A DNA stretch of 64,000 nucleotides from a virus. The stretch spans positions 1 through 64,000 of the IMG/VR virus record IMGVR_UViG_3300042356_000801. One strand, written 5' to 3'. A model generated the notes under the pieces. It searched no databases. It saw only the letters and a program-made list of their open reading frames with translations, and was not told the origin of the DNA. Positions 1 through 64,000 of this stretch are shown piece after piece. Numbering within the stretch: position 1 is the stretch's first letter; the number at the start of each line of letters is the position of its first letter. Made by a program: the position numbers and the translations under genes.

Positions 1-8
1 CAAAGACA

Positions 9-260
9 ATGTCCCATAAGGGGTATTGGACTAAACCAAACATCGTGGAGGCTTGGGGATTTGCCACCAAAATCGCCATTATCTTCCCTGGTCTGCTTCT
101 TGGTCAACAGTGGTGGTGGGTTTACATCTTTGCCATCGCTTCCAGCATTGCTCTCATTTGGTCTTCAACTGAAAAAACCCTCCCAACAATTATTCTCTTC
201 AATGTACTTTGGGTGGTTTTGGCTAGTCTTTCCATCCTTAAACACTTCTGGTGGTTTTAG
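9..260 (+). CDS. small membrane protein (start may lie upstream of the window)
   Basis: 83-aa ORF with about three hydrophobic, Trp-rich segments. Confidence 0.55.
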   Translation: MSHKGYWTKPNIVEAWGFATKIAIIFPGLLLGQQWWWVYIFAIASSIALIWSSTEKTLPTIILFNVLWVVLASLSILKHFWWF

Positions 261-280
261 GCCCCTCAAGCATCTTGGGG

Positions 281-286
281 TATAAT
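281..286 (+). promoter_or_regulatory. -10 box of a probable leaderless transcript
   Basis: TATAAT 7 nt upstream of ATG 294; no Shine-Dalgarno. Confidence 0.6.
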
Positions 287-293
287 TGCCAAC

Positions 294-1288
<995 letters not shown>

Positions 1289-1289
<1 letters not shown>

Positions 1290-2875
1290 TGGCCATCCGC
1301 CGAGGAACCGTAGCTAGCAGTGTTTTTTATACAGCACCAAACCCTCCTACATCCGTAACAGGAACTGCTGGCAATACTCAGGTTTCTCTTTCGTGGACCG
1401 CTCCAGTGTTTACTGGGTATACAAACATAACTGACTATGTAATTCAGTACTCAACCTCTGCCACTTTCGCGTCTTCGGTAACAACGTTTAGTGATGGAGT
1501 TTCGTCCAGTACGTCAACAACAGTTACTGGTTTAACAAACGGCACTGCTTATTATTTTAGAGTGGCTGCCGTCAATACGGTAGGGCCGAGTCAGTACTCG
1601 TCAATATCATCGTCAGTTATTCCGGTAACTACCCCCAGTGCGGTAACGAGCCTTTCTGCAACTGCATCCGACAGAACCATAACTGCTACTTGGTCTGCGC
1701 CAACAAGCGATGGAGGCACTGCAGTAAGTTCGTACACAGTGGAAACCCAATTAAATGCCGAGGCATGGGTAAATCGAGGCTCTCAAACAAGCGGTGTTTC
1801 CTTTACGGTTAGAAACAACTCTGCGGCTACGGCTCGTTCCTATAAAATTAGGGTTACTGCAAACAATGCTGTAGGTGCTGGAACTGTTGCTACTTCTGGT
1901 TCGGTTACTCCAAACTTTGGCACTCCAGCAACACCAACTCTTGCAGCTATTTCACCTACTAAGCCAGCATCTGGGAACGGTTCGGGAGCTAGACAGTTTT
2001 CGATAACTTACAATCCTCTTGCTTGTAGTGGGTTTTCCAATACAGAAACGTACATAAAACTTTCCGGTTACGCATATAGCTATAACGCCAATAGCGCATA
2101 TTTAAATACAACAAACTCTGCTGCTGGAAAAACGTGGACAATCAGTACGCTTTATTCTTCGTCCTGGGGTTCATACAGAACATTATTGGCAAGTGAAACA
2201 TACTATGTATTCACAAGAACATGGAACACTGACGGTGACTATGTAGATAGTGCGGAAGCTTCTGTTGTAACAACGGCAACCCAGTCCTATAACGTCGTTG
2301 TTGATACTTCATATACCGTCTATGATGACACGAGCTCCTGGGGTGGCAACGAGGCATATAATGATTCTACGGGAACGTTTACGGTAACAGGAAACTCGTT
2401 TACTCAAACGTCTGTTTATTCTATTCCTGGAGTCTCGCAGACTGGGAGCACATGTCCTGGTTGCCCTGATGGAACAAGAAGATACTCGGTTTCATCTTTG
2501 ACCATTAGGGCTAACGTAGTAATTAGTGGTATAAATATAACTACTTCCTCTAGAAACTTTATTGTTGATTTCTCTAATACTGGGACCACAGCAAGCACGG
2601 CCGCAACTATAGATTGTCTACGTGCTCCGTTTTCAACCAACTCAGGCACAGCACAGCAGAGCCTTAACTGGACTGCACCAAGCGTACCTATAGGTTCGGG
2701 TGCAGGCGGAGGAAGAGTGCGAGTAAGAGGCGCAGGCTCTATTAGCACGTGGTCCACATCTCCGGACCAGAGAATCAGGGTAATAGTCGAAATGAATGGC
2801 AACCAGCAGCGATGGAACGTCAGTAGTGCACCGCGAACTGTTCCCGATTCCAGGACAGACACTTACACCTACTAA
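1289..2875 (+). CDS. fibronectin type III repeat virion protein (putative receptor-binding)
   Basis: FN3 signatures (LSWTAP...Y...VTGLTNGTAYYFRVAAVN); Ser/Thr-rich; TAATG overlap with the upstream gene. Confidence 0.75.
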
Positions 2876-2929
2876 TCAGCTTTTAGTAGTTCTGGATGCC
2901 CCATTACACATAGGGTAAACTAGGTAATC

Positions 2930-4624
2930 ATGGCTATTGATTTCCCTAATTCACCTGCGCCTGGAACCAACCACACCGTAGATGGTAAGACCTGGACCTT
3001 CACTGATGGTAAGTGGGCGCTCAACGTTGGGGTTGGGGGAGTTCAGGGACCAACTGGACCAACAGGCGTTACTGGCGCTACAGGGGCAACTGGCGCGACA
3101 GGCGCAACAGGTCCTGCTGGTCCACAAGGAGATGTTGGCTTAACTGGAACGACAGGCGACACGGGAGCGGCTGGTGCCGAAGGCGCAACTGGCCCAACTG
3201 GTCCAGAAGGACCCACTGGTCCAGAAGGTCCAGCAGGTGCAGCAGGCGCACCTGGTATAAATGGATTAAATGGCGAACCTGGCGCACCTGGAGCAGAAGG
3301 CGCACCTGGTTTAACTGGAGCAGAAGGCGCACCTGGTTTAACTGGTGCAGAAGGCGCACCTGGTTTAACTGGTGCAGAAGGCGCACCTGGAGAACCTGGC
3401 GTAGAAGGCCCAACTGGTCCAGCAGGACCCACTGGAGCAACAGGCCCGACTGGCGCAGACGGAGGAGGAGGAGTTAAATATGTTTACAACTACAACAACT
3501 CTGCAACCCCTACTGCTGGACAAATCGTCTTTAACAGTGCTTACTTTAACAATGTTACTGAAATAAAAATTCATGCTAATTCAAAGAATTTAACTCTTCA
3601 TACCAGTTGGATTAGCCAGTGGAGCATTGGCGGTCAGTTATTTATTTCCAACAGCACTGGTGATGTAGCAATGTTTACATTGACTTCTGCACCAGATATT
3701 ACTGGTTCTATCTACACTATTGATGTTTCAAATTTCAATGTTTGGGATGCTGCAAGATTTTTAGAATTATCTTTTGGGTATTATGAAGACCCCGTTACTT
3801 TTGCTTCTTCCACTTTTAACGAAGATGTTTCTGTTACATATTTCCCAGTTTCTACTGGTCCGACTGGAGTTACAGGACCGACTGGACCTGTTAGCGGAAC
3901 GGCCAATCAAGTAATTTATAAAAACGGTTCCAATAACCCAACTGGTTCTTCTGGTCTTGCATATGACGGAACAGATTTTTCTGTTGGGGGGAAAATTAGT
4001 TCCACTGTTTCGGCAGGAGATGAAGGTGGAGAAGTTTTCTTAAACAAAGCAGCCACCAATACAACCATCAATGGTGGAGTAACTATTGATGTTTGGCAGA
4101 ACCGTCTACGAATTTTTGAGCAAGGTGGGACTGCTCGCGGTGCGTACATTGATATCACCGCTGCTGGTGCTGGTGTAGCAACAAACCTTCTCGCTCCTAA
4201 TGCAATATATTCAGGGCAGCCTCTAAAAATTTATAGCAATCAGTTATCGTTGACTCAAAAAATTTATGCGGCAACTGGCGACACGCTTGACAACATAGCC
4301 ACCTACACAACCAACCCTCTCGCTACTTCTTATTTACTGATTACAGTTGGTGTGGCGTATGAATTAAACACATCGTCTGACGCTATGCAGATTGGCTTCT
4401 CTATTAATGGTGTTGACCAGTTTTCCTTTAGTGATTCCACTAACACTGTCACCTATAATGAGTTTCCTTACTATACATTTAAGTCAATAAACTCTTATCC
4501 TGCTTCTTCGTCTATTTCTAATATTAGGACATATGTAAAGGGTGCAAGTGGAACTGTCGTGTGTCCCAGAAATACTGGCGGTCCATTAAACTTTTCACTT
4601 ACTATTCAGGAGTATGCTGCATAA
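2930..4624 (+). CDS. collagen-like tail fibre protein
   Basis: Long G-X-Y tract, shared N-terminal module, beta-rich C-terminus; TAAACT 8 nt before the ATG. Confidence 0.78.
3293..3390 (+). repeat. 27-bp tandem repeat (about 3.6 copies) encoding AEGAPGLTG
   Basis: GCAGAAGGCGCACCTGGTTTAACTGG(A/T) repeated at 3293, 3320 and 3347, partial copy at 3374. Confidence 0.9.
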
Positions 4625-5556
4625 TGGCCATAGATTTCCCTGACTCCCCAGCTCCAGGCGCTTCGTTTACGGCCAACAACAAAACGTGGACATTCACTGA
4701 CGGCAAGTGGGGGCTTGTTGTAAGCACTATGGGAATAGTTGGTCCTACTGGTCCGATTGGAGCAACAGGACCATCGGGTGGTCCGACTGGGCCAACAGGG
4801 ACAACTGGACCCACGGGCCTGACAGGGCCGACTGGCCCGACCGGTTTAACGGGGGCCACGGGTCCTGCAGGGGGGCCGACCGGTGCAACTGGTCCGCAAG
4901 GGGTTAGTGGCGTGCCTGGGGTTAGCGGAGTCCCAGGAGTCAGTGCTGTGGACCCCAAAATTTATGTTGCAAAGTACACAACAAACGGAAGCGGAACATG
5001 GACTTGTCCTGCTGGTGTCACACAAATAAAACTGACACTTATTGGTGCAGGCGGGGGAGGGGGATTTGCCACAGCAACGGCAACCTCTAATGGGCAATCA
5101 AGCGTTACTTCCCTTACAGGCTACGAAGATGGTGGCTCAACGACCTTTGTTGTTGGCGGCACTACATATACGGCTCTTGGTGGGGTAATGGGGGCAATTG
5201 ACACCAGTACTGCTCCTGGTGGCTCTTTTGGAACTAAAATTGCAGGAAGTTCTAGCACTCAAACAGGTTCTTGGACCGCAGAAAATAGATACCCTGGCTC
5301 TGGGGGTGTTGGGGGCTGGGCAAATGCTTCAGCGAATGCAGCCGTGGAGCAGGAATTTGGTGACTATGTAAGCGTGGTGGTTACTGCAAGGGCGTATGCA
5401 GGTCGTGGGCAAGATGGAGTAACGGAAGTTTTTCAAGTAACCACTGTTCCATCTACTGTCTACTCGTTTAATGTAGGCATGGCTAACGGCTACACAGGAA
5501 CTACCCCTGCAAAAATGGGTTCAAATGGCGCTGTCATTATTGAGTATGTAGTTTAA
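4624..5556 (+). CDS. collagen-like fibre protein with glycine-rich C-terminal domain
   Basis: Start moved to ATG 4624 (TAATG overlap, MAIDFPDSP like its paralogues); collagen tract; [26 protein letters not shown] and [10 protein letters not shown] glycine-rich fibre signature. Confidence 0.78.
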
Positions 5557-5565
5557 GGAGACATT

Positions 5566-5832
5566 ATGGAATACACATATGAAGTAGACGACAAAAATGA
5601 AGCAACCATTACATGGACTGGAGAAATTAATGGTTCTTCTTTTTCTCGCACAATAAGTCAATTTAACTTCCCCCACAACTGGATGCCGTGGACAAAAGAA
5701 GATGCTGAACAATGGGCTGAAGAAACCATTCAAGCAATAAAGGACAACGGAGATGCTTATGACGCTCCCGTATATGACCAAAATGAGCAGAGAGCGGCAT
5801 ACCTAGCCGCTAAAGCGGCACTAGAAGCATAA
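5566..5832 (+). CDS. hypothetical protein (possible fibre assembly factor)
   Basis: AAGGAG RBS; 88 aa; directly follows a fibre gene. Confidence 0.6.
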   Translation: MEYTYEVDDKNEATITWTGEINGSSFSRTISQFNFPHNWMPWTKEDAEQWAEETIQAIKDNGDAYDAPVYDQNEQRAAYLAAKAALEA

Positions 5833-5862
5833 GACAGAAGAGAACCTTGCTAGTATCTCGTC

Positions 5863-6933
5863 ATGAGATTTCATGTAGTTTCCCTCCCTCATACAAATAC
5901 AACTGAAGACTTTACGGCTTGTGCCTACACGGAAAAAGTCCGTAAGTTCTGCATCATGATGAAAGACCTCGGGCATACCGTGTTTCTTTACGGTGGAGAG
6001 TTCAACGAGGCTCCCTGCGATGAGCACATCACCTGTATTACGGAAGAACAGCGCTTAGAGGCTGTTGGTAATAATCATTACTCGGCCGCGTCTTTCGACT
6101 GGAATCTCCCACATTGGGTGAACTTCAATATCAATGTCATTAGGGGCATCCAAGAGCGACTAGAGCACAAGGACTTTATTTGCCTTATTGCCGGATTTGC
6201 CTCTAAACCAATCGCCGATGCTTTTCCTGACGAGCTGAGCGTGGAGTTCGGAATTGGCTATGGTGGCTCGTTTGCCAACTACAAGGTTTTTGAGTCCTAC
6301 GCCTGGATGCACTCGTGCTACGGCTCCAAGGTAACCGACCCTCATGCGCTTGACGGCAAGTTCTATGACACGGTAATACCAAGTTATATTGATATTAAGG
6401 ATTTCCCTTTACAGGAAACGCCTGACGACTATTATCTCTTCATAGGACGCCTTATTGAGCGTAAGGGCTATCAGATTGCAGTTGACACCTGTAAGGCCCT
6501 AGGAAAGCGTCTGGTGGTCGCTGGACAGGGTTCTGCGCCCAACTATGGGGAGTATGTTGGCGTTGTGGGGACAGAAGAGCGAGCCAAGCTCATGGGTGGC
6601 GCAATTGCTACTTTTACTCCAACTATTTACGTTGAGCCTTTTGGGACCGTAGCGATTGAAGCTATGGCTTGTGGCTCTCCGATTATCTCCACGGACTGGG
6701 GTGCTTTCACCGAAACCGTCATTGATGGAGTGACGGGATTCCGCTGTCACACAATGCAGGAGTTCGCTGACGCAACTGAGCAAGTCAAGACCCTAGATAG
6801 AGCCGCAATCAGTAAGTACTCAAAAGACCGTTACGGATTAGACGCTGTTGGCTTGATGTACGAGAAGTACTTCACCCGTTTGCAAGGGCTTTGGGGTAAG
6901 GGCTTCTACGAGCTAGAATTACCACTTGCCTAG
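5863..6933 (+). CDS. glycosyltransferase, GT-B fold, GT4-like
   Basis: FIGRLIERKG and EPFGTVAIEAMACGSPII (E-x7-E) motifs; TGcTAGTAT 6 nt before the ATG. Confidence 0.88.
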   Translation: MRFHVVSLPHTNTTEDFTACAYTEKVRKFCIMMKDLGHTVFLYGGEFNEAPCDEHITCITEEQRLEAVGNNHYSAASFDWNLPHWVNFNINVIRGIQERLEHKDFICLIAGFASKPIADAFPDELSVEFGIGYGGSFANYKVFESYAWMHSCYGSKVTDPHALDGKFYDTVIPSYIDIKDFPLQETPDDYYLFIGRLIERKGYQIAVDTCKALGKRLVVAGQGSAPNYGEYVGVVGTEERAKLMGGAIATFTPTIYVEPFGTVAIEAMACGSPIISTDWGAFTETVIDGVTGFRCHTMQEFADATEQVKTLDRAAISKYSKDRYGLDAVGLMYEKYFTRLQGLWGKGFYELELPLA

Positions 6934-7137
6934 CGGGCAGACTGCGTGACCAAGCTTTACTTTTAGATTCATAAAGCAACCACACTGCTTGCACTGTTTT
7001 GTAACTTTTGTAAGTTCCGGGCATTCCTTGCAGATTGAGTAACGCTCGCGTTGAAGTGCGGTCGGCGCAAATTCTGTGTCTGATTTTAAAAAGTCAGCAG
7101 GGCTAGATTTTTGATTTTTGCCTATTTGTTCACGCAT
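6919..7137 (-). CDS. small Cys-rich (Zn-binding) protein, DUF6171-like
   Basis: CKEC...CKQCGC..K...CPLGKW pattern; last gene of the minus-strand tail operon. Confidence 0.65.
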   Translation of the reverse strand: MREQIGKNQKSSPADFLKSDTEFAPTALQRERYSICKECPELTKVTKQCKQCGCFMNLKVKLGHAVCPLGKW

Positions 7138-7149
7138 AACAAAATATTA

Positions 7150-9231
7150 TCATCCATAAACGCTATTAACTTGTGCTTTGTATGTTGTCGCGTAAGATAC
7201 TTTTTGGTAGTAATAAACGGTAAGTGTGACTCTCGTATCTTGAGTATCGGACCATTCAGTAGAATAGTTAGTTGTTGGGTTGGCTCGAGAATGAGGTTGC
7301 ATGTAAACATCGTCAGCCTCTATTATTACTTGTGTGCCGAAAAGGGAGGTGTATCCTGTAGTGTTCGTATCTACATACCATGTGTATTCTACGGGCCCGT
7401 AAGTGGTCCATCTATTGGAATCAGCGACTCCCGTCCCCCAATCATGGCCAGCAGTTGAGCCTTTATATAACGCCATAGCCATTCCGCCAGGTCCATAAAC
7501 AAAAACTTTTCTGTTAGTGCCGGTAATGTCATAAACTCCAGTATGTAATTTTGTCATTTTTACTTTTAATGCCCTAAAAGCAAGCAATGGGCTTGGAAGA
7601 TATGCTGAATATGGCGAGATTGAACCAAACGAGCCACCATTAGCCCCATTTGCAGAAAGCCTGAAGTCATCATAACCACTAGATGAATATAGGGTTGCAT
7701 CATCCCATGCAGAATATGCAGCAACGTCAACTACCGTATTTGCTGGACGTCCGTTTGTTACGGATTTTTGAGCCGTATAACCAACGACACCATCAGGGTC
7801 TGTCACCTTGACACGAACATATTTGGTTTCTGGATGATAGCTGGCAGACCAGTAGTCACTGTAGTGCGTTCCGCTTCCACTCCGAGACGTTCCCTCATTC
7901 CCCCATGAACTTACGTATGTTTCTGGTTGATATGTGTATCCGTTTGTTCCACTCCAGTAAACCCTCCAGTTTGAGTATCTTGTTGCAGAAGTATCTTCCC
8001 AGTTCATAGTGGGGATAACCATTGCTGGGTTAACCTGGGCACTGTTGCTTGAATAGCCACTAGAGCCCGCAGAGTTGCTTGCGTAAACTCTTGCTATGTA
8101 ACCCCTGTCGTTTCTAGCAGTGAACGTCTTGGACACACCGGTTGTTGTAGACGAGGTGTACCAGCCCTGCACGCTATCCCAGAGTTCTACGGTGTACGTA
8201 ACAGTTACTCCACCAGTAATGGTGGATGCGGTCCAGTTGATGATTACGCTTCTATCAGAAGTAGTCGATGTTCCAATAACCGGAGCGTTTGGTGCAGCAG
8301 CAGGAACCGCACCAGATGAAATAGTTGACCAGCTGGCGGATTGGCCAACTGCGTTTACCGCTTTAACTCTAAAGTAATAAGTCGTTCCGTTACTGAGTCC
8401 TGTAACTGTTGCTGAAACGGCAGCAGATGTTCCGTCGGTAAAAGCGGTAACACTAGATGCAAATGTTGAAGATGTTGAGTACTCGATAATATAGTCAGTT
8501 ATTGGCGTACCGTTGGCGTCTGGAGCGGTCCAAGAAACTACAGACTGCGTGCTTGCGTTTGATGTTCCGCTAACTCCAGTTACCGTTCCTGGCAGTCCTG
8601 CTGTGTACTGGGCGACGGTTGAGCTGTGTGCCCCACCGCCCGCTACGTTTGCAGCTCTTACACGTACATTATATTCAGTAAAGTCTGCAAGACCAGTAAT
8701 TACATAAGCGGTAGTTCCTGATTGACCCATTGAGGCCCATGTTGAACCGCCATTTGTTGAGTACTCGTAGTCAGTTATGGCGCTTCCTCCATTAAATGCT
8801 GGAGCAGAGAAATTTGCCGTGAGTTGTCTGTATCCACGAGTAACAGAATTCAGTGTCGGTGCATCGGGGGTTGTTCTTGGAGTAGTTGTCGTGCTCCAGG
8901 TGTTTGAATCTGGACCAAAACCAAGACCGTTAACTGCTCTGAGTTTTACATAGTAAGCCTGGCCATTTGTAAGACCGGAAATTGTTACTGGAGATGTTGG
9001 CGGGTTAGTCCCAGATGCGGCAGTTGCCCATGCTGTCCAGGTTGAGTTGTTTATTGAGACAGCGTATTCATATCTGCTAATCAAAAGGCCGCCGTTAAAA
9101 ACTGGAGCAGTAAAAGCAATAGATAACGAAGAGACGCCCTGCGTAGAGCTTGTTATTACTGGCGCACCAGGTTTGGTTCCTCCACCAAAGTAACCCCTAG
9201 AGGCTGTAGCTCTAGCTCCAACAAGAGGCAT
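7150..9231 (-). CDS. fibronectin type III repeat virion protein
   Basis: At least four FN3 repeats (YYVKLRAVN, YNVRVRAAN, YYFRVKAVN, YIARVYASN); one closely resembles the repeat in 1289-2875. Confidence 0.8.
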   Translation of the reverse strand: MPLVGARATASRGYFGGGTKPGAPVITSSTQGVSSLSIAFTAPVFNGGLLISRYEYAVSINNSTWTAWATAASGTNPPTSPVTISGLTNGQAYYVKLRAVNGLGFGPDSNTWSTTTTPRTTPDAPTLNSVTRGYRQLTANFSAPAFNGGSAITDYEYSTNGGSTWASMGQSGTTAYVITGLADFTEYNVRVRAANVAGGGAHSSTVAQYTAGLPGTVTGVSGTSNASTQSVVSWTAPDANGTPITDYIIEYSTSSTFASSVTAFTDGTSAAVSATVTGLSNGTTYYFRVKAVNAVGQSASWSTISSGAVPAAAPNAPVIGTSTTSDRSVIINWTASTITGGVTVTYTVELWDSVQGWYTSSTTTGVSKTFTARNDRGYIARVYASNSAGSSGYSSNSAQVNPAMVIPTMNWEDTSATRYSNWRVYWSGTNGYTYQPETYVSSWGNEGTSRSGSGTHYSDYWSASYHPETKYVRVKVTDPDGVVGYTAQKSVTNGRPANTVVDVAAYSAWDDATLYSSSGYDDFRLSANGANGGSFGSISPYSAYLPSPLLAFRALKVKMTKLHTGVYDITGTNRKVFVYGPGGMAMALYKGSTAGHDWGTGVADSNRWTTYGPVEYTWYVDTNTTGYTSLFGTQVIIEADDVYMQPHSRANPTTNYSTEWSDTQDTRVTLTVYYYQKVSYATTYKAQVNSVYG

Positions 9232-9233
9232 TG

Positions 9234-10103
9234 TTATGCCTTAAATGAAGACTGGCTAGCAAATACGTCAAATGCGTTGTTCCCAGTTTTTAGAACAGTA
9301 ATTGTGTAGGTGTCGACAGAACTTGGGTTCCCCGATGGGTAGGAAACTCCACCAAACCAGCGGACGTTAACCCCAGTAGTAAGAGAGTCTATCGTTATGG
9401 CGCTCAGCTTTTTGGCTGCAGACCCCTGCGTTGTAAATGCAACAATGGTTAGGGCTTCTTGAACGGCCATAAGGGCATTCAATGTGGAGCCATTGACTGT
9501 AATTTTTATTTGAAAGTCTGCGGCTGATTCGGCGGTGTAGTAATAAATAGCTCCATTGTCTACGTTTATTGTCTGCAACCCAGTAAGTGCTGTACCTGAG
9601 TAAACAGCTTTTTCTAGTATCTGCTGTACTTTTCCTGTTGCTGCAATAGTTGTTGTTCCGGTAAGCGTTAGGTTTGATGCAAGCTTGCCGGAAGTGACAG
9701 CGCCTGCTCTGATTTTTGCTTCAGTCACAGCCTCGGAACCGGAAGTACCGTCAAGCTTGTCTGTGGTAACAGCACTGTTTCTGATATGGTTTGTTGTTAC
9801 GGCTCTGTCTAAATCGACGCTTGCGCTGTCGGCAAGCTTGGCTGCAGTAATGGCGTCATCGGCAACGGTGAACTGTCCAGAGTCAGACCACGTAACGCCG
9901 TTGTAGTACTGAACCACCTTGGTGCTTTGCAGGTAACAAAGACGACCTTCGGAAAGGGTTGGTTCTCCTGTCCCACCAAAAGCCGAGTCCCTGGCTGCAG
10001 CATTTACGAAAACAGGGACAGTCTGGTCCATGAGGTATGTATTAATCTCAGCATCCGAAAGGGTTTCCCCCACCGTGAACTTCTTTATTCCTGCGCCAGC
10101 CAT
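9234..10103 (-). CDS. tail fibre / adaptor protein
   Basis: Repeated A(I/V)TxxK(L/I) fibre-shaft repeats; lies between baseplate and FN3 genes; GGAGG RBS. Confidence 0.7.
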   Translation of the reverse strand: MAGAGIKKFTVGETLSDAEINTYLMDQTVPVFVNAAARDSAFGGTGEPTLSEGRLCYLQSTKVVQYYNGVTWSDSGQFTVADDAITAAKLADSASVDLDRAVTTNHIRNSAVTTDKLDGTSGSEAVTEAKIRAGAVTSGKLASNLTLTGTTTIAATGKVQQILEKAVYSGTALTGLQTINVDNGAIYYYTAESAADFQIKITVNGSTLNALMAVQEALTIVAFTTQGSAAKKLSAITIDSLTTGVNVRWFGGVSYPSGNPSSVDTYTITVLKTGNNAFDVFASQSSFKA

Positions 10104-10152
10104 TTTTCCTCCGTTATTGCTCTAATTTTACCATCTAAGGCAATTTTGCTTG

Positions 10153-11856
10153 TTATGTAAGACTTATCCCTGGTTCAGGAGTCCCTGTTGCGTCATTAGG
10201 AGTTCCTGTTATGGGGTTGGGTACGTTTCCTAGCGGGTACATACCGTCGACAGTGTCACCTATTGGGTTTCCTGGGACAACCGTTCCATCTGCTTTTGTT
10301 CCCGGGATAATGTCACCAATCCTGAATTCAACAACATCTACAGCTTGGTGGTAAATCTTGTACCCCATAGGTTTTGCCATTTCTACAGCGTCAAGTATTG
10401 AGTAACTTTCGTCACCGTTTGATTCACAGTCAAAGGTCTCGTTCAGCAGGGTCCGAATCAAAATCTTGAAAGGGTCGCTGTCGTAGTGAGCGGTTATCGA
10501 TACAAAGTAGGTCGAATTCTCCCCGTCCTTTGTATAGTGAAGTACTTGCTTGACGGCTTCTCTAATTGCCTCGGTTGTCCCAGCAGCGCGTCCATAATAC
10601 CCATTGGAAAGCTGCCACCTAATGTAAGAATCAACTGCCCCAGTGGAAGTAAATATGTCTTGCGGAGTTGCGTATGTCGTGTCTGTTAAGCCGTTATAAA
10701 GATACGCAATGTTCTTCTTTAGTCTGTGACCGTTGAACTGAGAAAGCCATGGGGCGTATCTTGAATCAACATATTGGGGATTGACTAAAGTGCTATGGGT
10801 GTCGTTGGATTCATACTGCTCTGCAAGCGTTCCGAGTTGTCCAGGCTCATAGTGATAAACACGTAAATATTCTTCATAAACACCTCTGGCTCCAGTCATC
10901 AAACAGTCGATAAGTCTATGTAGTGGTGCCGATGGGTTTGTTTGATTTGAGTCCATCTCCCAATAAAAATCAGGCATTGAACTAAGAGCGCTGTAAACAT
11001 AAGGGTTTGAATAGTAAGCAAAGTCTTCTATTAGGTGAGGCGAGGTTAGATACAAAACCTGCCCGCTATGATTTGTTAGCGTAATTAATATGTCAAAACC
11101 GTAAGTTTCTTCTTCTGACATTGGAAGCATTTCTACGTTGCTTCTAAATGCGGCAAATCTTCCTGGATATATAGTCGAAACAACAGGCTCTACGGACTCT
11201 ATTCCCACCCATTCCGAGTAAACCAAAGTGCACGCAACATTGGTTTGTTCTGTGCAGTAAATCTTCCCGTTAAAAGAAAAATCTTTACCATTGTCCCCAA
11301 GAAGCATGGGACTATGACCTACGAGTCTTAAGGTTACGGGTCCAGACGTGCCTGGGTTTATTTTTATTGCGTATCTAGATTTAACGTCAAACGTATCGGC
11401 AACTGTAGAAATTGTTCCACCATCACACTCCCACCTCTGTGGGTATAAAAAATATACAGACACAGCATATGTGGGGTGGGTTGTGGAAAATATTTCACCC
11501 ATAGACCAATCTAGGTCGGTTTCACAATGAAGATAGTAATGGGTAGCGTCCGAGGTTATGTCAACAATTCTGTAGTTGTCGTTTAGTGCTATTGGGTTTG
11601 GGTCGGTGGAGGTTGGGGTATAACCATCAACGTCGTCGAACGCTATCCCCGAGACAGTTATCGGGTCGTCAATGCTTGGTAAGTAAGTTTTAAGAACCTT
11701 TAAAACTAGGTGGTTTTTTGCATAGGATACGTCTTCGTCAATCGACCACTGAGCAACTGGGTAGGCGTTGCTTGTCAGTGGTATAGATATCCCGGTAAGT
11801 CGGTTGGTCGTCTCTAGAGCGTTATACTGAGAAAGCCTATTAAAAGTCTTAGCCAC
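10153..11856 (-). CDS. baseplate wedge protein with P2 gpI-like domain
   Basis: APWLSQF...GTTEAIREAVKQVL motif; follows the baseplate J gene. Confidence 0.65.
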   Translation of the reverse strand: MAKTFNRLSQYNALETTNRLTGISIPLTSNAYPVAQWSIDEDVSYAKNHLVLKVLKTYLPSIDDPITVSGIAFDDVDGYTPTSTDPNPIALNDNYRIVDITSDATHYYLHCETDLDWSMGEIFSTTHPTYAVSVYFLYPQRWECDGGTISTVADTFDVKSRYAIKINPGTSGPVTLRLVGHSPMLLGDNGKDFSFNGKIYCTEQTNVACTLVYSEWVGIESVEPVVSTIYPGRFAAFRSNVEMLPMSEEETYGFDILITLTNHSGQVLYLTSPHLIEDFAYYSNPYVYSALSSMPDFYWEMDSNQTNPSAPLHRLIDCLMTGARGVYEEYLRVYHYEPGQLGTLAEQYESNDTHSTLVNPQYVDSRYAPWLSQFNGHRLKKNIAYLYNGLTDTTYATPQDIFTSTGAVDSYIRWQLSNGYYGRAAGTTEAIREAVKQVLHYTKDGENSTYFVSITAHYDSDPFKILIRTLLNETFDCESNGDESYSILDAVEMAKPMGYKIYHQAVDVVEFRIGDIIPGTKADGTVVPGNPIGDTVDGMYPLGNVPNPITGTPNDATGTPEPGISLT

Positions 11857-11858
11857 GG

Positions 11859-13307
11859 CTACACCACCGTGTATGAGATGGTTAAATCATCAGGCGTAAT
11901 TCTTGGAGCCCAACCCTTGTTTGCTGGTTCTAAGTTTTCGTCAATCTGGGGAAGCCAGTTTGAGCCATTAGGACTAAGTGTTAGTGACGAGACATATCTA
12001 ACACCGGGTATTGTGCTAATCAAAGCAATAACTTGATTAGCTCTTAGAACGTCTTCTGATGTTGGGTAAACGCCCGGGCTCAAGTATTCGATAATTGAAT
12101 TTTCTATTGTCTGCTGCAGTGGCTCTTGGTCGTAGTTTGAGTCAAGAACAACAACTGCTTCAATTGCCGCAGAAAGAAGTTCAAAGTTGCTTACGTTTAC
12201 TATAAGACCCGGGAGTGCTTTATCTACAATCGCGCTTTGTATGTCTGGTATCTGAATTAATGTGTCTACAAAGTCACCATTTCCATAAACAAAAACAGCA
12301 ATATTTCCGACTGACTCAATTCCTTTTTTGACAATTCCATCATCGGGAGAGTTGTCTTCTGGGCCAGTATTTGTATATGAGATAGTTGTAGAGTCGGTTC
12401 CTGTCAACGTATGCGTGCCATTGTATGCGGTATTAAACAATCCAGAAACCGTTACTTCGTCTCCTTCTTGGAATTGATGACCCGAGCCAATTGTTAATGT
12501 TGCCTCTGTGCCTGCAACGTTTCTGGACACATACGTAATTGCTTTGGTTTTACTTGTTGCTATGTCTCCTGTATCTGGGTCGCCGTCGGTTAAGTCGTAG
12601 GTACGAACTCGTCCAACTAAACCAGAATATGTATTAGCAACAAACGAGTCAACTTGACTTGCTTTTACAAGTGTTGAAGTAAGGGACGATAGATGAGAAA
12701 CTGCTCTAGACAAGAAAGAGGAAGAGTTTTCGTCGTTTACGCCGTTTTGGAAATAGCTTCCAGCTTCTGCACTAAAAATAGAAGTGGAAGGCGTAAGCAG
12801 GCTAAGTGGCGTAGATGGCGTAATTGAAGGAATTACTCCTGGGGTAAAGCACTCAGTAAGAACTGTACCCGATGGGAAAGGGTCACCAGTGTTGGGGGAC
12901 TCGTTGGCGGCAATCTCAAGAGACTCAACCGTCATGAAAACGTATTCAATTACTTCATCTTCAAAAACGCTTGTATAACCAAAAAACGTACCTACAGGTA
13001 TTGTTGCACCTTCATAGGAGTCGGCTTCTACAACAACCGACATCTGAGCAGGGGAAGAAAGATTGATGGTGACGCCCATCATTGAAAGAATGCCGGCCAT
13101 TAACCTGTCTGGGATTCTATTTATGGCAGTCGCGTTAACCCACCCAATCCAGGCCATTGCCTGAAACATGGCGTCCTCTACGGTGCCTGTCCTCAGAGTG
13201 AATTCTGGAAGCGTCAAGCGCGCCATCTCTATGGCTTCCAGGTACATGTCTCCTGGCTCTTTGTCATAGACGGTAATGTCTACGTATTGTGAAAAATCTG
13301 CTGCCAT
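11859..13307 (-). CDS. baseplate J-like protein
   Basis: TIPVGTFF, GVNDENSSSFLSRA and ISTIPGVRYV motifs; synteny. Confidence 0.8.
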   Translation of the reverse strand: MAADFSQYVDITVYDKEPGDMYLEAIEMARLTLPEFTLRTGTVEDAMFQAMAWIGWVNATAINRIPDRLMAGILSMMGVTINLSSPAQMSVVVEADSYEGATIPVGTFFGYTSVFEDEVIEYVFMTVESLEIAANESPNTGDPFPSGTVLTECFTPGVIPSITPSTPLSLLTPSTSIFSAEAGSYFQNGVNDENSSSFLSRAVSHLSSLTSTLVKASQVDSFVANTYSGLVGRVRTYDLTDGDPDTGDIATSKTKAITYVSRNVAGTEATLTIGSGHQFQEGDEVTVSGLFNTAYNGTHTLTGTDSTTISYTNTGPEDNSPDDGIVKKGIESVGNIAVFVYGNGDFVDTLIQIPDIQSAIVDKALPGLIVNVSNFELLSAAIEAVVVLDSNYDQEPLQQTIENSIIEYLSPGVYPTSEDVLRANQVIALISTIPGVRYVSSLTLSPNGSNWLPQIDENLEPANKGWAPRITPDDLTISYTVV

Positions 13308-13312
13308 TGGAT

Positions 13313-13609
13313 TTACTCTTCCGTTATTACAAAAGAAAACTGAACACCTATTGTCCCATTATCTTCCGATATGTTAAGTGATGTTATTTCAACTTCTGGT
13401 ACAAAACGAGAAGCGTTAAGAACAAATAGACCCTTGTCTACGGTTGTGAAGGTGGGGTCGCTCACTCCAAATCTTGGGGTGAACGGATGACTTTGGGGCT
13501 CGGTAAGTAGGGCTACCGTCAATAGCTGAGAGTAGAAATCGTAAGTGCCGTCATAAAGCTTCTGGACACCAGACGTGTCAAATTTAATTGGGAATTTAAT
13601 AGTGTCCAT
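13313..13609 (-). CDS. baseplate wedge / sheath initiator (gp25/gpW-like)
   Basis: 98 aa with LLTEP..HPFTPRFGV motif, immediately upstream of J. Confidence 0.7.
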   Translation of the reverse strand: MDTIKFPIKFDTSGVQKLYDGTYDFYSQLLTVALLTEPQSHPFTPRFGVSDPTFTTVDKGLFVLNASRFVPEVEITSLNISEDNGTIGVQFSFVITEE

Positions 13610-13638
13610 TTTCTAATTATCCCACATAGCTAAGTTCT

Positions 13639-13944
13639 TCATGGTTTAGGGTACTCGTCTTTCACGGCTTGGATTTGCTCGCGCCATGCCTCTAGACCCC
13701 CGTGGAACAAAAGGTCGAGCTGTTCGGCAATCGAGGGGTAGGCATTGCGTCTGTCTGTTTGATATGTCATTGCTTGCGCTTTGGCCACCGCCACAGCAAA
13801 TTCTGCTTCTGTTGGTTTAGGTACGTCTTCCGATTCCCAAACGAGAAGAGAGTAGTCCGGTTCCCCGTCTTTGCCTGGGTCAATAGAAATGGGCAGTAAA
13901 CCAGTCGGGTCCAATACCTCAAAAATGTAGTGTTTCCAACTCAT
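13639..13944 (-). CDS. tail fibre-associated protein (XkdW-like chaperone)
   Basis: [13 protein letters not shown] and [17 protein letters not shown]...AVKDEYPKP pattern common after phage fibre genes. Confidence 0.6.
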
Positions 13945-15752
13945 GGTGTGGTTACCGTAAAATAGGCTGAGTCGTTGGCATCACTCAAAACAGTAATTGC
14001 TTCTCCGTACACTTGAAGATAAAAAGTTCCTGCATTACCCCCAGTAACGCCCATTCCAATAACCCCCGAAACATTTTTATGGCTATAACTCTCATTTGTA
14101 AAATAACGAAAAGACCCACCTACGGCCCCATCGGTGTCATAATAAGTGCGAACCAAATACGCACCAGTAGCAGCAAAGTAGCAACTAAAATTATAGTTGC
14201 ACACAATGACGCTAGTGCTAGATGGAATAGTTATTCCAACTGCACCTACTGTTAGCCAAGTATTCGCGCCAGTTGTAAAAGCTGTAGCATTTCTTCCATA
14301 GGCACCAATAGTTAGTGCTGTTCCTATTTGTTCTCCAGCAACATGCCAACCGTAAACATTGGATTTAGCGCTGTACCGCGGCACTCCAGCCGAGTCAATG
14401 TACATTCTCCTGTCCCACCCACTGCCATTCCAGGTTAAAAACCCAAGTTCGGTAGCGGAGTTTCCAGCATTCATGTTTGTTGCTCTTATTTGCGCATTGC
14501 CGGTGTCGGAGCCATAAGAAGAAGTATCGACTCCAAAGTTTAAGGCAGCGGAGTTACCCGTAGTATTGGTTGCGTAATTGACGATAGATATCTCTCCGCC
14601 TTTGCCGCCAACAGTGTCCTTACGCACATGAAGTTGCGAGCTTGTGTTTGTAGCGAGAAGAGAAGTGTCCCCTATTCCAACAGTAGATGGGAGAGACAAA
14701 GTTATTCCACCGGTAGAACCAGAAGTTGTTATTTGATTTGCCATTCCGGTAACTGCCACGACTCCGGTATTCGTTACAGTAACTGCACCTGTTGCTCCAG
14801 AAACTGTAATTCCCGTACCGCCAGCTAATGAAGTAACACCATTTGAACCCGGGACACCAGAAGGTCCAGTTGCCCCAATGGGTCCAGTTGCGCCAGTCGG
14901 ACCACCAGCAGGACCGGTAGCACCAGTCAAGCCAGTTGGGCCTGTTGCGCCGGTTATGCCAGTGGGTCCAGTTGGTCCTGTTCCTCCATCTAGTCCAGGC
15001 AAACCATTTAATCCCGGGTCACCTTGAGGGCCAGTCGCACCAGTCGCACCAATTCCTGTCGGACCGGTAGCGCCTGTTAGGCCAGTAGCTCCTGTTGACC
15101 CGGTAGTCCCAGTTAATCCTGTCGCGCCTGCTGGACCGGTAGCACCTGTTGGTCCAGTTGGTCCAGTTGGTCCACCGGAAGGACCCGTCGGCCCTGTTGG
15201 CCCTGTCGCTGGCTGCGGTCCAACCTCAACCCACGATGAGTCGTAATAAACAAAAGTCTGACTTGTGTCTGATTCAAACCACAAGTCTCCCTGCATTGGG
15301 TTGGCTGGGGCAGTATCAGATACCTTAACTCCTCCACCTATTGACATCCACGCAGAACCGTCCCAGTACTGGACAGCAGAAGTTGCGGTTACGTATGTGA
15401 ACACTCCAGTACTTGGGGTCATTCCAAGTGTCGCCGTTCTTTCTAGTTCTGTAGGGAAGACAAGAATGGATGAACGGTTGGACGACTTGCTTGACCCAAG
15501 AATAACAAAGCTGGTCATTGCCGATGTCAAGAACGTCCCTACGACAGTATCGTCTACTTTGTATTTTTTTGTAAGGTCCGTATCAAGTGGAAGTATTGGC
15601 CCTAAATCGCTACCAAGTTCAGGTATGTGAACATGAACTCGGCCGTCAGAACCTACTCTTGTAACAATGCAGTTAAATATTTCGCCAGGGTCTTTGGAAA
15701 TAGAGAAAGCATTGTCTCTACGGATTACTTGTGGTTGTGGAGGAGTAATCAT
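13941..15752 (-). CDS. baseplate spike-position protein: gpV-like OB-fold fused to collagen fibre
   Basis: N-terminal [20 protein letters not shown]...[10 protein letters not shown]; located between hub and gp25-like genes; long G-X-Y tract. Confidence 0.65.
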
Positions 15753-17359
15753 TATTCGCTACCAGGAGTATTTACGTATTTACCATTGGGGAACTTTTTT
15801 ATAACTATTTCATGTTGTTGACCGCTTATTAGGGCACCATAGACCCCAGCGTTGTAAATAGATTCTTTTTTAGACTTGCCTCTTACTTTTGCCAAAAACC
15901 TACCATCCGCCTGATACTTTGCTATGGCTTCATTTTGAGTTAGCTCAACAGGCATTCCTGTTTCCATTGACGTCCATATTGGGGTAAGAAGAAGCGAAAA
16001 TGGCTTACCATTATTTACGCCCCCTTCGGTCCATGGGTAGATGGTGATTGAGTGTGTTGTCTTTACGGTATCTCCAGAGACCAGTACTGGCCTATCGTAG
16101 ATATCCATGTTGCCAGTTGCAAACACCCCGGCGGTAGGAGTTGGATAGCGGTCAAATCGGTGGTCCGCGTCTGGCAGTGGGAATATGCCCTTATATATTC
16201 TTTTTCTAAAGAACTTTGAACCAGCGCGGGTCACGTCATACGTCATTGTTCTATTAGTTAGACCATCCTGGTCGGTGATGTCGATTACCTGTGGACCACG
16301 TTCACCAATTGGCAAATCTTTGATTTCTTTGTCTTCTTTTTGTGGTTTTTTAAAAGAAATACTTACCGGGTCTGGTGATATGTCAGGAAAAGAAACATTA
16401 TCTATTAGGTAGTAACCATTGTAATCGGACATCCCACCAAGTTTTATTGTCATTCCAGGCCTTAACCGAACAGCGTTAAATCTATCTAATACAGCAGTAC
16501 CAGAAGCATCCCATGGGTTGTTTTCCGTCATGCTGATGCTTGGAATCTCCATAAGCTGAAGGTCTTCTCTTAGGTCAGCAGAATCCAGTTTTTTGTTTTT
16601 CCATGTAAGTGGGATGTATTTGTTCTTGGTTTTTGCTTTTTTGTCTTTACTTTTGATTTGGGCTTCTGTTAATTTGGCTTCGTGTGTTCCCCAATTTTTG
16701 AGAATATATTTTTCAGATGCAAATATTAAATACCCGTCTACTTCGTAAACAACAAATTTTGCTGTTTTAGCAAGACTGTCAATTACGCTCCATAAGGACT
16801 CGGCTTTGCTTCCAGCGGTAGCCTTGTTTATGCTTTGTGATTTTGAAGTTGTTTCACCCCAAAATTTTAGACCATATTTTTTTGCAGCTCTTTTAACGAA
16901 CTCCGTACCGGAACCCCCAACAGTTCCTGGCTTTCTGTCTCTCTTCATCTGCTGTATGGCGCGAGAATAGCAAGTTACCGTAACGGTAGGGTTCTCTCCT
17001 GGTCCCTGCGACACCCCAACATTTGCTATTTCAAATAGTTGGAGCTGTCTTTGGGATATGTCTGGAAGTGTTGTTTTTTCTATTGTTCCAAACGTCTCAC
17101 TGAGGTAAGCAACAACGCGACCCATGTTAAAATAGTTTTTAGAAATCATTTTAAGGTCTTCGTCAAGAACGGTAAAAGACAGTTCACTAGACATGTTCAT
17201 TGTGTATTGAACGTTTACGCTTATAAGTCTTTCTCTTACTTCAGCAATTTCTTCTCTTTTTTCGTCCATAAAAAACAGGACGCCACCATACTGACGCTCA
17301 AGGGAGCGTGGGATTTGTTTCCATAATTCAATTGGGACCCTGTTGTCTGCGTTAGCCAT
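15752..17359 (-). CDS. baseplate hub (gpD/gp27-like) with C-terminal extension
   Basis: [31 protein letters not shown]...GYYLIDNV pattern; synteny. Confidence 0.7.
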
Positions 17360-17361
17360 AA

Positions 17362-18999
17362 CTATGGTCCAAAAATGTCACGGACACCCAACATTCCAAT
17401 AGGTTGGGTTCGGCGTCTGGACGCAAGGTCGTATGCGGCCTGGTCAAGAACGATTACAGACTTGCAGGATGCGTCATAATTTACTATTCCCTTAGCTAGT
17501 GACCTTAGCCATGCAATATCATTTGATGTGTAGTTTTCTCTACTCCAAGTGTTTTTTGCTGCTGAGTTGTCACATAATCCCTTGTCTCCAGGGGGTGGTG
17601 GTGGAACCTCGGGAATTGGTTTAAGTTTTGGAAATTCAATAAGTTTTATTAGTTCTTGAGGGTATTCGGTCAGCGTTATGTCGCACGAAGCCCTGCTTAT
17701 CGCTCCAGTAGAGCTTCTATATATAGAGCTAACATTCAGGTCGGCAATAACAAACAAAGAGCCTTTGCTTGCAGAGTCATTGTTAAACGGATACCTAACT
17801 GGCTCCGACAGCAATTTGTCAAAACCCATAAATACAACAGGAAACGGACTTGAGGCCATTTGGCGTAGATTTTTAAGTTGTTCATCAACACTTGTTGTTA
17901 TTACTTTGTTATCAAGAGCATCGTCTAGATTGCCAGAAATATCCGAGGCAACAATAAAGCTAAAAGAAACACTCATTAATTTGTATGACTTCCAGTCAAC
18001 CATTGGCCTATTTGCTGCTCTATCAATTGGGGTCCAATCAGAGCCAAGACTTGAATAGGTTATTTGATTTGGCCTATGAACAAATTCATAAACAAGCGGT
18101 GTTTGTCCTGATGTTGTTGTTTGAACAAGTTTGGGTGTTTGCGATGCAGCAACCGAAGTCGCTGAAATGCCATTTTTTTTAACCGTATTTAAGGTGACAG
18201 CTATGGTTTTGCTTTTTGCAATTTGTCTTGCGGTGCTTGCTTTTGGAGTAATCAAAGACTCTGATTCTCTTACAGCCAAGGTTCTCTGTGCCTGAGCATT
18301 AATTAACGCAACTGCTTCTTCTCGTGATTTGCCTTGAGATATTAGCTCGTAAACTTGAGAAATTCTTATTGACTCAACAGTATTAGCCATAAGGGACTCG
18401 TTGCTCTGACCAGAGGTATCCCTTGAGAAAATTGTGTCAATAAGGTATTGAGTATCAGTGATTCCAAAAGTTTGCAAATTACCAAATGGGTAAAACTCGT
18501 TCTTAAACGGGTGATACCAATAAGAAGGGACAATCAGTGTTCCGTAGCTGTCGTAAGTGTCTGTGTATGTTTCTTTGCTTTCAACCCAAATCTGGATATT
18601 TCTATAAGAGTAAGGGTTGGTTGAAGGAGAGAGTGGGTACAGTTTTGTTCTTCCTGTAGCAACAAACAGTTTAGTTCCATAGTATTTGTGTGTATAAACG
18701 GCATACCTGTCGGTGTAGTGCCTTGGAACTTTTTTAACCAGACTTTCTAGGCGAGGTTCATACTTAACCCTTGTGGCAATAACGTTTTCATCTCCAGCCG
18801 TATACTCTTTGTACTTTGTCAACCCAGGAAGAGGCATCCAGTACTCAACCTCGTCAAGCCTAATTGGGGTACCACCTGGAACATTTTTGTATAGATGATA
18901 AATGGGATAACCGGAGTAAATAACGCCTGCTCCTGGTTGTGTTTTGCGAACTTCTTTATAAAAATAAGTATTTTGAATAGGTTGAGTAACTGCAGGCAT
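17362..18999 (-). CDS. tail tube initiator / gpU-like protein with N-terminal extension
   Basis: FVHRPNQITYS...W..IDR...P and ISRASCDITLTEY motifs; directly after the tape measure gene. Confidence 0.6.
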   Translation of the reverse strand: MPAVTQPIQNTYFYKEVRKTQPGAGVIYSGYPIYHLYKNVPGGTPIRLDEVEYWMPLPGLTKYKEYTAGDENVIATRVKYEPRLESLVKKVPRHYTDRYAVYTHKYYGTKLFVATGRTKLYPLSPSTNPYSYRNIQIWVESKETYTDTYDSYGTLIVPSYWYHPFKNEFYPFGNLQTFGITDTQYLIDTIFSRDTSGQSNESLMANTVESIRISQVYELISQGKSREEAVALINAQAQRTLAVRESESLITPKASTARQIAKSKTIAVTLNTVKKNGISATSVAASQTPKLVQTTTSGQTPLVYEFVHRPNQITYSSLGSDWTPIDRAANRPMVDWKSYKLMSVSFSFIVASDISGNLDDALDNKVITTSVDEQLKNLRQMASSPFPVVFMGFDKLLSEPVRYPFNNDSASKGSLFVIADLNVSSIYRSSTGAISRASCDITLTEYPQELIKLIEFPKLKPIPEVPPPPPGDKGLCDNSAAKNTWSRENYTSNDIAWLRSLAKGIVNYDASCKSVIVLDQAAYDLASRRRTQPIGMLGVRDIFGP

Positions 19000-21900
19000 T
19001 AGGTTCTCTCTCTTACTCTTTGCTCAGTATTTTTTATCTTTGCCATAACCATATTTGCTATCTCTTCAGGATTGTTTTGTCCACCATTGATATGGAATGT
19101 AAACGAGTTAGTTCCTGAGGAAACAGTAGCGCTAGTTGGTACGCCCATTTGGTTAGAAGCTGGGGTCAATGTGTCACCAATTGCTCCAGCTCCCGGAACT
19201 GCATGAAGATGCCTTCCACGACCACTTCCGTGGAACTCGGCAAATCCACCAGCGTTGCGTGTTGCTACGGCATAAGAGCCAAGATTTTGCCCAACAATGT
19301 CAATTGCTCTGCCTGTCACATGGTCAGAATTAAGCGAGCCAAGACCGTAGGTTCTGTAGGAAGACGTTATTGACCTCTTTCCAGCAATGGAGCCATTAAT
19401 GGAGTTGTGTCTAGCCATAGTCTGGCTGAGTCTTGAAGAAGTTGTGTCGCCAACAACCCCACCACGAGGAGTATTTGTGTCATCCTTCATGATTTCTTTC
19501 ATGGCATCTTTCGACCACCATTCGGGTTTTCCAGTAGAGTCAGTGAAATAGTTAGCCATGTTATCGTTGAAGTTCTCTACCGCCGTCTTGAAGGTGTCTG
19601 AAGCAGTGGACATCTTGTCAGCTACAGCATTGGTGTCTTTGTCTATTGACCCTATTTCAAAGTTTTTCTGAGTAGCACCGTATGCGTCAAACTTGTCAGA
19701 AAGCACATTTTGCATGTACTCTTCTTTGCTACCAAAACCTTTAGCTTCATATATTTTTTTTGATTCTTCGTCGGTTTTGTTTGCAAATGGGTCGGTTATG
19801 TTGAAAGTTCCAGACTCAACATCTTTGAGGAATTTTTCCCTATTTGGGGCGTCCATGGAGCCGATTACGGCCGACAGTTGCGAGGTATTGCCCATCATTC
19901 CGGAGTTTGCAAGCATTCCTGTTATTTGTTCAGACGCGCCCCCAATAAATCCTTTTTCCGTACTTGCATCTTGAGCTGCAAGTGCCTTAACAACTGCGGG
20001 TGTAAAGAACTTTGCGGGGTCCATTTTTGCCCATGCACCACCAGGTCCAAACAGTTTTCCTGGGTCAGCGGCTGTTCCTATTTGTTCTTTCTGGCCATAG
20101 AAGGAGTCAATAGCCCCCTTGCCCATTGATGCAGACGATTCCTGGAAACCTTTTAACGCTTCAAGGACCGATGCAGTGCTGCCTCCGCCTTTTACAACGT
20201 CGAAAACTTGACGACCCCGCTCGTCATAAATTTCTGGGGCTTTTGCTGCTTTTATTGCTTCATCAAATCCATCAGAAATACCCTTTACGAACGAGTCAAT
20301 GTTTAGGTTTTTCATTTCCTCGGTTGTTCTAACCATATTTAGACCAAGTTTTTCAACCATGTCTGACATTCTCATAGTGGAGTCGTAAAGGTTCACGCCC
20401 ATTTTTTTGGCCAACAATTCAAGTTCTGCTCCGGATTTACCAGACATCTTCTTGAGCATTTCCATGCGCTTTGTTGATTGGTCGCCAACCATCGTTGCTG
20501 CTTCTATGCGCTCTGGAAGTTTTTTACCAATTTCTGTTAAACCTTTAGTTGGGCTAGCTTTTATGGCTTTGTATTCATCGTCACTAATCATCCCCTTAAA
20601 TGCAGGGTCTTTACGCAGCAACTCTATTTGGTCAAGAGCTTTCTTTTGGTCGTCATTTATGGCGTTGTTTCCGCCCAGGAAACCAAGTCCTGGGACTTTT
20701 GACACAGTGTCCATTCCTGGGATATTTCCAAGGCCGCCCATCAGTTGAGAAACCCCACGGGTGACTCCTCCAGCTGCACTTGTAAGCCATCCAAGTGGGT
20801 TTAACCTTCTACCCCATCTTGACTGACCAGTGAGAGCTCCCAACCATCCTTTTGTTCCAGTCTTTCCCGACTGACTGAAATTGAGCGCTTTTTGGTCATT
20901 TCGTTTTTGAAAGTCCATGTCGATGCCCTTAAATCTGGCACCAACATTTCTGTATTTTTCAGCAGTTGCTGAAGCAACATTTTCAAGTGCGCCGCTTCGT
21001 CCAGCAAGACTTTCTCCTCTTGCTGCGGCTTCTTCGTTTCTCTTTAATTGAATTCCAGCTTTTTTAAATTCGGCAAAAGACACAGCATCCAAGAATGAAT
21101 TAACTGCCGCTTTGGCTTCCTTTGCCCTTTGCTTCATTCCGCCATACCAACCAGCAAGTGCGCCGGTAATGGCACCAAGGGCAGCACCAACTGCGGTACC
21201 TACGCCTGGAGCAATCATTGTTCCGATTGCTGCACCAGCCATGGCTCCCGTCGCTGCTCCACCTTTTGCTGTTCTTGATTTAAGGGCGGCTCCACCAAAA
21301 CCAACTGCGAGTCCAGCTAGTGGGTTGAATTGACCAACCATTCCACCAAGCGCCATTGCCCCCTGTGCTTCTGGGGCCATTTTCTGAGACAACATACCCA
21401 TACCCATACCGACAGCCATTTTTGCGCCCATGCTGTTGTTCATACCGCCAATGCCTTTTTCTGCATTTCCAAGAACAGCAGAACCAAGCCTGCTACTTCT
21501 GGTTTGACGCATGTTATGGGCCATAAGTTTTCTTTTAAGCCCAAAACCGGAATTTCTGAATGTTGCGCCTTTAAACTTTCCTGATTGCTGGTCAAGCCCA
21601 GCAACTACGTTTCCTGTCTTTGGGTGAAGAACTTCTATGGCACCAGTAGGACCGTGAAGTCTTTCTATCCCCATCTGTCGCCCTGTTATGGAGCTTTGCA
21701 GGAACCCAGCTTTTTCGTCAACCTGCGAGTTTGCAGCATTCATTATGTTGCCGAACATTCCACGGGTAGACGTAACCCCCCTGCTACCAAAGCCCCTTAC
21801 GCCTGCACCAAACTGACGAACAAGATTTCCATTTTGATACCTTGCTCTTGGGGTTCTGCCAACATTCCACCCGCCACCATTTCTACGTATCTGCTCATCT

Positions 21901-24128
21901 CTGGCTCTAATTTGACTATTACCTATATTGGCGGCAGAAGCATTTCTGGCGGCCATATATTCAGCGTTGCTCATTCCCGCAGGTATTTGTCCTGTTGCTC
22001 GAAGCCCTGCAACGTCTGAAAGGTTTACTCTTTGTCCTAATGGAGTGTAGTTTCCTACGGCTCCAGCAGCAGCTCCGTGTGTTGGCGTACCGATGCCCGC
22101 TCCTGGTCCTGCGTGCGTCTGGTCGTACGCGGTAGACATTCTTACGTTATGTCTGTCCATGCTTCGGCCCATTCGGTAATCTCTAAAACGCCTAGCAATA
22201 GCACTGTTTGACCTTCTGTCATATCCACCGTGTCCTACGAAATCTGGTGGCGTACTGCTTCTTGCGCCAAACCTTGCCAACCCTCTTTCCCACGCCGCTG
22301 CGTATCCGGGTTGATTACCGCCCAGGTACCTTGCCTGACCTGGGGCACCTGCACCGCCACCCCCAGCAACCTGTCGTCCAGTTGACATTCTTGGGCTACC
22401 AGGAAGAGGAGCGCCAGGTGCTCCACCTGTGGCACCAGAAGACAATCTTCCTCCTGGAGCTTGTCCTGGTCCACCAAGATTTACGGTTCCAGCAGTTACG
22501 TTCATGGTCTGAGTATTTTTGGGAACCTGTGCCATTAGTCCGCCCTTGGTATTTTTCATTTGTCTAGCGATAAGACCCAAGGCCATCAGTCCACCGCCGC
22601 TGCCGCCAAACATTCCACCAATACTTCCAACCATAGAGTTGAGCATTTTGAATACTTCGGTAAGACCCCCAAGAACATCATTAAGGAAAGGCATTGCTTT
22701 CCTTCGAATATCTTCCATTGTTCTTAATAGATTAAAAAGCTGCTCTACAACTCCAGCAATTCTTTCTCCAAATTCTTCAAAAGTTGCTGACTGGTCTTGG
22801 GCATGGACGTTGAAATCTTTCATCATCCCAACAAATCCATCTTTTACCGCATTAAACACCGGTTTAAACATCGACTCAATGGCTCTAGCGCCATCTACAA
22901 ACGGTTTAAGTTGTTCTTTTGAAATCCTAAACCATCTAGCAAATTTTTCCCAACCATTGCCCATGTTTCTAAAAAAACCATCAGTCTTGGGTAGCCATTC
23001 TCTGGTTAGCTTTACAAAGAAGTTAGACACTTTTTCAAAAATACCAACAAGACCATCAAAAAAGTCACCTTTTCCAAACTCGCCTAAAGAACCGCTTACG
23101 CGAAGAAGGTCACTTCTTATAATCCTGAAGATTTTTTGCATTGCAATTTTTGCTGGTTCAAGAAACTGTTGACCAAAGTCTGCAAATTCACCTTTTATCT
23201 GAGTGAAGAAAGCTTTTGCTTGACCAATGAGGGTTGAGTTAACTGCCTCAAACTGCCCAGCAACGCCACCGGCTTTAGCAAGTTCACCAGACATGATGAG
23301 TTCTTTCATCTGTTTCTTGCTGGTTACTTTTGCTTTTTTAAGAGCTTGTTCCATTTGTGGGCCAAGAGCTTTTGCTGCTTCTTTAACCTTAGACATGCTT
23401 GTTTTTGAGTTATTAAGGGCTTCAATTAACGCGCCAACTTTGTCTGCTGCTGCTGCAGGGTCCTGTCCGGCTGCACCAAAGTCCATGAGGTTTTTCATCA
23501 ACCCACCGCTTTGTGCAATCTGCGAAGACTTCATGGACTTAGCCATTGCTGCGTAGGCTTTGTTCAGTGCAGCAACTCCAAGACCTGCTAGCTGAGAGTC
23601 AGCCTGAAGAGTTCTCATTGCGTTGCGAACTTGGTTTGTTCCGGTAAGGAACTCTCCAGCTCCGCCCTTTGTAAACGCATACATTGCTGCTTGCTGCTCA
23701 CGAATAGCGGCAGCTGCGGTTCCGAGTGCTACTGCTGCGCTGGCGGCCGCGCCGGCCATAGCAGTCATTCCCCATGAATAGGCTTTATGTAGCCATTTTC
23801 CTGCGACAAAAAGAGCGTGAACGCTCATTAGTGAGACAGAAAGAAGAGCAAAGTTAGCAATTGCCCCCTTTATTGCTAGTCCAAGAAATTTTGACAGGCC
23901 CATTCCTGCCGCTTTTACGCCTTTATCAAAGCTGTCAAAAGACCTTTTTGCTTTTAATACGCTAGTACCAAGTGAATTTGTGCTGGCAGCTGCGGCTTTT
24001 TGTCCAGACGAAAGTCTGCGTGATTTAGCGTCAAGCCTATCAAGAGCTTTGTCAAGGGTCTTTACTTCCAGAGCGCCCTGAGCGGCACCCTTTACCTCAA
24101 TATTGACTGTACCTTCAGCCCTGGCCAC
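18999..24128 (-). CDS. tape measure protein with C-terminal M15-like peptidase domain
   Basis: 1709 aa, Ala/Gly/Lys-rich helical with hydrophobic segments; follows the chaperone; C-terminal ITSSYR...SDHVTGRAID...HLH. Confidence 0.85.
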   Translation of the reverse strand: MARAEGTVNIEVKGAAQGALEVKTLDKALDRLDAKSRRLSSGQKAAAASTNSLGTSVLKAKRSFDSFDKGVKAAGMGLSKFLGLAIKGAIANFALLSVSLMSVHALFVAGKWLHKAYSWGMTAMAGAAASAAVALGTAAAAIREQQAAMYAFTKGGAGEFLTGTNQVRNAMRTLQADSQLAGLGVAALNKAYAAMAKSMKSSQIAQSGGLMKNLMDFGAAGQDPAAAADKVGALIEALNNSKTSMSKVKEAAKALGPQMEQALKKAKVTSKKQMKELIMSGELAKAGGVAGQFEAVNSTLIGQAKAFFTQIKGEFADFGQQFLEPAKIAMQKIFRIIRSDLLRVSGSLGEFGKGDFFDGLVGIFEKVSNFFVKLTREWLPKTDGFFRNMGNGWEKFARWFRISKEQLKPFVDGARAIESMFKPVFNAVKDGFVGMMKDFNVHAQDQSATFEEFGERIAGVVEQLFNLLRTMEDIRRKAMPFLNDVLGGLTEVFKMLNSMVGSIGGMFGGSGGGLMALGLIARQMKNTKGGLMAQVPKNTQTMNVTAGTVNLGGPGQAPGGRLSSGATGGAPGAPLPGSPRMSTGRQVAGGGGAGAPGQARYLGGNQPGYAAAWERGLARFGARSSTPPDFVGHGGYDRRSNSAIARRFRDYRMGRSMDRHNVRMSTAYDQTHAGPGAGIGTPTHGAAAGAVGNYTPLGQRVNLSDVAGLRATGQIPAGMSNAEYMAARNASAANIGNSQIRARDEQIRRNGGGWNVGRTPRARYQNGNLVRQFGAGVRGFGSRGVTSTRGMFGNIMNAANSQVDEKAGFLQSSITGRQMGIERLHGPTGAIEVLHPKTGNVVAGLDQQSGKFKGATFRNSGFGLKRKLMAHNMRQTRSSRLGSAVLGNAEKGIGGMNNSMGAKMAVGMGMGMLSQKMAPEAQGAMALGGMVGQFNPLAGLAVGFGGAALKSRTAKGGAATGAMAGAAIGTMIAPGVGTAVGAALGAITGALAGWYGGMKQRAKEAKAAVNSFLDAVSFAEFKKAGIQLKRNEEAAARGESLAGRSGALENVASATAEKYRNVGARFKGIDMDFQKRNDQKALNFSQSGKTGTKGWLGALTGQSRWGRRLNPLGWLTSAAGGVTRGVSQLMGGLGNIPGMDTVSKVPGLGFLGGNNAINDDQKKALDQIELLRKDPAFKGMISDDEYKAIKASPTKGLTEIGKKLPERIEAATMVGDQSTKRMEMLKKMSGKSGAELELLAKKMGVNLYDSTMRMSDMVEKLGLNMVRTTEEMKNLNIDSFVKGISDGFDEAIKAAKAPEIYDERGRQVFDVVKGGGSTASVLEALKGFQESSASMGKGAIDSFYGQKEQIGTAADPGKLFGPGGAWAKMDPAKFFTPAVVKALAAQDASTEKGFIGGASEQITGMLANSGMMGNTSQLSAVIGSMDAPNREKFLKDVESGTFNITDPFANKTDEESKKIYEAKGFGSKEEYMQNVLSDKFDAYGATQKNFEIGSIDKDTNAVADKMSTASDTFKTAVENFNDNMANYFTDSTGKPEWWSKDAMKEIMKDDTNTPRGGVVGDTTSSRLSQTMARHNSINGSIAGKRSITSSYRTYGLGSLNSDHVTGRAIDIVGQNLGSYAVATRNAGGFAEFHGSGRGRHLHAVPGAGAIGDTLTPASNQMGVPTSATVSSGTNSFTFHINGGQNNPEEIANMVMAKIKNTEQRVRERT

Positions 24129-24194
24129 GCTTAGACCTCACACGCTCATTTACGATTTTTGGGAAAATCGCGTGAGTGTAGGAACAAATCTGGC

Positions 24195-24386
24195 TTATTG
24201 CCTAGATTTGCGTTCCTGCTCTTCGCGGTCGTTACTTATTACTTTAGCACAAGCAAGCCTTATTAGCCATTCAGTTTCTGTTGAATCTAAAAGTCTTACT
24301 GGGTCTGTCCCGAACAGTTCGCCTAATCTTGCTGCCGAGATGACTAAAGGGTCTTCAACTAGTTCGTCGAAGACCCCTTCGTAGGG
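24195..24386 (-). CDS. C-terminal (-1 frame) part of tail assembly chaperone (gpGT-like frameshift product)
   Basis: Open -1 frame PYEGVFDELVEDPL...ERKSRQ* with no start codon of its own, overlapping the chaperone end; not in the ORF track. Confidence 0.7.
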   Translation of the reverse strand, partial: PYEGVFDELVEDPLVISAARLGELFGTDPVRLLDSTETEWLIRLACAKVISNDREEQERKSRQ

Positions 24387-24898
24387 TCTTCAACGTCCAC
24401 CGAATCAGAGTATCCAGCAGCGTCAAGAATCGAGAGGGCAGCAGCCTCAATATGAGGGTCAACTCCAAAGAATTCCTTAACACAGTCAGGAAGTGGGCGA
24501 GTTGTGTTTGTCATCTCAAGAATGACTGGAGAAGCAAATGTCAGCTCATTGCCAGCATCATCGAATACTTCTTCGTCGTCAAACAAGATACCGATAGTGG
24601 TGTGGCCAATAACTGAACAAGCAAAACGTGTTCCATCCATACCATTACGGGTATCTTCACCAGCTTGCTTACGCCAGTTTTTCATTTGGTTCTGGGTAAT
24701 GTTCGGGCTAATCTTGATTTTTACACCAGGGCGTTCAGGAACAGGGATTAGAACAACCGAGCGTTCAACCTTGCGCTTGACAATGCCCGTAAGCTTTTGA
24801 AGCGGTGTCTCTTCTGCAGCAACAGCAGCCTTGACTTGCTTTGCTTTAGGGGAAGAATCTTCTGTGGATGTTGTATAGAGTTCAGAGTTTTCTGTCAT
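24359..24898 (-). CDS. tail assembly chaperone (gpG-like)
   Basis: Lies between tube and tape measure genes; overlapping -1 frame downstream. Confidence 0.75.
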   Translation of the reverse strand: MTENSELYTTSTEDSSPKAKQVKAAVAAEETPLQKLTGIVKRKVERSVVLIPVPERPGVKIKISPNITQNQMKNWRKQAGEDTRNGMDGTRFACSVIGHTTIGILFDDEEVFDDAGNELTFASPVILEMTNTTRPLPDCVKEFFGVDPHIEAAALSILDAAGYSDSVDVEDPTKGSSTN

Positions 24899-24955
24899 AA
24901 GAGAAAACCTAGCACATCACGCATGCCCGTGATGGAACTCAGAAGAGAAGATTTA

Positions 24956-25435
24956 TCAACCAGCTGCGCCAGCACCGGACTCAACGTCCGAGATGGCAAA
25001 TGTTAGCGAGAAAGTCGCAGGAGCACCAGAAGATGAGTCACCGTCTGGCTCTGTGATGCCAACCAAAAGGGCCTTTGAGTACACACGGTCCGTGCCTGGA
25101 ACCTTGAGGTCGCAGTCAAAGGTCTCGATTGTGATGTCGTACGAAGCACGGCCAACCAATGGGCGGAGTGTTGCAATCTTTTCTGCAATTCCGGTAGGGC
25201 CGTCTGCTTGGTTTCTGTCGTCATCATAGTGAGCGGTCAGCGTAATGTCGCCAACTTCAGATGGTGCACAGAGAACGGTAGGACGGAGCTTGCCGCCTTC
25301 GTAAATCTTTTCTACAGATGCAGTAATTTCTCCACCAGAAACCTGGGCAAAGTAAAAACCTGTCCACTTCGGGTGTTTGCCAGCATCAACCGGCACGACC
25401 GAGGCGAGTACTTGGCGCTGAGATACTTTTGACAT
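24956..25435 (-). CDS. tail tube protein
   Basis: 159 aa directly after sheath; FAQVSGGEI...GDITLT and EPDGDSSS motifs. Confidence 0.8.
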   Translation of the reverse strand: MSKVSQRQVLASVVPVDAGKHPKWTGFYFAQVSGGEITASVEKIYEGGKLRPTVLCAPSEVGDITLTAHYDDDRNQADGPTGIAEKIATLRPLVGRASYDITIETFDCDLKVPGTDRVYSKALLVGITEPDGDSSSGAPATFSLTFAISDVESGAGAAG

Positions 25436-25449
25436 GTTTATATCCTTCT

Positions 25450-26970
25450 TTAGACGACGCTAGCGGTTAGATTCGACTTGATAATGTCGACTTCAATTTT
25501 GTCGCCGACACTGCTGGTGCGAACACCAACTTTAGCCTTGACAGTACCGCCTGCTAGTTGGCTGACTGGGTTCAGATAGGAGTCGCAACGAACTGTGTAG
25601 CCACTGTCGACTTTCTTTCCGTTGACATCAAATGCTTGGAACAAAGCGCCTTCTTCGCGCAATGGAGCAAGAATTGCAATCAATCGTGATGTAATTGCAG
25701 AGAAGATGGTGTCACGTCCGTCGATTACACCGAAGACAAGGTCTTCGAGAGACCGCTGAGAAGCAACAACGATGTGGTTGATGATTTCTTGGGTCGTGAT
25801 GTAGCGGAAGTTCTCAGTGTCAATTGACAATGAACGAGCACCGTAGATTCTTACAGAGTTTTGAATGATTCTAATTGAGTTGACTTGCTCGTCATCCAAT
25901 TGGTCACCAGATGTCTTGTTGATATCAAGAGCAGTACCTGTAACGAATCTTGCTGTAGAGATAAGACCAGCGGCTGGAACATGTGCTCCACCTTGGTTGT
26001 GAGCCTGTGCACGCTTGGCGGCAACATAGCCGTCTGGCGGTATAAGCCTTGATACACCAGCAATCGTTGTTGGAACGTTAACCCACGGGAAGTACATAGC
26101 CGCATGCTCGGTTTCTGTGAGAACCTTAAGTTCTCCTGCCTTCGAGATTGCGTTAGCAACAGTATCGGCAGCGCCTCCGTGCAAGATAGCAATTCTATTA
26201 TTTGCATTTGCGTGAGCAATAAGAGCAGTAGAAACGTCCTGAGTGGCCTTTAGTGTGCCATCGTAGTCAGTAACTGGTCCACCAACGGAAAGGCGAGTTG
26301 CCGTTTCTGCGTCTGGGATTGAGACTGCACCGGTACCGAGCGAGTCGTTGAAGACTTCAAGGGCGTCAATTAGGGAGTCGTCATCAACCTGTGCAAGGTC
26401 GTCGTCTCCTGCTGAGAGGTTTGTTGCTACAAGAACTGCTGGCTTTGTTGTTGCGCCAACAACGGCTGTTGCCGTTACGTAGCGAGAAGCAACTGAGCTT
26501 AAGTTGATGCGACCAGCAGCTTGTGCCACAGAGGTTACGTTGCCCGTGCTGTACACAGGGTCACCTTGGTAAGAGATGATAACTGCAAAGGTTGTTCCTG
26601 TTGGCTGAGTAACAGTAACTTCAACATCTGAGCTCCATGCGCCTGCACCGTTTGCGTCAATTGTCAATACTGGGTCCTCGTCAGCATCTTCAAGAACGAG
26701 CGTTCCTGATTCTGCGTCAGCGCCGACAACTCTGGAGATATAAGCCTGAGTGCCGCCTTCTTCAAAGAAGGTTTCTACTGTTGGGTGGAGGTACGAATAC
26801 GAAACGTATCCGCCGAACATGTGTTCAAATTCTGCAAGGCTCTGAACTAAAACTGCTTCGCCAACAGCTCCTCGTTCTGCTAATCCGACAACAAAAAGCT
26901 GCGAAGATTCGCGCACTGTCGCGGAAGATGGGCCTGTTCTGACTGCTGTGGAGATTACTACGCCTGGCAT
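25450..26970 (-). CDS. tail sheath protein
   Basis: MPGVVI start, FFEEGGTQAYISRV, YFPWV, PPDGYVAA and IYGARSL motifs. Confidence 0.92.
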   Translation of the reverse strand: MPGVVISTAVRTGPSSATVRESSQLFVVGLAERGAVGEAVLVQSLAEFEHMFGGYVSYSYLHPTVETFFEEGGTQAYISRVVGADAESGTLVLEDADEDPVLTIDANGAGAWSSDVEVTVTQPTGTTFAVIISYQGDPVYSTGNVTSVAQAAGRINLSSVASRYVTATAVVGATTKPAVLVATNLSAGDDDLAQVDDDSLIDALEVFNDSLGTGAVSIPDAETATRLSVGGPVTDYDGTLKATQDVSTALIAHANANNRIAILHGGAADTVANAISKAGELKVLTETEHAAMYFPWVNVPTTIAGVSRLIPPDGYVAAKRAQAHNQGGAHVPAAGLISTARFVTGTALDINKTSGDQLDDEQVNSIRIIQNSVRIYGARSLSIDTENFRYITTQEIINHIVVASQRSLEDLVFGVIDGRDTIFSAITSRLIAILAPLREEGALFQAFDVNGKKVDSGYTVRCDSYLNPVSQLAGGTVKAKVGVRTSSVGDKIEVDIIKSNLTASVV

Positions 26971-27095
26971 AAGACCTTCCTGTGGTTCGTGTTGAGTGAC
27001 AATGCCGCCAACGGTTTATATTGTACAGATGATTTCGTGTTGATTATTGCAACTGTTAAAAAGAATGCTGTATAAATAGAATACGACATAACAAG

Positions 27096-27716
27096 TTACA
27101 AAATAGGAAGTGGCGCGGATGAATCTCCACTGGCTTCTATTTCTAAATCAATGCTTGACACAACGCCGATTGGCTTGCGAGAAACTACCTCATCTATCTC
27201 CATATTGTAGGAAATATATGCCCCAGCCATAATTCTGTCGCCTTTAAGCAGTGTTAAATCGGAAAACTCTTCACGAATTGAACCTTCGTCAATCATTGCC
27301 CTAAAAGATGTTCTTTCGTCATAGGCCTTGAGGCATGGATAATCAAGAAGGGCCGACCTGAGAACGGTTGTTAACCTATCTCGCATTATCGTGCACTCTT
27401 CTGAGCCTTCTGTTTTTACCCAAACATAGGTGCGCATTGAGTATGAAACCCTATAAAGAGGGTCTGGGCCATCAAATCCAATACGGTTAAAAGCCGTAGA
27501 AGAGATAACTACAGTGATAACAAGCGGCCATGTATCGATAGCAAACGGTTCGTATGTTGTAAACCCCTCAGGGGTCGGAAGGGTTATGTCGTCAACATTC
27601 CAACCGTTACGGTAATCAATAATTCTTACAGGAACATCTTCTGAAAGGTAATTGTTTACATACTGCTTGGCAAACTGAGCGCCATGCATTAATGGATATC
27701 CAGGAACTGTAGGCAT
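27096..27716 (-). CDS. tail terminator / completion protein
   Basis: Position upstream of sheath; size. Confidence 0.55.
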   Translation of the reverse strand: MPTVPGYPLMHGAQFAKQYVNNYLSEDVPVRIIDYRNGWNVDDITLPTPEGFTTYEPFAIDTWPLVITVVISSTAFNRIGFDGPDPLYRVSYSMRTYVWVKTEGSEECTIMRDRLTTVLRSALLDYPCLKAYDERTSFRAMIDEGSIREEFSDLTLLKGDRIMAGAYISYNMEIDEVVSRKPIGVVSSIDLEIEASGDSSAPLPIL

Positions 27717-28192
27717 TATGCTGTCAACCCTTCATTACCTTCAACAATGTAGTTTGCTAGTTTTTCTGCAAATTCACTGACAAAGGATTGCGGGATAAAA
27801 AGAATTTGGCGTTTTGGCATGTTTGGTGTTCCGGTCTGATGGAACGGAGCATATTTCACTCCAGTTCCAAACGTAGCACTTAGTTTGTTTATTTGGTTCA
27901 CAGAGGGGTCAGATAGCTCGGAGAGGCTTTTAAACAACTCTCCGCTACGGACAAGCGTTGGTCTCCCTGGGAGCTCCCTGGCCTTCCATGAGGCGTATTC
28001 AGCGTCAAGCGGGGACCATCCACCAACAGGAAGCCCCTGTGATGTGAAGTTTTCTGCAAATGTCTTCTTTAGGACCTGGTGTGCCCACCTAAAAACAGGC
28101 TTAGCATCGGTAATCCTGTCTTGGATGTCTGCAACCAAGTTCTGGACTTTTTCAATCCTGACCTCAATGTCTACTCTTACTGGTGCCGACAT
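27716..28192 (-). CDS. virion morphogenesis / neck protein (Mu gpG, P2 gpS-like)
   Basis: WSPL...LVRSGEL..SL and YAPFHQTGT..MPKR motifs. Confidence 0.8.
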   Translation of the reverse strand: MSAPVRVDIEVRIEKVQNLVADIQDRITDAKPVFRWAHQVLKKTFAENFTSQGLPVGGWSPLDAEYASWKARELPGRPTLVRSGELFKSLSELSDPSVNQINKLSATFGTGVKYAPFHQTGTPNMPKRQILFIPQSFVSEFAEKLANYIVEGNEGLTA

Positions 28193-28194
28193 TG

Positions 28195-28842
28195 TTATGC
28201 AATTCTTCTTCGGCTGTACTTCCTCAGAGACATAAGTTCAGTATCCAAAAATCCAGTCACCAGAGGTCCGACATTTCGCGTTGTTATGTCCTTGAGGCCA
28301 ACAACATCGTCATGCATGTTCTGCATCTCCCTGGAAGCCGCTCTTAGGATAAGAAGCTTAAACATTGGTATATTTGTACCATCCAGGCCTGCAGTGTAAG
28401 TAACTGTAATTACGTCACCATCAAGGGCGTAAAAGTAGTCAATACCAAACCTGCGCACAACATAGTCATGCTCAACAATGAGGGTTCTTGGTTCTCCGTT
28501 TAGCGGTTTTACTACTACTTCGGACACGTTTACAACAGGCGAATTGCGGAAATAGATAGTGCTTGGAGGGGTTGCCCATGTTGTGCTATCTACCATATTT
28601 GACTGGACAAACGAGTCCGTGTAGCTATGCGGTGGGGCCGACAAGAAGGTACCCATAGGAACGCCGTGGTATGTACCTTCTACAGTGTAATCTTCCTCGA
28701 ATTCCACCACCTCAATAGGTCGACCAAGATGAGCTTCCATCTCTGATTGGAGACCTGCAAGAATCATCTCGGCTGCATCCTGCTGACGCAAGGACAGCTT
28801 TATGTCCATGTAGTTAATAAGGTCTGCTTGAGTTACTAGCAC
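28195..28842 (-). CDS. head-tail connector / adaptor
   Basis: LVTQADL start and ITVTYTAG motif; synteny. Confidence 0.7.
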   Translation of the reverse strand: MLVTQADLINYMDIKLSLRQQDAAEMILAGLQSEMEAHLGRPIEVVEFEEDYTVEGTYHGVPMGTFLSAPPHSYTDSFVQSNMVDSTTWATPPSTIYFRNSPVVNVSEVVVKPLNGEPRTLIVEHDYVVRRFGIDYFYALDGDVITVTYTAGLDGTNIPMFKLLILRAASREMQNMHDDVVGLKDITTRNVGPLVTGFLDTELMSLRKYSRRRIA

Positions 28843-28883
28843 TTGATACCTCCACTAGGCGTTAATCAGTCATAAAGACCGAT

Positions 28884-29528
28884 TTAGCGCCTCTTCTTTG
28901 GTGTGGCTTTCTTTGCTGGAGCCTTCTTGGCGGGAGCTTTCTTTGCAGCAGCCTTCTTGGCGGGAGCAGCCTTCTTCGCTGGAGCAGCCTTCTTAGTTGG
29001 CGTAGCCTTCTTTGCTGCCGACTTTTGCTTTGCCTGCACTTTTTTAGCTTTAGATTTAGATGCTTTTCTGTTTGCTTCAGCAGCGGTTTTCTGCCTCTTT
29101 ACCTGCTTGAGAATGGCTGAGGATTTTGCCCTCTCTGTTGCCGACTTGTACAGAGCTTCGTTAATTGGGTTAGCGCGAGCCTTGTAGCCCTTTTTGCGAC
29201 CAATCTGCTGGCTGCCACGCGGAGAATTTGCAAGACCAAGCACTCCTTTGCCTTTAATCTTTTTGTTTGACTTTACGCCAAGGGCTCTAATTTCTGAAGG
29301 AGATAGATACCCTTGCAGTCTTGTAGATTCTTTTTGCAATTTTCTAGCATTGGCACGAGAACCAAAAATGTCTTTGATTGCTTGATTTAGCAAGTCTCTT
29401 TCTTTGATGAGAGCTGCTCTGGCCTTTTCACCCTTAGCCTTGTTGAGCTGGTTCTTGATTCGGCTTGCGTCGAGGAGTAGGGAGTCTGCGTCGTCCGTAA
29501 TGTCCGGGCCGTATCTTACTCTGGGCAT
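28884..29528 (-). CDS. basic protein with histone H1-like (PAKK) C-terminal tail
   Basis: KKAAPAKKAAPAKKAAAKKAPAKKAPAKKATPKKRR. Confidence 0.75.
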   Translation of the reverse strand: MPRVRYGPDITDDADSLLLDASRIKNQLNKAKGEKARAALIKERDLLNQAIKDIFGSRANARKLQKESTRLQGYLSPSEIRALGVKSNKKIKGKGVLGLANSPRGSQQIGRKKGYKARANPINEALYKSATERAKSSAILKQVKRQKTAAEANRKASKSKAKKVQAKQKSAAKKATPTKKAAPAKKAAPAKKAAAKKAPAKKAPAKKATPKKRR

Positions 29529-29609
29529 AATCAACCAACTTCTTTGAGAAACATTTTAAAGAAGTTTACCATATGGCGCTAATTCGGAATTAAATACCCG
29601 CGCCAAAAA

Positions 29610-30164
29610 CTACCTGTCGCTATTCGGTGGTGATTCAATCACTGGACCCTTATCAAGCGTCCCTGGAGGAGCCTCTACTGGCACCCATGCTCTTGAATAT
29701 GTATATTCCTTGATATTCCTTGACTTCAATATTGTGCCGTCAATCATTAAAGAATATTCATTTCCCTTCATGCATAACGTTCTTTCTAGGCTTTTTTCAG
29801 TAGCGGCTCGAGACCTGACAAGTTTTTTAATTATCGATGACATAGGTTTGGCCACTACCGAGCCTCTTCCTCTATTTAGTCGAAGATGCATCTCCATTGC
29901 CTCCATGGTCCCAACATCATGCTTTATGACCGGGATTGTTTTACCAATTATTTCCATTATCTGCTTGACATTTGTAGCCAACAAATAGCGCTCAGAGCCA
30001 TCAATGATTTCTCCGGTTCTAGCAGATACATGGATTGGTTGAATAAAACCAAAATCGAGCAAAGACGCAGAAAGCACTAAAAGGTCTGGTCTCAGTATGT
30101 AGGTTGCTCTCCATGGTGGGACGATAAGTGTTGATGGGTCAACTTCCTCTATCTCATACTTCAT
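29610..30164 (-). CDS. ParB/Srx-fold protein, IbrB-like
   Basis: GFIQPI...IIDGSER...NRGRG; overlaps the IbrA-like gene; start moved to ATG 30164. Confidence 0.7.
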   Translation of the reverse strand: MKYEIEEVDPSTLIVPPWRATYILRPDLLVLSASLLDFGFIQPIHVSARTGEIIDGSERYLLATNVKQIMEIIGKTIPVIKHDVGTMEAMEMHLRLNRGRGSVVAKPMSSIIKKLVRSRAATEKSLERTLCMKGNEYSLMIDGTILKSRNIKEYTYSRAWVPVEAPPGTLDKGPVIESPPNSDR

Positions 30165-31293
30165 ATGTTGTTTCCATTTCTTCGTCATTATTTCTTACTG
30201 TGTATGCTCTAGTTCTTGGCCCAACAGGAGAAGGTGAACCACCATCTATTTCGTTGAGAACAAGAGTTCTAATTAGCAGACTGATTGGGTAAGCACGTTG
30301 GTCTTCTAGATGCTTCTTGCGAAACTTAGAGACGTATGCTTTTGCTTCCATTTGTCTGCGTTCACCAACTAGGTAGTCTTCAATAAACATTGAAGCACCT
30401 TCTAAACCCAATCCCGAGTATTCGTTAATAAGTTTTTCAATGTCAAATTCTGGCCACCACCTGCGTTGAGCATCGATGTGGGGAAAACACTCCACAAGCC
30501 TGTCGTAAAACTCTGGTTCCGTAGCAACCACATCACCAATCCTGCGAATAGCAATGCTGTGGAGTGGGATACCGATTCTTGTGTTACTTTCCGTCTGGGC
30601 AGCAAGGTCGTAATACTCACAGTACTCAGAACCGTGTTCTTCAATCAAAAACTTAAATACGTCGTTTGTGTTCCAGTCATAAATAACCTTGGCAAACTTC
30701 ATTGGTATTCCGGTCTTGAGTTTGTACGGAGTAACGATGTAGTTCTCATGCAACTTCTGAACGCAGGACCTATAGCGAACCATTGACTCGCTTGCTCTAA
30801 CGCCGGTGATGAAGGCAACATTCCCCTTCTTGCCCTGCATGGTGTAGTAGTCGGTCTGTTCTGGAAGAGATACATCGTGGGTTAGACCAAAGTCTTCACC
30901 CGTAATAGCCCAAGGCGGGATGTCTCTTACGAGCCTTCCCTGGTTCTTACGCATGTTGCTCCACAGAACTGTAGTAACCCTCTGTCCGAGAACCCAAATT
31001 TCTGCAGGGTAAGGGAGGCAGTACCACTCCATGTCAACCCAGTCGTAGTTTCGCACTTTTTCTACATACTCAATAGTTGTAGGGCTTACCATTTCCTCGT
31101 CTCGGAAAATAACTTTTACTGGCCCAAGACCGCGTTCTTCGTGTACCTCTTTAGCAAGATACATAACCGCAGAGGAATCTTTTCCTCCAGAGAACTGAAC
31201 ACATACGGTATCAAAAGTATCGTAGACGTGCCTAATTCTTTGGCGGGCTGCATCTATGCAGCTCATGTCAAGAAACATTCTTTGTCTAGTCAT
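30154..31293 (-). CDS. PAPS-reductase-family (PP-loop) protein, IbrA-like
   Basis: FSGGKDS, FRDEE, GVRASES..R and IYDW motifs. Confidence 0.85.
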   Translation of the reverse strand: MTRQRMFLDMSCIDAARQRIRHVYDTFDTVCVQFSGGKDSSAVMYLAKEVHEERGLGPVKVIFRDEEMVSPTTIEYVEKVRNYDWVDMEWYCLPYPAEIWVLGQRVTTVLWSNMRKNQGRLVRDIPPWAITGEDFGLTHDVSLPEQTDYYTMQGKKGNVAFITGVRASESMVRYRSCVQKLHENYIVTPYKLKTGIPMKFAKVIYDWNTNDVFKFLIEEHGSEYCEYYDLAAQTESNTRIGIPLHSIAIRRIGDVVATEPEFYDRLVECFPHIDAQRRWWPEFDIEKLINEYSGLGLEGASMFIEDYLVGERRQMEAKAYVSKFRKKHLEDQRAYPISLLIRTLVLNEIDGGSPSPVGPRTRAYTVRNNDEEMETTYEV

Positions 31294-31424
31294 TAGTATT
31301 TCGCAATCTGAGAAAGACGATTTACTTCGGCACGAAGTTCGTCTATTACGCGATTTAGTTCATTACGCTCAGCTATTAGTTTTTCAAATAGTTTTTCAAG
31401 TTCTATTAACTCTTCAGGACTCAT
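31293..31424 (-). CDS. small coiled-coil protein
   Basis: 43 aa with heptad pattern; overlaps both neighbouring genes. Confidence 0.55.
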   Translation of the reverse strand: MSPEELIELEKLFEKLIAERNELNRVIDELRAEVNRLSQIAKY

Positions 31425-31635
31425 TATGTTTCCAACCGTTTCTAGCGTTTCTAGCATAGACAAGCGCATACGCACCAGCCATCAAAATAAATCCATACTG
31501 TTTTGTTTTAACTGCGTAAACAACCCAAAGAATCTCATTGGCTAAGTTTATTAACCAGCCCCACCAAACTCTATTGCCAGCAATTAAAAGGCCGGTAACA
31601 CCAAGAGTTCCAAGCACCCACGACCAAATACTCAT
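31414..31635 (-). CDS. small membrane protein, PnuC-like half transporter
   Basis: WWGWLI...LWVVYA...QYGF pattern, about three TM segments. Confidence 0.6.
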   Translation of the reverse strand: MSIWSWVLGTLGVTGLLIAGNRVWWGWLINLANEILWVVYAVKTKQYGFILMAGAYALVYARNARNGWKHNES

Positions 31636-32441
31636 TAAATCTCCGAGTGTTGGCCGATGAAGTCCATTAACCGTTCTGCAGTTGTATTCCCAACAATTGA
31701 AACATCACTTCTTAGCCAGCGAATAAAATCGTACCAACGAGACTGCTGGGCAGGGTTATCAAAGACAAGCGTGAACTGAACCACTGCTTGCTGACCAGCA
31801 CCTGCAGCCATTGTTGAACCACGAATAGCTATATCGTTTTGGTCAGAAGAAGAAGGGGCGACGATTCTTTTCTCACCTTCACTGTCTCTAGTGACGGTGA
31901 ACTCTTGTGGACGCAATTCAGGGACATCGTCAAATCCTTGAATCTCCGTGTTTCTATCGATAAGAACCGGTGGAACGTAACTACCACTAGTGGACATCTC
32001 ACTGCTGTTTCTGTAAACCTCTTGCTCGTATTCGGCAATCTCAAACTCATCCCAACCAAGGCCCTCTAGTAGCTCTGGGTAGTAATCGCTCACTGAACTG
32101 ATTAGTTCATAAAGAATTTCTGGTTCAGAGTAACCAAGCTCAACAGTCCTGTTGTCGGCAAGCGCAAATGCAACAGCACGAGAATCATCGCCCTCAAGAT
32201 AAATAACAGCAATCTGGTCCCATCCAAGAATCTTGGCGGCCTCCAACTGGTGATTACCGGCAATTACAGTTGCCGTTCCATCATCGTTTCTTTTGGCAAC
32301 TATGGGTTTTACTTGGCCGAACTCCGCATAGGAAGCAGTAATTGCGTCAACGTCTCCAATTCTTGGGTTCTTCTCAAGTGGCAGAAGTGTGTTTATGTCT
32401 ACCGCCATACCGATTAGTGACGGATGGATACCGTTACTCAT
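31635..32441 (-). CDS. ParB-like nuclease domain protein
   Basis: NPR.GDV..I..S...FGQ.KPI, IAGNH and ALADNR motifs. Confidence 0.82.
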   Translation of the reverse strand: MSNGIHPSLIGMAVDINTLLPLEKNPRIGDVDAITASYAEFGQVKPIVAKRNDDGTATVIAGNHQLEAAKILGWDQIAVIYLEGDDSRAVAFALADNRTVELGYSEPEILYELISSVSDYYPELLEGLGWDEFEIAEYEQEVYRNSSEMSTSGSYVPPVLIDRNTEIQGFDDVPELRPQEFTVTRDSEGEKRIVAPSSSDQNDIAIRGSTMAAGAGQQAVVQFTLVFDNPAQQSRWYDFIRWLRSDVSIVGNTTAERLMDFIGQHSEI

Positions 32442-32779
32442 ACTTGGTGCCTTACGTTTGCGTTGAGGGTTCTCATTGCGTCAATTGATGTGCGTAGCGA
32501 TAGAAGTTTTTCTCTCTTTGACTTAACAAGCGCTTCAGAGATTTTGTAATCAAATGAAGATTCGTCCAACTTGTAGTCTGCCCATGCTTCACGTTCCTTG
32601 ATTGAGCCTTTTGCTGATAGGTATTCTTTGGCCCAATTGGACTTGTGAAGCGCCTCTTTCTTGGCATTGTCTATAGCAAGAACTTCAAAAGCTTCTGTTT
32701 CTTCTTCTAGCATTCCTATCAAGCGAAGAAGCTCGTTTTCGATATCAACCTGACTAATTGGATTGTTTCTATTTTGCAC
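32438..32779 (-). CDS. helical hypothetical protein (possibly UvsY-like)
   Basis: 113 aa all-helical protein next to RuvC; functional call is weak. Confidence 0.45.
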   Translation of the reverse strand: MQNRNNPISQVDIENELLRLIGMLEEETEAFEVLAIDNAKKEALHKSNWAKEYLSAKGSIKEREAWADYKLDESSFDYKISEALVKSKREKLLSLRTSIDAMRTLNANVRHQV

Positions 32780-33311
32780 TTGAGTCCTTTATATTATCCA
32801 TTGCTGACCAATCTATCTTCTCTAGAGACGATAGTTGTGTTGCCGTCCAATCGTATTGGCTTTTTCCTAAATATGCAAGCCCCATCTGTTCAAGAATCCA
32901 TGCATCACATTCGTCGTCTGCGCCGGAGCCAGAAAAGACCATGCCTGTTTTGGAAGATATTGCAGAAATCACTTCCGTCTTTCCAGCGTTGCCTTTTCCT
33001 GTAGCAAACTTTGCCCTAGAAGTGGGAGGAATTTCCACGTAAGTAATCCCACATTCCCAAAAAGTCATCCTTATGCACCCGCCGAGCTCTCCAATACTGT
33101 GGGCTTGTGAGTTGCGTGACGCAAACGAGTAACCCTCAATAAGGGCGCAGTTGATTTCTTCGTCAAGACATAGCTGAAGAATCGTTTTATTTACGTAGGA
33201 AAGCCTTTCAGGGCCCTTGGCTTTTGTGGAAATAATCGAAGTTTTCCCATTTATTGAAACGCCAGTAGAAGTCAGTGAAAGGTCTAGTCCTATTAGCTTT
33301 AATTCGGGCAC
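32769..33311 (-). CDS. ruvC: RuvC-like Holliday junction resolvase
   Basis: IGLDLSLTSTG, IEGYSF, KFATGKGNAGK and DECDA motifs. Confidence 0.85.
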   Translation of the reverse strand: MPELKLIGLDLSLTSTGVSINGKTSIISTKAKGPERLSYVNKTILQLCLDEEINCALIEGYSFASRNSQAHSIGELGGCIRMTFWECGITYVEIPPTSRAKFATGKGNAGKTEVISAISSKTGMVFSGSGADDECDAWILEQMGLAYLGKSQYDWTATQLSSLEKIDWSAMDNIKDSSAK

Positions 33312-33330
33312 AAAAAGACCCTACTACATG

Positions 33331-33358
33331 AAAATCGGGCAGGACTCGTCCTACCCGA
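33331..33358 (-). terminator. hairpin / intrinsic terminator
   Basis: TCGGGTAGGAC-GA-GTCCTGCCCGA followed by TTTT on the minus strand. Confidence 0.55.
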
Positions 33359-33431
33359 CCTTCACCTATAACGGTCACAAATCTCTTGTGCTAAACAATT
33401 GTACAACAATCACAAACAGTGCTAATACAGC

Positions 33432-33466
33432 AAACAACCGCCTGTCCTGCAGAGACTGGCGGTTGT
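33432..33466 (-). terminator. hairpin / intrinsic terminator
   Basis: ACAACCGCC...GGCGGTTGT inverted repeat followed by a short T-run on the minus strand. Confidence 0.55.
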
Positions 33467-33681
33467 AGAGAAGTTAAAAAATTAATCTCCGGATTGCCGT
33501 GGTTAGGCCACTAGACATTGACCACCGTCCTTTCCTTTCTGACAGCGAGTTGTAGGTACCTGGAGTCAAGAATACATGAGTTAACGATAAGCAAACAATA
33601 AATAATTGTCTGAATAATTCAAATAATAAAAACTATCCCGTGTTATTATTTATCTATAACCCCCCTCAACTAGGAGAAAAC

Positions 33682-34035
33682 ATGTCAACAGCAGCACTTG
33701 CACCAACAACAATCGTTCTTGGAATCCCCGGAACACTTTCAACCTCAAGCATGGTTTCGGTTGCTTTGCCTTTCAACGGCAGAATCACTGGAGCATATGT
33801 TGCAGTCGTCGGCGCAGCCGCTGGTTCAGCACTCACCGCAGACCTCAAGGTTGGCACAGACGTCGCAGCATCCTTCTCAATCGCAGCAGGCGCATACGCC
33901 GATGCGGGCACACTCACAGCAGCCAACACTGACTTCGTAGCCGGTGACCTCATCAGCCTCGACGTTTCAGCTGTTGGTTCTGGTACCGCAGGTTCAAACA
34001 TGACTGTTGCTTTTACTGTTCAAGAAGGCCGTTAA
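33682..34035 (+). CDS. small beta-sandwich virion protein (possible capsid decoration)
   Basis: AGGAG RBS before ATG 33682; Ala/Gly/Thr-rich; C-ending codon bias; own terminator. Confidence 0.6.
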   Translation: MSTAALAPTTIVLGIPGTLSTSSMVSVALPFNGRITGAYVAVVGAAAGSALTADLKVGTDVAASFSIAAGAYADAGTLTAANTDFVAGDLISLDVSAVGSGTAGSNMTVAFTVQEGR

Positions 34036-34059
34036 TTAAAAATTAACCAAAATCTGATT

Positions 34060-34086
34060 AAAGCGCTTCTTCGGGGGCGCTTTTTT
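34060..34086 (+). terminator. intrinsic terminator
   Basis: AAAGCGCTTC-TTCG-GGGGCGC followed by T6. Confidence 0.88.
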
Positions 34087-34140
34087 CATGCCAAAAACAT
34101 GTCATAATATTAGCGTTCCCTAACGCCCGCAGGAGAAAAA

Positions 34141-34830
34141 ATGTCTGGAATCATCGCACCATCAATCGTCAACTACGACTGGACCGTCAAGGTCAGTGAC
34201 CCTTCTTACCTGAATGTGTCTTTCCCATTCCGTGTCAAGATTGAGTCAATCTGGTTCACCACTCAGCAGGTTTATGGTGCAACGGCAGGTCTTTGGCAAG
34301 GCGTTGAAACAACTCTTGATGTTGATACAACCGAACGACTTCTCCGCCTTGCAGCAATCAAGACCAAGAACTCCAAGACACAACACAGCCAGTACGACAA
34401 CCCATCAGATTGGATGTTTGGCTTTGAGGATGTTGAATATGACGGCTCTGTGACTGATGAACTGAAGCCAACAATGTGGCTTGGAAACCCAGATGAAGGA
34501 ATTGGCAAATTTAGTGCATTTGGCACACAGCCATACTTTGGCAATGGCGTACTTGACCTTCGCAGTACAGCCGCAACGCCTATCGATAAAGCACATGCAA
34601 TTAACTACAGTTGGAACGAAGAAGAGTACAACGCAAACACCTACCTTACAGATGTTGCCGTTATGAACACCGACGAAATCCTCCAACTGTTTGTTTATTC
34701 AGATGGCGGCGATTGGGAAGGCTACGAGAATGACGCAAAGGTCACAATCTCGGTTGCCTACACTGGTATTCACGACACAGAAAAAGCATCTGCTTCAGCC
34801 AAGCCTTGGACAGCATGGTGGAACGACTAG
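34141..34830 (+). CDS. hypothetical virion-type protein, probable paralogue of 33682-34035
   Basis: AGGAG RBS; N- and C-terminal patterns resemble the upstream protein. Confidence 0.6.
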   Translation: MSGIIAPSIVNYDWTVKVSDPSYLNVSFPFRVKIESIWFTTQQVYGATAGLWQGVETTLDVDTTERLLRLAAIKTKNSKTQHSQYDNPSDWMFGFEDVEYDGSVTDELKPTMWLGNPDEGIGKFSAFGTQPYFGNGVLDLRSTAATPIDKAHAINYSWNEEEYNANTYLTDVAVMNTDEILQLFVYSDGGDWEGYENDAKVTISVAYTGIHDTEKASASAKPWTAWWND

Positions 34831-34839
34831 TATTGCCGT

Positions 34840-35490
34840 ATGGCAAAACTACCATCAACATTTGCGCTTGATACTGGAAACAAATTAAGCGATAATTTCT
34901 TTGATATTCGTTGGCTTTCTGCTGGCATGCGTCCGCCCCCTAAAAGGTGGTATACAAATAGTGAAGAACTTCCCACCGAAGACATGACTGAGTGGGGCTG
35001 GGGTGAAGTTGACGCAGAAGGCCGTTTGGTAGTTAAGTATTACCGCGAAGAAGTTTTCGGAACAGAAGACGAAGTAACTAAACTTTGGTTTGTTCTTCTT
35101 GATGGTCGACATATTCAACCTCCTCATTTAATACTTCTTGGATTTGCGGATGGTAGATATCCTTGGGGGACCGTATTGGAGGGCGCAGAAGCCTCTCGTG
35201 TTCTTGAAAAGGAATATATGTCCACATGGGCAGCCATGATTAATTGGCGTGCTGGTGACCCAATGATTCAACAAATAACCACAGCCGAAAAATGGCGTCG
35301 CAGGCGACTTTCTGTCATGATGTTTGGCGTCTGCGATGTCGTTAACGCCTGTTACGGATTCAGCCCTGGACTAGTTCTTCATGGTGGTGCAGTCACTACA
35401 GCAGACGGTGAAAAATTACGAGAAATATATCCTACCAATAACGACCGAATACAACCACGTATTGGCTCTGTCGGTCCTCAAGAATCGTAA
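34840..35490 (+). CDS. hypothetical protein with GNAT-like C-terminal motif
   Basis: IQQITTAEKWRRRRLS resembles acetyl-CoA-binding motif A; TAGTAT 6 nt before the ATG. Confidence 0.45.
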   Translation: MAKLPSTFALDTGNKLSDNFFDIRWLSAGMRPPPKRWYTNSEELPTEDMTEWGWGEVDAEGRLVVKYYREEVFGTEDEVTKLWFVLLDGRHIQPPHLILLGFADGRYPWGTVLEGAEASRVLEKEYMSTWAAMINWRAGDPMIQQITTAEKWRRRRLSVMMFGVCDVVNACYGFSPGLVLHGGAVTTADGEKLREIYPTNNDRIQPRIGSVGPQES

Positions 35491-35852
35491 GAGTGCTTAG
35501 ATAGACCAAGGTCAAATGCAAGCTGAGGATAGTTTCCTATGCGAGTGTGGCAAGGACGACAGACACACATAAGGTTTGATTCATCAAGAATAGAGCCACC
35601 CTGGGAGCGTCTCACTAGTTCGTGAACATCCGATGATGGCCTTTGCTGATAGACAGCAAGTTCGTCATGTTGAGCAAAGACAGGACAGGCTTCACACCAT
35701 GGGCGTTCTCCTAAAAGTTTTTCTACCAATGGTCTGCGAAGTTTGTACTTCTCTTCAGTTTTCTTAGAGCGATGATTTATCTTCTTTGAAGAGTTCTTTA
35801 AAGGTGTTCTTTTTAGCGGTTTATCTGACCGCTTTATTGGCTTACGGTTCAC
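35478..35852 (-). CDS. HNH endonuclease
   Basis: CEAC...DVHE..RRSQGGS....NL..VCRPCH. Confidence 0.85.
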   Translation of the reverse strand: MNRKPIKRSDKPLKRTPLKNSSKKINHRSKKTEEKYKLRRPLVEKLLGERPWCEACPVFAQHDELAVYQQRPSSDVHELVRRSQGGSILDESNLMCVCRPCHTRIGNYPQLAFDLGLSKHSYDS

Positions 35853-36367
35853 TCTGCTGGAAAAAGGCTTGATTCATCGATTAGGTCGAATAGCCACTCG
35901 TTGTTAAGAACCGCCCACAAGGCCCTGTCTATAGATGTCTCTTCAAGTTCAAACTCACGCAAAAGAGCACGATGTTTGATAATTGCTTTCTTAAGGGTTT
36001 CCATCTCCTGCCAGCCATTTGATTCAGGAGCCTCCCCCGTATCAATCATTGCTGATACTTCATCTAGGCGTTTGTTTACGTGAAATCTAAAACGAAGAAT
36101 TTTCTTCTTTCTAGCTTCGTAAGCCTTGGATGCTTCTTGAGCAAGAATTTTTCCATCGCGACCCATTGACTCAAACCGTTCGATGTCCGACTGGTTGTCA
36201 TACTCAATGTCACCTATTTGGTCGTCAAGATTGTCAACAAGAGCCTGCAGGTGGTCCTTCCATCTACTCCAGTTTTCAGGGTCGGTCAGCATGTCTCTTT
36301 GAGTAGGGGATAGCTTGTTTTTAACTTCTTCAGCGACCATCTGAGCAAAAGTAACTTCATCAATCAT
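35849..36367 (-). CDS. hypothetical protein
   Basis: 172-aa ORF with ATGA overlaps on both sides. Confidence 0.65.
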   Translation of the reverse strand: MIDEVTFAQMVAEEVKNKLSPTQRDMLTDPENWSRWKDHLQALVDNLDDQIGDIEYDNQSDIERFESMGRDGKILAQEASKAYEARKKKILRFRFHVNKRLDEVSAMIDTGEAPESNGWQEMETLKKAIIKHRALLREFELEETSIDRALWAVLNNEWLFDLIDESSLFPAE

Positions 36368-37182
36368 TTCTTACCACCAAACATTGGGCAAATTTCCTGA
36401 TAACTGCACCAGTTGCAGAGTATCGATTTTCTTGCTTCAAACTCTCCAGTGCGACAGCATTCGTCCACTTGTTTTTTTGTATCAATAACGTGTTCAATCA
36501 TGTTTTTTGATTCACGACTTGTCACATGTTTTTTAAGTCTTACTCCGTCTTTTAGGTACAGAAGCTCTAGTTCTTTGGCTGTGCCTTTGCCCATCTTTTC
36601 CAGCATGTACGCATATATGTAAAGCTGAAAGAATTTATCCGCTTGGTACTGAGGGCGTGGAGTTTTTCCAGTTTTGTAGTCGCTCACGATAAGGGACTCG
36701 CCGTCACCGAGGGTTGAGTATCTATCAATAAAGCCCTTAATCACAACGCCTTCAATGTCTCCAGCAACTTCAAACTCAAGACCACCAGGTTCTAATTCCT
36801 GTGGGTTTTCAAGAATCCAAAGATTCTCAATACAGAACCACGAACGCCACCTAAATAGACGAATTTCTTTTTCGCTATTTACAGACGCAGTTGCTCTATC
36901 TACCCATACTTCATCCCACACCTGCTTGGCAAGGAACTTAGCGTTGTCAAGAGTTCTTTGTTCTGCGGGTAGTTTGTAAAGTTCTTCAAGAACATCGTGA
37001 ACAAAATTGCCCATGACGGCTGCTTCGCCTGAAACATCCGGAATTTGGTCAATTTTGTTATACCTGAACTTGAGTGGGCATTGGTGAAACGTTCCAATAG
37101 AAGAAGCAGAAAGGTGAGGAGGAGGTACCAACTCACTCTGAGACAAGGGTGCCACCAAACTGAATACGAACGATTTCAGCAA
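36364..37182 (-). CDS. PD-(D/E)XK RecB/Cas4-like exonuclease (true start probably near 37131-37155)
   Basis: HLSASS...CP, GNFVH, GFIDR, DYKTGK, QLYIY and C..CSY..IC motifs. Confidence 0.88.
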   Translation of the reverse strand: MLKSFVFSLVAPLSQSELVPPPHLSASSIGTFHQCPLKFRYNKIDQIPDVSGEAAVMGNFVHDVLEELYKLPAEQRTLDNAKFLAKQVWDEVWVDRATASVNSEKEIRLFRWRSWFCIENLWILENPQELEPGGLEFEVAGDIEGVVIKGFIDRYSTLGDGESLIVSDYKTGKTPRPQYQADKFFQLYIYAYMLEKMGKGTAKELELLYLKDGVRLKKHVTSRESKNMIEHVIDTKKQVDECCRTGEFEARKSILCNWCSYQEICPMFGGKK

Positions 37183-37789
37183 TCAAGTCATCTAAGTCTT
37201 GGTCTGTTGCGTTCGATTTTGTTGGCTTAGGGCGACCACCTGCATGTTGTTCCCAAAACTCATTCAGTTCTGTTTTTTGGTCGGCGTTAAGGGCCTTTGC
37301 AAGTCCTGCAAATTGGTCCCACTTATCAAGTCGGCCTTGCTCTGCTGGGGAGATGCTCATTGCTTCTTCAATATCCATTGCCTCTTCACTGCGGGCAAGG
37401 TAAAGACCTACGCCAAGAGTTTGAGCGGCTTTCTTGAGTGCGTCAGAAACGGCACCCTTCATCTCGTCACCAAGGTCAACGATATCGCCAGTCTTGGTGC
37501 GCTTGATTTTTTGTCCACCAAATCCGTCACGAACAACAGTGCTTTCAGGACGAGTTGCGTCAGTGTGCCATATTAAACGAACATGGGCAACAATGTATTC
37601 AGGGTCAAGAGAGTCTCTGTCGCAAGAGAGGATATTGAACGACCATGAGTCAATTCCTAGGACTTTATTGAGGCGAGTAATCACTTCACTTACGGGGATG
37701 TAAGTGAGAGACGCCCCACCTTTCTTGAGAATCTTTTCCATTTCACGTGGAAATGGTTCTGCTAATAGTTGGGTTATGTTGGTGTTCAT
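37133..37789 (-). CDS. Rad52/Rad22-family (Sak-like) single-strand annealing protein
   Basis: LTYI...VITRLNKVLG..SW and KGAVSDALKKAA..LGVGLYL motifs. Confidence 0.88.
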   Translation of the reverse strand: MNTNITQLLAEPFPREMEKILKKGGASLTYIPVSEVITRLNKVLGIDSWSFNILSCDRDSLDPEYIVAHVRLIWHTDATRPESTVVRDGFGGQKIKRTKTGDIVDLGDEMKGAVSDALKKAAQTLGVGLYLARSEEAMDIEEAMSISPAEQGRLDKWDQFAGLAKALNADQKTELNEFWEQHAGGRPKPTKSNATDQDLDDLIAEIVRIQFGGTLVSE

Positions 37790-38283
37790 TCTGTGTCGCC
37801 CTTTCTGACGATGATGCTTGTTTTTAGTACGCCTGTTTCGCAGTACATGTCCGGGTTGATGCCGATGTTGTTGAGCTCTTTAATTCTCCAGTAAGAAGGA
37901 GCGCAATAGGTCATTAGTTCCATTGCAATTTCCTCTGGCGATTTTACAACTTCACCAGTATCCATGTCAACTGACATTTGGCGCAATCTATTAATGACTG
38001 CCTTAGCGATGTCCTTGTGTTGCCACGCCTTACGCTCATAAGAAGACTTCTTCTCAATGACGGCATTGCCAGGGAGTGGAACCGCTGATTCCATATCCAT
38101 CATTTCTCCAAAACGATGGGCAACTGCGTCGTACACAATACCCATATCGCGTTTAGTTAGATTTAGCTGAAGGAGCATGTTTCCCGCTTCTTCAAGAGTT
38201 GCACCATCATCAATGGTTTTCATGACCTCTGCTTCTAAATCAATAATCAGAAGTCGGAGTTTTGCAATTTTGTCTAAAGACAC
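37786..38283 (-). CDS. hypothetical protein in the recombination module
   Basis: 165-aa ORF with ATGA overlap to the Rad52-like gene. Confidence 0.6.
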   Translation of the reverse strand: MSLDKIAKLRLLIIDLEAEVMKTIDDGATLEEAGNMLLQLNLTKRDMGIVYDAVAHRFGEMMDMESAVPLPGNAVIEKKSSYERKAWQHKDIAKAVINRLRQMSVDMDTGEVVKSPEEIAMELMTYCAPSYWRIKELNNIGINPDMYCETGVLKTSIIVRKGDTE

Positions 38284-38321
38284 TTTTAATACCGTCCTAT
38301 CTAGTAACTGGTCTCCCAGTA

Positions 38322-39638
38322 CTAAATGACGATAGCAATTCTTCTTCTCTGTTGCAACCCCAAACCTGCCAAATGTGTAAAAGCTCCTACAGCAGAGTCG
38401 ACTTGGTCGTCATGGTCGCAAGCTTCGGGGAATGACGAGAACTCATCAAGCCAATGAGTAAGCCACGGCCCCCTGACCACGCGGACGTTGCCGTTAGCCA
38501 TAGCGGCAGCAAATGGACGAGCCCTGGTTACCTTGTCTCCAGTAGCCCTAATCCCAGTGAAGTTGTAGCCAGGAAGTACATATCTGGCATATTGGTCCAC
38601 AAGGGCCTTTCCGGAAGAGCCAGGCTCCATTTCCATCAAGATTGGGGTATCTAGGCCGTCTTCGTAGGCTGTTTGTGCAATCAGTTGCTCTACCTTTTCG
38701 CCCTTAACCCGCACCCGTTTTACGTCCATGACATAAGCAATTCCCTGGTCAAACATCATTAGCGTGCCTACCGTATAGTCAGGGTCGGGGTTGTTTGCGC
38801 TTGGCTCGGTGGCTGCAAGGTCCCAAAAACGGACGACTTTTGCCGTATTTGAGATTGTTGGGACCTCTGATTGGTCAATAATTATGACGGATTCTCGCTC
38901 AAATAAGCTTCCGAGAGTGGTGCTCCACCAGTCGCCTTCTTCAAGCCGCCTACGCTCAATAGGGTCAAGAGCCTGCAGGGCTTGACGGTATGAGTCTGCG
39001 TCAATTCCGGGGTTGTCGGTCAGTTTTGAGGGGACAAAGATTCTTCCTTCAGAAATCCCTTCCACGATAAACCTTTGCCTAACCCAGTTCGGGGCAGGGT
39101 TGGATGCACACCTCATTCGGAGTGGGACCTCGGAAAGGGGTCCAGAGTTGGGTCGGCGTAGACGGGAGAACATGTATCGGTAGTCGGATTCACGGATTTC
39201 GGTGACTTCGTCCATCCCAATAAACTGGAATTCAGAACCCTTATAGCGAAGGTAGTCGGACTGGTTGTTTAGGTACCCAAAGGAAATTCTTGCCCCAGAT
39301 GGGAAAGTTGCCACAAAACTGTTGTTATTCCAATGAACATCGTCATAGTTGGACATCCATGACTTAAAGCGGTCCATCAAGGCTCCAGGAAGAGACAAGT
39401 CAGCAAATGTACGACGGAAAAGAATTGCTGAATAGCTAGGGATATCAACAAACTGCATGGCTGACATAAGCAGTGCGGAAGACTTTCCACCACCTGCTGC
39501 CCCACCGAACAGGGCTTCCAGCCCGTTGGTTCTCAGGAATACCTTCTGAGGCAGAGACGGCTCTTCTGGGCAGTAGTCAGACATCTTCGGTTGAAGATAT
39601 TCAAGAACACTTTCCCAGTTAGTTTGTGGTTCTGACAT
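38322..39638 (-). CDS. terL: terminase large subunit
   Basis: GGAAGGGKS (Walker A), IGMDE (Walker B), ASNP, WDLA and HDDQVD nuclease motifs. Confidence 0.93.
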   Translation of the reverse strand: MSEPQTNWESVLEYLQPKMSDYCPEEPSLPQKVFLRTNGLEALFGGAAGGGKSSALLMSAMQFVDIPSYSAILFRRTFADLSLPGALMDRFKSWMSNYDDVHWNNNSFVATFPSGARISFGYLNNQSDYLRYKGSEFQFIGMDEVTEIRESDYRYMFSRLRRPNSGPLSEVPLRMRCASNPAPNWVRQRFIVEGISEGRIFVPSKLTDNPGIDADSYRQALQALDPIERRRLEEGDWWSTTLGSLFERESVIIIDQSEVPTISNTAKVVRFWDLAATEPSANNPDPDYTVGTLMMFDQGIAYVMDVKRVRVKGEKVEQLIAQTAYEDGLDTPILMEMEPGSSGKALVDQYARYVLPGYNFTGIRATGDKVTRARPFAAAMANGNVRVVRGPWLTHWLDEFSSFPEACDHDDQVDSAVGAFTHLAGLGLQQRRRIAIVI

Positions 39639-39696
39639 TTATAATCTCCGGCTTTGTTAGACCTGATGGTACTCTAATGCGCTAGTCTGGCAGCAT

Positions 39697-39876
39697 ATGA
39701 AAATTTTGTGGTCACGATTCAAAAGTAGGCTAAACAGGTCATTGTTCGCTTATTTTTTCATGGTTTCATTTATAATACTATCTAGTATTGGTGCAGCACT
39801 TATATACCCCCCAGCCGGTTTACTGGTCGGAGGGGCTACATGTGGCTTGTTTGGTTTTCTATTAGGTCGTGAGTAA
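39697..39876 (+). CDS. small two-TM membrane protein upstream of portal (59 aa, not in the ORF track)
   Basis: MKILWSRFK...IGAALIYPPAGLLVGG...LLGRE*; TAGTCT 8 nt before the ATG. Confidence 0.65.
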   Translation: MKILWSRFKSRLNRSLFAYFFMVSFIILSSIGAALIYPPAGLLVGGATCGLFGFLLGRE

Positions 39877-39884
39877 AAAAAAAT

Positions 39885-41957
39885 ATGGCGTGGAATCCTT
39901 CTACAAACAAGTCGCTAAATAACCAAGCGCAAAAAGACATTGGCCCAGGTGCTCCAGTAGCACAAAACCCTGGATATGCAGGCAAACCGTACAGGGACTC
40001 ATGGGATATTGAGCGCGCCTACAGAGAGGGTATGCAGAAGGTCACATGGGTATCTAGGTGTATTGATGCCATTGCCGGAAACCAAGCCAGGCTTCCTATT
40101 ATTCTCAGAAAAGACAACTCCCCACACGGAGAAATACTTTCCATAAAAGAAGCCAAAAAAGTACCATTGCTTAACATTTTGAACAGCAAGTCAAACATTG
40201 GTGAGAACTCTTACATCTTTAGGTACAGACTTTCTGCTCAGCTTCTTCTTGGCACAAGAGGTGCTTTTATCGAAAAAGTGAGAGGTAGAGACGGGGGCAT
40301 TATTGGCCTCAACCTTCTCCCGCCTCAATCAACTTCGCCAATCCCTGACCCAAAAAAGTTTGTTTCTGGATATGAAGTTCAGATGCCAACTGGAAACAAA
40401 ATCTTTCTAAAACCGGAAGATGTTTGCTGGGTAAGAAGACCGCACCCAATTGACCCGTATCTATCGTTGACACCACTTGAAGCATGTGGAGTAGCCATTG
40501 AAATAGAAAACTTGGCAAAGCTTTACAACAGAAACTATTTGCTCAATGACGGAAGACCTGGTGGTCTTCTTGTTCTCAAGGGAGAAATAGATGACGATGA
40601 CAAGGAAGAACTAAGAAGCAGATTCCGTGGAAACTTGTCTCGTGTTGGATACACCTCGGTAATCTCTTCCGATGAAGGTGTTGATTACATTGACACTTCG
40701 GCCAACCCACGAGATGCCGCCTATATCCAAATGCGTCAGCTCACAAAAGAAGAAATCCTTGCTTCTTTTGGTGTTCCTGAATCCGTAATCGGAAACGCTG
40801 CAGGAAGAACTTTCAGCAATGCTTCTGAAGAGATTCGAGTCTTTTGGATGGAAACAATGCTTCCTCACTTGGAAATTTTGTCTCGTGCCTTAGACGAACT
40901 TGACGTAGATAACTACGTTGACTTTAACGTGGACCAAGTGCCCATTTTGATGCTGTACGAGCAGGAGCGTCATCGCTACTTGATGGATGAGTTCAATGCA
41001 GGACTAATCAGCAACAATGAATACCGAATTGGTTCAGGTCGTAAAGAAACCGAAAGCGATTTGGCTGACTCGTTGCTTGCCAATCCAAACCTCATCCCAA
41101 TCTCTAACACCAAGAAGAAGATGGAAGAACCGTCCCAGGTTCAAGTTCCTGGAGCCCCAGGACAGCCAGGAATGCCTGGCATGCCACCTGGTGCCCCAGC
41201 GATGCCAGGGATGCCTCCAGTGCCCGGACAACCACCTGTGGACCCAAACACAATGGCCGGAGCACTTGCAGAAGTTGGCTCAACCGTTCCTCCTGGCGGG
41301 GAACTGGCTCAGTCCCCAATTCCAGGCATGCCTCCCGGCATGATGACGGGCGCAGAACCTATGCCTATGGGTGCAACAAGTGCTGAGTCTTCCGAACTTG
41401 AAACAAAGTCCCTCGATACGGAATTTGATTCTCAAAAACTAGAGATGGAAAGATGGGAAGAGATTCTTGTCAGAAGCATGGAAAGAGTTTTGGAAAGACA
41501 GCAAAGAGTTGTTCTTGAAAAATCAAGTGGAGCAAAAGCTAAGAAAGCTTTGTTTGCCGGAACCCTAGACATCCCATCTGTTCTCCCAACGGATACATGG
41601 GATAGACAGTTTGATGAAGACATCAAGCCGGTCGTGACAGCCATCGTCAAAGAGTCGTTTAAAGCTTCTTCCCCTATGGGAAAGAAGTCTGCAAAAAACT
41701 CCACCATGGAATCTGACATTATTGCTCAGGTTGATTCTCAAATGGCAAGAATAAAAAGTCTTAACCAAGATTTGACCGATGAAATAACTTCGTTAATGCT
41801 TTCTTCCATGAATGTCGCTGACGAAGACCAGAGAGCTGGAGCCTTCAGGTCAAACATTGTTTCTTTGTACACAAACGTGCTCGCAAAGAGAATTCCTGAA
41901 ATTGCCGAAGAAGAAGCTCGCAGGGCGTGGATGTACGGGAAGTACATCACAGGATAG
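39885..41957 (+). CDS. portal protein (HK97 family) with Pro/Met/Gly linker and C-terminal extension
   Basis: CIDAIA..ARLP, LLLGTRGAF, N.GRPGGLL, ILASFGVP..VIG and NEYR motifs. Confidence 0.92.
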   Translation: MAWNPSTNKSLNNQAQKDIGPGAPVAQNPGYAGKPYRDSWDIERAYREGMQKVTWVSRCIDAIAGNQARLPIILRKDNSPHGEILSIKEAKKVPLLNILNSKSNIGENSYIFRYRLSAQLLLGTRGAFIEKVRGRDGGIIGLNLLPPQSTSPIPDPKKFVSGYEVQMPTGNKIFLKPEDVCWVRRPHPIDPYLSLTPLEACGVAIEIENLAKLYNRNYLLNDGRPGGLLVLKGEIDDDDKEELRSRFRGNLSRVGYTSVISSDEGVDYIDTSANPRDAAYIQMRQLTKEEILASFGVPESVIGNAAGRTFSNASEEIRVFWMETMLPHLEILSRALDELDVDNYVDFNVDQVPILMLYEQERHRYLMDEFNAGLISNNEYRIGSGRKETESDLADSLLANPNLIPISNTKKKMEEPSQVQVPGAPGQPGMPGMPPGAPAMPGMPPVPGQPPVDPNTMAGALAEVGSTVPPGGELAQSPIPGMPPGMMTGAEPMPMGATSAESSELETKSLDTEFDSQKLEMERWEEILVRSMERVLERQQRVVLEKSSGAKAKKALFAGTLDIPSVLPTDTWDRQFDEDIKPVVTAIVKESFKASSPMGKKSAKNSTMESDIIAQVDSQMARIKSLNQDLTDEITSLMLSSMNVADEDQRAGAFRSNIVSLYTNVLAKRIPEIAEEEARRAWMYGKYITG

Positions 41958-42056
41958 TTTTAGTATTTGGTTTTAGTAAACAATGCGAAAAACCTGAATA
42001 CTTACCGTTTAGTGCAGTCTTTGTCGTTTATTATCGAAGAATACACAAGGAGCCAC

Positions 42057-45000
42057 ATGCCCTCTTCTAAGAAAAATTCCGACATTCAGTACAAGGCTGC
42101 ACCGCAAGGAATGGTGAATCTTGACGAAGCCGAAGGCATCGTTGAATGTTTTGTCGCAGGTATTGGTAACAAGGACTCAGTCGGCGATGTTTGCGCCCCT
42201 GGAGCTTTTGGCAAGAGCCTAATTAGGCGTAAGCCTCGCGTTGTTTGGGGTCATAACTGGAACGACCCAATCGGTAAAGTCCTTGATATGTATGAGGTTC
42301 AGCCAAGTGACCCTCGTCTTCCTAACAAAATGAAGGCTGCCGGAATTGGTGGCTTGTATGCCCGCGTTCAGTTCAACTTGAAGTCAGAAAAGGGCCGCGA
42401 GGCTTTTGCAAATGTGGCATTTTTTGGCGAAGAACAAGAATGGTCAATCGGCTACAAGACGATTAATGCCAAGTTTGACCCACAGATGCAAGCAAACATT
42501 CTGTATGAAGTTGAGCTTTACGAAGTTTCTCCAGTTCTTCATGGTGCCAACCAGCTGACAGGAACAATTTCAATAAAGTCCGAAGACCAGTCATCAACAG
42601 TTTTAGTAAACGAACAACCATCTATCGACGGCCTCAACATAAATGAGCTTTCTTCAGTTTTAGATGCGTTGAAGACGATTGCGTCCACCACAGATGAAAA
42701 GTGTGGACCCGGAATGCCAATGGGCATGCCTGCGCAAATGCCAATGGTGATGCCATCTGGTGGACCAGGAATGCCTTCTGTATCAAAACCAACACAACCA
42801 ACCGCCCCAAGAGAGTCCGTGAAGCCAGAAGTTCCATCAATGCCGGAAAACCCAATGCTTGTAGCAATTAGAAGAGAATTGGTCGACAGGACTGGTTCAA
42901 ATATTATTGTTCGTTCCGTAATAGAAAACATAGTTGTATTCGACAGAATTACTACTGATGGAATTTCTAGTACTTATAAACTTCCTTTCAACTATGCAAA
43001 CAATGAATTCATGTTTGGTAAGCCAGAGAAGATAAACACACAGCCAACTCCAGAGTCAAGTATCCCAACAATGCCAGGAATGCCTCAACAGTTCGGCGGG
43101 TTCGATACTGGAAAATCTTTGATTTCGTTTGATGACTTTTCCTGGGTAGGTTTTAACCAGCAGATACCAGCTCAACAAGTTGATATATCTACGCTCAACA
43201 ATGTCATCAGTAATCTTGAAAAGATTATCGAAGAGAAGTCGACATACATAATCCCCGTTGACATAAACAACGCATTTGAAGTTAAGCAAGCAATTGACCC
43301 AATTCTTGATTACTACAGAGTTGATGCAACTGTTACTGAAGACGGCATCGTTGTTAAGTCTCTTGATAACGAGTTCCTTGACGCAATGGACATTGCCACA
43401 AAGGGTGTGTTGCGCAGTATCGGCAACATGGTTGGCCGTGCGGTAGATAGACCAAACATTGGCAAAAATAGGCGTGATAGAAATCCTAACCTCGCATCAA
43501 GAGGTCGAGGAATTGGTTCCCGTGGAGCTGTAGTAAGACTCGCCGACGGAACGATGTGGGACCCAAAAACCGCACCGGACAGGAACAATAACGGCATTGT
43601 AGGTGAAGGCCTTACAGACGGTCGCGGCATGTCTCTGTCCCAGCCGGACCCAACACCAAGTGGACCCAACTCAATCGATGCTCCAAAGACACCTAAAGCC
43701 CCTAAAGCTCCAAAGAAGGCTACAAGACTTTCTTCTGGCGGAGATGATTCTTCACGTGCTCGCGACCTTGCTAAGCAACGGGAAATGGATAAGGCAAGAG
43801 GTGCTAGTGCTACAAACCCAGTAGGAAAAGAAGCCGTCGAGCAAGCCAAAAAACTTGAAAGAGAAAGAGCAGCAGCACGTCAATCTGAAACTCGTCTTTC
43901 TTCTGGGCGCGTCATAATGTCGGACGGTCAAATGGAAATATCATTTGATGAAGAAGACGGAGATGGCATCTATGACGCAACAAGAGACGGTTTCCGAATA
44001 ATTAGAAATGAACGTGGCAGCGGCGGTGGCAGAAGATTCCCAGAATCCACAGCAACGTACGGCGGGTCAGGTTTAAGTGAAGCCGAGAAAAAAGAAATTC
44101 TTGACGTCGTCAAGGATAGTTCCAACCCATTGGTTCAAAAAATATTGAAGGGTTCATTTCCTAGTAGCTTGTCCGATAAACAGTGGGCTGTTCTTAAAAG
44201 GGAATTTGAGAAGAACAAGAAGAAAACTCCTTCTGGCTATATAAGCAATGTCCGAAGCGGTGGAACAGTTGCTCCTGGAGCAAAACTTGATGGCGGAATT
44301 GCTTATCTTGAACCAGACCACGCCAACGACAAAGACTACGAAAACCTACGTGACGCAATACAGACAGCAATGCGCTCCAATCAGATGCTTCGTTTTGACT
44401 ACAGTGGAAAAAACAGAGAAGTAATTCCAGTAAAAATTGAGAAGAACAATAAAACTGGTAAGTGGAACTTGACTGCCCAAGACGACACTGGGGCAAGAAA
44501 GCTTTTTAGTCTCGACAAGATAACTCCGTCTTCGGCAGAGCGCCTTTCCTCTGGTGAGTGGACAAAAACTGATGACGGCATTGAGATGGACGCGCCGGAT
44601 ATTGATGGTGGTTACCTAATACAAGGCAACTCCAAAGATGGATTTGTAGTAACTAGATTTGCGGACGCTAGACGTAACGGTGGACAAAATGCTAACGAAT
44701 ACGAACATGACAAAGTTTTCACGTCAAGTAGCGCGGCTAAGAAGTGGGCAGAAAGAAACTACAAACTAATCAGCGAAGAAATAGGCAAAGAGGACGTAGA
44801 AATAAGAAAAGCTGACGCAGAAAGAAGCGCAGACTTTGCAGACATGACTCCAGAAGATGCCGCAGATTATGCCGCTTGGATGGACGAAGAAACCTGGAGA
44901 GACAGGGACCCAAGATTCTCCTCCGGTGAAGGATATTGGGTAGATGCTGCAGAAAAAGAAGCAGGAAATGACCCTAAAAAACTTGCTGATTTCTTGATTG

Positions 45001-48000
45001 AACAAGGAATACTTGAAGAAGACCACCCAAGAGTCAAGAAGCTCAGAAACCGTTTAACCGCCGACGACGAGTTTGAAAAAACATTTTCAATGCTTGCCGA
45101 GATGGATGCTGAAGCTGAAGCAGAAAGCAGAGCAGAAAGGCGTTCAACCCAGTTTACGGCTGTAGAAAACCCATTCGGACGTCTTTCCTCTGGTCAGAGA
45201 ACATGGATAGATGCCGCAGAGGATGAAGCAGGAGACGACCCTAGGGAGCTCGCTGATTTCTTACTTGCAAGAGGTGTTATCGACGAGGAAGACCACCCAA
45301 TAATCAAGGGGCTCAGAGATGGTCGTACAGCTGACGATGAACTCGAAAAAGCATACGAAATGCTTGCTGAGATGGATGCCGAAGACCAAGCAGAACACGC
45401 TGCACAGTTTAAGAACGCAGCCTCAGAAGTAAGCAGTCTGACCAAGCCAACAATGCCGGACCTTGATGGAATGGACGAAGACGAAGCAGGAGATGCGTTA
45501 CAACAGGCAAATGATGAGATATTAAGTTTTGCTGATGGAACAGAAAACATTGCGAGAGAATACCTTGGAGACGCAGAATACAACAAGAGGTTTGGTGGCG
45601 CAGTTCCATTAATCGAAGAGATGTCAAAAAACCATGACGGCGGCAATTACGAGCGTGAGATAGCTCTTGAAAACGCACTTGAGCGTGCTAATGGATTCAA
45701 CCTGTCAGTCGCCGGAGAGATGGAATTAGAAAGCAACAGATTCTCTTCTGGTATAGATTTTGACAAGAAAGGTGCATCAGGCCTCAGGGAGATGCGCCAT
45801 GTTGAGCGCAATCCACTCAGGATGGATTCATCTGCTGAAAAAGCAGAACGTGATGCATATGAAAAAGATGTTGCTGCCTTCATAAAGAACAATGGCTGGT
45901 TTGTTGAAGTACCGATGTACAACGGTGACCCAAAGTGGCAAAGTGAAGATTGGTATCGCGCAAGAGAGTTTGCTACAAACGTTGCAAAATTGCGTTTCGA
46001 GGACAACTACCAAAACGAAACTAATCAATTCATGCAGTTCTTTGATAAGCCAGGAAAGCCTTCAAAGAAAGACTTCTTCGCCAAGAAGGGGACCGTTGAT
46101 TACAAGTCTTGGTACATGGCTCATACCCCTCTATTGACAAGCGAAATAGACAGCGTTCTTAATTCTGACCTGTACTCTGACAATTACAAAGAGTCATACA
46201 TGAATGCTATTCGTTCATTCTTGTATGTAAACAGGCCTGAATTTGGTCCATACGGTGGAGATGACCCCGCTTACCAAGCATGGCTACAACAGTCGGGTCT
46301 TGGTTACGGTGGAAGATACAGCACGTCAGGTCCAAAATTTGACGAAATGGGCAGATTCTCTTCTGGTGCTAAGCGTGGAAGTAGAAAAGATAACTACATA
46401 AATTCTTACGAAAACCCAGAAGACTTGAAAGAAGCAATCTTTTCTGAGCTTATTTTTGCAGGAGACTATGAAGGAATGACTGCGGAAGACTTGGCCTACG
46501 CGCTAAATGTCAGGGCAGAAAGTGTTGAACCAATTCTTGAGCAAGTCAAAAAAGATGTAGGCGACGCACGGGAAGACTACGACCGCTACTTAGAGTCACA
46601 ACCAGAAATGACTGACGAAGACCTGCAGGCAATGGCGGATGACTATGCTCGCGCACAGACTGTAACCGACAAGTTTAACAACATGACTCCAGAAGAAGCA
46701 GCCGATTACGCCGCTTGGATGGACGAAGAAACCTGGAGAGACAGGGACCCAAGATTCTCCTCTGGTAGGGAACTTACCGACGAAGAAAAGCAAGAACTGG
46801 GGGCTCAATTTGCCAGAGCCCAAGACAGGCGAAAAGCTGAACTGGAAGAACGGGGGGCTCAATTTGCCAGAGCCCAAGATAGGCGGAAAGCAAAAGAAGA
46901 CCGCATCACTAAGTTCTACAGGGAGATGGCAGAGCAAAATGCAATGCTTTCAGAAATGACCCCAAGCGAACTCGCGGATTACGCCGAGCAATGGAACGAA
47001 AGCCATGCAGAAGATTCTCGTCTTTCCTCAGGTGGTATAAACTATTACGACTGGATGGTAGAAAATGGTGTTCCGCGTTCAGCACTAGACGGTGAAAGGT
47101 TCCGTGGAAGAGACGCTTACGGACACTCTTTCCATGACTACTATGCGGAAGATGCTTTTGCAAATATCGACGAAGCAGTCGTTGAAGCGCTTCTTTCTGA
47201 CAGAACACAACGAACATCTATTCAGGATTTAGCAAAAGAAGCAAGAGAACATGGGCTTCAACTGGCCACCAACCGCAGCATGCAGGAAGAGTTCTCCTGG
47301 GCTGAGGCAGTAAATCCAAAACCTGAGAGCTTGCGCGCGGAAGATTTGGTTCGTAGACCTGATGACTTAGGCTCAAACGCAAGACGCGTAGCTGAAGCAG
47401 TTGCTAACAACAGTAATGGCGCAAGAAGTGCTGCGTCTAGAGAAGACATTCTTCATTTTACCTACGATGGTAAACAGCGCTCTGTGTATCCAGAATCATT
47501 TGGGACAAGCAAAAAAGGCATTGCCTTCTTTAGAGCCTGGGACGAAACCGCAGACGATGGCAATGGTGCCTACAGAAGCTTTAATATCGACAAGATTGAG
47601 GGACTGGTTTCACACGCAATACCTCCATATGTTGAAATAGGAACAATGACCCCAGAGCCCAAGTGGAGCATTGCTGACTTCAGCATAGAAGACTGGGCAA
47701 AAATTAATGACCGGTTCTATTTTAGAAGTAGCGAAGTTGGTCGGGCGGCGTTTGATATTGAGACCGCTATTCAATGGGAGCTTGAAGGCACTGGAACAAG
47801 GGCTCCAGGTTCGATAATCGACACAGCCGAAAGAGAACTAAAGCGCCTCAAGCAAATTGCTTTCGACAAACACATCACCGAGATGGTGGAAAAGGGTGCT
47901 ACAAGTTCAAAATTCTCTCTTGACATTGAAAATGCAAAAAGATACGGTGTAAAGCCACTCAACAGAGGAAATAGACTGTCTTCTGGCGGTTCGGGCAGGT

Positions 48001-51000
48001 TCAATATTGCGGAAGCTCGTTCATTTGATGACATGTCAGACAGGGAACAGCTTGCAGTCTTCAACGGAATCAAGGACAGACTTTCAGAAAATAACCCAAG
48101 CATGGTTAGCGTCCTGGAAGACGGCGGACTCAACATCGATGGATATCTTGCAGATTTCCCTCAACTTCACCCAGACTTCTCTTCAGAAGAAAGCGGCGGA
48201 GAAAGGTTCTCTTCTGGTGGTTTTGCACCACCAAAGCCAAAAAGAGCAGCAAGAAAAGATGAAGAAGGCTTAATCGATGGCGCAAGAGTCATGCGAGGAA
48301 ATACTTTCATCGAAAGCGTTGTTGGTCAGTATGAGAGAAATCGTGGAAAACTAAGTGATGCGCAGTGGGCCAAATTGGCCGAGATTGTTGGAAGAGGTTC
48401 TAAACCAACATCAGCCGGTGCTCCAACCCCAAAAAGGCCAAGCAAGGGTCCAAGACTGGAAAAGTACTCTGGTAAGCCTCGCAAGATAATAGGCATAGAC
48501 GAAGTTGTACCATACGATTACCCTGAAGCCGAGTTTAAGCCAAACCCAGAACAGGCTGATGCGATTGACGCCATGATGACAGGCTCTGACGTAAAAGTTG
48601 GAGCTTTAGCAGCAACAGGTAAAACAACAACAGTAATAAGTTTTGCCAATCGTTTGGCCGCTCAAGACCCAAGCGCAAGAGTGCTTTATTTAGTTTTCAA
48701 CAGAGACGCCAAGAGCGATGCTGAAGCTCGCGGAATGGGTGACAATGTTTCCGTTATGACGATGGACGGTATTGCGTTTAAAGCCATGATAGGGGCTGGT
48801 GGTTCTCCAGGTCTTAGGCCTGGTCTAAAAACCAAACTGTATGAAGCCGGAAAAGCGTCCATGGATGACTCGGTTAGGTCGTACGTAGGCAAGGCAGCAT
48901 ATCTTGGAATCAAGGGAGCTTTTATACCGCGAGATGGTGATGCACCACTTGAATTAACTCCCACAGATATTTACAAAATTGTTGCTAAAGGCGTAAACGC
49001 TTACTCAATAAGTTCAGACGAAAAAATAGGACCACAGCATTTTACTGGGAAATTTAATGGACCTTTAGCAATTCCTGAAGACAGCCCAATAATGCCTAAC
49101 GTATTAAAATATGCCAACAAGATGTGGGAAGACCTGCAACAGGATAGGGACAACTTAAAAAAGCAAGGAATGCTTGGTCTTGAGTCTAACCATCTAACAA
49201 AGATGTGGGCACTGACTAAACCAGATGTTGCAAGTTTTGGTGGCACTGATGGCGTAAACGTAATCATGGTTGACGAAGCTCAGGATATTAACCCTGTGTT
49301 TGCAAAAATGATGAAAGATTCTAAGTCTGCACAAAAAATATACATTGGTGACACCAATCAGGCAATCAATGCTTGGCGTGGAGCTGATGGCTCAACCTTG
49401 GATGCAGTAGAAGCTGAATACGATATGCCGATAACCGAATCGTACAGATTCGGAGCGAAGATAGCAGGCATAGGCAACAGGTTCTTGACTTTGCTTGGGG
49501 TAAAAGAACGCATGACCGGAAAAAAGACAAGAGCAGGCAAAAACGGCTCTCGTGTTGATGTTCCAGGTGAAGTTGTTACCGAAATGAGCGTTTTAGACGC
49601 AACAATGATTCTTTGTCGCAGCAATGGTGGAGCCATAGCCGCAACCATGGAAGTAATTGAAGAGGGTGGCGGACAAAAGAAAGTTTACGGAAGCGCAAAT
49701 TTCAAAAAAGATTTACAAAACTTTATTGACAATATTGAGTGGATGCAGAATGCCGAAAAAGGCGAACCCTATTGGACAAATTCTCGCGGAGAGAGAATGA
49801 CAAGTAGGCCAGAATTCAGCGCGGACCTTGAAGGAATAACAACGTACGAAGAATTTAAAAAAGAAGTTGCTTCTGCGGACAATAACAGACTAAACATGCT
49901 CGATGGTTTATTGGAAAAGAATTCAATACCAGGACTACGTAATGCTTTAGACAATATTCTCACAAGAAAAGAAGACATAGAAAAGCTAGACCCTAACGAT
50001 TATGTAAAGATACAAACAGCACATACATCAAAAGGCCTTGAATCTGGAAAAGTGAAAATTTGGTCAGACTTCAGAAAGCCAAAATTTGACGAAGAACTCG
50101 AAGAATGGGTTATGCCAAACGAGCAGGAACTTAGGTTGTCTTATGTTGCTGTAACTAGAGCAGAAGAAGAAATTGACCTCGGTTCACTCGATTGGGTTTT
50201 TAACCACACAACAGATGCAGACGAGAAGCCAAACGCTCGTTCCGCCAGGTTGTCTTCTGGAAGAAGCATTGCAAGAAGACAGGGCAAGGGCAAGAACAGT
50301 CGTGCTCGTGGACAGCGTCCATGGAGCGATGAAGACCGTCAAAACTTTGCTGATGGCAATAGGCTCCGTGCTCAAACAATTCCAGGCAAGCGCCGTGAGG
50401 GACCTGCAGCAGCAGAATTCTCTTCTGGTGAAAGACTTTCTGCTGGTGGTTCTGGATTCTATCTCGACAACCCACCAGACGACGACTCCGATAAGTGGAT
50501 AGACATGGCAAGCGACGATTACAGGTCTATATCTGATTCATGGAGGGATTTCCCAGAAGAAACAGATGAATTCCTTTCCGACTTTTGGAGCTCTCATGAA
50601 ACATGGGGCCAAAACCCTCCATCGCCATGGGAATTTACTGCAGAAAATCTTTCAGAAATAACAGACATTTTTGAAAACACGCAAAGACCTTCAGCATACG
50701 AGCCATACTATAAGCAATTACGCGACTTAGAAGGCCTTCCAAAAGAAGACATAATTAAAGCGTTAAAACAAATACGCGAAGACGATGATGACACGCAAAT
50801 GTTTGTGGAATTCTTTAACAAAGATGTTTTTGAAGTTGCCGAAGAAAAAGAAGCACCACTTGGTAAGTATGTCCTTGAGGCATTGCAAGAATGGAACAAC
50901 CTCCCCAAATGGCTAGAGAATAGCCAAACGGACGACGGTTACACTCGCCCGTACAGGTTCTATTCTGGAGCCCGTTTTGCGCCAGATGGCGAGTCGGGTT

Positions 51001-54000
51001 CACGAATCCAAAGAAGACTTTCTTCTGGAGAATACTTTGGACCACCTCCAACCGGCAGCGGCAAGTACAACAGCAGAGAACAGGTCCGCGCATCGTTGGA
51101 TGCGTTCCACAGTGACCCGGGTACCGCAGTAATCCCGTCCGACATGCTGGGCATACTTGGTTCTGTTCCAAAGGGTAAGGAATCTCATATTCTTAATGCA
51201 GAAGTTGCAAAAAAGATTATTGCTAATCCAGATATGGAATATTCGTCAAACAACGGCTGGCCCGTTGACGCAGGCAGGCTTCTTGACTTTATTGAAGTAA
51301 ACGAAGAAGATGCCATCAGAACTCTTCGCGAAATTGGAGACGCTCAACGTATTTCTTCAATTCTTGGCATACCAGAAAAAGATGCGCAAGACATGCTTGA
51401 CGGCAAGCCCGTATACATCATGGCGGGAACGGCTGCAGACATGCTTGACGACCTCAAGGAAGGAAAACATTACCTAGAGGCTGGCCAGCTTGGTAATGAG
51501 GACGTAACAAGAATCTGGGGATTTGATGGTGCTCCAAAGTGGGTTCGCCATAGCGATATCGCTACCCCGGAATATGACCTTGACGAACAAGGCAGGGTTA
51601 ACTGGTCTAAAGAAAAATGGGACAGTCTTTCAAGAGAACAATTTGATGCTGAACTAGCAAGAGGCAAAAACCCACCAGAGCCTGTTTACGAATCTCCAGT
51701 AGAGCGTTTTAACTCGGAAGCAATTTTTGACAACCCTAAGTGGAATGCTCGTAGTGGCTCGTTCAGGAACCCAGTAGTGGATTCAGAATTTGCAGTAGCA
51801 CCACGAGCCGCAAGAAGGTCAGAACAGCTAGAGCCAACGAGAGCACCATCTCAGGCAAGAGTTGGCGAAAAAACCGTAATGGCTGACAAGGAATTTGCAG
51901 CAAAGTGGATTAAGCGTGGACATAGCGTTACTGCTTCAAACATGATGGACATTCTTGGGGTTGAAAGAGATTCTAAAAATCCAGAACCTTCAACTGAAGA
52001 GCTGAACAGGCTTATTGAAGCAATGAATGAAGTTAGTGCAAAAGTAGGACTGACTCCTTTGTCGGTCACAAGGGCACCAACAAAAAGTGACCTTAAAAAA
52101 TTGGGAATTTCCGACGAGTTTATGCATGCTCTTGTTGCTTCTGGAAAGTTTAAGAACATGAAAGAAGCAATGGCAAGTCTTGGTGATTCAAGATTTGATT
52201 CATTGGCTGCCGAATATGACTCAAGAATGCTTTCCGATGCCGCTTTGTTGAGAATAAAAGACAAAATGAACAAAGAAGGCGTTCCCAATTCAGTAGCTGT
52301 TCTGATTGAGGCAATTACTGCTTCTTTTGGCCGCAAGCAAGCATGGGAAAAGCGAATCAAAGAAGGTCGCGTATCCATCAAGGGTGACATGAAGGAAGAC
52401 GGAATGATTAGCGATGCTAAACTTTCTGAACTGCTTGGGCGAGTGAACGATGCTCTCGCAAGGTCTGGATACCCAGAAATAAGTCAAGACGAACTTTTCC
52501 CCAAGGACGAAACTGGCGGATATGTTGACAACCTTAGCTCTGCTGTTCCCGGTGCGCCAAGAATGTCTTCAGGTCAAAGGTTTGTAGCAAGAACATCTTC
52601 AAGCAGAAGAGCTGACGCTATGAACGATGCTGCTGCTCGTAGAGAAGGCAATACTTCTCGACTTTCAAGCGGAGAAAGCCTTCCATTCAAAGACGAAAAC
52701 GGGAAGCTTGTTCCAAGCAATATTAGTCAAGCCGCAAAAGATGCAACACCCGCTAATCCTGGATTCGACAGGGAGCCGCTGATTCAAAGAAAGACTCCAC
52801 ATAGAAATTTAGAAGATGTTGAAAAAGCGCTCAAGACAAGACAAGCAATTTCCGAACTTTTCACAATGAATCGCAAAAACACTCAAGGATTTAGCGTGTA
52901 CGACTACCAAGACGAACTAGTAAAAGCTGGATTCCCACTGGAAGAAATTGAAGAAATGATTGATTCGTTTGTTCGACTAGATTCCTACATTGATGATGTA
53001 GAAAGACATTTCGAAATAGCAAGAGAAAAACTGGATGAAACACTTGAAGAGATAGAAGACAATCTTTCCAAGATTGAAAGACTCAAGGGAGAAAGAGCAG
53101 ACGCAATCAAGAAGTGGGGGAACACCGAGGACAACTACTGGGTGCAAGCAATAGATGACAAAATTGCTGCTGCAATGATTAAAATCGATAAGGCATACCA
53201 AGGCGGAATCGGTGGAGAAGACGGCCGACTCGGAACACTTCATCCACAGCTTGAAGAAATGATGAGCGCGATGCCGGGCTGGACCGAAGGTCCATACGGA
53301 ATGGGTGACGACATAAATCGACGACTTCTTAAAGTTGAAGCTTCTATCAGCAAGGCTGGCGGAAAAAAGAAGGCTGTTCCAGTAACTGGAATTGACTTTG
53401 GAGTACCAGAAGGCACAAGACTTTCTTCAGGAAAAGCAGAAGAGTACTACCAAAACCTCACAAGCCATCTCATCAACATGATTGAAAAGTCACAAAAAGA
53501 TGGTGGCAAGTGGGAAGCACCGTGGCACAAGGCCGGCAATATGCCGAGAAACGCTTCTACAAAGAATATGTACTCAGGCGGAAACCTCTTTGCTCTCATG
53601 CTTGCAGCAGAAGAAAAGGGCTACGCAACTCCTCATTGGGGCGGATTCCAGCAATGGAAGAAGCTCGGCGGAAGCGTAAAGAAGGGTGAAAAAGCCACTG
53701 CGATTCTTATGCCTAAAACGATGTTTGGAGATGAAATTGACCCAGATACAGGCAAGAAGGTTCGCAAGTCTAAGGGTATCTATTTCACAACCGCACACGT
53801 GTTCAACCTCGACCAGGTTGAGGGTATTGACCGCGAAGAATTCTTGAAGCTTCCAACCGATGCTCTTACTCCAGAGCAAAGAGTCGGAAAACTTGAGGAC
53901 GCAATCAAGGAAATTGGTGCAACAATCAACACGGGAGACGGAAGCAGGGCTTACTACTCTCCTCGTGAAGACCATGTTGTTATGCCTCCATTTGAACTCT

Positions 54001-54575
54001 TCAAGACACCAGAGGGCTATTATGGAACTCTTGCTCACGAGCTTGTCCACTGGACCGGCCATTCGTCAAGGCTTGACAGAAAAAACATGAACCAGTTTGG
54101 CTCACCAGAGTATGCAAGAGAAGAACTCATTGCAGAATTTGGTTCAGCATTCTTGCTTGCAATGTTCGGGCTTTCTGCGGAACCAAGAGAAGACCACGCC
54201 CACTACTTGGCCAACTGGCTTCAGGTTCTTCGTGATGAGCCAAACGCCTTGCAAGAGGCTTCTACAAAGGCTCAAGAAGCATCAAAGATGCTCATCACAA
54301 AGATGAAGATAGTCCTGGAAGAAATGGGCGAAATAGCATCGGATGCAGAGTCGGCAGCTGAAGAAGCAGTCGATGTAAAGAGTTTGCAAGTTTTCAATGA
54401 CCCACTATACGAATTCAAAGATGCGTCTATCGAGTGGAGTAAAGACCCACTTCATGCACCGTTCTTGATTAAGTCTCTGGATGATGAAAAGCATTCATCG
54501 GGTCTTGTTAATAGAAGTTGGGAAAGAATTGCAGAAACAGCAATTTTCCTTGAACGTCTGAGCAGAAATAAATAA
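42057..54575 (+). CDS. giant (~4172 aa) prohead protease-polyvalent fusion protein: HK97-type protease, WYL x2, SF1 helicase, ArdC/zincin and many unknown modules separated by R[LFM]SSG
   Basis: AAGGAG RBS before ATG 42057; protease motifs GHNWNDPIG, WSIGY, YEVSPV; helicase motifs ATGKTT, DEAQD, GD.NQ.I..WRGA, TAH.SKGLE, YVAVTRA; ArdC motifs WEAPW, YSGGN...L, HELVH, YAREELIAE. Confidence 0.9.
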   Translation: MPSSKKNSDIQYKAAPQGMVNLDEAEGIVECFVAGIGNKDSVGDVCAPGAFGKSLIRRKPRVVWGHNWNDPIGKVLDMYEVQPSDPRLPNKMKAAGIGGLYARVQFNLKSEKGREAFANVAFFGEEQEWSIGYKTINAKFDPQMQANILYEVELYEVSPVLHGANQLTGTISIKSEDQSSTVLVNEQPSIDGLNINELSSVLDALKTIASTTDEKCGPGMPMGMPAQMPMVMPSGGPGMPSVSKPTQPTAPRESVKPEVPSMPENPMLVAIRRELVDRTGSNIIVRSVIENIVVFDRITTDGISSTYKLPFNYANNEFMFGKPEKINTQPTPESSIPTMPGMPQQFGGFDTGKSLISFDDFSWVGFNQQIPAQQVDISTLNNVISNLEKIIEEKSTYIIPVDINNAFEVKQAIDPILDYYRVDATVTEDGIVVKSLDNEFLDAMDIATKGVLRSIGNMVGRAVDRPNIGKNRRDRNPNLASRGRGIGSRGAVVRLADGTMWDPKTAPDRNNNGIVGEGLTDGRGMSLSQPDPTPSGPNSIDAPKTPKAPKAPKKATRLSSGGDDSSRARDLAKQREMDKARGASATNPVGKEAVEQAKKLERERAAARQSETRLSSGRVIMSDGQMEISFDEEDGDGIYDATRDGFRIIRNERGSGGGRRFPESTATYGGSGLSEAEKKEILDVVKDSSNPLVQKILKGSFPSSLSDKQWAVLKREFEKNKKKTPSGYISNVRSGGTVAPGAKLDGGIAYLEPDHANDKDYENLRDAIQTAMRSNQMLRFDYSGKNREVIPVKIEKNNKTGKWNLTAQDDTGARKLFSLDKITPSSAERLSSGEWTKTDDGIEMDAPDIDGGYLIQGNSKDGFVVTRFADARRNGGQNANEYEHDKVFTSSSAAKKWAERNYKLISEEIGKEDVEIRKADAERSADFADMTPEDAADYAAWMDEETWRDRDPRFSSGEGYWVDAAEKEAGNDPKKLADFLIEQGILEEDHPRVKKLRNRLTADDEFEKTFSMLAEMDAEAEAESRAERRSTQFTAVENPFGRLSSGQRTWIDAAEDEAGDDPRELADFLLARGVIDEEDHPIIKGLRDGRTADDELEKAYEMLAEMDAEDQAEHAAQFKNAASEVSSLTKPTMPDLDGMDEDEAGDALQQANDEILSFADGTENIAREYLGDAEYNKRFGGAVPLIEEMSKNHDGGNYEREIALENALERANGFNLSVAGEMELESNRFSSGIDFDKKGASGLREMRHVERNPLRMDSSAEKAERDAYEKDVAAFIKNNGWFVEVPMYNGDPKWQSEDWYRAREFATNVAKLRFEDNYQNETNQFMQFFDKPGKPSKKDFFAKKGTVDYKSWYMAHTPLLTSEIDSVLNSDLYSDNYKESYMNAIRSFLYVNRPEFGPYGGDDPAYQAWLQQSGLGYGGRYSTSGPKFDEMGRFSSGAKRGSRKDNYINSYENPEDLKEAIFSELIFAGDYEGMTAEDLAYALNVRAESVEPILEQVKKDVGDAREDYDRYLESQPEMTDEDLQAMADDYARAQTVTDKFNNMTPEEAADYAAWMDEETWRDRDPRFSSGRELTDEEKQELGAQFARAQDRRKAELEERGAQFARAQDRRKAKEDRITKFYREMAEQNAMLSEMTPSELADYAEQWNESHAEDSRLSSGGINYYDWMVENGVPRSALDGERFRGRDAYGHSFHDYYAEDAFANIDEAVVEALLSDRTQRTSIQDLAKEAREHGLQLATNRSMQEEFSWAEAVNPKPESLRAEDLVRRPDDLGSNARRVAEAVANNSNGARSAASREDILHFTYDGKQRSVYPESFGTSKKGIAFFRAWDETADDGNGAYRSFNIDKIEGLVSHAIPPYVEIGTMTPEPKWSIADFSIEDWAKINDRFYFRSSEVGRAAFDIETAIQWELEGTGTRAPGSIIDTAERELKRLKQIAFDKHITEMVEKGATSSKFSLDIENAKRYGVKPLNRGNRLSSGGSGRFNIAEARSFDDMSDREQLAVFNGIKDRLSENNPSMVSVLEDGGLNIDGYLADFPQLHPDFSSEESGGERFSSGGFAPPKPKRAARKDEEGLIDGARVMRGNTFIESVVGQYERNRGKLSDAQWAKLAEIVGRGSKPTSAGAPTPKRPSKGPRLEKYSGKPRKIIGIDEVVPYDYPEAEFKPNPEQADAIDAMMTGSDVKVGALAATGKTTTVISFANRLAAQDPSARVLYLVFNRDAKSDAEARGMGDNVSVMTMDGIAFKAMIGAGGSPGLRPGLKTKLYEAGKASMDDSVRSYVGKAAYLGIKGAFIPRDGDAPLELTPTDIYKIVAKGVNAYSISSDEKIGPQHFTGKFNGPLAIPEDSPIMPNVLKYANKMWEDLQQDRDNLKKQGMLGLESNHLTKMWALTKPDVASFGGTDGVNVIMVDEAQDINPVFAKMMKDSKSAQKIYIGDTNQAINAWRGADGSTLDAVEAEYDMPITESYRFGAKIAGIGNRFLTLLGVKERMTGKKTRAGKNGSRVDVPGEVVTEMSVLDATMILCRSNGGAIAATMEVIEEGGGQKKVYGSANFKKDLQNFIDNIEWMQNAEKGEPYWTNSRGERMTSRPEFSADLEGITTYEEFKKEVASADNNRLNMLDGLLEKNSIPGLRNALDNILTRKEDIEKLDPNDYVKIQTAHTSKGLESGKVKIWSDFRKPKFDEELEEWVMPNEQELRLSYVAVTRAEEEIDLGSLDWVFNHTTDADEKPNARSARLSSGRSIARRQGKGKNSRARGQRPWSDEDRQNFADGNRLRAQTIPGKRREGPAAAEFSSGERLSAGGSGFYLDNPPDDDSDKWIDMASDDYRSISDSWRDFPEETDEFLSDFWSSHETWGQNPPSPWEFTAENLSEITDIFENTQRPSAYEPYYKQLRDLEGLPKEDIIKALKQIREDDDDTQMFVEFFNKDVFEVAEEKEAPLGKYVLEALQEWNNLPKWLENSQTDDGYTRPYRFYSGARFAPDGESGSRIQRRLSSGEYFGPPPTGSGKYNSREQVRASLDAFHSDPGTAVIPSDMLGILGSVPKGKESHILNAEVAKKIIANPDMEYSSNNGWPVDAGRLLDFIEVNEEDAIRTLREIGDAQRISSILGIPEKDAQDMLDGKPVYIMAGTAADMLDDLKEGKHYLEAGQLGNEDVTRIWGFDGAPKWVRHSDIATPEYDLDEQGRVNWSKEKWDSLSREQFDAELARGKNPPEPVYESPVERFNSEAIFDNPKWNARSGSFRNPVVDSEFAVAPRAARRSEQLEPTRAPSQARVGEKTVMADKEFAAKWIKRGHSVTASNMMDILGVERDSKNPEPSTEELNRLIEAMNEVSAKVGLTPLSVTRAPTKSDLKKLGISDEFMHALVASGKFKNMKEAMASLGDSRFDSLAAEYDSRMLSDAALLRIKDKMNKEGVPNSVAVLIEAITASFGRKQAWEKRIKEGRVSIKGDMKEDGMISDAKLSELLGRVNDALARSGYPEISQDELFPKDETGGYVDNLSSAVPGAPRMSSGQRFVARTSSSRRADAMNDAAARREGNTSRLSSGESLPFKDENGKLVPSNISQAAKDATPANPGFDREPLIQRKTPHRNLEDVEKALKTRQAISELFTMNRKNTQGFSVYDYQDELVKAGFPLEEIEEMIDSFVRLDSYIDDVERHFEIAREKLDETLEEIEDNLSKIERLKGERADAIKKWGNTEDNYWVQAIDDKIAAAMIKIDKAYQGGIGGEDGRLGTLHPQLEEMMSAMPGWTEGPYGMGDDINRRLLKVEASISKAGGKKKAVPVTGIDFGVPEGTRLSSGKAEEYYQNLTSHLINMIEKSQKDGGKWEAPWHKAGNMPRNASTKNMYSGGNLFALMLAAEEKGYATPHWGGFQQWKKLGGSVKKGEKATAILMPKTMFGDEIDPDTGKKVRKSKGIYFTTAHVFNLDQVEGIDREEFLKLPTDALTPEQRVGKLEDAIKEIGATINTGDGSRAYYSPREDHVVMPPFELFKTPEGYYGTLAHELVHWTGHSSRLDRKNMNQFGSPEYAREELIAEFGSAFLLAMFGLSAEPREDHAHYLANWLQVLRDEPNALQEASTKAQEASKMLITKMKIVLEEMGEIASDAESAAEEAVDVKSLQVFNDPLYEFKDASIEWSKDPLHAPFLIKSLDDEKHSSGLVNRSWERIAETAIFLERLSRNK
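44842..46766 (+). repeat. dispersed direct repeat (44842-44927 and 46681-46766) ending at the RFSSG motif
   Basis: MTPE(D/E)AADYAAWMDEETWRDRDPRFSSG; 53 nt identical at 44871-44923 and 46710-46762. Confidence 0.92.
46794..46895 (+). repeat. 54-nt-period tandem duplication encoding GAQFARAQDRRKA twice
   Basis: GGGGCTCAATTTGCCAGAGCCCAAGA(C/T)AGGCG occurs twice. Confidence 0.85.
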
Positions 54576-54624
54576 CATTCAACACACATACACCGCAATA
54601 CTTACTCAAATGATACGTTTAGAG

Positions 54625-54630
54625 TATAAT
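54625..54630 (+). promoter_or_regulatory. -10 box (TATAAT) upstream of 54663
   Basis: TATAAT with TTACTC 17 nt upstream; AGGAG RBS downstream. Confidence 0.55.
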
Positions 54631-54662
54631 TTACGGTACTTACGAATTAGGAGTCATCTAAT

Positions 54663-56339
54663 ATGAACGACGAAATGAACAACAGCCTTAGTGTCAGCAC
54701 TGAGGGCGAAGTTCTGAAGTGCGCAAAAGGCGTAGATGCTTCAGCATGCGGGTTTACCCCTGGCGCAAAAGTGTGCGGCAAGTGCGGAGCCTTGCCGGTT
54801 CAGATGAAGATGGTCCCCGTGGATGAGGCCGAGGACGAAGAAGAGGAAATGGAAGACGAAGACAGAGCAATGCCTGCGCCTCGTCCTGCACGCCCTGCTG
54901 GCCCAATGGCTATGGAAGATGCCAACATGGAACCGGAACAACTTGAGGTCCCAGAAGAAGACGAAGAAGAAGAATTGACCGATGAAGAAAAAGGCCTCCT
55001 TCGAATGCTTCTAAAAAAGCGCAAAGGTCGCAAGTTCAAGGGAATGAACATGGAAGATGACTACGAAGAGGAAGAGGATATGACCGACGAAGAAGAGATG
55101 ACTGACGAAGAGAAGGCTTTTCTCTCGCAGGTAAACAAGAAGCGTAAGGCTCGCGGTCTCGCCGCCACCACAAACGGCTTCAAGGGCATGAACGGCACAC
55201 ACATGACGCCTGACGGAACCGAGATGGAAGACATGCCCGATGAAGAAGAGGACTTGACTGATGAAGAAAAAGAACTCTTGGCAACCCTAAACAAGAAGCG
55301 TAAGGCTCGTGGTCTTGCTTCAACTTCAAACGGGTTCAAAGGCAAAGGCATGGACGAGGACGAAGTGTCTGAAGAAATGCCCGACGACGAAGAAGTAGAA
55401 AAGCAGATGATGCTTGAAAGAATGCGCAAAAAGCGTATCAAGTCTATGGGTATGAAGTCTGAAGCCTTTGGTGCCAACGGCTACCTGTGTGCAATTGAAA
55501 GAAAAGCTTATCCAGGCGGTTCGTCTGTTTGTGATGATTGCCCAGGCGGATGTATTGCTGAAAAGGGTCTTCCTGGCTTGCTTCATGTTGAAGGCATTGC
55601 CGAGCAAATGTTTGACGGAAAAGTTCTTGATTCTGGCTACTCAGCAAAAGCTGACATGTACGTCATTGATGTGCAGACAAAGAGTGGCTCTGTGAATGAA
55701 GTTTTTATTGATGGAACAACTGCTGAAGTGCAAGGCTTCCACAAGCTTGACAACTCAGTGTTTGAACAGAAGTCAGCACAGGGTGGACTTGAGATGATTC
55801 AGTTCCACGAAGCAGCAGACATTGCGGTCAAGTCAATTGATGGCCATGTAATAGGTGTAGAGCCAGACTCTTTTGAGGGAATTGATTCATACGCAGTTGA
55901 AATTGACGGCTTTGACGGAAAGTCATACGACGTTTTTGTTTCTCTTGACGGAGAAGTCCTTGGTTACGATAAGTACGAGATGGACGAGGCAGAAGAGATT
56001 GAAGCAGAGGCTGCAGAGATTGCACTTAAACGCGCATTTACTGACGACCAACGCAACTCGATGTCTAAAGAAGGAACTGCAATGTCAGATGGTTCTTTCC
56101 CAATTAAGAGCGAATCAGATTTGCGTAACGCAATTCAGGCTCACGGTCGCGCAAAGGATAAAGAAGCCGCAAAGCGTCACATCATGAAGCGTGCTAAGGA
56201 CATGGGCAAAGAAAGTCTTATTCCTTCCAACTGGGTCATGGGTGGCGGAACTGAAAAAAAGAGTGACACCGTAGACGCAGGTCTTATGGCTTCTTTGATT
56301 GAGTTTGAACTTCTTCAAGCCGAAACAGAAACAAACTAG
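54663..56339 (+). CDS. head-module protein: Cys clusters, acidic/basic repeats, tandem PepSY-like domains, DUF6582-like C-terminus
   Basis: CGKC and CDDCPGGC; three (L/M)TDEEK...KKRK.R repeats; IA....G.V...Y.(I/V).(V/I)....G....V.(I/V)...GEV pattern twice; DGSFPI....DL.NAI.A.GRAK. Confidence 0.7.
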   Translation: MNDEMNNSLSVSTEGEVLKCAKGVDASACGFTPGAKVCGKCGALPVQMKMVPVDEAEDEEEEMEDEDRAMPAPRPARPAGPMAMEDANMEPEQLEVPEEDEEEELTDEEKGLLRMLLKKRKGRKFKGMNMEDDYEEEEDMTDEEEMTDEEKAFLSQVNKKRKARGLAATTNGFKGMNGTHMTPDGTEMEDMPDEEEDLTDEEKELLATLNKKRKARGLASTSNGFKGKGMDEDEVSEEMPDDEEVEKQMMLERMRKKRIKSMGMKSEAFGANGYLCAIERKAYPGGSSVCDDCPGGCIAEKGLPGLLHVEGIAEQMFDGKVLDSGYSAKADMYVIDVQTKSGSVNEVFIDGTTAEVQGFHKLDNSVFEQKSAQGGLEMIQFHEAADIAVKSIDGHVIGVEPDSFEGIDSYAVEIDGFDGKSYDVFVSLDGEVLGYDKYEMDEAEEIEAEAAEIALKRAFTDDQRNSMSKEGTAMSDGSFPIKSESDLRNAIQAHGRAKDKEAAKRHIMKRAKDMGKESLIPSNWVMGGGTEKKSDTVDAGLMASLIEFELLQAETETN

Positions 56340-56356
56340 AGCAAGGACGACCCGAC

Positions 56357-59300
56357 ATGACGGGTACGTTTAAGACTAAAACAAGAGTCTATACATCACC
56401 TGAATTTTTTACCCCGATAACGGGCCGAAAGAGTTTTACAGACGCCGCTATCGACTTTAGACGCGGGCTTATAGAGAACTCTTCCATGGCCGTTCTTAAT
56501 GCTGACCTTTCTGTAAAGGCCGCAATGGGGGCGGGTCTTTCTGCTTCTGCTTCATCCATAGGGCAATCGTCTCAAGGAACATCTCCAAATACTGACGGTA
56601 AAAAGCGTGTCAACAAAGGCGGCGTTCCGGGGATGGTTGAGGACGAGCGTGGATTTAGGTACATGCCCGATGCAACATGGGGTCCAGACAAAGTTCTCAA
56701 ACTGTTTCCTTCTCCAGAAGAAAGACAGTCTTCTAATAAAGTTCCAAACTTTGGTTTTGTAGACAGAGAACCAATTTTTACTCCTCAACAGTTTGTTGAA
56801 CAGATGGAGAAAAAACCCAAAATCAGGATGTCTAAGTACAAAATAAATACACGTACTGGCGAACCCATAGAAGACACTGAAGTTGAGTTTGACCGAATGA
56901 GGTTTGGTAAAACTTTTAAAGTAAACCCAGACATCTCTAACGAAATAGAAGAAGACATATCTGACGAAACATCAGGAGAAATGCAAGAGAAGAGTCTTGG
57001 CTCGACCCTGAAGCAAAGAATGCCAGGTGCAACTATTGCTGGTAGAGCAGCCGCTCGCTTTGGTGTGATTATGGATGAGCTTGGGAAGATGCGTTGTCCT
57101 CCTGGGACTCCAGCGGCAAACCAATTCACTGACATGACAGGTTCTAACTGTTTTGGAATAACTCCAGGAAATATGATTTCTGAGGCAATCAACCTTGCGC
57201 AAAGACTAATTCCATCCGATGATTCAAGACGTACTGATGGTTTTACCAGAGGGGTAGCCAACTTCTTCTTCGACATGGAGAATGGCATATTTGGCAACAA
57301 CGTCTGGTATCACCCAGACGGAACCAGAATGAAGCATGGTGAATGGCGTAAGTTCCGTGAAGCTAACGGTGTTGCAAGAAACGAACGCTGGATGGTCAAC
57401 GGCGTTGAGCGTGTTTATGCAGAGATTGACGCTCAAGAGGCGCGCTTGACCGACCTTTATCAAAAGCTTGACATTGATACAAGAGACAGCAGAAAAGCAA
57501 CAAACGAACATCTATACGAGGCGTTTGAAAAACTAGAACAATCAGGCGTTATAACGGCAAAGATTGAAGGCAGGCCTACTGAGGCTGATGTTGAAGCAAT
57601 GATGACTTCACGCCTAAAAAATACCGACGCACACTGGAACACTCGCTCGAATGAAGAAAAAGCACTGTTTCTCAAAATTGAAATTCAAAGATATAGAGAG
57701 CTTGAGCGTGCGCACCTTGAGGCTTTCCTTGATGAGGTAATCAAAAATCCTGAACACATGAAGTCTATCCGGGCAGTAAGAATGCATCCAACCGGCAAAG
57801 ACAGAGCTTCGTATGGCATAGACGGCATAGACAGAAGAACCAATATGCCTTACGGTTCAATCAATATAGACATACCTAAATCAATGGAATTTGAAGACTC
57901 TCTTCTTCCAGCTCTCTCCCCTGATGAAAGACTCAGAATATGGGCAGAAGGAGGGATGTCTGAGGCACTCAGGTCTTCCACTGTAAAAGATTTCCTTGTT
58001 AACTCAAACGCCTATGCCGGTCAGATGATAGCAATGGTCGACGGCGGTCGTGGTCTTGGCCGCCATGATATGAAGCACGAGATAGCTCACTCGATTCAGG
58101 CTGCAGCCATTTTTGAACACATGAAGAGAGAACTTGATGCTAGGGGTTCTCTTGTTATGAACACCAAGAATGGACCCAAGACCATTACAAGTGTTGCCGA
58201 ACTCGATAACGACATGCTTGCTGCATTAATGATAAATGAAAACTATATGGGGATTGACCTCGATTCATTAAAAAGCCTCCGTTCTAGAGGGGACATTGTT
58301 GCGTTGTTGGGGGGTAAATATATTGATGACGTTGACAATCAATATGATGGCAAAAGGCGTGCTGCTGAAATAGGTGCAGAAATATGGGCACTTCGAAGCG
58401 CAGGTTTAATATTCGGAGATGACGTAGACGCGGCTCTTGAGTACATGGACGATGTTGCTTCTGGAAAAATAACAGCAGACAGAACAGTTGCAGACAGCGT
58501 TCTTACTAGAAGAGTTTACGATGACCATTTAGACGGTACCAGGAGAGTTCGTGAAGCTAGAGAAGCCCGCGAAGCTGCTGAAGAAGCAGCAAGGCTGGCC
58601 GAAAGTGCAGATACTCCAGATGAAGAATTTTTTGATGCTGATACCAGGGCTGCAGAAGACAGGATGTCTGATGCCAGGGAGGCATATGCTCTAGAAAAAC
58701 GTGCAGAAGTAAAAACCACAAAAGAACAAGCCAAGACAATGACAGAAGAAGAGATGATTGATTTTCTCTCTTATTCAACAGAAGGTTCTGACGCTCTTAC
58801 GGAAATGCTTGATGCAGCCGGAGAGGCCGGTGAAGAGCCGGACTGGATGAGCGTCATGGATAGGGACACTCTTGATGCGCAGTCAAAATCCGTAATAGAT
58901 GAGTGGGTAAAGCGCTTTACAGTTAGAAGAAGTCCTGAAGCCTTAGAAAAACTATTAAATATGGTTGACGACAAGCGTGAATCAAGAGGAACACTTTCTC
59001 CTGAAAAAATAGAAGAACGTCGTCATCGTGAATACCTAGAGGGTGCTACGGAACGAGCAAAGGACTTGGACTTAGAGGACCTCGTTGAGTTCTCTTCAAA
59101 CTGGGAAGAACTTGCTTCATCCGAAGGGATTGAGGCTCCAGAGCGCACTCGTAGAAAAGAAGCACGCGACATGTACAGGGATGAGTACATCAAGAGAAGA
59201 ACAGAAGGCCCTGATTCTGTTTCTAGAGAAGATGCCCGCAAAGAGTTTAATGCAAAATTAAAAGAACTGCGCAAGCCAAAAACTACTGCTGAACGCAAAA

Positions 59301-62300
59301 AACGAGACAGGGTTAAGCCAAAGAAGTTCAATAGCCACAAAGGCAAGGATGGGGCACACACTTTTGCCACACAAGAAAGAGCTCGCCTACTGGAAGGCGC
59401 AACAACAGCAGAAAAGATTGCTTTTGTTGAAATGGGCAGTGGTGAAACCGATGTAATAAACATGATGGCCGGCCATTCTGAAGGAATGGCTTCTGCACGA
59501 GCAATACAAAGAAGAAATACTCGCCTTAAAAAAAATGGCATCCTGCCTGATGGCCTCAATCAACACGAGGCTTCAGTAGAGGAACAAGTAGAAAACTTCT
59601 ATATTCCACTTCTTGAGCTGATGGATAAATCTTCACTATCTCAGATGGTGGAAATGCACCTAGACGGTAATGAGGATTCTGGACTATATATAGAAGACCT
59701 GCTTAGCGGTAATGCCCCAGAATTTACTATGGGTATAGGCACCGGAACCTTAGTAACAAACAAAACAGATTTTTCTGACGGCAAGAAGATAGTAATCCGC
59801 GTGCCAGCAGGAAGCAGAGCTTTATTACCTGACTGGTCATATCGTTCCGACTCCGACGACGGAGAACAGAAGATAATGATTCCTCCTTCAAAGCTTCACC
59901 TTGTTGAGATTCGCGATGATGGAACTGTTGTTCTTGAAGTCGGCGAACAGATGGGAACAGAAGCAACGTTAAAAACTGCAATAGAAGAAATAGGTCCTGG
60001 AAACGGTGGAGCAGGAGATGTTGCCTATAGGACAGGTCTTCAGAAAAAACTAAACAAAGTTGTCGACAAAAGAATCACAGAGCGCCGCCGACAGGGGATG
60101 TTCGACCCCGATAGTAAGTCTCCAATTGAGGAAGAAAGATTCAGCACAACAGCAGACACTGCTGCAACTGGTGCTGGGTTTATGCCGGATAGGCCTCCTT
60201 CTGCTCCAAGTCGTGCCACCACCGATAGGGGCGACATAGGAACTGGCGACTACGATGACGATTTAAGCCCAGCTGAGCGCAGATTCCAAAGGGAAGAAAG
60301 AAACAGAAGAAGAGGAAACCCAAGACTTTCTTCTGGAGCTGATACTGAAAAACTTGTTTCAATATCTGGTCCGCAAGATGCTCGCAGGGTTATTGATAGC
60401 AACCTGCCAGCATCAGTTAGAACTGAAAAAGAAGCATATACCATTTTGACTGAACTTGCAAAAATGGCTAGGGAAGCCAAGGCAAAAGGGAAAGACGCTC
60501 CTAATTACGATTTTTGCAAAGTTTCTATTCCGGGAACAAACCTATTTTGCGGTGACTCTAAGGGAATTCCTAGAAAAAAAATGCCTCAGTTTAGTGGGAA
60601 GCCAACTCCTGGTTCACCAGCAGATTCAAGACCCAAAGATAAAGATGGCGGGGTCGACGGCACGCAAGACTTTATTAAACACATGGAAGGACTGGGAGTA
60701 AAAGTCGAAGAAAAAGAAGTTCTTGCGTCAACGTTAAGAGCATCCCAGAATGAACTAGTTGGAGAAAAAGTCGCAGGGATGATGACCAATGAGAACTTTG
60801 ACCCTGCAGGTGAACCAATTTTTGTTAGCCGAGATGGTTATGTTATTGACGGTCATCATAGATGGGCCGCCCAAGTTGGTCGAGACCTTGAAGACGGAAA
60901 CCTTGGTGACCTTCCATTAAACGTAAAAGTTGTGGACATGGACATCTTGGAAGTTCTTGAAGAAGCAAACAAATTTGCTCAAGAGTTTGGTATTGCTCCC
61001 AAAACAGCAGGAAACGACGCGGCCCAAAACAGGTTATCTTCTGGTGCCAAATGGGGGCAGATGCCTTCAAACAATCAACAACTTGCTCGCCTTCTTGAGC
61101 CATCAAATAATGATGGCTTCAACGAAATATACGGCCCTCCACAGACACGCCAAGAAAGAATCACCCAGATGGCTGAGATGCAGTCAGAAGTGATGACTTC
61201 TCTGCGTGAAATGTTTGACAACGTTCCAGGAGCAGGAGATTCTCTTGGACTTGACCTGAACCACATAGACCCATACCTTGTTGACTTCATTAAGAATTCT
61301 TCAGATGAAGAAATTTATGAACTTATTTCTCAATCCGCAAAAAACCTTCATGAGAGTTTTGACGCACGACCACGAGTGCGCATGAGGCAAGACGAGCTTG
61401 ATGGGTTTGCCGCTAGCGGCAGGTACGGAAGAGAAAAATCTTTTAATAACGAGCGTTTCTCTTCTGGTCTTGTAAAAAAGGGTATAAAAGCAAGGGCCAA
61501 AGAACGTGCCATAGAAATAATTGCCGACAGAATTGGCATGGATGAAGACTCACGCGAAGTGGCAGAGATGGTGTTCAATACGGCCTCTGCACTCAAGTAC
61601 GGCCCAGAAGCAGCACTTACTCGCTTGGCTATAGACCTCGGAAGAAGAGGAAGCAGAGAACTTGCAGAAAAAACCGTAGAAGAACTTGTTAAGCGAGGAA
61701 AAATAACCGACGAACAAGCAAAATCTATTCTTTCAAAACTGGACAAGGTTGCACCAGAAGGACTTCCAGAACCATTAAAGCGCGGTGTTGGAAGAGCAGC
61801 AAGAGCAACAGCAGATGCTATTGATACTCCAGAGAACAGAGAGCGCTTAGAAAATGCCCGTGAAGCAGTCGGAGAAGCCGCTGGAAGAGCGAGAGAAGCG
61901 GTTGGTGAAGGTGCCCGCAATATTGCTGAGCGTGGCCGTGAGAGGCTTAGGAAGCTCCGTGAAAGAGACGATGCCGGAAGTCTACCTTCTGCACCGGAAG
62001 ATGTACCGTTTGGTGATTTTGACCCAGCAGATGCTCCCGTAGGAAGACTTGCTAGCGGAAGAAGATTGGATAGAAGAGTTTCTGGTTCGGATAATGGTCG
62101 CGAACGCATTATGGAAGGCGCAAACGTAACTCGCACCCGCCTAAGTAGTGGTGAGACGCCAAAGATAGACAAGCCGAAGAAGCCAAGCAGGCCAAGAGAC
62201 CCCGACAACGGACCAATGACTGGAAAGTTCATTGACATATTCCGTGGCGTTAAGTCATATCAAGAAATGCTTGACAGATATAACGAGCAAGAAGTTATTT

Positions 62301-64000
62301 TCTTTGACTACGAGACAACAGGTTTTAGCCCTACGGACGATAGGCCTGTTCAGATTGGTGCAGTAAAAATGAAGGGCGGGAAAGTCGTTGAAAGATTCAA
62401 TGTTTTTGTTAACCCCGAAAAAGAACTTAGCGACTGGTCAAAGGAAAATCTACTTAATGCTGACGGTAAACCTCTAACCAACGACTGGTTATCAGGTCAA
62501 TCTTCAGTCAACGAAGGCCACCAGCAGCTTATTGACTTCTTTGGCCCTGATGCCCTCCTTGGTGGACAGTACACGCCTTTTGACCTTGGCTTCCTTGAAG
62601 AGTCACTAAAGAACGCAGGAATTGAGTGGACCCCTGCTGGAGTCATAGACAGCAAGGCCCTTGCTGATGAACTTCTTCCAAGATGGACAGCAGATGGCGG
62701 AGATGGTCCTTTTGCTCTTAACCCAGATGGCACAAAGTACGCAACAAATAGCCTTGGACCGCTTTCTGATTATCTTGAAGTCGAACTGACAGCATGGCAT
62801 ACAGCAGACGCAGACTCTGAAGCGTCAGCAATGATTGTCCAAAAGATACTTGAGCGTGCAGCAGAAAGAGAAGACACTCCAAAACATCTTCTTGATGTTG
62901 ACAACCTTCCATCTGTTGTTGCTGAACGCAGGGCTAGACACAAGCTCGACATGGACAAGTACTTTGCCGACCTAAAGCAGTACAAGGTTGACAATGAAGC
63001 ATACGAAGCTTCTCAAACCGGAGAAAGACTTTCTTCGGGAGCAACCATGGATGACAAACTAGGGAAGACTGTCGGTATTGACGAACTTCTTGCCGACCCA
63101 ACAATGGCTGAAGAATTACGCAAAAGAAGCGCGGACATAAAAGCACTTTCTGACAGGGAAAGAGCACAAAGATTTACCGACCCTAACGACCCAGACTCTA
63201 TCTATGTAATTCACTTTGGAGCGAGCCAATTAGAAGGCGGCCAAATAGACCCTGCTCGTTCGCGAGGGCAGGTGGGTTCAAACGTCCCTGCGGCAGGAAA
63301 TACACGTTTGGTAAATGACCAGACAGCCAGATATATGGTTGGATTACGCAATACCGCAAGACGAGACCTGTCTATTCTGGAAGAAATAAAACGTCAAATG
63401 GAGACTGATGGAGTTGTTGACTTTGAGGCGATAGCAAGAACAGACCCGAAAGACTCCATGAGGGCGGGAAGAGCAAAAATATTGCTTGGTGTTAAACGTA
63501 CTGACCGTGACTACGAGCGTTCAACGTTCACGCCTCCTTACTGGAACCCTGAAAATTTTGACGCTCAAATCGCAAGCGAAAACAGAACCCTATCTAGTCT
63601 TGACAAGGTTGCCGACCAGTTAATTGCAGACGACTACCAGTACACGAGTACATACAGGGCTTCTGGATTACGAGATTTACGGAGCTCTTACGGAGGGAGG
63701 TACGCAGAAGGCGGCTCTACAGAATGGGGCGACAACTCGCCGCGCTCGTCAACTACCGGTATTCACATATTAAAAGTAAAAGTAGGCGACAACGCGATTG
63801 AGCAAAATAGCGTTGGAGAAACTCACCTTGTTGGTAAACACACCCCAGTTGCTTCACTTGTCGTGAGGGCAGATGATTATGATGATAATCCTGCTAATGA
63901 CACATGGACCGGATGGATGGATATGGCGATTGAGGCCGACATCAAGAAAGGGTCAGGTGAGAGGCTTTCTTCCGGTGCAACAGGACGTTCCCCAGGACTA
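56357..64000 (+). CDS. second giant polyvalent protein (at least 2548 aa, runs off the window): zincin, degenerate ART, ParB/Srx, DEDDh exonuclease and unknown modules separated by R[LF]SSG
   Basis: ATG 56357 after AAGGA; manual translation found no in-frame stop to 64000; HEIAH at 58076, IDGHHRWAA near 60845, FFDYETTG...PFDLGFL...WHTADAD at 62300-62815. Confidence 0.88.
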   Translation, partial: MTGTFKTKTRVYTSPEFFTPITGRKSFTDAAIDFRRGLIENSSMAVLNADLSVKAAMGAGLSASASSIGQSSQGTSPNTDGKKRVNKGGVPGMVEDERGFRYMPDATWGPDKVLKLFPSPEERQSSNKVPNFGFVDREPIFTPQQFVEQMEKKPKIRMSKYKINTRTGEPIEDTEVEFDRMRFGKTFKVNPDISNEIEEDISDETSGEMQEKSLGSTLKQRMPGATIAGRAAARFGVIMDELGKMRCPPGTPAANQFTDMTGSNCFGITPGNMISEAINLAQRLIPSDDSRRTDGFTRGVANFFFDMENGIFGNNVWYHPDGTRMKHGEWRKFREANGVARNERWMVNGVERVYAEIDAQEARLTDLYQKLDIDTRDSRKATNEHLYEAFEKLEQSGVITAKIEGRPTEADVEAMMTSRLKNTDAHWNTRSNEEKALFLKIEIQRYRELERAHLEAFLDEVIKNPEHMKSIRAVRMHPTGKDRASYGIDGIDRRTNMPYGSINIDIPKSMEFEDSLLPALSPDERLRIWAEGGMSEALRSSTVKDFLVNSNAYAGQMIAMVDGGRGLGRHDMKHEIAHSIQAAAIFEHMKRELDARGSLVMNTKNGPKTITSVAELDNDMLAALMINENYMGIDLDSLKSLRSRGDIVALLGGKYIDDVDNQYDGKRRAAEIGAEIWALRSAGLIFGDDVDAALEYMDDVASGKITADRTVADSVLTRRVYDDHLDGTRRVREAREAREAAEEAARLAESADTPDEEFFDADTRAAEDRMSDAREAYALEKRAEVKTTKEQAKTMTEEEMIDFLSYSTEGSDALTEMLDAAGEAGEEPDWMSVMDRDTLDAQSKSVIDEWVKRFTVRRSPEALEKLLNMVDDKRESRGTLSPEKIEERRHREYLEGATERAKDLDLEDLVEFSSNWEELASSEGIEAPERTRRKEARDMYRDEYIKRRTEGPDSVSREDARKEFNAKLKELRKPKTTAERKKRDRVKPKKFNSHKGKDGAHTFATQERARLLEGATTAEKIAFVEMGSGETDVINMMAGHSEGMASARAIQRRNTRLKKNGILPDGLNQHEASVEEQVENFYIPLLELMDKSSLSQMVEMHLDGNEDSGLYIEDLLSGNAPEFTMGIGTGTLVTNKTDFSDGKKIVIRVPAGSRALLPDWSYRSDSDDGEQKIMIPPSKLHLVEIRDDGTVVLEVGEQMGTEATLKTAIEEIGPGNGGAGDVAYRTGLQKKLNKVVDKRITERRRQGMFDPDSKSPIEEERFSTTADTAATGAGFMPDRPPSAPSRATTDRGDIGTGDYDDDLSPAERRFQREERNRRRGNPRLSSGADTEKLVSISGPQDARRVIDSNLPASVRTEKEAYTILTELAKMAREAKAKGKDAPNYDFCKVSIPGTNLFCGDSKGIPRKKMPQFSGKPTPGSPADSRPKDKDGGVDGTQDFIKHMEGLGVKVEEKEVLASTLRASQNELVGEKVAGMMTNENFDPAGEPIFVSRDGYVIDGHHRWAAQVGRDLEDGNLGDLPLNVKVVDMDILEVLEEANKFAQEFGIAPKTAGNDAAQNRLSSGAKWGQMPSNNQQLARLLEPSNNDGFNEIYGPPQTRQERITQMAEMQSEVMTSLREMFDNVPGAGDSLGLDLNHIDPYLVDFIKNSSDEEIYELISQSAKNLHESFDARPRVRMRQDELDGFAASGRYGREKSFNNERFSSGLVKKGIKARAKERAIEIIADRIGMDEDSREVAEMVFNTASALKYGPEAALTRLAIDLGRRGSRELAEKTVEELVKRGKITDEQAKSILSKLDKVAPEGLPEPLKRGVGRAARATADAIDTPENRERLENAREAVGEAAGRAREAVGEGARNIAERGRERLRKLRERDDAGSLPSAPEDVPFGDFDPADAPVGRLASGRRLDRRVSGSDNGRERIMEGANVTRTRLSSGETPKIDKPKKPSRPRDPDNGPMTGKFIDIFRGVKSYQEMLDRYNEQEVIFFDYETTGFSPTDDRPVQIGAVKMKGGKVVERFNVFVNPEKELSDWSKENLLNADGKPLTNDWLSGQSSVNEGHQQLIDFFGPDALLGGQYTPFDLGFLEESLKNAGIEWTPAGVIDSKALADELLPRWTADGGDGPFALNPDGTKYATNSLGPLSDYLEVELTAWHTADADSEASAMIVQKILERAAEREDTPKHLLDVDNLPSVVAERRARHKLDMDKYFADLKQYKVDNEAYEASQTGERLSSGATMDDKLGKTVGIDELLADPTMAEELRKRSADIKALSDRERAQRFTDPNDPDSIYVIHFGASQLEGGQIDPARSRGQVGSNVPAAGNTRLVNDQTARYMVGLRNTARRDLSILEEIKRQMETDGVVDFEAIARTDPKDSMRAGRAKILLGVKRTDRDYERSTFTPPYWNPENFDAQIASENRTLSSLDKVADQLIADDYQYTSTYRASGLRDLRSSYGGRYAEGGSTEWGDNSPRSSTTGIHILKVKVGDNAIEQNSVGETHLVGKHTPVASLVVRADDYDDNPANDTWTGWMDMAIEADIKKGSGERLSSGATGRSPGL

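Follow-up and report, generated by a model that had tools for sequence, protein, structure and literature searches.

The window analysed here is a stretch of 64,000 nucleotides, positions 1 to 64,000 of the IMG/VR virus record IMGVR_UViG_3300042356_000801, and the whole contig measures 91,169 bp. A long gene on the minus strand was assigned as the tape measure protein (TMP). This assignment rests on synteny and architecture. Upstream lie genes for a chaperone (phrog_5088), a tube protein (phrog_5102) and a sheath protein (phrog_23), and downstream lie Baseplate_J and baseplate hub-like proteins. Full-length homologues occupy the same gene position in related phages. A hydropathy scan of the long product showed four hydrophobic segments and a glycine zipper. 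Searches against Pfam and PHROGs returned no TMP family (for example PF10145 or TIGR01760) at E≤0.01, and tblastn with the TMP against 50,697 phage records matched no cultured relative. The features of this region are as follows.

18999–24128, minus strand: TMP, 1709 aa, GTG start; assigned from synteny, architecture and full-length homologues
24359–24898, minus strand: tail assembly chaperone, directly upstream of the TMP, given for context (phrog_5088, E=9e-11)
24003–24017, minus strand: N-terminal junction-type site RLSSG, TMP residues 38–42; a predicted cut here would remove a propeptide of approximately 40 aa
23700–23897, minus strand: two hydrophobic, membrane-helix-like segments right after the N-terminal site, residues 78–113 and 121–143 (hydropathy scan)
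22566–22622, minus strand: hydrophobic segment, residues 503–521, approximately 40 residues ahead of the internal site (hydropathy scan)
22299–22508, minus strand: Gly/Pro-rich low-complexity spacer, residues approximately 541–610 (composition scan and alignment)
22434–22448, minus strand: internal junction-type site RLSSG, residues 561–565, within the spacer
22377–22391, minus strand: RMSTG, a possible weak second spacer site, residues 580–584
21147–21257, minus strand: glycine-zipper hydrophobic segment, residues approximately 958–994 (Pfam Gly-zipper_YMGG, E=8.4e-5, below cut-off; hydropathy)
19197–19472, minus strand: C-terminal LAS/M15-like metallopeptidase region with the pattern SxxR...DH...D...HxH (Pfam Peptidase_M15_3, E=0.0025, below cut-off)

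The spacer has a combined Gly and Pro content above 40% and separates a conserved block I from a variable Gly/Arg-rich region that extends to residue approximately 800. The weak Peptidase_M15_3 match covers profile positions 14–101 of 108; its motifs are kept in the aligned homologues, and a PDB sequence search with the C-terminus gave no match. The initial annotation had noted RLSSG twice and RMSTG once in the TMP, and translation of 18999–24128 on the minus strand confirms all three. It had also placed the second RLSSG at the start of a Gly/Arg-rich segment. Such a region does follow, but the site itself sits inside the Gly/Pro-rich stretch rather than at its start. RMSTG is retained solely in TMP relatives at 95–100% identity, so its significance is uncertain. 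Tandem sites in the TMP spacer are also present in other lineages.

The same peptide recurs in two giant proteins encoded by the head operon on the plus strand.

41967–54575, plus strand: polyprotein 1, 4202 aa, with 16 R[LFM]SSG junctions, the first at residue 587
42138–42569, plus strand: S78 (HK97-type) prohead serine protease domain, a candidate junction protease (Pfam PF04586, E=4.7e-9)
42240–42260 and 42438–42455, plus strand: the conserved S78 His in VVWGHNW and the conserved Ser in EWSIGY
53892–54266, plus strand: MPTase-PolyVal zincin of the terminal ArdC-like module, a weaker candidate protease (HELVH at 54036–54050)
56357–64000, extending to contig position 65107, plus strand: polyprotein 2, 2917 aa, with 7 junctions
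58076–58387, plus strand: conserved gluzincin signature HEIAH ... E..AE in the N-module of polyprotein 2, the second universal candidate protease

Polyprotein 1 carries UvrD-like and ArdC-like modules between its junctions. Polyprotein 2 begins with a motif-free N-terminal module of approximately 1320 aa, and its seven junctions follow. Taken together, the giants contain S78, WYL (weak), UvrD, ArdcN, MPTase-PolyVal and RNase_T domains. They thus show what defines a polyvalent protein, namely many unrelated conflict-type domains plus a peptidase in a phage late operon. The junctions frame the Pfam domains: ArdcN begins four residues past a site, and UvrD and RNase_T each fall inside one interval. 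The protease-scaffold module is separated from the capsid gene by approximately 23 kb (the cargo modules of polyprotein 1, a 558-aa ORF and polyprotein 2) plus approximately 6 kb of genes. The junction motif is absent from the major capsid protein, from the portal and from the scaffold-like region that belongs to the S78 module, all of which were scanned.

A six-frame scan of the window gave 18 copies of RLSSG: ten in the ORF at 41967–54575, five in the ORF that starts at 56357, two in the TMP and one off-frame. The off-frame copy, at 54424, falls within a short stop-to-stop ORF and was treated as a chance occurrence. Across the 91,169-bp contig, R[LFM]SSG occurs in just three proteins, with 16 and 7 copies in the two giants and 2 in the TMP. 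The looser pattern [LFM][SA]SG gave 25 matches in the giants, 2 in the TMP and none in the other 20,715 residues. This agrees with the earlier observation that the other main ORFs lack the motif. The proteome-wide scan that the initial annotation had proposed was extended to a complete 148-kb relative (G001). There, [RK][LFMIV]S[ST]G is found in the same three proteins and in one stray KVSSG of a 60-aa ORF, and the looser four-residue pattern has two further matches in 35,205 residues of other proteins. For a protein of TMP composition, the expected count of R[LFM]SSG is 0.0096, and two or more copies have a Poisson P of 4.6e-5; 9 of 200,000 composition shuffles reached two or more.

Both TMP sites are found at the same relative places in homologues of 33–99% identity, and they are retained where the N-terminal and spacer sequence around them is poorly conserved. 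At the N-terminal site the homologues show [KR]LSSG, RFSSG, KFSSG, ALSSG, GMRSST, TFASA and GLASST, and three lineages (G019, G021/G035 and G011) have a degenerate or lost site. In nearly every TMP homologue examined, the spacer holds a site of its own lineage's type. The junction classes of the polyproteins are mutually exclusive between lineages, and the TMP follows them:

G016: polyprotein junction G[LM]RSS[ST]; TMP sites SGMRSST and GGLRSST
G017: polyprotein junction GFAS[NST]; TMP sites TFASA and DGFASS
G018: polyprotein junction G[FL]SSST; TMP site SGLASST
G019: polyprotein junction GLSSG[RK]; TMP site GGLSSGK
G021: polyprotein junction SL[SA]SG; TMP site PSLASGA
G012/G006: polyprotein junction RL[SA]SG; TMP sites RRLSSG and GRLASG
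G010: polyprotein junction RFSSG; TMP sites RFSSG, in two copies

When mapped on the TMP tree, the junction classes changed in at least four separate lineage switches, and sister clades carry different peptides. The codons at 26 sites vary freely among synonyms, with both Ser codon families in use, and the flanks of the TMP sites have nothing in common with those of the polyprotein sites beyond the motif. Selection therefore acts at the level of the peptide, and a DNA-level origin, either a recombination signal or a recent copy, is excluded on the same grounds.

The absence of the motif from the TMP homologues of polyprotein-carrying phages had been named in advance as the result that would count against a link between the two. 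We found the motif kept at two fixed places, down to 33% identity. A shared recognition factor for head cargo and TMP, as had been proposed, is thus well supported at the sequence level by the restriction to three proteins, by this conservation and by the covarying switches. The data are also compatible with the related claim of a mark for ejected proteins, although this claim depends on the inferred ejection of the polyprotein modules.

We regard R-[L/F/M]-S-S-G as this lineage's version of a short junction peptide with the core hydrophobic-x-Ser-small. Between the modules of the head-operon polyproteins, it most probably marks where a phage-encoded endopeptidase cuts. The TMP sites change in step with the junction peptide; therefore, one phage protease probably cuts both. 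We consider it likely that the TMP is the third substrate of the enzyme that cuts the two polyproteins, and that this enzyme is preferably S78. We infer cleavage, enzyme and timing from these patterns. One cut would fall approximately 40 residues from the N-terminus, and one or more would fall in the disordered Gly/Pro-rich spacer. The spacer cut would separate block I, with two membrane-like helices and a long helical region, from block II, with the glycine zipper and the C-terminal M15-like peptidase. The predicted fragments are residues 1–41, 42–564 and 565–1709. Cleavage might take place before tail assembly, at the neck after head–tail joining or in the infected cell after ejection. By precedent the TMP lies in the tail lumen, and the cut would therefore fall outside the sealed prohead.

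Since the TMP has its own, covarying copy of a motif that other proteins of the virion also use, the putative enzyme can be narrowed to two universal phage-encoded candidates, S78 at the start of polyprotein 1 and a gluzincin resembling lethal factor (LF) and PPEP in polyprotein 2; an ArdC-type zincin is a weaker third. We narrowly prefer S78, fused to the N-terminus of polyprotein 1, as the putative junction and TMP enzyme. With a hydrophobic P3, Ser at P1 and a small P1′, the peptide would be in keeping with that protease superfamily's pattern. An alignment of six lineages shows VVWGHNW and EWSIGY without variation, and 78 of the 80 retained loci have VVWGHN in their polyprotein ORF. In at least 552 IMG/VR contigs, this domain stands first in polyprotein 1. 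The phage group is known from uncultured contigs only. Outside the group, S78 relatives of approximately 40% identity occur in ordinary protease-scaffold genes, and the annotated capsid maturation proteases of Gordonia phages show this same level of identity. When GTDB was scanned with the S78 alignment, the only hits were four contigs of MAGs belonging to unrelated phyla, and these are probably phage DNA that was binned wrongly.

Several observations speak against S78. The domain keeps 72–98% identity across the group though the junction peptides differ between lineages; just two or three columns separate SSG from non-SSG classes, and these are confounded with phylogeny. The capsid, the portal and the scaffold-like part of its own module lack the motif. 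By precedent, prohead proteases act within the prohead, and tails are assembled separately; S78 cleavage of a protein in the tail lumen would thus be without known parallel. In a full-text literature search, we found no report of TMP cleavage by a prohead protease and likewise no published description of junction-coded phage polyproteins.

A possible but less probable enzyme is the gluzincin of the polyprotein 2 N-module, acting in trans. It would cut ahead of the hydrophobic residue (P1′ = L, F or M; P1 basic or Gly), either in the producer cell or after co-ejection. All seven lineages examined have its HExxH motif at a matching place in polyprotein 2. The invariant residues comprise the HExxH motif and downstream Glu as third ligand (H231, E232, H235, E328 and E332); the H, E, H, a Gln and two downstream Glu persist in all seven at an overall identity of 19–32%. 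Such quick divergence would suit a lineage-dependent specificity, and gluzincins of the lethal factor/PPEP clan recognise extended sequence-specific sites. Pfam found no match for the module. In an AlphaFold2 model of it (pLDDT 67.6), the best structural match was the catalytic domain of anthrax lethal factor (1yqy_A; VIA-align Z 8.0, rmsd 4.8, 188 residues aligned), with PPEP-2/-3 at Z 5.5–5.8 and thermolysin and other zincins also top-ranked. The model is middling, a Z of 8 lies within the range of common-arrangement matches, and Foldseek gave nothing significant for it. ESM Atlas leads were clusters of Pro-Pro endopeptidases and metalloproteases (0.91). A soluble zincin would be independent of procapsid assembly, and the tail-lumen problem would thereby be resolved. 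Conversely, cytoplasmic activity would cut the polyproteins before packaging. By eye, a similar HExxH...AE..AE signature, unaligned, is present in Orf14 of Gordonia phage GMA6, and the protease-scaffold, the capsid protein and Orf18 of that phage, when scanned, had no junction motif; the ancestral role of the fold may therefore be something else. The gluzincin corresponds to the trans-acting or post-ejection protease that the initial annotation had favoured over a capsid-confined prohead protease. Its topological reasoning holds, in that a substrate in the tail lumen argues for protease action outside the sealed capsid, and the gluzincin is a second candidate of the right kind, but S78 is at least as good.

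We are more doubtful still that the polyproteins are packaged and ejected uncut and that a co-injected S78 or zincin cuts them, together with the ejected TMP, in the new host. If true, polyproteins would be processed in a tailed phage as in eukaryotic RNA viruses, approximately two dozen enzymes would be freed, and the TMP conduit would be dismantled or remodelled. In that case, the TMP sites would give the first indication from sequence that the junction protease works outside the capsid.

It is unlikely that the peptide stays uncut and instead labels all proteins that leave the virion for binding or handling, for example by a chaperone, during passage through the tail channel or through Ser modification. 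The proteins concerned should all traverse the tail, and the sites do lie in their disordered linkers; a Ser–Ser core is also modifiable in principle. However, these sites sit at module borders and have the hydrophobic-x-small-small form, as cleavage sites typically do; a protease domain heads the polyprotein, and an uncut chain of 4202 aa of unrelated enzymes would be an odd product.

Mimicry of a host protease target, with a host enzyme cutting polyproteins and TMP and the variants reflecting different hosts, appears rather improbable. A cytoplasmic host enzyme could reach both the TMP and injected proteins, and host cleavage has a precedent in Staphylococcus phage 80alpha. For T5, an early report of a host role in tail protein cleavage (Zweig and Cummings 1973) is cited in PMC10038345. 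Against this, a host enzyme would also act on the polyproteins in the producer cell, ahead of packaging, sister phage clades on the TMP tree differ in peptide, and the phage encodes at least three putative proteases within its motif-bearing proteins. We know of no bacterial protease target of the form R-[L/F/M]-S-S-G.

Still less probable as the enzyme is the MPTase-PolyVal zincin, which belongs to the terminal ArdC-like module of polyprotein 1 (Pfam PF18818, E=7e-43; ArdcN, E=6e-26). We know of no sequence-specific cutting by the Wss1/SprT-type relatives of its clan. Autoprocessing by an MPTase is the general proposal for polyvalent proteins (PMC5512222). The domain is present with an intact HExxH in this phage, and it occurs in all three complete relatives and in class-A fragments, with HExxH intact in those inspected (G001, G019 and G021). 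It was not found on G016, G017 and G018, which have the whole cargo region and still show their own junction code and matching TMP sites. This absence weakens the candidate, yet these contigs are 37–56% complete and all complete genomes have the domain. As a complete ArdC-like unit, it resembles cargo.

Chance, or a by-product of low-complexity Gly/Ser-rich composition, can be effectively refuted as the origin of the TMP sites: the internal site does lie in a Gly-rich region and four-residue versions are expected approximately 0.5 times per TMP, but two exact five-residue copies have a P of approximately 5e-5, the N-terminal site is outside low-complexity sequence, and the positions are conserved and covary with the polyprotein code between lineages.

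Which protease cuts TMPs is a question that has stood since the work on lambda gpH and T5 pb2 in the 1970s and 80s. If the head protease is responsible here, one maturation enzyme would serve both head and tail assembly, which are usually taught as independent. If cleavage by the zincin follows ejection, a large and widespread phage group, represented by at least 552 IMG/VR contigs, would deliver a self-processing polyprotein into its host. With either enzyme, each lineage's peptide and its matched protease would be natural orthogonal protease/site pairs, and the TMP sites offer a small, tractable substrate to define them.

Prohead proteases are known to cut many head and ejection proteins at short motifs, as SPN3US gp245 does at AXE (PMC10052503). 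The system proposed here resembles those of T4 gp21, phiKZ gp175 and SPN3US gp245 in that one phage protease would act at one short motif in many virion proteins (PMC10052503). In the large myoviruses too, the motif tags proteins that are packaged with the DNA and ejected, and the head operon here likewise encodes a protease domain of the HK97/T4 superfamily. Their substrates are head proteins, and the cuts mostly take off N-terminal propeptides (PMC10052503); here, in contrast, one chain holds up to 16 modules linked by the motif and has the protease fused to it, and the motif also occurs in a tail-lumen protein. In SPN3US the TMP is listed as a tail protein only, and we found no mention of its cleavage.

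The giants also resemble the polyvalent proteins of Iyer, Burroughs, Anand, de Souza and Aravind 2017 (PMC5512222), which are likewise giant, encoded in late operons and built from ArdC-N, MPTase, helicase and nuclease domains. Those authors proposed that such proteins are packaged, injected and proteolytically processed, with MPTase autoprocessing possibly after injection. Their text describes no recurrent junction peptide and does not include tape measure proteins, and the assemblin-like peptidases that they describe are C-terminal, whereas the domain here is N-terminal (PMC5512222).

HK97-like actinophages share the order portal, protease-scaffold, capsid with the phage described here. In Orf19 (484 aa) of Gordonia phage GMA6, an S78 domain approximately 40% identical is followed by an acidic scaffold-like region, as here, but GMA6 lacks cargo modules, and neither its protease-scaffold nor its capsid protein contains the junction motif. 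In Staphylococcus phage 80alpha, the host protease Prp recognises an L27-like motif and cleaves the capsid and scaffold proteins there. That system likewise uses a short common peptide in several virion proteins and one protease that is not confined to the capsid. Its enzyme comes from the host and its motif is copied from ribosomal protein L27, whereas here the candidate proteases are encoded by the phage and the motif varies between sister clades.

Cleavage of a TMP is itself established: T5 pb2 is cut after R1127 and lambda gpH is converted to H*, and the protease is not known in either case (PMC10038345). T5 pb2 has hydrophobic stretches and a C-terminal metallopeptidase, as predicted for the TMP described here, and in pb2 a single linker cut during morphogenesis separates functional parts (PMC10038345). 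The T5 cut falls near the C-terminus, with the hydrophobic stretch directly on one side and the peptidase motif on the other; in the present TMP, the internal site lies approximately 1000 residues before the M15-like region and approximately 40 after the hydrophobic segment 503–521. T5 and lambda have no reported link to a head-protein motif, whereas the TMP of this phage has a second, N-terminal site and shares its motif with the head-operon polyproteins.

The window covers the first 64 kb of one 91,169-bp virus contig. The phage is contractile-tailed. Its tail genes lie on the minus strand in this order:

25450-26970, minus strand: sheath
24956-25435, minus strand: tube
24359-24898, minus strand: tail assembly chaperone
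18999-24128, minus strand: tape measure protein (TMP), the next ORF
7150-18999, minus strand: baseplate genes, following the TMP in minus-strand order

The TMP ORF translates from a GTG start into 1709 residues. None of the curated tape-measure models matches it, and no relatives were found among 50,697 phage genome records. The assignment is nevertheless secure because of the gene position, the length, four hydrophobic segments in the hydropathy profile (residues 78–113, 121–143, 503–521 and 958–994), a glycine zipper and a weak Peptidase_M15_3 match at the C-terminus. Collagen-like triple-helix repeats occur in the tail fibre and baseplate proteins (window 294-4624, plus strand; 13941-15752, minus strand). 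The related contig G017 has a 1559-aa ORF (C1:64960-69636) made almost entirely of GATGPTG-type repeats. Between the tail and recombination modules (window 29610-32441, minus strand), a PAPS-reductase-like gene (phrog_2302, E=5e-75) sits between two ParB-like nuclease/partition genes; the arrangement suggests a cassette for DNA modification or anti-defence.

Three motif copies reported in the TMP by the initial annotation are all confirmed on translation:

24003-24017, minus strand: RLSSG, N-terminal site, residues 38–42
22434-22448, minus strand: RLSSG, internal site, residues 561–565
22377-22391, minus strand: RMSTG, residues 580–584

The internal site had been described as the start of a low-complexity segment. 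It does lie within a Gly/Pro-rich stretch (residues ~541–610), but not quite at its start.

The same peptide separates the modules of two giant polyproteins in the head operon:

38322-39638: large terminase, upstream of both giant ORFs
39885-41957: portal, upstream of both giant ORFs
41967-54575, plus strand: polyprotein 1, 4202 aa
56357 to contig position 65107, plus strand: polyprotein 2, 2917 aa
contig 71078-72454: major capsid protein

Polyprotein 1 starts with an S78 prohead protease domain (residues 58–201) and ends in a complete ArdC-like unit (ArdcN and MPTase-PolyVal), with a UvrD-like helicase in between. Polyprotein 2 consists of a motif-free N-terminal module of ~1320 residues, recognised by no Pfam model, and further modules that include an RNase_T exonuclease. 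R[LFM]SSG occurs 16 times in polyprotein 1 and seven times in polyprotein 2, and the sites bracket the Pfam domains. The initial annotation saw no exact copy in the other main ORFs of the window; in the 91,169-bp contig as a whole, the motif is confined to the TMP and the two giants. The looser [LFM][SA]SG has no match in the 20,715 residues of the other proteins of the contig. The major capsid protein has neither a delta domain nor R[LFM]SSG. At the composition of the TMP, 0.0096 copies of the 5-mer are expected; two or more copies have P = 4.6e-5 and arose in 9 of 200,000 shuffles.

An 18th RLSSG (window 54424-54438, plus strand, frame 0) is off-frame in the 3′ end of polyprotein 1, inside a short ORF bounded by stops. 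We treated it as chance, as a rough hand estimate gives ~0.2 expected copies in the five non-coding frames. The 558-aa ORF between the giants (window 54663-56339, plus strand) has no family match; PepSY appears in Pfam only at E=0.14. In two closely related contigs, the S78 region is broken by a TGA or frame break (G010:C1:33830-35365 and G013:C1:19280-19816), so that the N-terminus of the protease falls in one ORF and the remainder of the polyprotein in another. The break may reflect a sequencing error, a damaged gene or recoding.

The 26 sites of this genome use five Arg, five Leu, six Ser (from both families) and four Gly codons. When the flanks of the TMP sites were compared by BLASTP with all ORFs, nothing beyond the motif itself matched. 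The synonymous codon variety and the unlike flanks rule out a DNA-level signal as well as the copying of a cassette. Judged from sequence, selection is acting on the peptide.

Searching IMG/VR with the TMP, and with an alignment built from its relatives, retrieved 37 homologous loci from about a dozen lineages (33–100% identity). Nearly every homologue that covers the Gly/Pro-rich spacer has an internal-type site there (for example RFSSGA, RLSSGA, GRLASGA, PGFSSGR, PGLSSGQ or RSLASGA), and a few have only a degenerate form (GFSSGA, PSSG). This spacer divides a conserved N-terminal block from the conserved C-terminal two-thirds. The site moves by up to ~200 residues within it, yet always parts the same two blocks. 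The N-terminal site (for example KKLSSGA, SRFSSGA, GKFSSGR, TALSSGA or RRLSSGR) is present in almost all homologues, ~40 residues from the start and 22–30 residues before a conserved K-x-F-D-x-x-D anchor; three lineages (G019, G021/G035 and G011) lack it or have a degenerate version. The sequence around the sites is otherwise barely alignable. In G001, a complete 148-kb relative with direct terminal repeats, the same three proteins account for every copy of the 5-mer except one stray KVSSG in a 60-aa ORF; the looser 4-mer has two matches among its other proteins.

Across at least 552 IMG/VR contigs, the S78 domain keeps 72–98% identity. When recurrent 4- and 5-mers were counted de novo in the part of the polyprotein that follows S78, they fell into mutually exclusive lineage codes: R[LF]SSG, KLSSG, GLSSG, SLSSG, G[LM]RSS[ST], GFAS[NST] and G[FL]SSST. 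The comparison with TMP sites used contigs, several of them fragments, on which polyproteins and TMP occur together.

Junction peptides and TMP sites in related IMG/VR contigs
G016: junction G[LM]RSS[ST]; N-terminal SGMRSST; internal GGLRSST, no SSG-type site
G017: junction GFAS[NST]; N-terminal TFASA; internal DGFASS
G018: junction G[FL]SSST; N-terminal SGLASST; internal GFASRT, twice
G019: junction GLSSG[RK]; N-terminal absent; internal GGLSSGK
G021: junction SL[SA]SG; N-terminal absent; internal PSLASGA
G012/G006: junction RL[SA]SG; N-terminal RRLSSG; internal GRLASG
G010: junction mostly RFSSG; N-terminal RFSSG; internal RFSSG

The recurrent polyprotein 5-mers set against all TMPs form a block-diagonal matrix. 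Judged on a maximum-likelihood tree built from its conserved block, the TMP follows at least four separate code switches; as the lineages are related, independent switches are few (four to six). The initial annotation had linked head cargo and tape measure to one recognition factor. The outcome it named as refuting, loss of the motif from TMP homologues of polyprotein phages, was not seen; the sites are kept and follow the code. Given this conservation and covariation, the only simple reading is that polyproteins and TMP share a recognition factor. In G016, a 596-aa ORF outside the giants (C1:12851-14638, minus strand) has one copy of the lineage's own junction peptide (PAGLRSSTTP) and may be a further small substrate.

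The junction peptide is best read as a probable cleavage signal. It lies in linkers at domain borders, has the form hydrophobic-x-Ser-small, and is borne by a chain that starts with a maturation protease. There is also precedent in the large myoviruses, where a single short motif, AXE for gp245 of SPN3US, marks many head and ejection proteins for cutting (PMC10052503). Two other TMPs, T5 pb2 and lambda gpH, are each cut once in a linker by an unknown enzyme; in pb2 the cut follows R1127 and separates a hydrophobic stretch from the metallopeptidase motif (PMC10038345). That the peptide is instead a non-proteolytic tag, which is not cut, seems improbable beside these features. Cleavage of the TMP is predicted to yield residues 1–41, 42–564 and 565–1709.

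The S78 domain of polyprotein 1 is a credible candidate for the enzyme, at somewhat short of an even chance. Every contig has it fused to its substrate, with an invariant catalytic His and Ser. A cut after the invariant Ser of the peptide would give a hydrophobic P3, variable P2, small P1 and small P1′, which resembles the sites of the superfamily (L/I-x-E in T4, V/L-x-A|S in herpesviruses, and AXE). However, the domain is nearly unchanged between lineages with different peptides, just two or three columns are class-specific and these are confounded with phylogeny, and prohead proteases are not known to reach tail proteins.

A gluzincin in the N-terminal module of polyprotein 2, cutting before the hydrophobic residue, is a more doubtful candidate:

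58076-58387, plus strand: HEIAH and downstream E..AE

HExxH and the two downstream Glu are invariant and in the same place in seven of seven lineages, at only 19–32% identity. An AlphaFold model (pLDDT 67.6) is closest to the anthrax lethal factor catalytic domain (Z 8.0), followed by Pro-Pro endopeptidases and other zincins; ESM Atlas leads agree, but nothing significant came from Foldseek or Pfam. Zincins of the lethal factor and Pro-Pro endopeptidase type read extended sites. A host protease as the cutting enzyme is very improbable. Least probable is the MPTase of the ArdC-like unit, an enzyme put forward for polyvalent proteins generally (PMC5512222). All complete genomes have it, but it resembles cargo, and three incomplete contigs with the entire cargo region and a code of their own lack it.

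In polyprotein 1, K-T-I-A-S-T (residues 236–241; window 42672-42689, plus strand) lies ~30 residues past the S78 domain and directly precedes a Pro/Met-rich linker. It recurs in two R[LF]SSG-clade relatives as KAISSS and KKIASS, and KLSSG-class phages have VFASG at the equivalent position. The stretch may be a site for self-release with a looser motif (hydrophobic-x-Ser-small).

If carried into the head by N-terminal carrier modules, the polyproteins would have to remain intact up to packaging, which disfavours a freely active cytoplasmic protease. The internal TMP site would be deep in the tail tube of the finished virion. Among scenarios in which every junction and the two TMP sites can be reached, the simplest is that cutting would occur after ejection in the newly infected cell. 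Alternatively, some free TMP could be cut at a low level before the tail assembles, or the N-terminal TMP site alone could be trimmed at the neck once head and tail have joined. A trans-acting or post-ejection protease, tentatively favoured by the initial annotation over the prohead protease, is thus reasonable but unproven.

We found no publication that describes the junction code or places it in a TMP. Cultured phages with a related protease, such as Gordonia phage GMA6, carry a protease-scaffold gene of the ordinary kind (484 aa) with the capsid gene after it, and lack the motif. Upstream of the protease-scaffold gene of GMA6, Orf14 (KR063280.1, 3384-6413), a 1010-aa hypothetical protein, has HELGH and AE.FAE, similar to the zincin signature of polyprotein 2; GMA6 may thus hold a relative of this module without the junction code. 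The giants fit the class of polyvalent proteins (Iyer et al. 2017, PMC5512222). That account describes neither a junction peptide nor a link to the tape measure.

Follow-up and report, generated by a model that had tools for sequence, protein, structure and literature searches.

The question raised by this locus is what a five-residue peptide, R[LFM]SSG, is doing in two giant proteins encoded among the head genes of a phage, and what would read it. The stretch of DNA analysed, referred to as the window, comprises positions 1 to 64,000 of the virus record IMGVR_UViG_3300042356_000801, whose full length is 91,169 bp. ORFs A to C are preceded by the portal gene and followed by the capsid gene, which spans 71087-72454 of the record; the tape measure gene lies on the other strand. 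Scanning the virus collection brought up 550 stretches bearing a relative of the protease marker. These phages carry WhiB and so probably infect abundant freshwater Actinobacteria; they are uncultured. The genes concerned are:

18999-24128, minus strand: tape measure protein, 1709 aa, downstream of the sheath, tube and chaperone genes
39885-41957, plus strand: portal protein, 690 aa (PHROG portal match, E 3e-61)
41967-54575, plus strand: ORF A, 4202 aa, a carrier and 19 junction sites that delimit 17 pieces of at least 50 aa
54663-56339, plus strand: ORF B, 558 aa, acidic/basic repeats and a conserved C-terminal half
56357-64000 within the window, plus strand: ORF C, 2917 aa, running to 65107 of the record, a 1322-aa carrier followed by 8 junctions

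A recurrent peptide at module borders

An earlier note on this DNA, made from the letters and their open reading frames, had listed 16 copies of R[LFM]SSG in ORF A and 6 in the window portion of ORF C, together with the variants EFSSG, RLSAG and RFYSG (ORF A) and RLASG (ORF C). Every coordinate was verified and all four variants are present, while a seventh strict ORF C site lies beyond the window, at 64391 of the full record. Well under one chance hit had been estimated, and this holds, as composition predicts 0.016 matches in ORF A and 0.011 in ORF C (together about 0.03), and 2000 shuffles gave at most 2 and 1 matches, respectively. With two further strict sites in the tape measure protein (0.0096 expected), the whole record holds 25 strict sites in three proteins against about 0.04 expected. 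Among six-frame ORFs of at least 60 aa in the 91-kb record, no strict peptide was found outside ORF A, ORF C and the tape measure. The preference extends to the residues ahead of the SSG tripeptide, 18 copies of which occur in ORF A: L, F or M precedes 17 of them and R[LFM] precedes 16. The sites and the modules between them are arranged as follows, all on the plus strand (+), with residues numbered within each ORF.

ORF A:
41967-43724 (+): carrier module A01, residues 1-586, S78 protease and scaffold-like part
42138-42569 (+): Peptidase_S78 (HK97-type prohead protease), residues 58-201 (Pfam E 4.7e-9)
43578-43613 (+): leader-like element DRNNNGIVGEGL, about 45 aa ahead of the first junction
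43725-43739 (+): RLSSG, residue 587
43893-43907 (+): RLSSG, residue 643
44541-44555 (+): RLSSG, residue 859
44913-44927 (+): RFSSG, residue 983
45180-45194 (+): RLSSG, residue 1072
45738-45752 (+): RFSSG, residue 1258
46353-46367 (+): RFSSG, residue 1463
46752-46766 (+): RFSSG, residue 1596
47019-47033 (+): RLSSG, residue 1685
47973-47987 (+): RLSSG, residue 2003 (pLDDT <50)
48204-48218 (+): RFSSG, residue 2080 (pLDDT <50, about 11 residues ahead of the helicase fold)
48219-50246 (+): UvrD-type helicase module, residues 2085-2760, a junction on each side (Pfam, PHROG, AF2)
50247-50261 (+): RLSSG, residue 2761 (pLDDT <50, 5 residues past the helicase fold)
50415-50447 (+): tandem variants EFSSG (residue 2817) and RLSAG (residue 2823)
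50955-50969 (+): variant RFYSG, residue 2997
51015-51029 (+): RLSSG, residue 3017
52560-52574 (+): RMSSG, residue 3532
52659-52673 (+): RLSSG, residue 3565
53418-53432 (+): RLSSG, residue 3818, immediately ahead of the ArdC module (kept in relatives G001 and G005)
53433-54572 (+): complete ArdC-like module, ArdC-N and MPTase zincin with HELVH (Pfam, PHROG anti-restriction match)

ORF C:
57554-58471 (+): zincin domain, residues about 400-705, HEIAH at 58076-58090, candidate junction protease
60323-60337 (+): RLSSG, residue 1323
61031-61045 (+): RLSSG, residue 1559
61454-61468 (+): RFSSG, residue 1700
62045-62059 (+): variant RLASG, residue 1897
62138-62152 (+): RLSSG, residue 1928
62153-63025 (+): DEDDh/RNase_T exonuclease module, residues 1933-2223
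63026-63040 (+): RLSSG, residue 2224
63962-63976 (+): RLSSG, residue 2536

The domain content read earlier from the sequence was recovered in part. Besides S78, Pfam matches were obtained for the UvrD helicase (ORF A residues 2193-2735), ArdC-N (PF08401, residues 3826-3930, 91.6 bits, E 6e-26) and MPTase-PolyVal (PF18818, residues 3976-4100, 146.1 bits, E 7e-43), the latter two over the cut-off, and for RNase_T (ORF C residues 1981-2160), whereas WYL is represented in ORF A by one weak match and the ParB, ART and second WYL domains were not reproduced. In ten unannotated modules, the search at Pfam E <= 0.1 returned only that weak WYL match and noise. The last ORF C module matches the C-terminal parts of MuF-type head-morphogenesis proteins (PHROG). 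The claim that no motif splits a domain was borne out, as the S78, UvrD, ArdC-N, MPTase-PolyVal and RNase_T matches are all free of sites inside.

Regarding the carrier of ORF A, the S78 motifs WGHNW and EWSIGY are invariant in alignment A1 and the catalytic His and Ser are present. In relatives without the fusion, the counterpart of A01 is a stand-alone protein of 491-1015 aa. The leader-like element reads DGDxDGIV.EGTPF.RP in relatives and is also found at the head of four of the five unfused giant ORFs in G004, which makes it a candidate capsid-targeting signal as judged from sequence.

The codons had been described as varying widely. All codon families do occur at the sites; however, in the present genome serine is encoded by TCT at 17 and 16 of the 25 sites, against a background of 29%, and phenylalanine by TTC in 6/6. 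Such a bias, together with five identical 14-nt strings in this genome, could mean that the signal lies in the DNA, as a short homology aiding module shuffling, with the peptide as a by-product. This is barely credible, given that codons for the same peptide are more varied in relatives, where both Ser, all Leu and both Arg families are used, that Leu, Phe and Met alternate at one position, and that a tape measure site has no role in shuffling.

Conservation and switching of the peptide among relatives

Support for the junction code is comparative and comes from related phages, which are phylogenetically non-independent. The expectation that homologues would keep the motif was confirmed, in lineage-specific versions: relatives carry RLSSG, KLSSG, GLSSG or SLSSG at module borders, and one lineage GSKS[ST]T. 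At homologous junctions RLSSG, GLSSG and SKSTT align in register, and across 80 loci R, K, G, S and mixed classes were seen, the mixed ones also inside a single genome. In the L119/L137 lineage a possible further peptide, [RK]TGSR, was noticed at four sites only, and a peptide of the DGFASR type was looked for in locus L191 but not found. The peptide is missing where the protease-scaffold stands alone and the head genes are separate and of middle size; these unfused relatives still have ORF B, a core head-region gene. Modules are present, absent or relocated among genomes G000-G005. The DEDDh module, for example, recurs in G005, G002 and G004 in different giant ORFs, each time between copies of the peptide of the genome concerned, so that the local peptide brackets it in four different proteins. 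Likewise, 38.7% of BLAST HSP ends fall within 15 aa of a site, compared with 14.1 +/- 5.1% under random placement. The motifs had also been predicted to lie in linkers, which agrees with the hydrophilic flanks of the sites (p ~4e-4) and with the AF2 model, where five sites occupy stretches of pLDDT <50 that bracket the folded helicase (pLDDT 65-94).

These observations support the peptide as functional punctuation between cargo modules. Because it tracks lineages, is absent without fusion, flanks mobile modules and lies in disordered linkers, it is most likely, from sequence comparison, a protease cutting signal that would separate about 25 modules in two giant head-region proteins.

The tape measure protein, identified by gene order, a sheath PHROG match, glycine-zipper matches and alignment with the tape measures of relatives, carries the peptide at two places:

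24003-24017, minus strand: RLSSG at residue 38; relatives have [RKQ]LSS[GS] at the same place
22377-22448, minus strand: RLSSG (residue 561) and RMSTG (residue 580), both in the central part, which is rich in Gly/Pro

In relatives G004, G006 and G015 the middle of the tape measure bears the lineage's own peptide, its version following that of the lineage. Cargo and tape measure alike must traverse the tail tube, and the sites are exposed and rich in Ser/Thr. With the support for a cut being comparative, the peptide could instead be a docking, ejection or modification tag (e.g., for Ser phosphorylation or glycosylation), or a selected flexible hinge, on proteins that leave through the tail. We consider this clearly unlikely. 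A hinge needs neither strict identity over five residues nor lineage-wide switching; docking would most obviously involve the capsid protein, yet this is 74-95% identical across lineages with differing peptides; and the peptide is confined to fused modules, as expected of a separator. A separator that is cut thus remains the preferred reading.

Candidate enzymes

If the peptide is cut, the enzyme could come from the host or from the phage. An actinobacterial host protease would meet both cargo and tape measure, since both enter the host, and the lineage variants would then mirror different hosts. There is a precedent in phage 80alpha: a host protease trims its capsid and scaffold proteins at a sequence that mimics ribosomal protein L27. 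We find this origin highly improbable, considering that close relatives differ in peptide (the ORF B proteins of R-type and G-type phages are 73% identical) and that classes are mixed within one genome; we know of no host enzyme of such specificity.

The earlier note had assigned the cutting to the HK97-type prohead protease (S78) in the N-terminal part of ORF A, acting in the procapsid during maturation and freeing the cargo there. This enzyme is catalytically intact by sequence, fused to a cargo string and universal in the phage family. The conserved [LFM]SSG core matches a conserved enzyme, and at its delta/N-arm junction the capsid protein has V[YF]SA here, the counterpart in Gordonia phage Chidiebere being VFSSG. 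In the separately encoded cargo proteins of that phage no recurrent motif was found, VFSSG occurring only in its capsid protein. Related assemblin-fold proteases favour a hydrophobic residue two positions ahead of a small or acidic P1, their cut sites being (V/L/I)-X-A↓S in herpesviruses and L/I-x-E for gp21, the prohead protease of T4. The motif of the SPN3US prohead protease is AXE (PMC10052503).

Nevertheless, the S78 protease, while a serious contender, appears rather unlikely as the reader. The carrier has no strict site within its own sequence, nor do ORF B, the portal and the capsid protein contain one; the capsid protein has only HLSSR (about residue 93) and VYSAL (about residue 142) and no [LFM]SSG. 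Its junction stays the same even where the peptide becomes GSKS[ST]T; the code is present in the tape measure, which never enters the procapsid; and the cargo ORFs of G004 are not fused to S78. Furthermore, lineages without the peptide retain an S78 domain that is 78-83% identical, and S78 domains from one peptide class are no more alike than those from different classes (identity 0.84 in either case). A single column, at the fringe, separates the basic from the G/S classes; overall the alignment holds 1 to 6 class-separating columns, mostly at domain fringes, and a few substitutions could still shift a subsite. Therefore, of the processing-site model put forward earlier, the separator behaviour between modules is supported and the HK97-type protease as reader is not.

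The zincin of the ORF C carrier is, on structural modelling, a candidate that fits better than the prohead protease. Within its pattern RH..HExxH..Q, Y, E..E, residues H574, E575, H578, Y655, E671 and E675 are invariant in 11 sequences. The AF2 model (pLDDT 70.6) resembles the lethal factor catalytic domain (1yqy_A residues 580-775; VIA Z 10.0, rmsd 3.4 A, 164 residues), the next rows, PPEP-3 (6.8) and PPEP-2 (6.6), being well below. BFVD matches include 'endopeptidase family M34', 'Lethal factor' and a mycobacteriophage 'MuF-like minor capsid protein', and the Atlas and BFVD leads together name Pro-Pro endopeptidase, M34, 'Lethal factor' and MuF-like minor capsid proteins. The zincin was found in every peptide-bearing record that covers ORF C, whereas the records that lack the peptide (G010, G011 and G012) do not have it, nor do unfused head regions. 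Its identity is 0.41 within a peptide class and 0.31 between classes, and the residue directly ahead of HExxH separates the classes.

Several points count against this candidate. Since the zincin sits in the long ORF C carrier, which is present only in cargo-bearing lineages, its link to the peptide may be trivial, and it could itself be an injected effector. The [LFM]SSG core is constant though the zincins are only 28-41% identical, for which the conserved S78 would be better suited, and the capsid junctions V[YF]SA and VFSSG (Chidiebere) resemble that core. A capsid-borne enzyme would also have to reach the tape measure. As for membership in M34, no sequence-level match speaks for it: Pfam ATLF or Peptidase_M34 did not match ORF C at E <= 0.05, no zincin came up when C01 or the A3 profile was compared with PDB sequences, and Foldseek of the model against PDB gave no match at E <= 0.001.

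A second zincin, the MPTase of the ArdC-type module at the end of ORF A, could cut the junctions after injection. It has a match at E 7e-43, occurs as one copy in every well-covered peptide-bearing genome and is missing from no complete one examined, and zincin processing of polyvalent proteins has been proposed in general terms by Iyer et al. (PMC5512222). On the other hand, phiCbK, pelagiphages and cyanophages that have no polyproteins encode the complete ArdC separately, as an anti-restriction protein of about 290 aa, and in G002 and G003, partial G-type records in which both giant ORFs are complete, the MPTase was looked for without success; we regard it as very unlikely.

In the model that we favour, two head-internal carriers, the S78 protease-scaffold of ORF A and the 1322-aa N-terminal module of ORF C, would each have gained a C-terminal string of cargo modules, among them a helicase, ArdC, a DEDDh exonuclease and many whose family is unknown, with disordered linkers that hold the peptide between them. 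The carriers would load these strings into the capsid, where, or else after ejection into the next cell, a sequence-specific endopeptidase encoded by the phage would cut each junction to release about 25 separate proteins. The same endopeptidase would also cut the tape measure, while the prohead protease would retain its usual role on the capsid protein. The most likely enzyme would be the ORF C zincin, with its predicted fold like that of lethal factor and the Pro-Pro endopeptidases. The model as a whole, cutting signal and zincin taken together, is put forward tentatively, its chances being slightly short of even. It is also conceivable, albeit somewhat unlikely, that each lineage possesses a private junction peptide-protease pair with the zincin in the injected string, so that the chains would be threaded through the tail and cut into about 25 effectors after arrival, once the zincin has refolded. 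Such pairs would cover RLSSG, KLSSG, GLSSG, SLSSG, GSKS[ST]T and possibly others, and, if this were true, phage polyprotein expression would be combined with pore translocation in the manner of lethal factor.

Relation to known systems and significance

A full-text literature search for RLSSG found no published description of the junction peptide, and nothing relevant to it turned up in the literature on freshwater actinophages or on the cutting of tape measures by head proteases. The nearest known systems are each similar in part. Polyvalent proteins of phages and conjugative elements are giant multi-domain proteins encoded beside virion genes, with shuffled domains that include ArdC-N, MPTase zincins, helicases and nucleases; they are predicted to accompany the DNA and to undergo processing by zincin or assemblin-like peptidases (Iyer et al. 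2017, PMC5512222). ORF A (S78, weak WYL, UvrD, ArdC-N, MPTase) and ORF C (zincin, RNase_T) likewise combine many unrelated domains per polypeptide, ArdC-N and MPTase-PolyVal both being present in ORF A, and their architecture varies by domain shuffling among G000-G005. From the gene position and the fusion of ORF A to the protease-scaffold, we infer that the cargo would be delivered into the recipient with the DNA. Unlike here, no junction sequence is named for polyvalent proteins, and their assemblin-like protease is reported to be always C-terminal (PMC5512222); in the present phage a strict, lineage-variable peptide marks every border and the tape measure, the protease is N-terminal, and the candidate enzyme is a lethal-factor-like zincin and not the MPTase.

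With T4 gp21 and SPN3US gp245 (PMC10052503) our system would share a short motif common to many packaged proteins, which in those phages is cut by a phage protease in head maturation, and a removable part that targets cargo to the capsid. There, mostly one N-terminal propeptide is found per separate protein and the motif is also in the capsid protein, whereas here the two polyproteins contain about 27 internal junctions in all, and the motif occurs in a tail protein but not in the capsid protein. MuF polymorphic toxins, known from temperate phages (Jamet et al. 2017, PMC5576092), also fuse a head-internal carrier to variable C-terminal effector domains, and a MuF link is seen in the last ORF C module (PHROG) and in one BFVD match of the zincin model; however, those toxins have one or few C-terminal domains and no repeated junction code, and ORF C gave no Pfam match to Phage_Mu_F (PF04233).

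The predicted zincin fold is nearest to lethal factor and then to the Pro-Pro endopeptidases of MEROPS M34, with HExxH and a putatively equivalent downstream Tyr/Glu. Enzymes of both kinds cut extended peptides at long, strict motifs, and lethal factor acts after unfolding through a narrow pore. The ORF C zincin differs from M34 in having no sequence-level similarity and a spacing from HExxH to Tyr/Glu that is about twice as long, and its activity is putative. In eukaryotic RNA viruses, polyproteins are cut by 3C, NS3 or NIa proteases at short junction motifs that co-evolve with the protease. The arrangement described here is alike in that one ORF would yield many proteins and the protease would be encoded in the polyprotein set, and unlike in that the virus is a DNA phage, the products are apparent virion cargo rather than replication machinery, and the modules are accessory ones that shuffle freely.

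In each genome the code delimits about 25 modules exactly, most of them belonging to unknown families, and these constitute a ready-made catalogue of candidate anti-defence and takeover effectors. Lineage-specific peptides would imply co-evolving protease-site pairs, and natural orthogonal pairs would be useful in protein engineering. The sites in the tape measure suggest that tail or ejection biology includes a processing step not recognised before. If the peptide is indeed a cut site, two or three genes would let one phage deliver dozens of separate proteins; in tailed phages such a polyprotein strategy has not been documented.

Recurrence of the junction peptide

The peptide R[LFM]SSG, which the earlier note had described as recurring behind the prohead protease, is confined in its strict form to three proteins across the whole 91,169-bp IMG/VR virus record, of which the window makes up the first 64 kb. 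Two of them are ORF A and ORF C, the giants among three consecutive ORFs that follow the portal gene, and the third is the tape measure, encoded on the - strand, which also carries the large terminase and sheath genes.

Main features of the locus
39885-41957, + strand: portal
41967-54575, + strand: ORF A, 4202 aa, residues 58-201 being a Peptidase_S78 (HK97-type) prohead protease
54663-56339, + strand: ORF B, 558 aa
56357 to 65107 of the record, + strand: ORF C, 2917 aa, running past the window end
18999-24128, - strand: tape measure, 1709 aa
71087-72454 of the record, beyond the window (L023:15087-16457): capsid protein, with a delta domain of ~150 aa

The repetition reported earlier was confirmed: ORF A holds 16 sites (0.016 expected) and ORF C 6 within the window (0.011 expected), and none of 2000 shuffles exceeded 2; a seventh ORF C site lies beyond the window. 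The tape measure holds strict sites at residues 38 and 561 (0.0096 expected), plus RMSTG at 580. L, F or M precedes 17 of the 18 SSG tripeptides of ORF A, and the residues flanking the pentapeptide show no preference, save for a small or charged residue following the Gly. As to the wide codon variation claimed for these sites, it holds for the relatives, where every codon family is used for the peptide and the bias is weaker, while this genome favours TCT for Ser (17 and 16 of 25 sites, 29% background) and TTC for Phe (6 of 6), and five sites carry one identical 14-nt string, AGACTTTCTTCTGG. Since all codon families are used in relatives, it is the peptide that is under selection, and the DNA has locally been homogenised to some extent.

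The sequences compared here are metagenomic. Gordonia phages GMA6 and Chidiebere and Brevibacterium phage Cantare are the nearest cultured phages (39-49% identity in portal, protease and capsid), and WhiB genes occur in the record (78943-79158) and in all relatives examined (G001, G004, G005, G009), in up to 4 copies. Both observations indicate an actinophage, the WhiB genes pointing to actinobacterial hosts, and the 46% G+C makes a low-GC freshwater actinobacterium the probable host.

Lineage versions and module borders

ORF B as a query gave 13 related loci, and with the S78 domain as a marker 550 stretches of the collection were found to encode a relative, the best 80 loci being kept. In most of these best 80 of 550, the protease ORF runs on as a giant ORF punctuated by the core [LFM]SSG, preceded by a lineage-biased residue (R, K, G, S or mixed). 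In the G004 lineage, GSKS[ST]T stands in place of LSSG; its 22 strict sites are spread over five giant ORFs, an ORF of 551 aa and the tape measure. Homologous junctions aligned across lineages place RLSSG, GLSSG and SKSTT in register, and each lineage's own version is found in the central part of its tape measure: RLSSG (G005), RFSSG (G001), GLSSG (G-type G006), GFSSG (mixed-type G015) or GSKSTT and GSKSAT (G004). The motif is kept at module borders in related phages, but in lineage-specific versions. No LSSG was found in the lineage of loci L119 and L137 (1015-aa protease protein), which holds four copies of [RK]TGSR (0.08 expected) and may use another junction code; two distinct HExxH sites occur in its C-like ORF.

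Module borders are where the peptide sits. Copies of the DEDDh module (ORF C 1933-2223) are found in the ORF A-type protein of G005, a third giant ORF of G002 and the 3707-aa ORF of G004, bracketed each time by the local lineage's peptide, and of the ends of BLAST HSPs to non-colinear relatives 38.7% fall within 15 aa of a site, compared with 14.1 +/- 5.1% when sites are placed at random. No junction site interrupts a Pfam domain, in agreement with the earlier claim that no motif splits a recognisable domain, and the residues around the sites show greater hydrophilicity than randomly chosen positions (p ~4e-4). The expectation that the motifs lie in disordered linkers is supported by the AlphaFold2 model built for ORF A 1990-2831 (alignment of 15 rows), where the helicase is predicted as folded (block pLDDT 65-94, model residues ~106-767) and five of five sites have pLDDT <50, one ~11 residues upstream of the helicase fold and one 5 residues downstream. 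At the junctions at 44913 and 46752 the same 12 residues, WMDEETWRDRDP, stand directly ahead of RFSSG, so that duplications of module ends stop at the peptide.

Carriers and cargo

In several lineages the protease-scaffold is a protein by itself (707-1015 aa), with an ORF B homologue and individual mid-size genes behind it, and the punctuating peptide was not found in these lineages. The shared core consists of the portal, the protease-scaffold (A01, the carrier preceding the cargo modules in ORF A), ORF B, a match to the ORF C N-terminus, a ~667-aa protein and the capsid protein. The giant parts have therefore accreted at the C-terminal ends of two proteins of the head region. Cultured relatives have separate genes between portal and protease, e.g. 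RNA ligase and ADP-ribosyltransferase; in Chidiebere (L057, 9181-25151) this gap holds an RNA ligase, a VIP2-like ADP-ribosyltransferase, a 971-aa HTH protein, a 218-aa second 'head maturation protease' and lysins. In the nearest cultured relatives, these genes correspond to the cargo strings in unfused form. An element DGDxDGIV.EGTPF.RP (DRNNNGIVGEGL in the window, 43578-43613), found ~45 aa ahead of the first junction in fused lineages and near the N-terminus of 4 of 5 unfused giant ORFs of G004 (L040-L043), is a candidate for the signal that targets cargo strings to the capsid.

The last ORF C module (record 64400-65107; L023:8405-9107) matches C-terminal parts of the MuF-type PHROG families 'head morphogenesis' and 'minor head protein' (E 2.5e-53 and 6e-24). 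ORF B, matched by no Pfam or PHROG family, contains three acidic-then-basic repeats (..TDEEK..KKRKARGLA[AS]T[ST]NGFKG..) and Cys clusters, its C-terminal half being conserved also in peptide-less relatives; it may be a scaffold or protease regulator.

Candidate enzymes and timing of the proposed cleavage

The junction peptide would be the cut site separating the modules; we infer cleavage, scissile bond, packaging, enzyme and timing alike. Head proteases of T4-type phages cut short motifs in packaged proteins, and phiKZ-type head proteases do the same (PMC10052503). Polyvalent proteins were predicted to be processed by zincin or assemblin-like peptidases, with no site named (Iyer et al., PMC5512222), whereas here a repeated, lineage-specific peptide stands at the module borders. 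No published description of this peptide or of a comparable junction code was found in the literature, consistent with the earlier impression of novelty.

Three protease domains are encoded: S78, the ArdC-type MPTase at the end of ORF A, and the zincin of the ORF C carrier. The earlier note chose S78, which heads the cargo string and is universal in the family. Proteases of this fold use short motifs, and the capsid junction V[YF]SA, as well as VFSSG in Chidiebere, resembles the peptide core. However, strict sites are missing from the capsid protein, whose delta/N-arm junction NVKDV[YF]SALP[ST]GT stays the same across R-type, G-type and GSKS[ST]T lineages, peptide-less lineages retain S78, and the tape measure bears the peptide yet is never inside the procapsid. 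Moreover, S78 domains of one peptide class are no more alike than those of different classes (identity 0.84 in both cases), and a single fringe column sets basic apart from G/S classes, although a few substitutions could still alter one subsite. The capsid delta domain also carries [HQ]L[ST]SRE at ~residue 93 in all LSSG lineages, missing in the GSKS[ST]T lineage G004. Alternatively, the MPTase could be the cutting enzyme, a candidate present in one copy in every well-covered peptide-bearing genome, but its module is a complete ArdC, a kind acting alone in many phages.

We favour, though not strongly, the ORF C carrier zincin, which has invariant RH..HExxH..Q, GxY and E..E. Its AlphaFold model (pLDDT 70.6) is nearest to the anthrax lethal factor catalytic domain (Z 10.0, rmsd 3.4 A, 164 residues), followed by Pro-Pro endopeptidases and other zincins; a feature search and a viral structure library point in the same direction, and also give MuF-like minor capsid proteins and a mycobacteriophage 'capsid maturation protease'. 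The zincin profile is present in every peptide-bearing record with ORF C covered and absent from peptide-less records and unfused head regions. Zincin identity is 0.41 within peptide classes and 0.31 between them, and the residue preceding HExxH varies by class (K/F in basic, L with S, S/Y with G, Y with GSKS[ST]T), all these associations being confounded by common descent and by the zincin's place in a cargo-bearing protein.

If the strings were cut before packaging, the cargo would come loose from its carriers, and a tape measure cut before the tail is assembled could not serve its function. One enzyme for both would therefore be easiest to picture as acting after ejection or in the finished particle.

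Follow-up and report, generated by a model that had tools for sequence, protein, structure and literature searches.

The window analysed here, that is the whole stretch of 64,000 nucleotides, covers positions 1-64000 of a 91169-bp IMG/VR record, and its coordinates are also those of the contig. It ends inside a giant gene, hereafter ORF B, that was originally predicted to run as one uninterrupted frame from an ATG at 56357 to the window end (2548 codons). Translation revealed no stop in this frame, which also figures in the ORF list (56357..64000, + strand, 2548 aa, ATG start, open 3′ end), and extension of the contig placed the stop at 65110, giving a total of 2917 aa (Table 1). Four lake-water runs (2020-2025) yielded contigs that cover 56001-65500 free of indels and joints: a single 24.7-kb contig spans the whole stretch with zero differences, and those of the other runs show 1-3 SNPs. 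The independence of these four runs is uncertain because each of them is flagged as a possible source of this DNA. Furthermore, 99-100% of the sampled words are present in at least 24 lake-water runs, and full-length relatives of ORF B (63-99% identity) were found in many other assemblies. The frame could have been an artefact, either an assembly chimera or an uncorrected frameshift fusing separate genes; we found no point in support of this explanation, which the multi-run contigs and the full-length homologues rule out, leaving it a negligible probability. ORF B is a genuine late gene that encodes a real 2917-residue protein. No RNA is listed among the sequencing runs carrying the phage sequence.

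Table 1. Features of ORF B and of the genes that share its junction motif or its neighbourhood (coordinates above 64000 lie past the window).
Feature	Coordinates	Strand	Basis or remark
Tape measure protein	18999..24128	-	RLSSG at aa 38 and 561
ORF A, S78 prohead protease fused to 4202-aa polyprotein	41967..54575	+	16 R[LFM]SSG junctions
ORF B, 2917 aa	56357..64000 in window, continuing to 65110	+	ORF list, translation, no indels in four runs
Family-defining N-terminal region, aa 1-1327	56357..60337	+	Junction-free, closing in first RLSSG
RCPxG-x6-FTD-x5-C element, aa 246-265	57092..57151	+	Invariant alignment columns
Putative zincin metallopeptidase fold, ~aa 316-705	57302..58471	+	Model (pLDDT 72), VIA-align
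HEIAH of putative zincin, aa 574-578	58076-58090	+	HExxH kept in all lineages
Charged, helical, low-complexity linker, ~aa 706-999	58472..59353	+	Sequence; long terminal helix in model
Predicted ADP-ribosyltransferase (ART) fold, C3/VIP2-like, ~aa 1075-1215	59579..60001	+	Model (pLDDT 79)
Junction 1, RLSSG, aa 1323-1327	60323..60337	+	Exact motif scan
Module 1, 236 aa, ParB/DdrB-like nuclease candidate (DGHHR)	60338..61045	+	phrog_2859 at 1.1e-18
Module 2, 141 aa, family-wide conserved	61046..61468	+	Closes with junction 3 (RFSSG)
Module 3, 228 aa, helical	61469..62152	+	Closes with junction 4
Module 4, 296 aa, DEDDh 3′-5′ exonuclease	62153..63040	+	PF00929; closes with junction 5
Module 5, 312 aa	63041..63976	+	Closes with junction 6 (63962-63976)
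Module 6, 143 aa, weakly ParB/Srx-like (DGHNR)	63977-64405, in window 63977..64000	+	ParBc_2, SbnI
Junction 7	64391-64405		Past window; exact motif scan
Module 7, 234 aa, small alarmone synthetase-like toxin	64406-65110		Past window; 8vx3, phrog_7625
82-aa candidate immunity ORF	65113-65361		Past window, after module 7
Detached 350-aa C-terminal module	65321-66373		Past window
666-aa protein with second RCPxG element	67490-69490		Past window
Major capsid protein	71087-72457		Past window; PF05065, E 3.2e-42

The source is a lake-water myovirus of Actinobacteria, roughly 160 kb in size, that carries whiB and belongs to a group of lake-water myoviruses of ~160-170 kb. The ORF B family is represented by 183 IMG/VR loci and forms 225 clusters when grouped at 50% identity, and its N-terminal region (aa 1-1327) retrieved 94 homologous clusters in one search and 225 representatives in another. 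No cultured member of this 225-cluster family was found in the phage collection searched: tblastn against 50,697 phage records detected no cultured relative of the N-terminal unit, the matches of ORF B being confined to its exonuclease and toxin modules. ORF B belongs to the head-gene block. It is flanked by genes encoding TerL, portal, S78 protease, capsid protein and tail proteins, with the portal and protease genes on one side and, as anticipated from the window alone, the capsid gene downstream on the other. Synteny was taken from IMG/VR loci: the order that recurs in those examined is an A-like giant, a gene of ~1.7 kb and a B-like giant, and the capsid gene follows the B-like giant in the 36 distinct loci where a capsid gene was found. 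ORF A, the other giant of this phage, has Pfam matches that include MPTase-PolyVal and ArdcN.

Exact copies of the motif R[LFM]SSG begin at residues 1323, 1559, 1700, 1928, 2224, 2536 and 2679 of ORF B. Against these seven sites, 20,000 shuffles gave 0.011 on average and never more than 1, and chance is therefore excluded; moreover, all SSG tripeptides of ORF B fall within the motif. The sizes first reported for the modules delimited by the motif (236, 141, 228, 296 and 312 aa) all match ours, the first 1322 aa are motif-free as claimed, and the proposed count of further motifs yielded two more modules past the window (143 and 234 aa). The six-frame scan of the contig located the motif only 16 times in ORF A, 7 times in ORF B and twice in the tape measure, as well as once off-frame, at 54424, in a frame full of stops where it was taken as chance. 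The codons of the motif differ synonymously, TCN/AGY serine switches included, which points to selection on the peptide, and a DNA-level signal was rejected because of this codon variation. In the flanks of the junctions, L, V, F and I are under-represented and K, N, P, G and T over-represented, and junction 1 lies in a low-pLDDT tail of the model.

Comparison of genomes revealed that, in close relatives, whole modules are gained or lost exactly between motifs. The residue that precedes [LF]SSG is identical in both giants of a given genome (R, G, S/A or K-rich types), and it covaries with these polyprotein junctions at the second site of the tape measure (aa 561), whose position is conserved. 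In other lineages, G[FL]ASRG or ISGRM[GA] replaces the [LF]SSG-type junction, all variants sharing the pattern hydrophobic-[S/A]-[S/G]-[G/R]. In the capsid protein, the N-terminal region is followed by a conserved L-S-S-R (I-P-T-R in the lineage with FASR junctions). Since the residue preceding L-S-S is Q/H there and does not covary with the lineage type, this site may be unrelated or read differently, and since it lies ~60 residues upstream of the start of the Pfam capsid domain, it may not be the delta-domain boundary. No capsid protein was found on the short contigs of the ISGRMG lineage. Judging from these sequence patterns, the R[LF]SSG junction is probably a protease cutting signal. A literature search with "RLSSG" returned restless-legs acronyms only, and no description of junction-coded phage polyproteins was found in the literature on polyproteins, prohead proteases and cargo.

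Alternatively, the motif may not be a cleavage site. It could serve as a conserved flexible linker or as a tag for docking or modification, or have arisen through recombination between modules, and ORF B would then act as a single uncut polyvalent protein. Modules do recombine at the motif, and uncut packaging has a precedent in the N4 virion RNA polymerase, given as a polyvalent protein in a passage of PMC5512222. Nevertheless, we regard this explanation as improbable: the synonymous codon variation speaks against a DNA-level recombination signal; a plain linker would need no invariant five-residue peptide that is lineage-specific and covaries across three unlinked genes; and, in ORF A, the motif comes after the S78 protease domain, where self-release would be expected.

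The cassettes that the motif delimits are of various kinds. RNase_T in module 4 (PF00929, 2.6e-15, 57.8 bits for a gathering cut-off of 24; also phrog_192, 9.8e-25) is the only above-threshold Pfam match of ORF B, which therefore has no prohead protease of its own, as had been proposed. Module 1, which closes with junction 2 and whose presence varies among relatives, scored 0.011 with phrog_1033 (ParB-like), and the scores of module 6 are weak (ParBc_2, 0.1; SbnI, 0.34), so that two ParB-like nuclease modules (1 and 6) are weakly supported by sequence. A variant junction, RLASG, is found inside module 3 (62045-62059) where relatives have RLSSG. Modules 2, 3 and 5 gave no match in Pfam or PHROGs, nor did module 5 give a usable one in the ESM Atlas. 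Module 7 matches PDB 8vx3_A "SaSAS" (E 8.3e-15 over 156 aa), phrog_7625 (6.8e-26) and, under the cut-off of 27, PF04607 (18.6 bits). It shares homology with the C-termini of MuF-type head proteins from pneumococcal prophages; this homology to the cargo ends of head proteins was counted for packaged cargo.

The N-terminal unit (147 kDa) matched nothing in Pfam or PHROGs over aa 1-1327, no Pfam zincin family included, and phmmer found nothing in the PDB. The peptide already noticed near its N-terminus is RCPPGTPAANQFTDMTGSNC (residues 246-265). A second copy of this RCPxG element, with equal spacing, is carried by a 666-aa protein encoded downstream, and both copies are present in 58 of 80 related loci. 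A wider relationship of the 666-aa protein to ORF B was rejected, BLASTP similarity being confined to the 20-residue element.

Two folds were recognized in models of this unit. For aa 316-705, the top match obtained with VIA-align is the catalytic domain of anthrax lethal factor (1yqy_A, Z 9.6, rmsd 5.3, 200 aa), followed by 3dl1 (Z 6.1) and PPEP-3 (Z 5.9). This Z is a moderate score, for a partly helical model of 561 residues. Support for a lethal-factor/PPEP-like fold is moderate because Foldseek found no PDB match at E <= 0.001; with its invariant HExxH and this fold, we regard the zincin as real. Residues H574, E575, H578, E671 and E675 are invariant (28-34 sequences aligned), HExxH and the downstream Glu being kept in 34 of the 34 aligned lineages irrespective of junction type. 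For the ART model, Foldseek returned 73 PDB chains at E <= 0.001, headed by C3larvin (5.9e-6, prob 1.0, target TM 0.57) and including C3bot, Certhrax and iota toxin Ia. In the alignment, the canonical R / S-T-S / E-x-E catalytic residues are not conserved: P1176, D1188 and G1189 are the only invariant positions, P1177 and Q1198 come close to invariance, and homologues have K or vary where the catalytic Glu would be. As modelled, the ART fold of ORF B is degenerate, its canonical catalytic residues being missing.

The best explanation of these data, which we consider fairly probable, is that ORF B is a modular polyprotein that is packaged, cut at its junctions and delivered with the DNA. Its conserved N-terminal unit and seven cassettes, each joined by R-[L/F]-S-S-G in a hydrophilic linker, would form a chain loaded into the procapsid together with the protease-fused ORF A polyprotein; a phage-encoded protease would cut the junctions to give separate proteins, and the freed proteins would enter the next host along with the DNA. 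The motif covariation, the swapping of modules at motif points and the protein-level selection argue strongly for the cargo precursor cut at RLSSG of the original prediction, which thus receives strong comparative support; cleavage, packaging in the head, delivery and the identity of the cutting enzyme are inferred.

As the enzyme that cuts the junctions, we give a small preference to the S78 prohead protease encoded in ORF A, which would act in trans, and put its chance close to even. Prohead proteases of T4 and phiKZ types cut at short consensus motifs (L/I-x-E and S/A/G-x-E), with a hydrophobic residue two positions ahead of the cut, and L-S-S|G would fit such a site. The tape measure has covarying junctions, yet it is outside the prohead where S78 proteases normally act, and a motif-bearing tape measure is unexplained by a prohead-confined protease.

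It is possible, at somewhat below even chances, that the junctions are read not by the S78 protease but by the lethal-factor-like zincin of ORF B itself. The degenerate ART fold would then, with the same likelihood, recognize the substrate, and cutting would occur in the cytoplasm, in the capsid or after ejection. In anthrax lethal factor, an inactive VIP2-like domain serves substrate recognition, and the ART fold of ORF B likewise has no conserved catalytic residues. The predicted zincin lies in the sole motif-free part of ORF B, its HExxH and downstream Glu are kept whatever the junction type, and its match to the lethal factor catalytic domain ranks above the next ones. The conserved L/F/M of the junction would suit an S1′ pocket, zincins usually preferring a hydrophobic P1′ residue, and the covarying set consists of both giants and the tape measure, the capsid protein remaining outside. 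However, lethal-factor-like zincins are typically effectors directed at host proteins, so that the one of ORF B may be mere cargo, and the Z score is moderate for such a large, partly helical model. In addition, if the cut fell before L/F, each module would begin with Leu or Phe, and these residues are N-degrons in bacteria. Co-occurrence does not discriminate between the two enzymes since both proteases are present in every genome examined.

The time of cutting is also at issue. The giants and the tape measure could pass the tail as long chains and be cut in the infected cell by a co-delivered protease, the junction code being a mark of ejected proteins and not of capsid contents. ORF A, ORF B and the tape measure would all be expected, by analogy with other tailed phages, to exit the virion at infection, and the capsid protein, expected to remain, does not covary; post-injection autoprocessing has been proposed for polyvalent proteins, as stated in part of Iyer et al. 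2017 (PMC5512222). We consider both this route and this meaning of the code unlikely: T4, phiKZ and SPN3US process their cargo within the prohead, and the junction shared with the S78 domain fused in ORF A would then need a separate explanation. A broader reading, which we find doubtful, combines several of these elements into a strategy like that of RNA-virus polyproteins, in which a lineage-specific code would mark all ejected proteins and be read by the zincin with the dead ART fold as substrate reader. It adds that cutting possibly happens only after delivery.

Returning to the modular polyprotein, one gene would, if the junctions are cut, yield eight proteins, and the two giants together ~25; cargo would be delivered in fixed stoichiometry from a single targeting unit, and new cargo would be gained by plain recombination at a five-residue code. 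This would be a compact and evolvable way for abundant freshwater phages to deliver anti-defence enzymes and toxins, and it would tie the diversification of cargo to capsid maturation proteases, or to a new zincin, in a way that can be tested. If the zincin reads the code, anti-defence and toxin cassettes would be freely exchangeable at the junctions.

Among known systems, ORF B resembles the polyvalent proteins, described in passages of PMC5512222 as giant multi-domain proteins that lie amid virion genes with a portal-terminase system, combine zincin, ART fold, ParB-like nuclease, helicase, ArdC and toxin domains, and are predicted to be packaged and injected, processing by an embedded peptidase being suggested. 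Likewise, ORF B unites several unrelated domains in one chain (RNase_T, SAS-like, ParB-like, zincin and ART) and has a virion/late-gene location with portal and terminase. The Pfam models MPTase-PolyVal, ART-PolyVal and LPD gave no match in ORF B at E up to 0.5. Unlike the situation here, no repeated junction peptide appears in those passages of PMC5512222. The present code is, moreover, common to ORF A, ORF B and the tape measure, and lineage-specific.

To our knowledge, the cargo proteins of T4, phiKZ and SPN3US are encoded by separate genes, each with its own targeting or propeptide, whereas the two chains here contain up to 17 and 8 unrelated modules. The motif also differs from those systems by Ser/Gly instead of Glu, the protease is of the S78 (HK97-type) family, and a tail protein bears the motif as well. 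The likeness with SPN3US concerns its prohead protease, which cleaves head proteins during head assembly, and the ejection proteins packaged in its head, as reported in parts of PMC10052503 and PMC7411985.

At the level of modelled folds only, aa 316-705 and aa 1075-1215 resemble lethal factor/PPEP (M34-like) zincins and C3/VIP2 transferases, respectively, and the pairing of a zincin with an ART-like fold without catalytic residues recalls anthrax lethal factor. Unlike lethal factor, ORF B has no sequence-profile match, its domain order is reversed and it belongs to an environmental phage of Actinobacteria. Finally, the terminal alarmone-synthetase-like module followed by a small candidate immunity gene is reminiscent of MuF polymorphic toxins. 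No MuF (Phage_Mu_F) domain was matched with Pfam or PHROGs in aa 1-1327, and, in contrast to MuF proteins, which carry one cargo module, the carrier is here a different unit of 1327 aa with several of them.

ORF B, the 2917-aa giant protein of this phage, is real and so is its motif punctuation. The original observation of a frame uninterrupted from ATG 56357 to the end of the window (2548 codons) agrees with the ORF list and with a stop-free translation, and the stop sought further downstream was found on the full contig, an IMG/VR source record of 91,169 bp (linear; CheckV completeness rating of 57%) whose first 64,000 positions make up the window. In at least 24 lake-water metagenome runs, 99-100% of the sampled words of ORF B are present. 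Four runs (2020-2025) supplied contigs covering 56001-65500 without indels or joints, one single 24.7-kb contig showing no difference and the others one to three SNPs, all covering runs being possible sources of this DNA themselves, so that their independence is not certain. These contigs rule out an assembly artefact as the origin of the frame.

Copies of the exact motif R[LFM]SSG begin at residues 1323, 1559, 1700, 1928, 2224, 2536 and 2679 of ORF B. As originally observed, the first 1322 residues are devoid of it and the sizes of modules 1 to 5 follow from its positions; the search for further motifs beyond the window added modules 6 and 7. Every SSG tripeptide of ORF B lies inside a motif, and the seven motifs compare with a mean of 0.011 and a maximum of one in 20,000 shuffles of the protein. 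A six-frame search of the contig locates the motif in four places only: ORF A, the upstream giant (16 copies), ORF B (seven), the tape measure protein (two) and one off-frame position. A variant, RLASG, is found at residue 1897 of ORF B, where relatives have RLSSG.

Features of the contig carrying ORF B (contig positions; modules are those of ORF B)
Feature	Position	Strand	Size	Description
Tape measure protein	18999-24128	-	1709 aa	RLSSG at aa 38 and 561; C-terminal M15-like peptidase motif
PAPS reductase-like auxiliary gene	30154-31293	-		phrog_2302, 5.4e-75
Large terminase subunit	38322-39638	-
Portal	39885-41957
ORF A	41967-54575	+		N-terminal Peptidase_S78, then UvrD-like helicase, weak WYL match, ArdC-N, MPTase-PolyVal
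Off-frame R[LFM]SSG	54424			frame full of stops
Gene between ORF A and ORF B	54663-56339		558 aa
ORF B	56357-65110	+	2917 aa
RCPxG-x6-FTD-x5-C, first copy	57092-57151			in ORF B
Module 1			236 aa	ParB/DdrB-like; phrog_2859 at 1.1e-18, DGHHR motif
Module 2			141 aa	no function assigned; family-wide conservation
Module 3			228 aa	no function assigned; family-wide conservation
Module 4			296 aa	DEDDh exonuclease; PF00929, 57.8 bits
Module 5			312 aa	no function assigned
Module 6	mostly beyond window		143 aa	weakly ParB/Srx-like
Module 7	beyond window		234 aa	small alarmone synthetase-like; PDB 8vx3, E 8.3e-15
Acidic ORF	65113-65361		82 aa	starts 2 nt after module 7
350-aa ORF	65321-66373		350 aa	homologue of the giant's C-terminal module in relatives
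666-aa ORF	67490-69490		666 aa
RCPxG-x6-FTD-x5-C, second copy	67853-67912			in the 666-aa ORF
Major capsid protein	71087-72457			PF05065, E 3.2e-42
Asp/Asn beta-hydroxylase-like auxiliary gene	72510-73067			directly after capsid gene; PF05118, 1.3e-16
whiB	78943-79158			WhiB family, 47.4 bits, above Pfam cut-off

The codons of the 25 motif sites vary synonymously (five Arg codons, five Leu codons and all six Ser codons, TCN/AGY switches included). Therefore, selection acts on the peptide, and a DNA-level signal is ruled out. The motif is located in linkers: L, V, F and I are scarce in its flanks, K, N, P, G and T are abundant, and the first junction of ORF B falls in the low-confidence tail of the structure model. 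Close relatives share a common core order, with whole cassettes present or missing exactly between motifs. [LF]SSG is kept down to 26% identity in the N-terminal unit (aa 1-1327), and the residue before it is lineage-specific and identical in the A-like and B-like giants (counterparts of ORF A and ORF B) of each genome: R at all junctions of the present phage, G in L031, L043 and L054, S/A in L028, L030, L046 and L071, and K-rich in L018, L050 and L068. The tape measure site at residue ~561, positionally conserved in relatives, is preceded by the residue of the genome's own type (R, G, S or K), as illustrated by GGRLSSG here, PGGLSSG in a G-type genome, PSLASG in an S-type genome, and DKLSSG and KRFSSG in a K-type genome. 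One other lineage carries about 15 copies of G[FL]ASRG in place of the motif, and another has ISGRM[GA] junctions with one more copy after the protease domain of its short S78 protein; all variants fit hydrophobic-[S/A]-[S/G]-[G/R]. Given this protein-level selection, these swap points and this covariation across three unlinked genes, the motif is best explained as a site that a co-evolving protein recognises, a protease being the most economical candidate.

Such a protease could be part of the N-terminal unit itself. In alignments of this unit, the K.RCPPGTPAANQFTD..GSNCFG block and residues H574, E575, H578, E671 and E675 are invariant. The AlphaFold model of residues 200-760 (pLDDT 72) gave no significant Foldseek match; VIA-align ranked first the catalytic domain of anthrax lethal factor (1yqy_A, Z 9.6, rmsd 5.3 over 200 residues), followed by a putative metal hydrolase (Z 6.1) and PPEP-3 (Z 5.9). 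We read this region, with moderate confidence, as a zincin endopeptidase fold. The model of residues 1000-1327 (pLDDT 79) resembles the C3-like ADP-ribosyltransferases (ARTs) C3larvin, C3bot, Certhrax and iota toxin Ia (Foldseek E 6e-6, probability 1.0). Since the canonical Arg, S-T-S and E-x-E are not conserved in the alignment (the catalytic Glu position reads E-Q-K in ORF B and Q-x-variable in relatives), this fold is unlikely to be a classical transferase. In lethal factor, too, a zincin is combined with an inactive VIP2-like domain, which helps to form the substrate groove; the likeness is one of analogy, not of membership. The 666-aa protein holds a second, identically spaced copy of the unit's RCPxG-x6-FTD-x5-C element, this pair being found in 58 of 80 related loci. 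The two proteins show no similarity outside these 20 residues, and the element may be a docking or targeting knuckle.

The S78 protease and the zincin are both present in every genome examined. That the S78 protease of ORF A cuts the junctions has, in our judgement, not quite an even chance. Its domain is fused to ORF A, whose first junction comes after the protease region, at residue 587. A conserved [Q/H]-L-[S/T]-S-[R/H/S]-E-I-K-S-I-G follows the N-terminal helical region of the capsid protein in 35 of 36 relatives, the sole exception (A-I-P-T-R) being the lineage with FASR junctions. Proteases of the assemblin fold are known to cleave two positions beyond a hydrophobic residue (L/I-x-E in T4, V/L-x-A↓S in herpesviruses), which is compatible with L-S-S↓G. 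However, the tape measure protein is outside the prohead, the residue before the capsid site does not covary, and this site precedes the Pfam capsid domain by a wide margin. The covarying set, i.e. both giants and the tape measure protein without the capsid protein, rather favours the zincin of ORF B, which we hold to be only slightly less probable as the cutter. The zincin is invariant in every lineage, its predicted fold is that of a sequence-specific endopeptidase adjoining a seemingly dead ART fold, and L/F/M in the motif corresponds to the classical zincin P1' preference. However, it could equally be an effector against host proteins, and a cut before L/F would leave bacterial N-degron residues exposed. 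The remainder of the probability goes to other readers or to no cleavage. Other tailed phages suggest by analogy that the three motif-bearing proteins would all leave the virion at infection, which makes cutting after delivery into the host a live alternative. Overall, comparative evidence lends good support to ORF B as a putative cargo polyprotein.

Module 7, the toxin end of ORF B, shares homology with the C-termini of MuF-type head proteins from pneumococcal prophages, and the acidic 82-aa ORF that follows it, without any family match, is by its position alone a candidate immunity gene. In more than 45 distant relatives, the homologue of the 350-aa ORF is fused to the giant as its C-terminal module; in the closest matches of this ORF a junction ends within about 10-20 residues of the homology start, and in other relatives the nearest junction is far upstream or absent. 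In the present clade, the toxin module, a stop codon and the small ORF lie in between. Therefore, it appears that here the toxin module and the small ORF have turned the ancestral C-terminal module into a gene of its own. Several ORFs with no assigned function, including the 666-aa protein, come next, then the major capsid gene, whose predicted location downstream of the window proved right. Its protein carries QLSSREIKSIG after the N-terminal helical region (AIPTRQLESIG in the FASR-junction lineage).

Upstream, ORF A is listed with a TTG start, and translation may truly begin at an ATG some 30 codons further on (MPSSKK...). The 558-aa gene has no Pfam or PHROG assignment (PepSY at E 0.14 only); in almost every related locus a counterpart of comparable length (about 1.7 kb) occupies the corresponding position. 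Since tail sheath, tube, chaperone and tape measure genes are present on the opposite strand, the phage is a myovirus. The whiB gene, used as a marker of actinobacterial phages (PMC6802176), and the lake-water origin of all 24 runs holding ORF B suggest a low-GC freshwater actinobacterium as host.

The first 1322 residues of ORF B retrieved 94 clusters of proteins of 1800-3800 aa, all metagenomic, and a profile of residues 200-760 retrieved 225 clusters at 50% identity among 1.84 billion representatives, the strongest matches being mostly giant proteins. The N-terminal unit has no matching record in the cultured-phage collection; IMG/VR contains 183 related loci, and two related genomes are complete (158.7 kb with terminal repeats, and 170 kb). 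In one related lineage (IMG/VR loci L051, L077, L078 and L082), the short S78 protein (785-976 aa) carries no fused long polyprotein, and the B-like giant has kept RCPxG and HExxH, with ISGRM[GA] instead of LSSG.

In architecture and context, ORF B is like the polyvalent proteins (PMC5512222), although none of their signature Pfam models matched it. The passages of that paper considered here describe no junction peptide, whereas ORF B has one, and they place the assemblin-like peptidase at the C-termini, contrary to the present system. MuF polymorphic toxins resemble the toxin end of ORF B, but the MuF domain is absent from it. The proposed processing would resemble that of the head contents of T4, phiKZ and SPN3US (for SPN3US, PMC10052503 and PMC7411985); compared with these phages, the present system strings many unrelated modules into two chains and has a Ser/Gly motif and an S78-type protease. 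We class the ORF B system as polyvalent or capsid-cargo proteins with a junction code.
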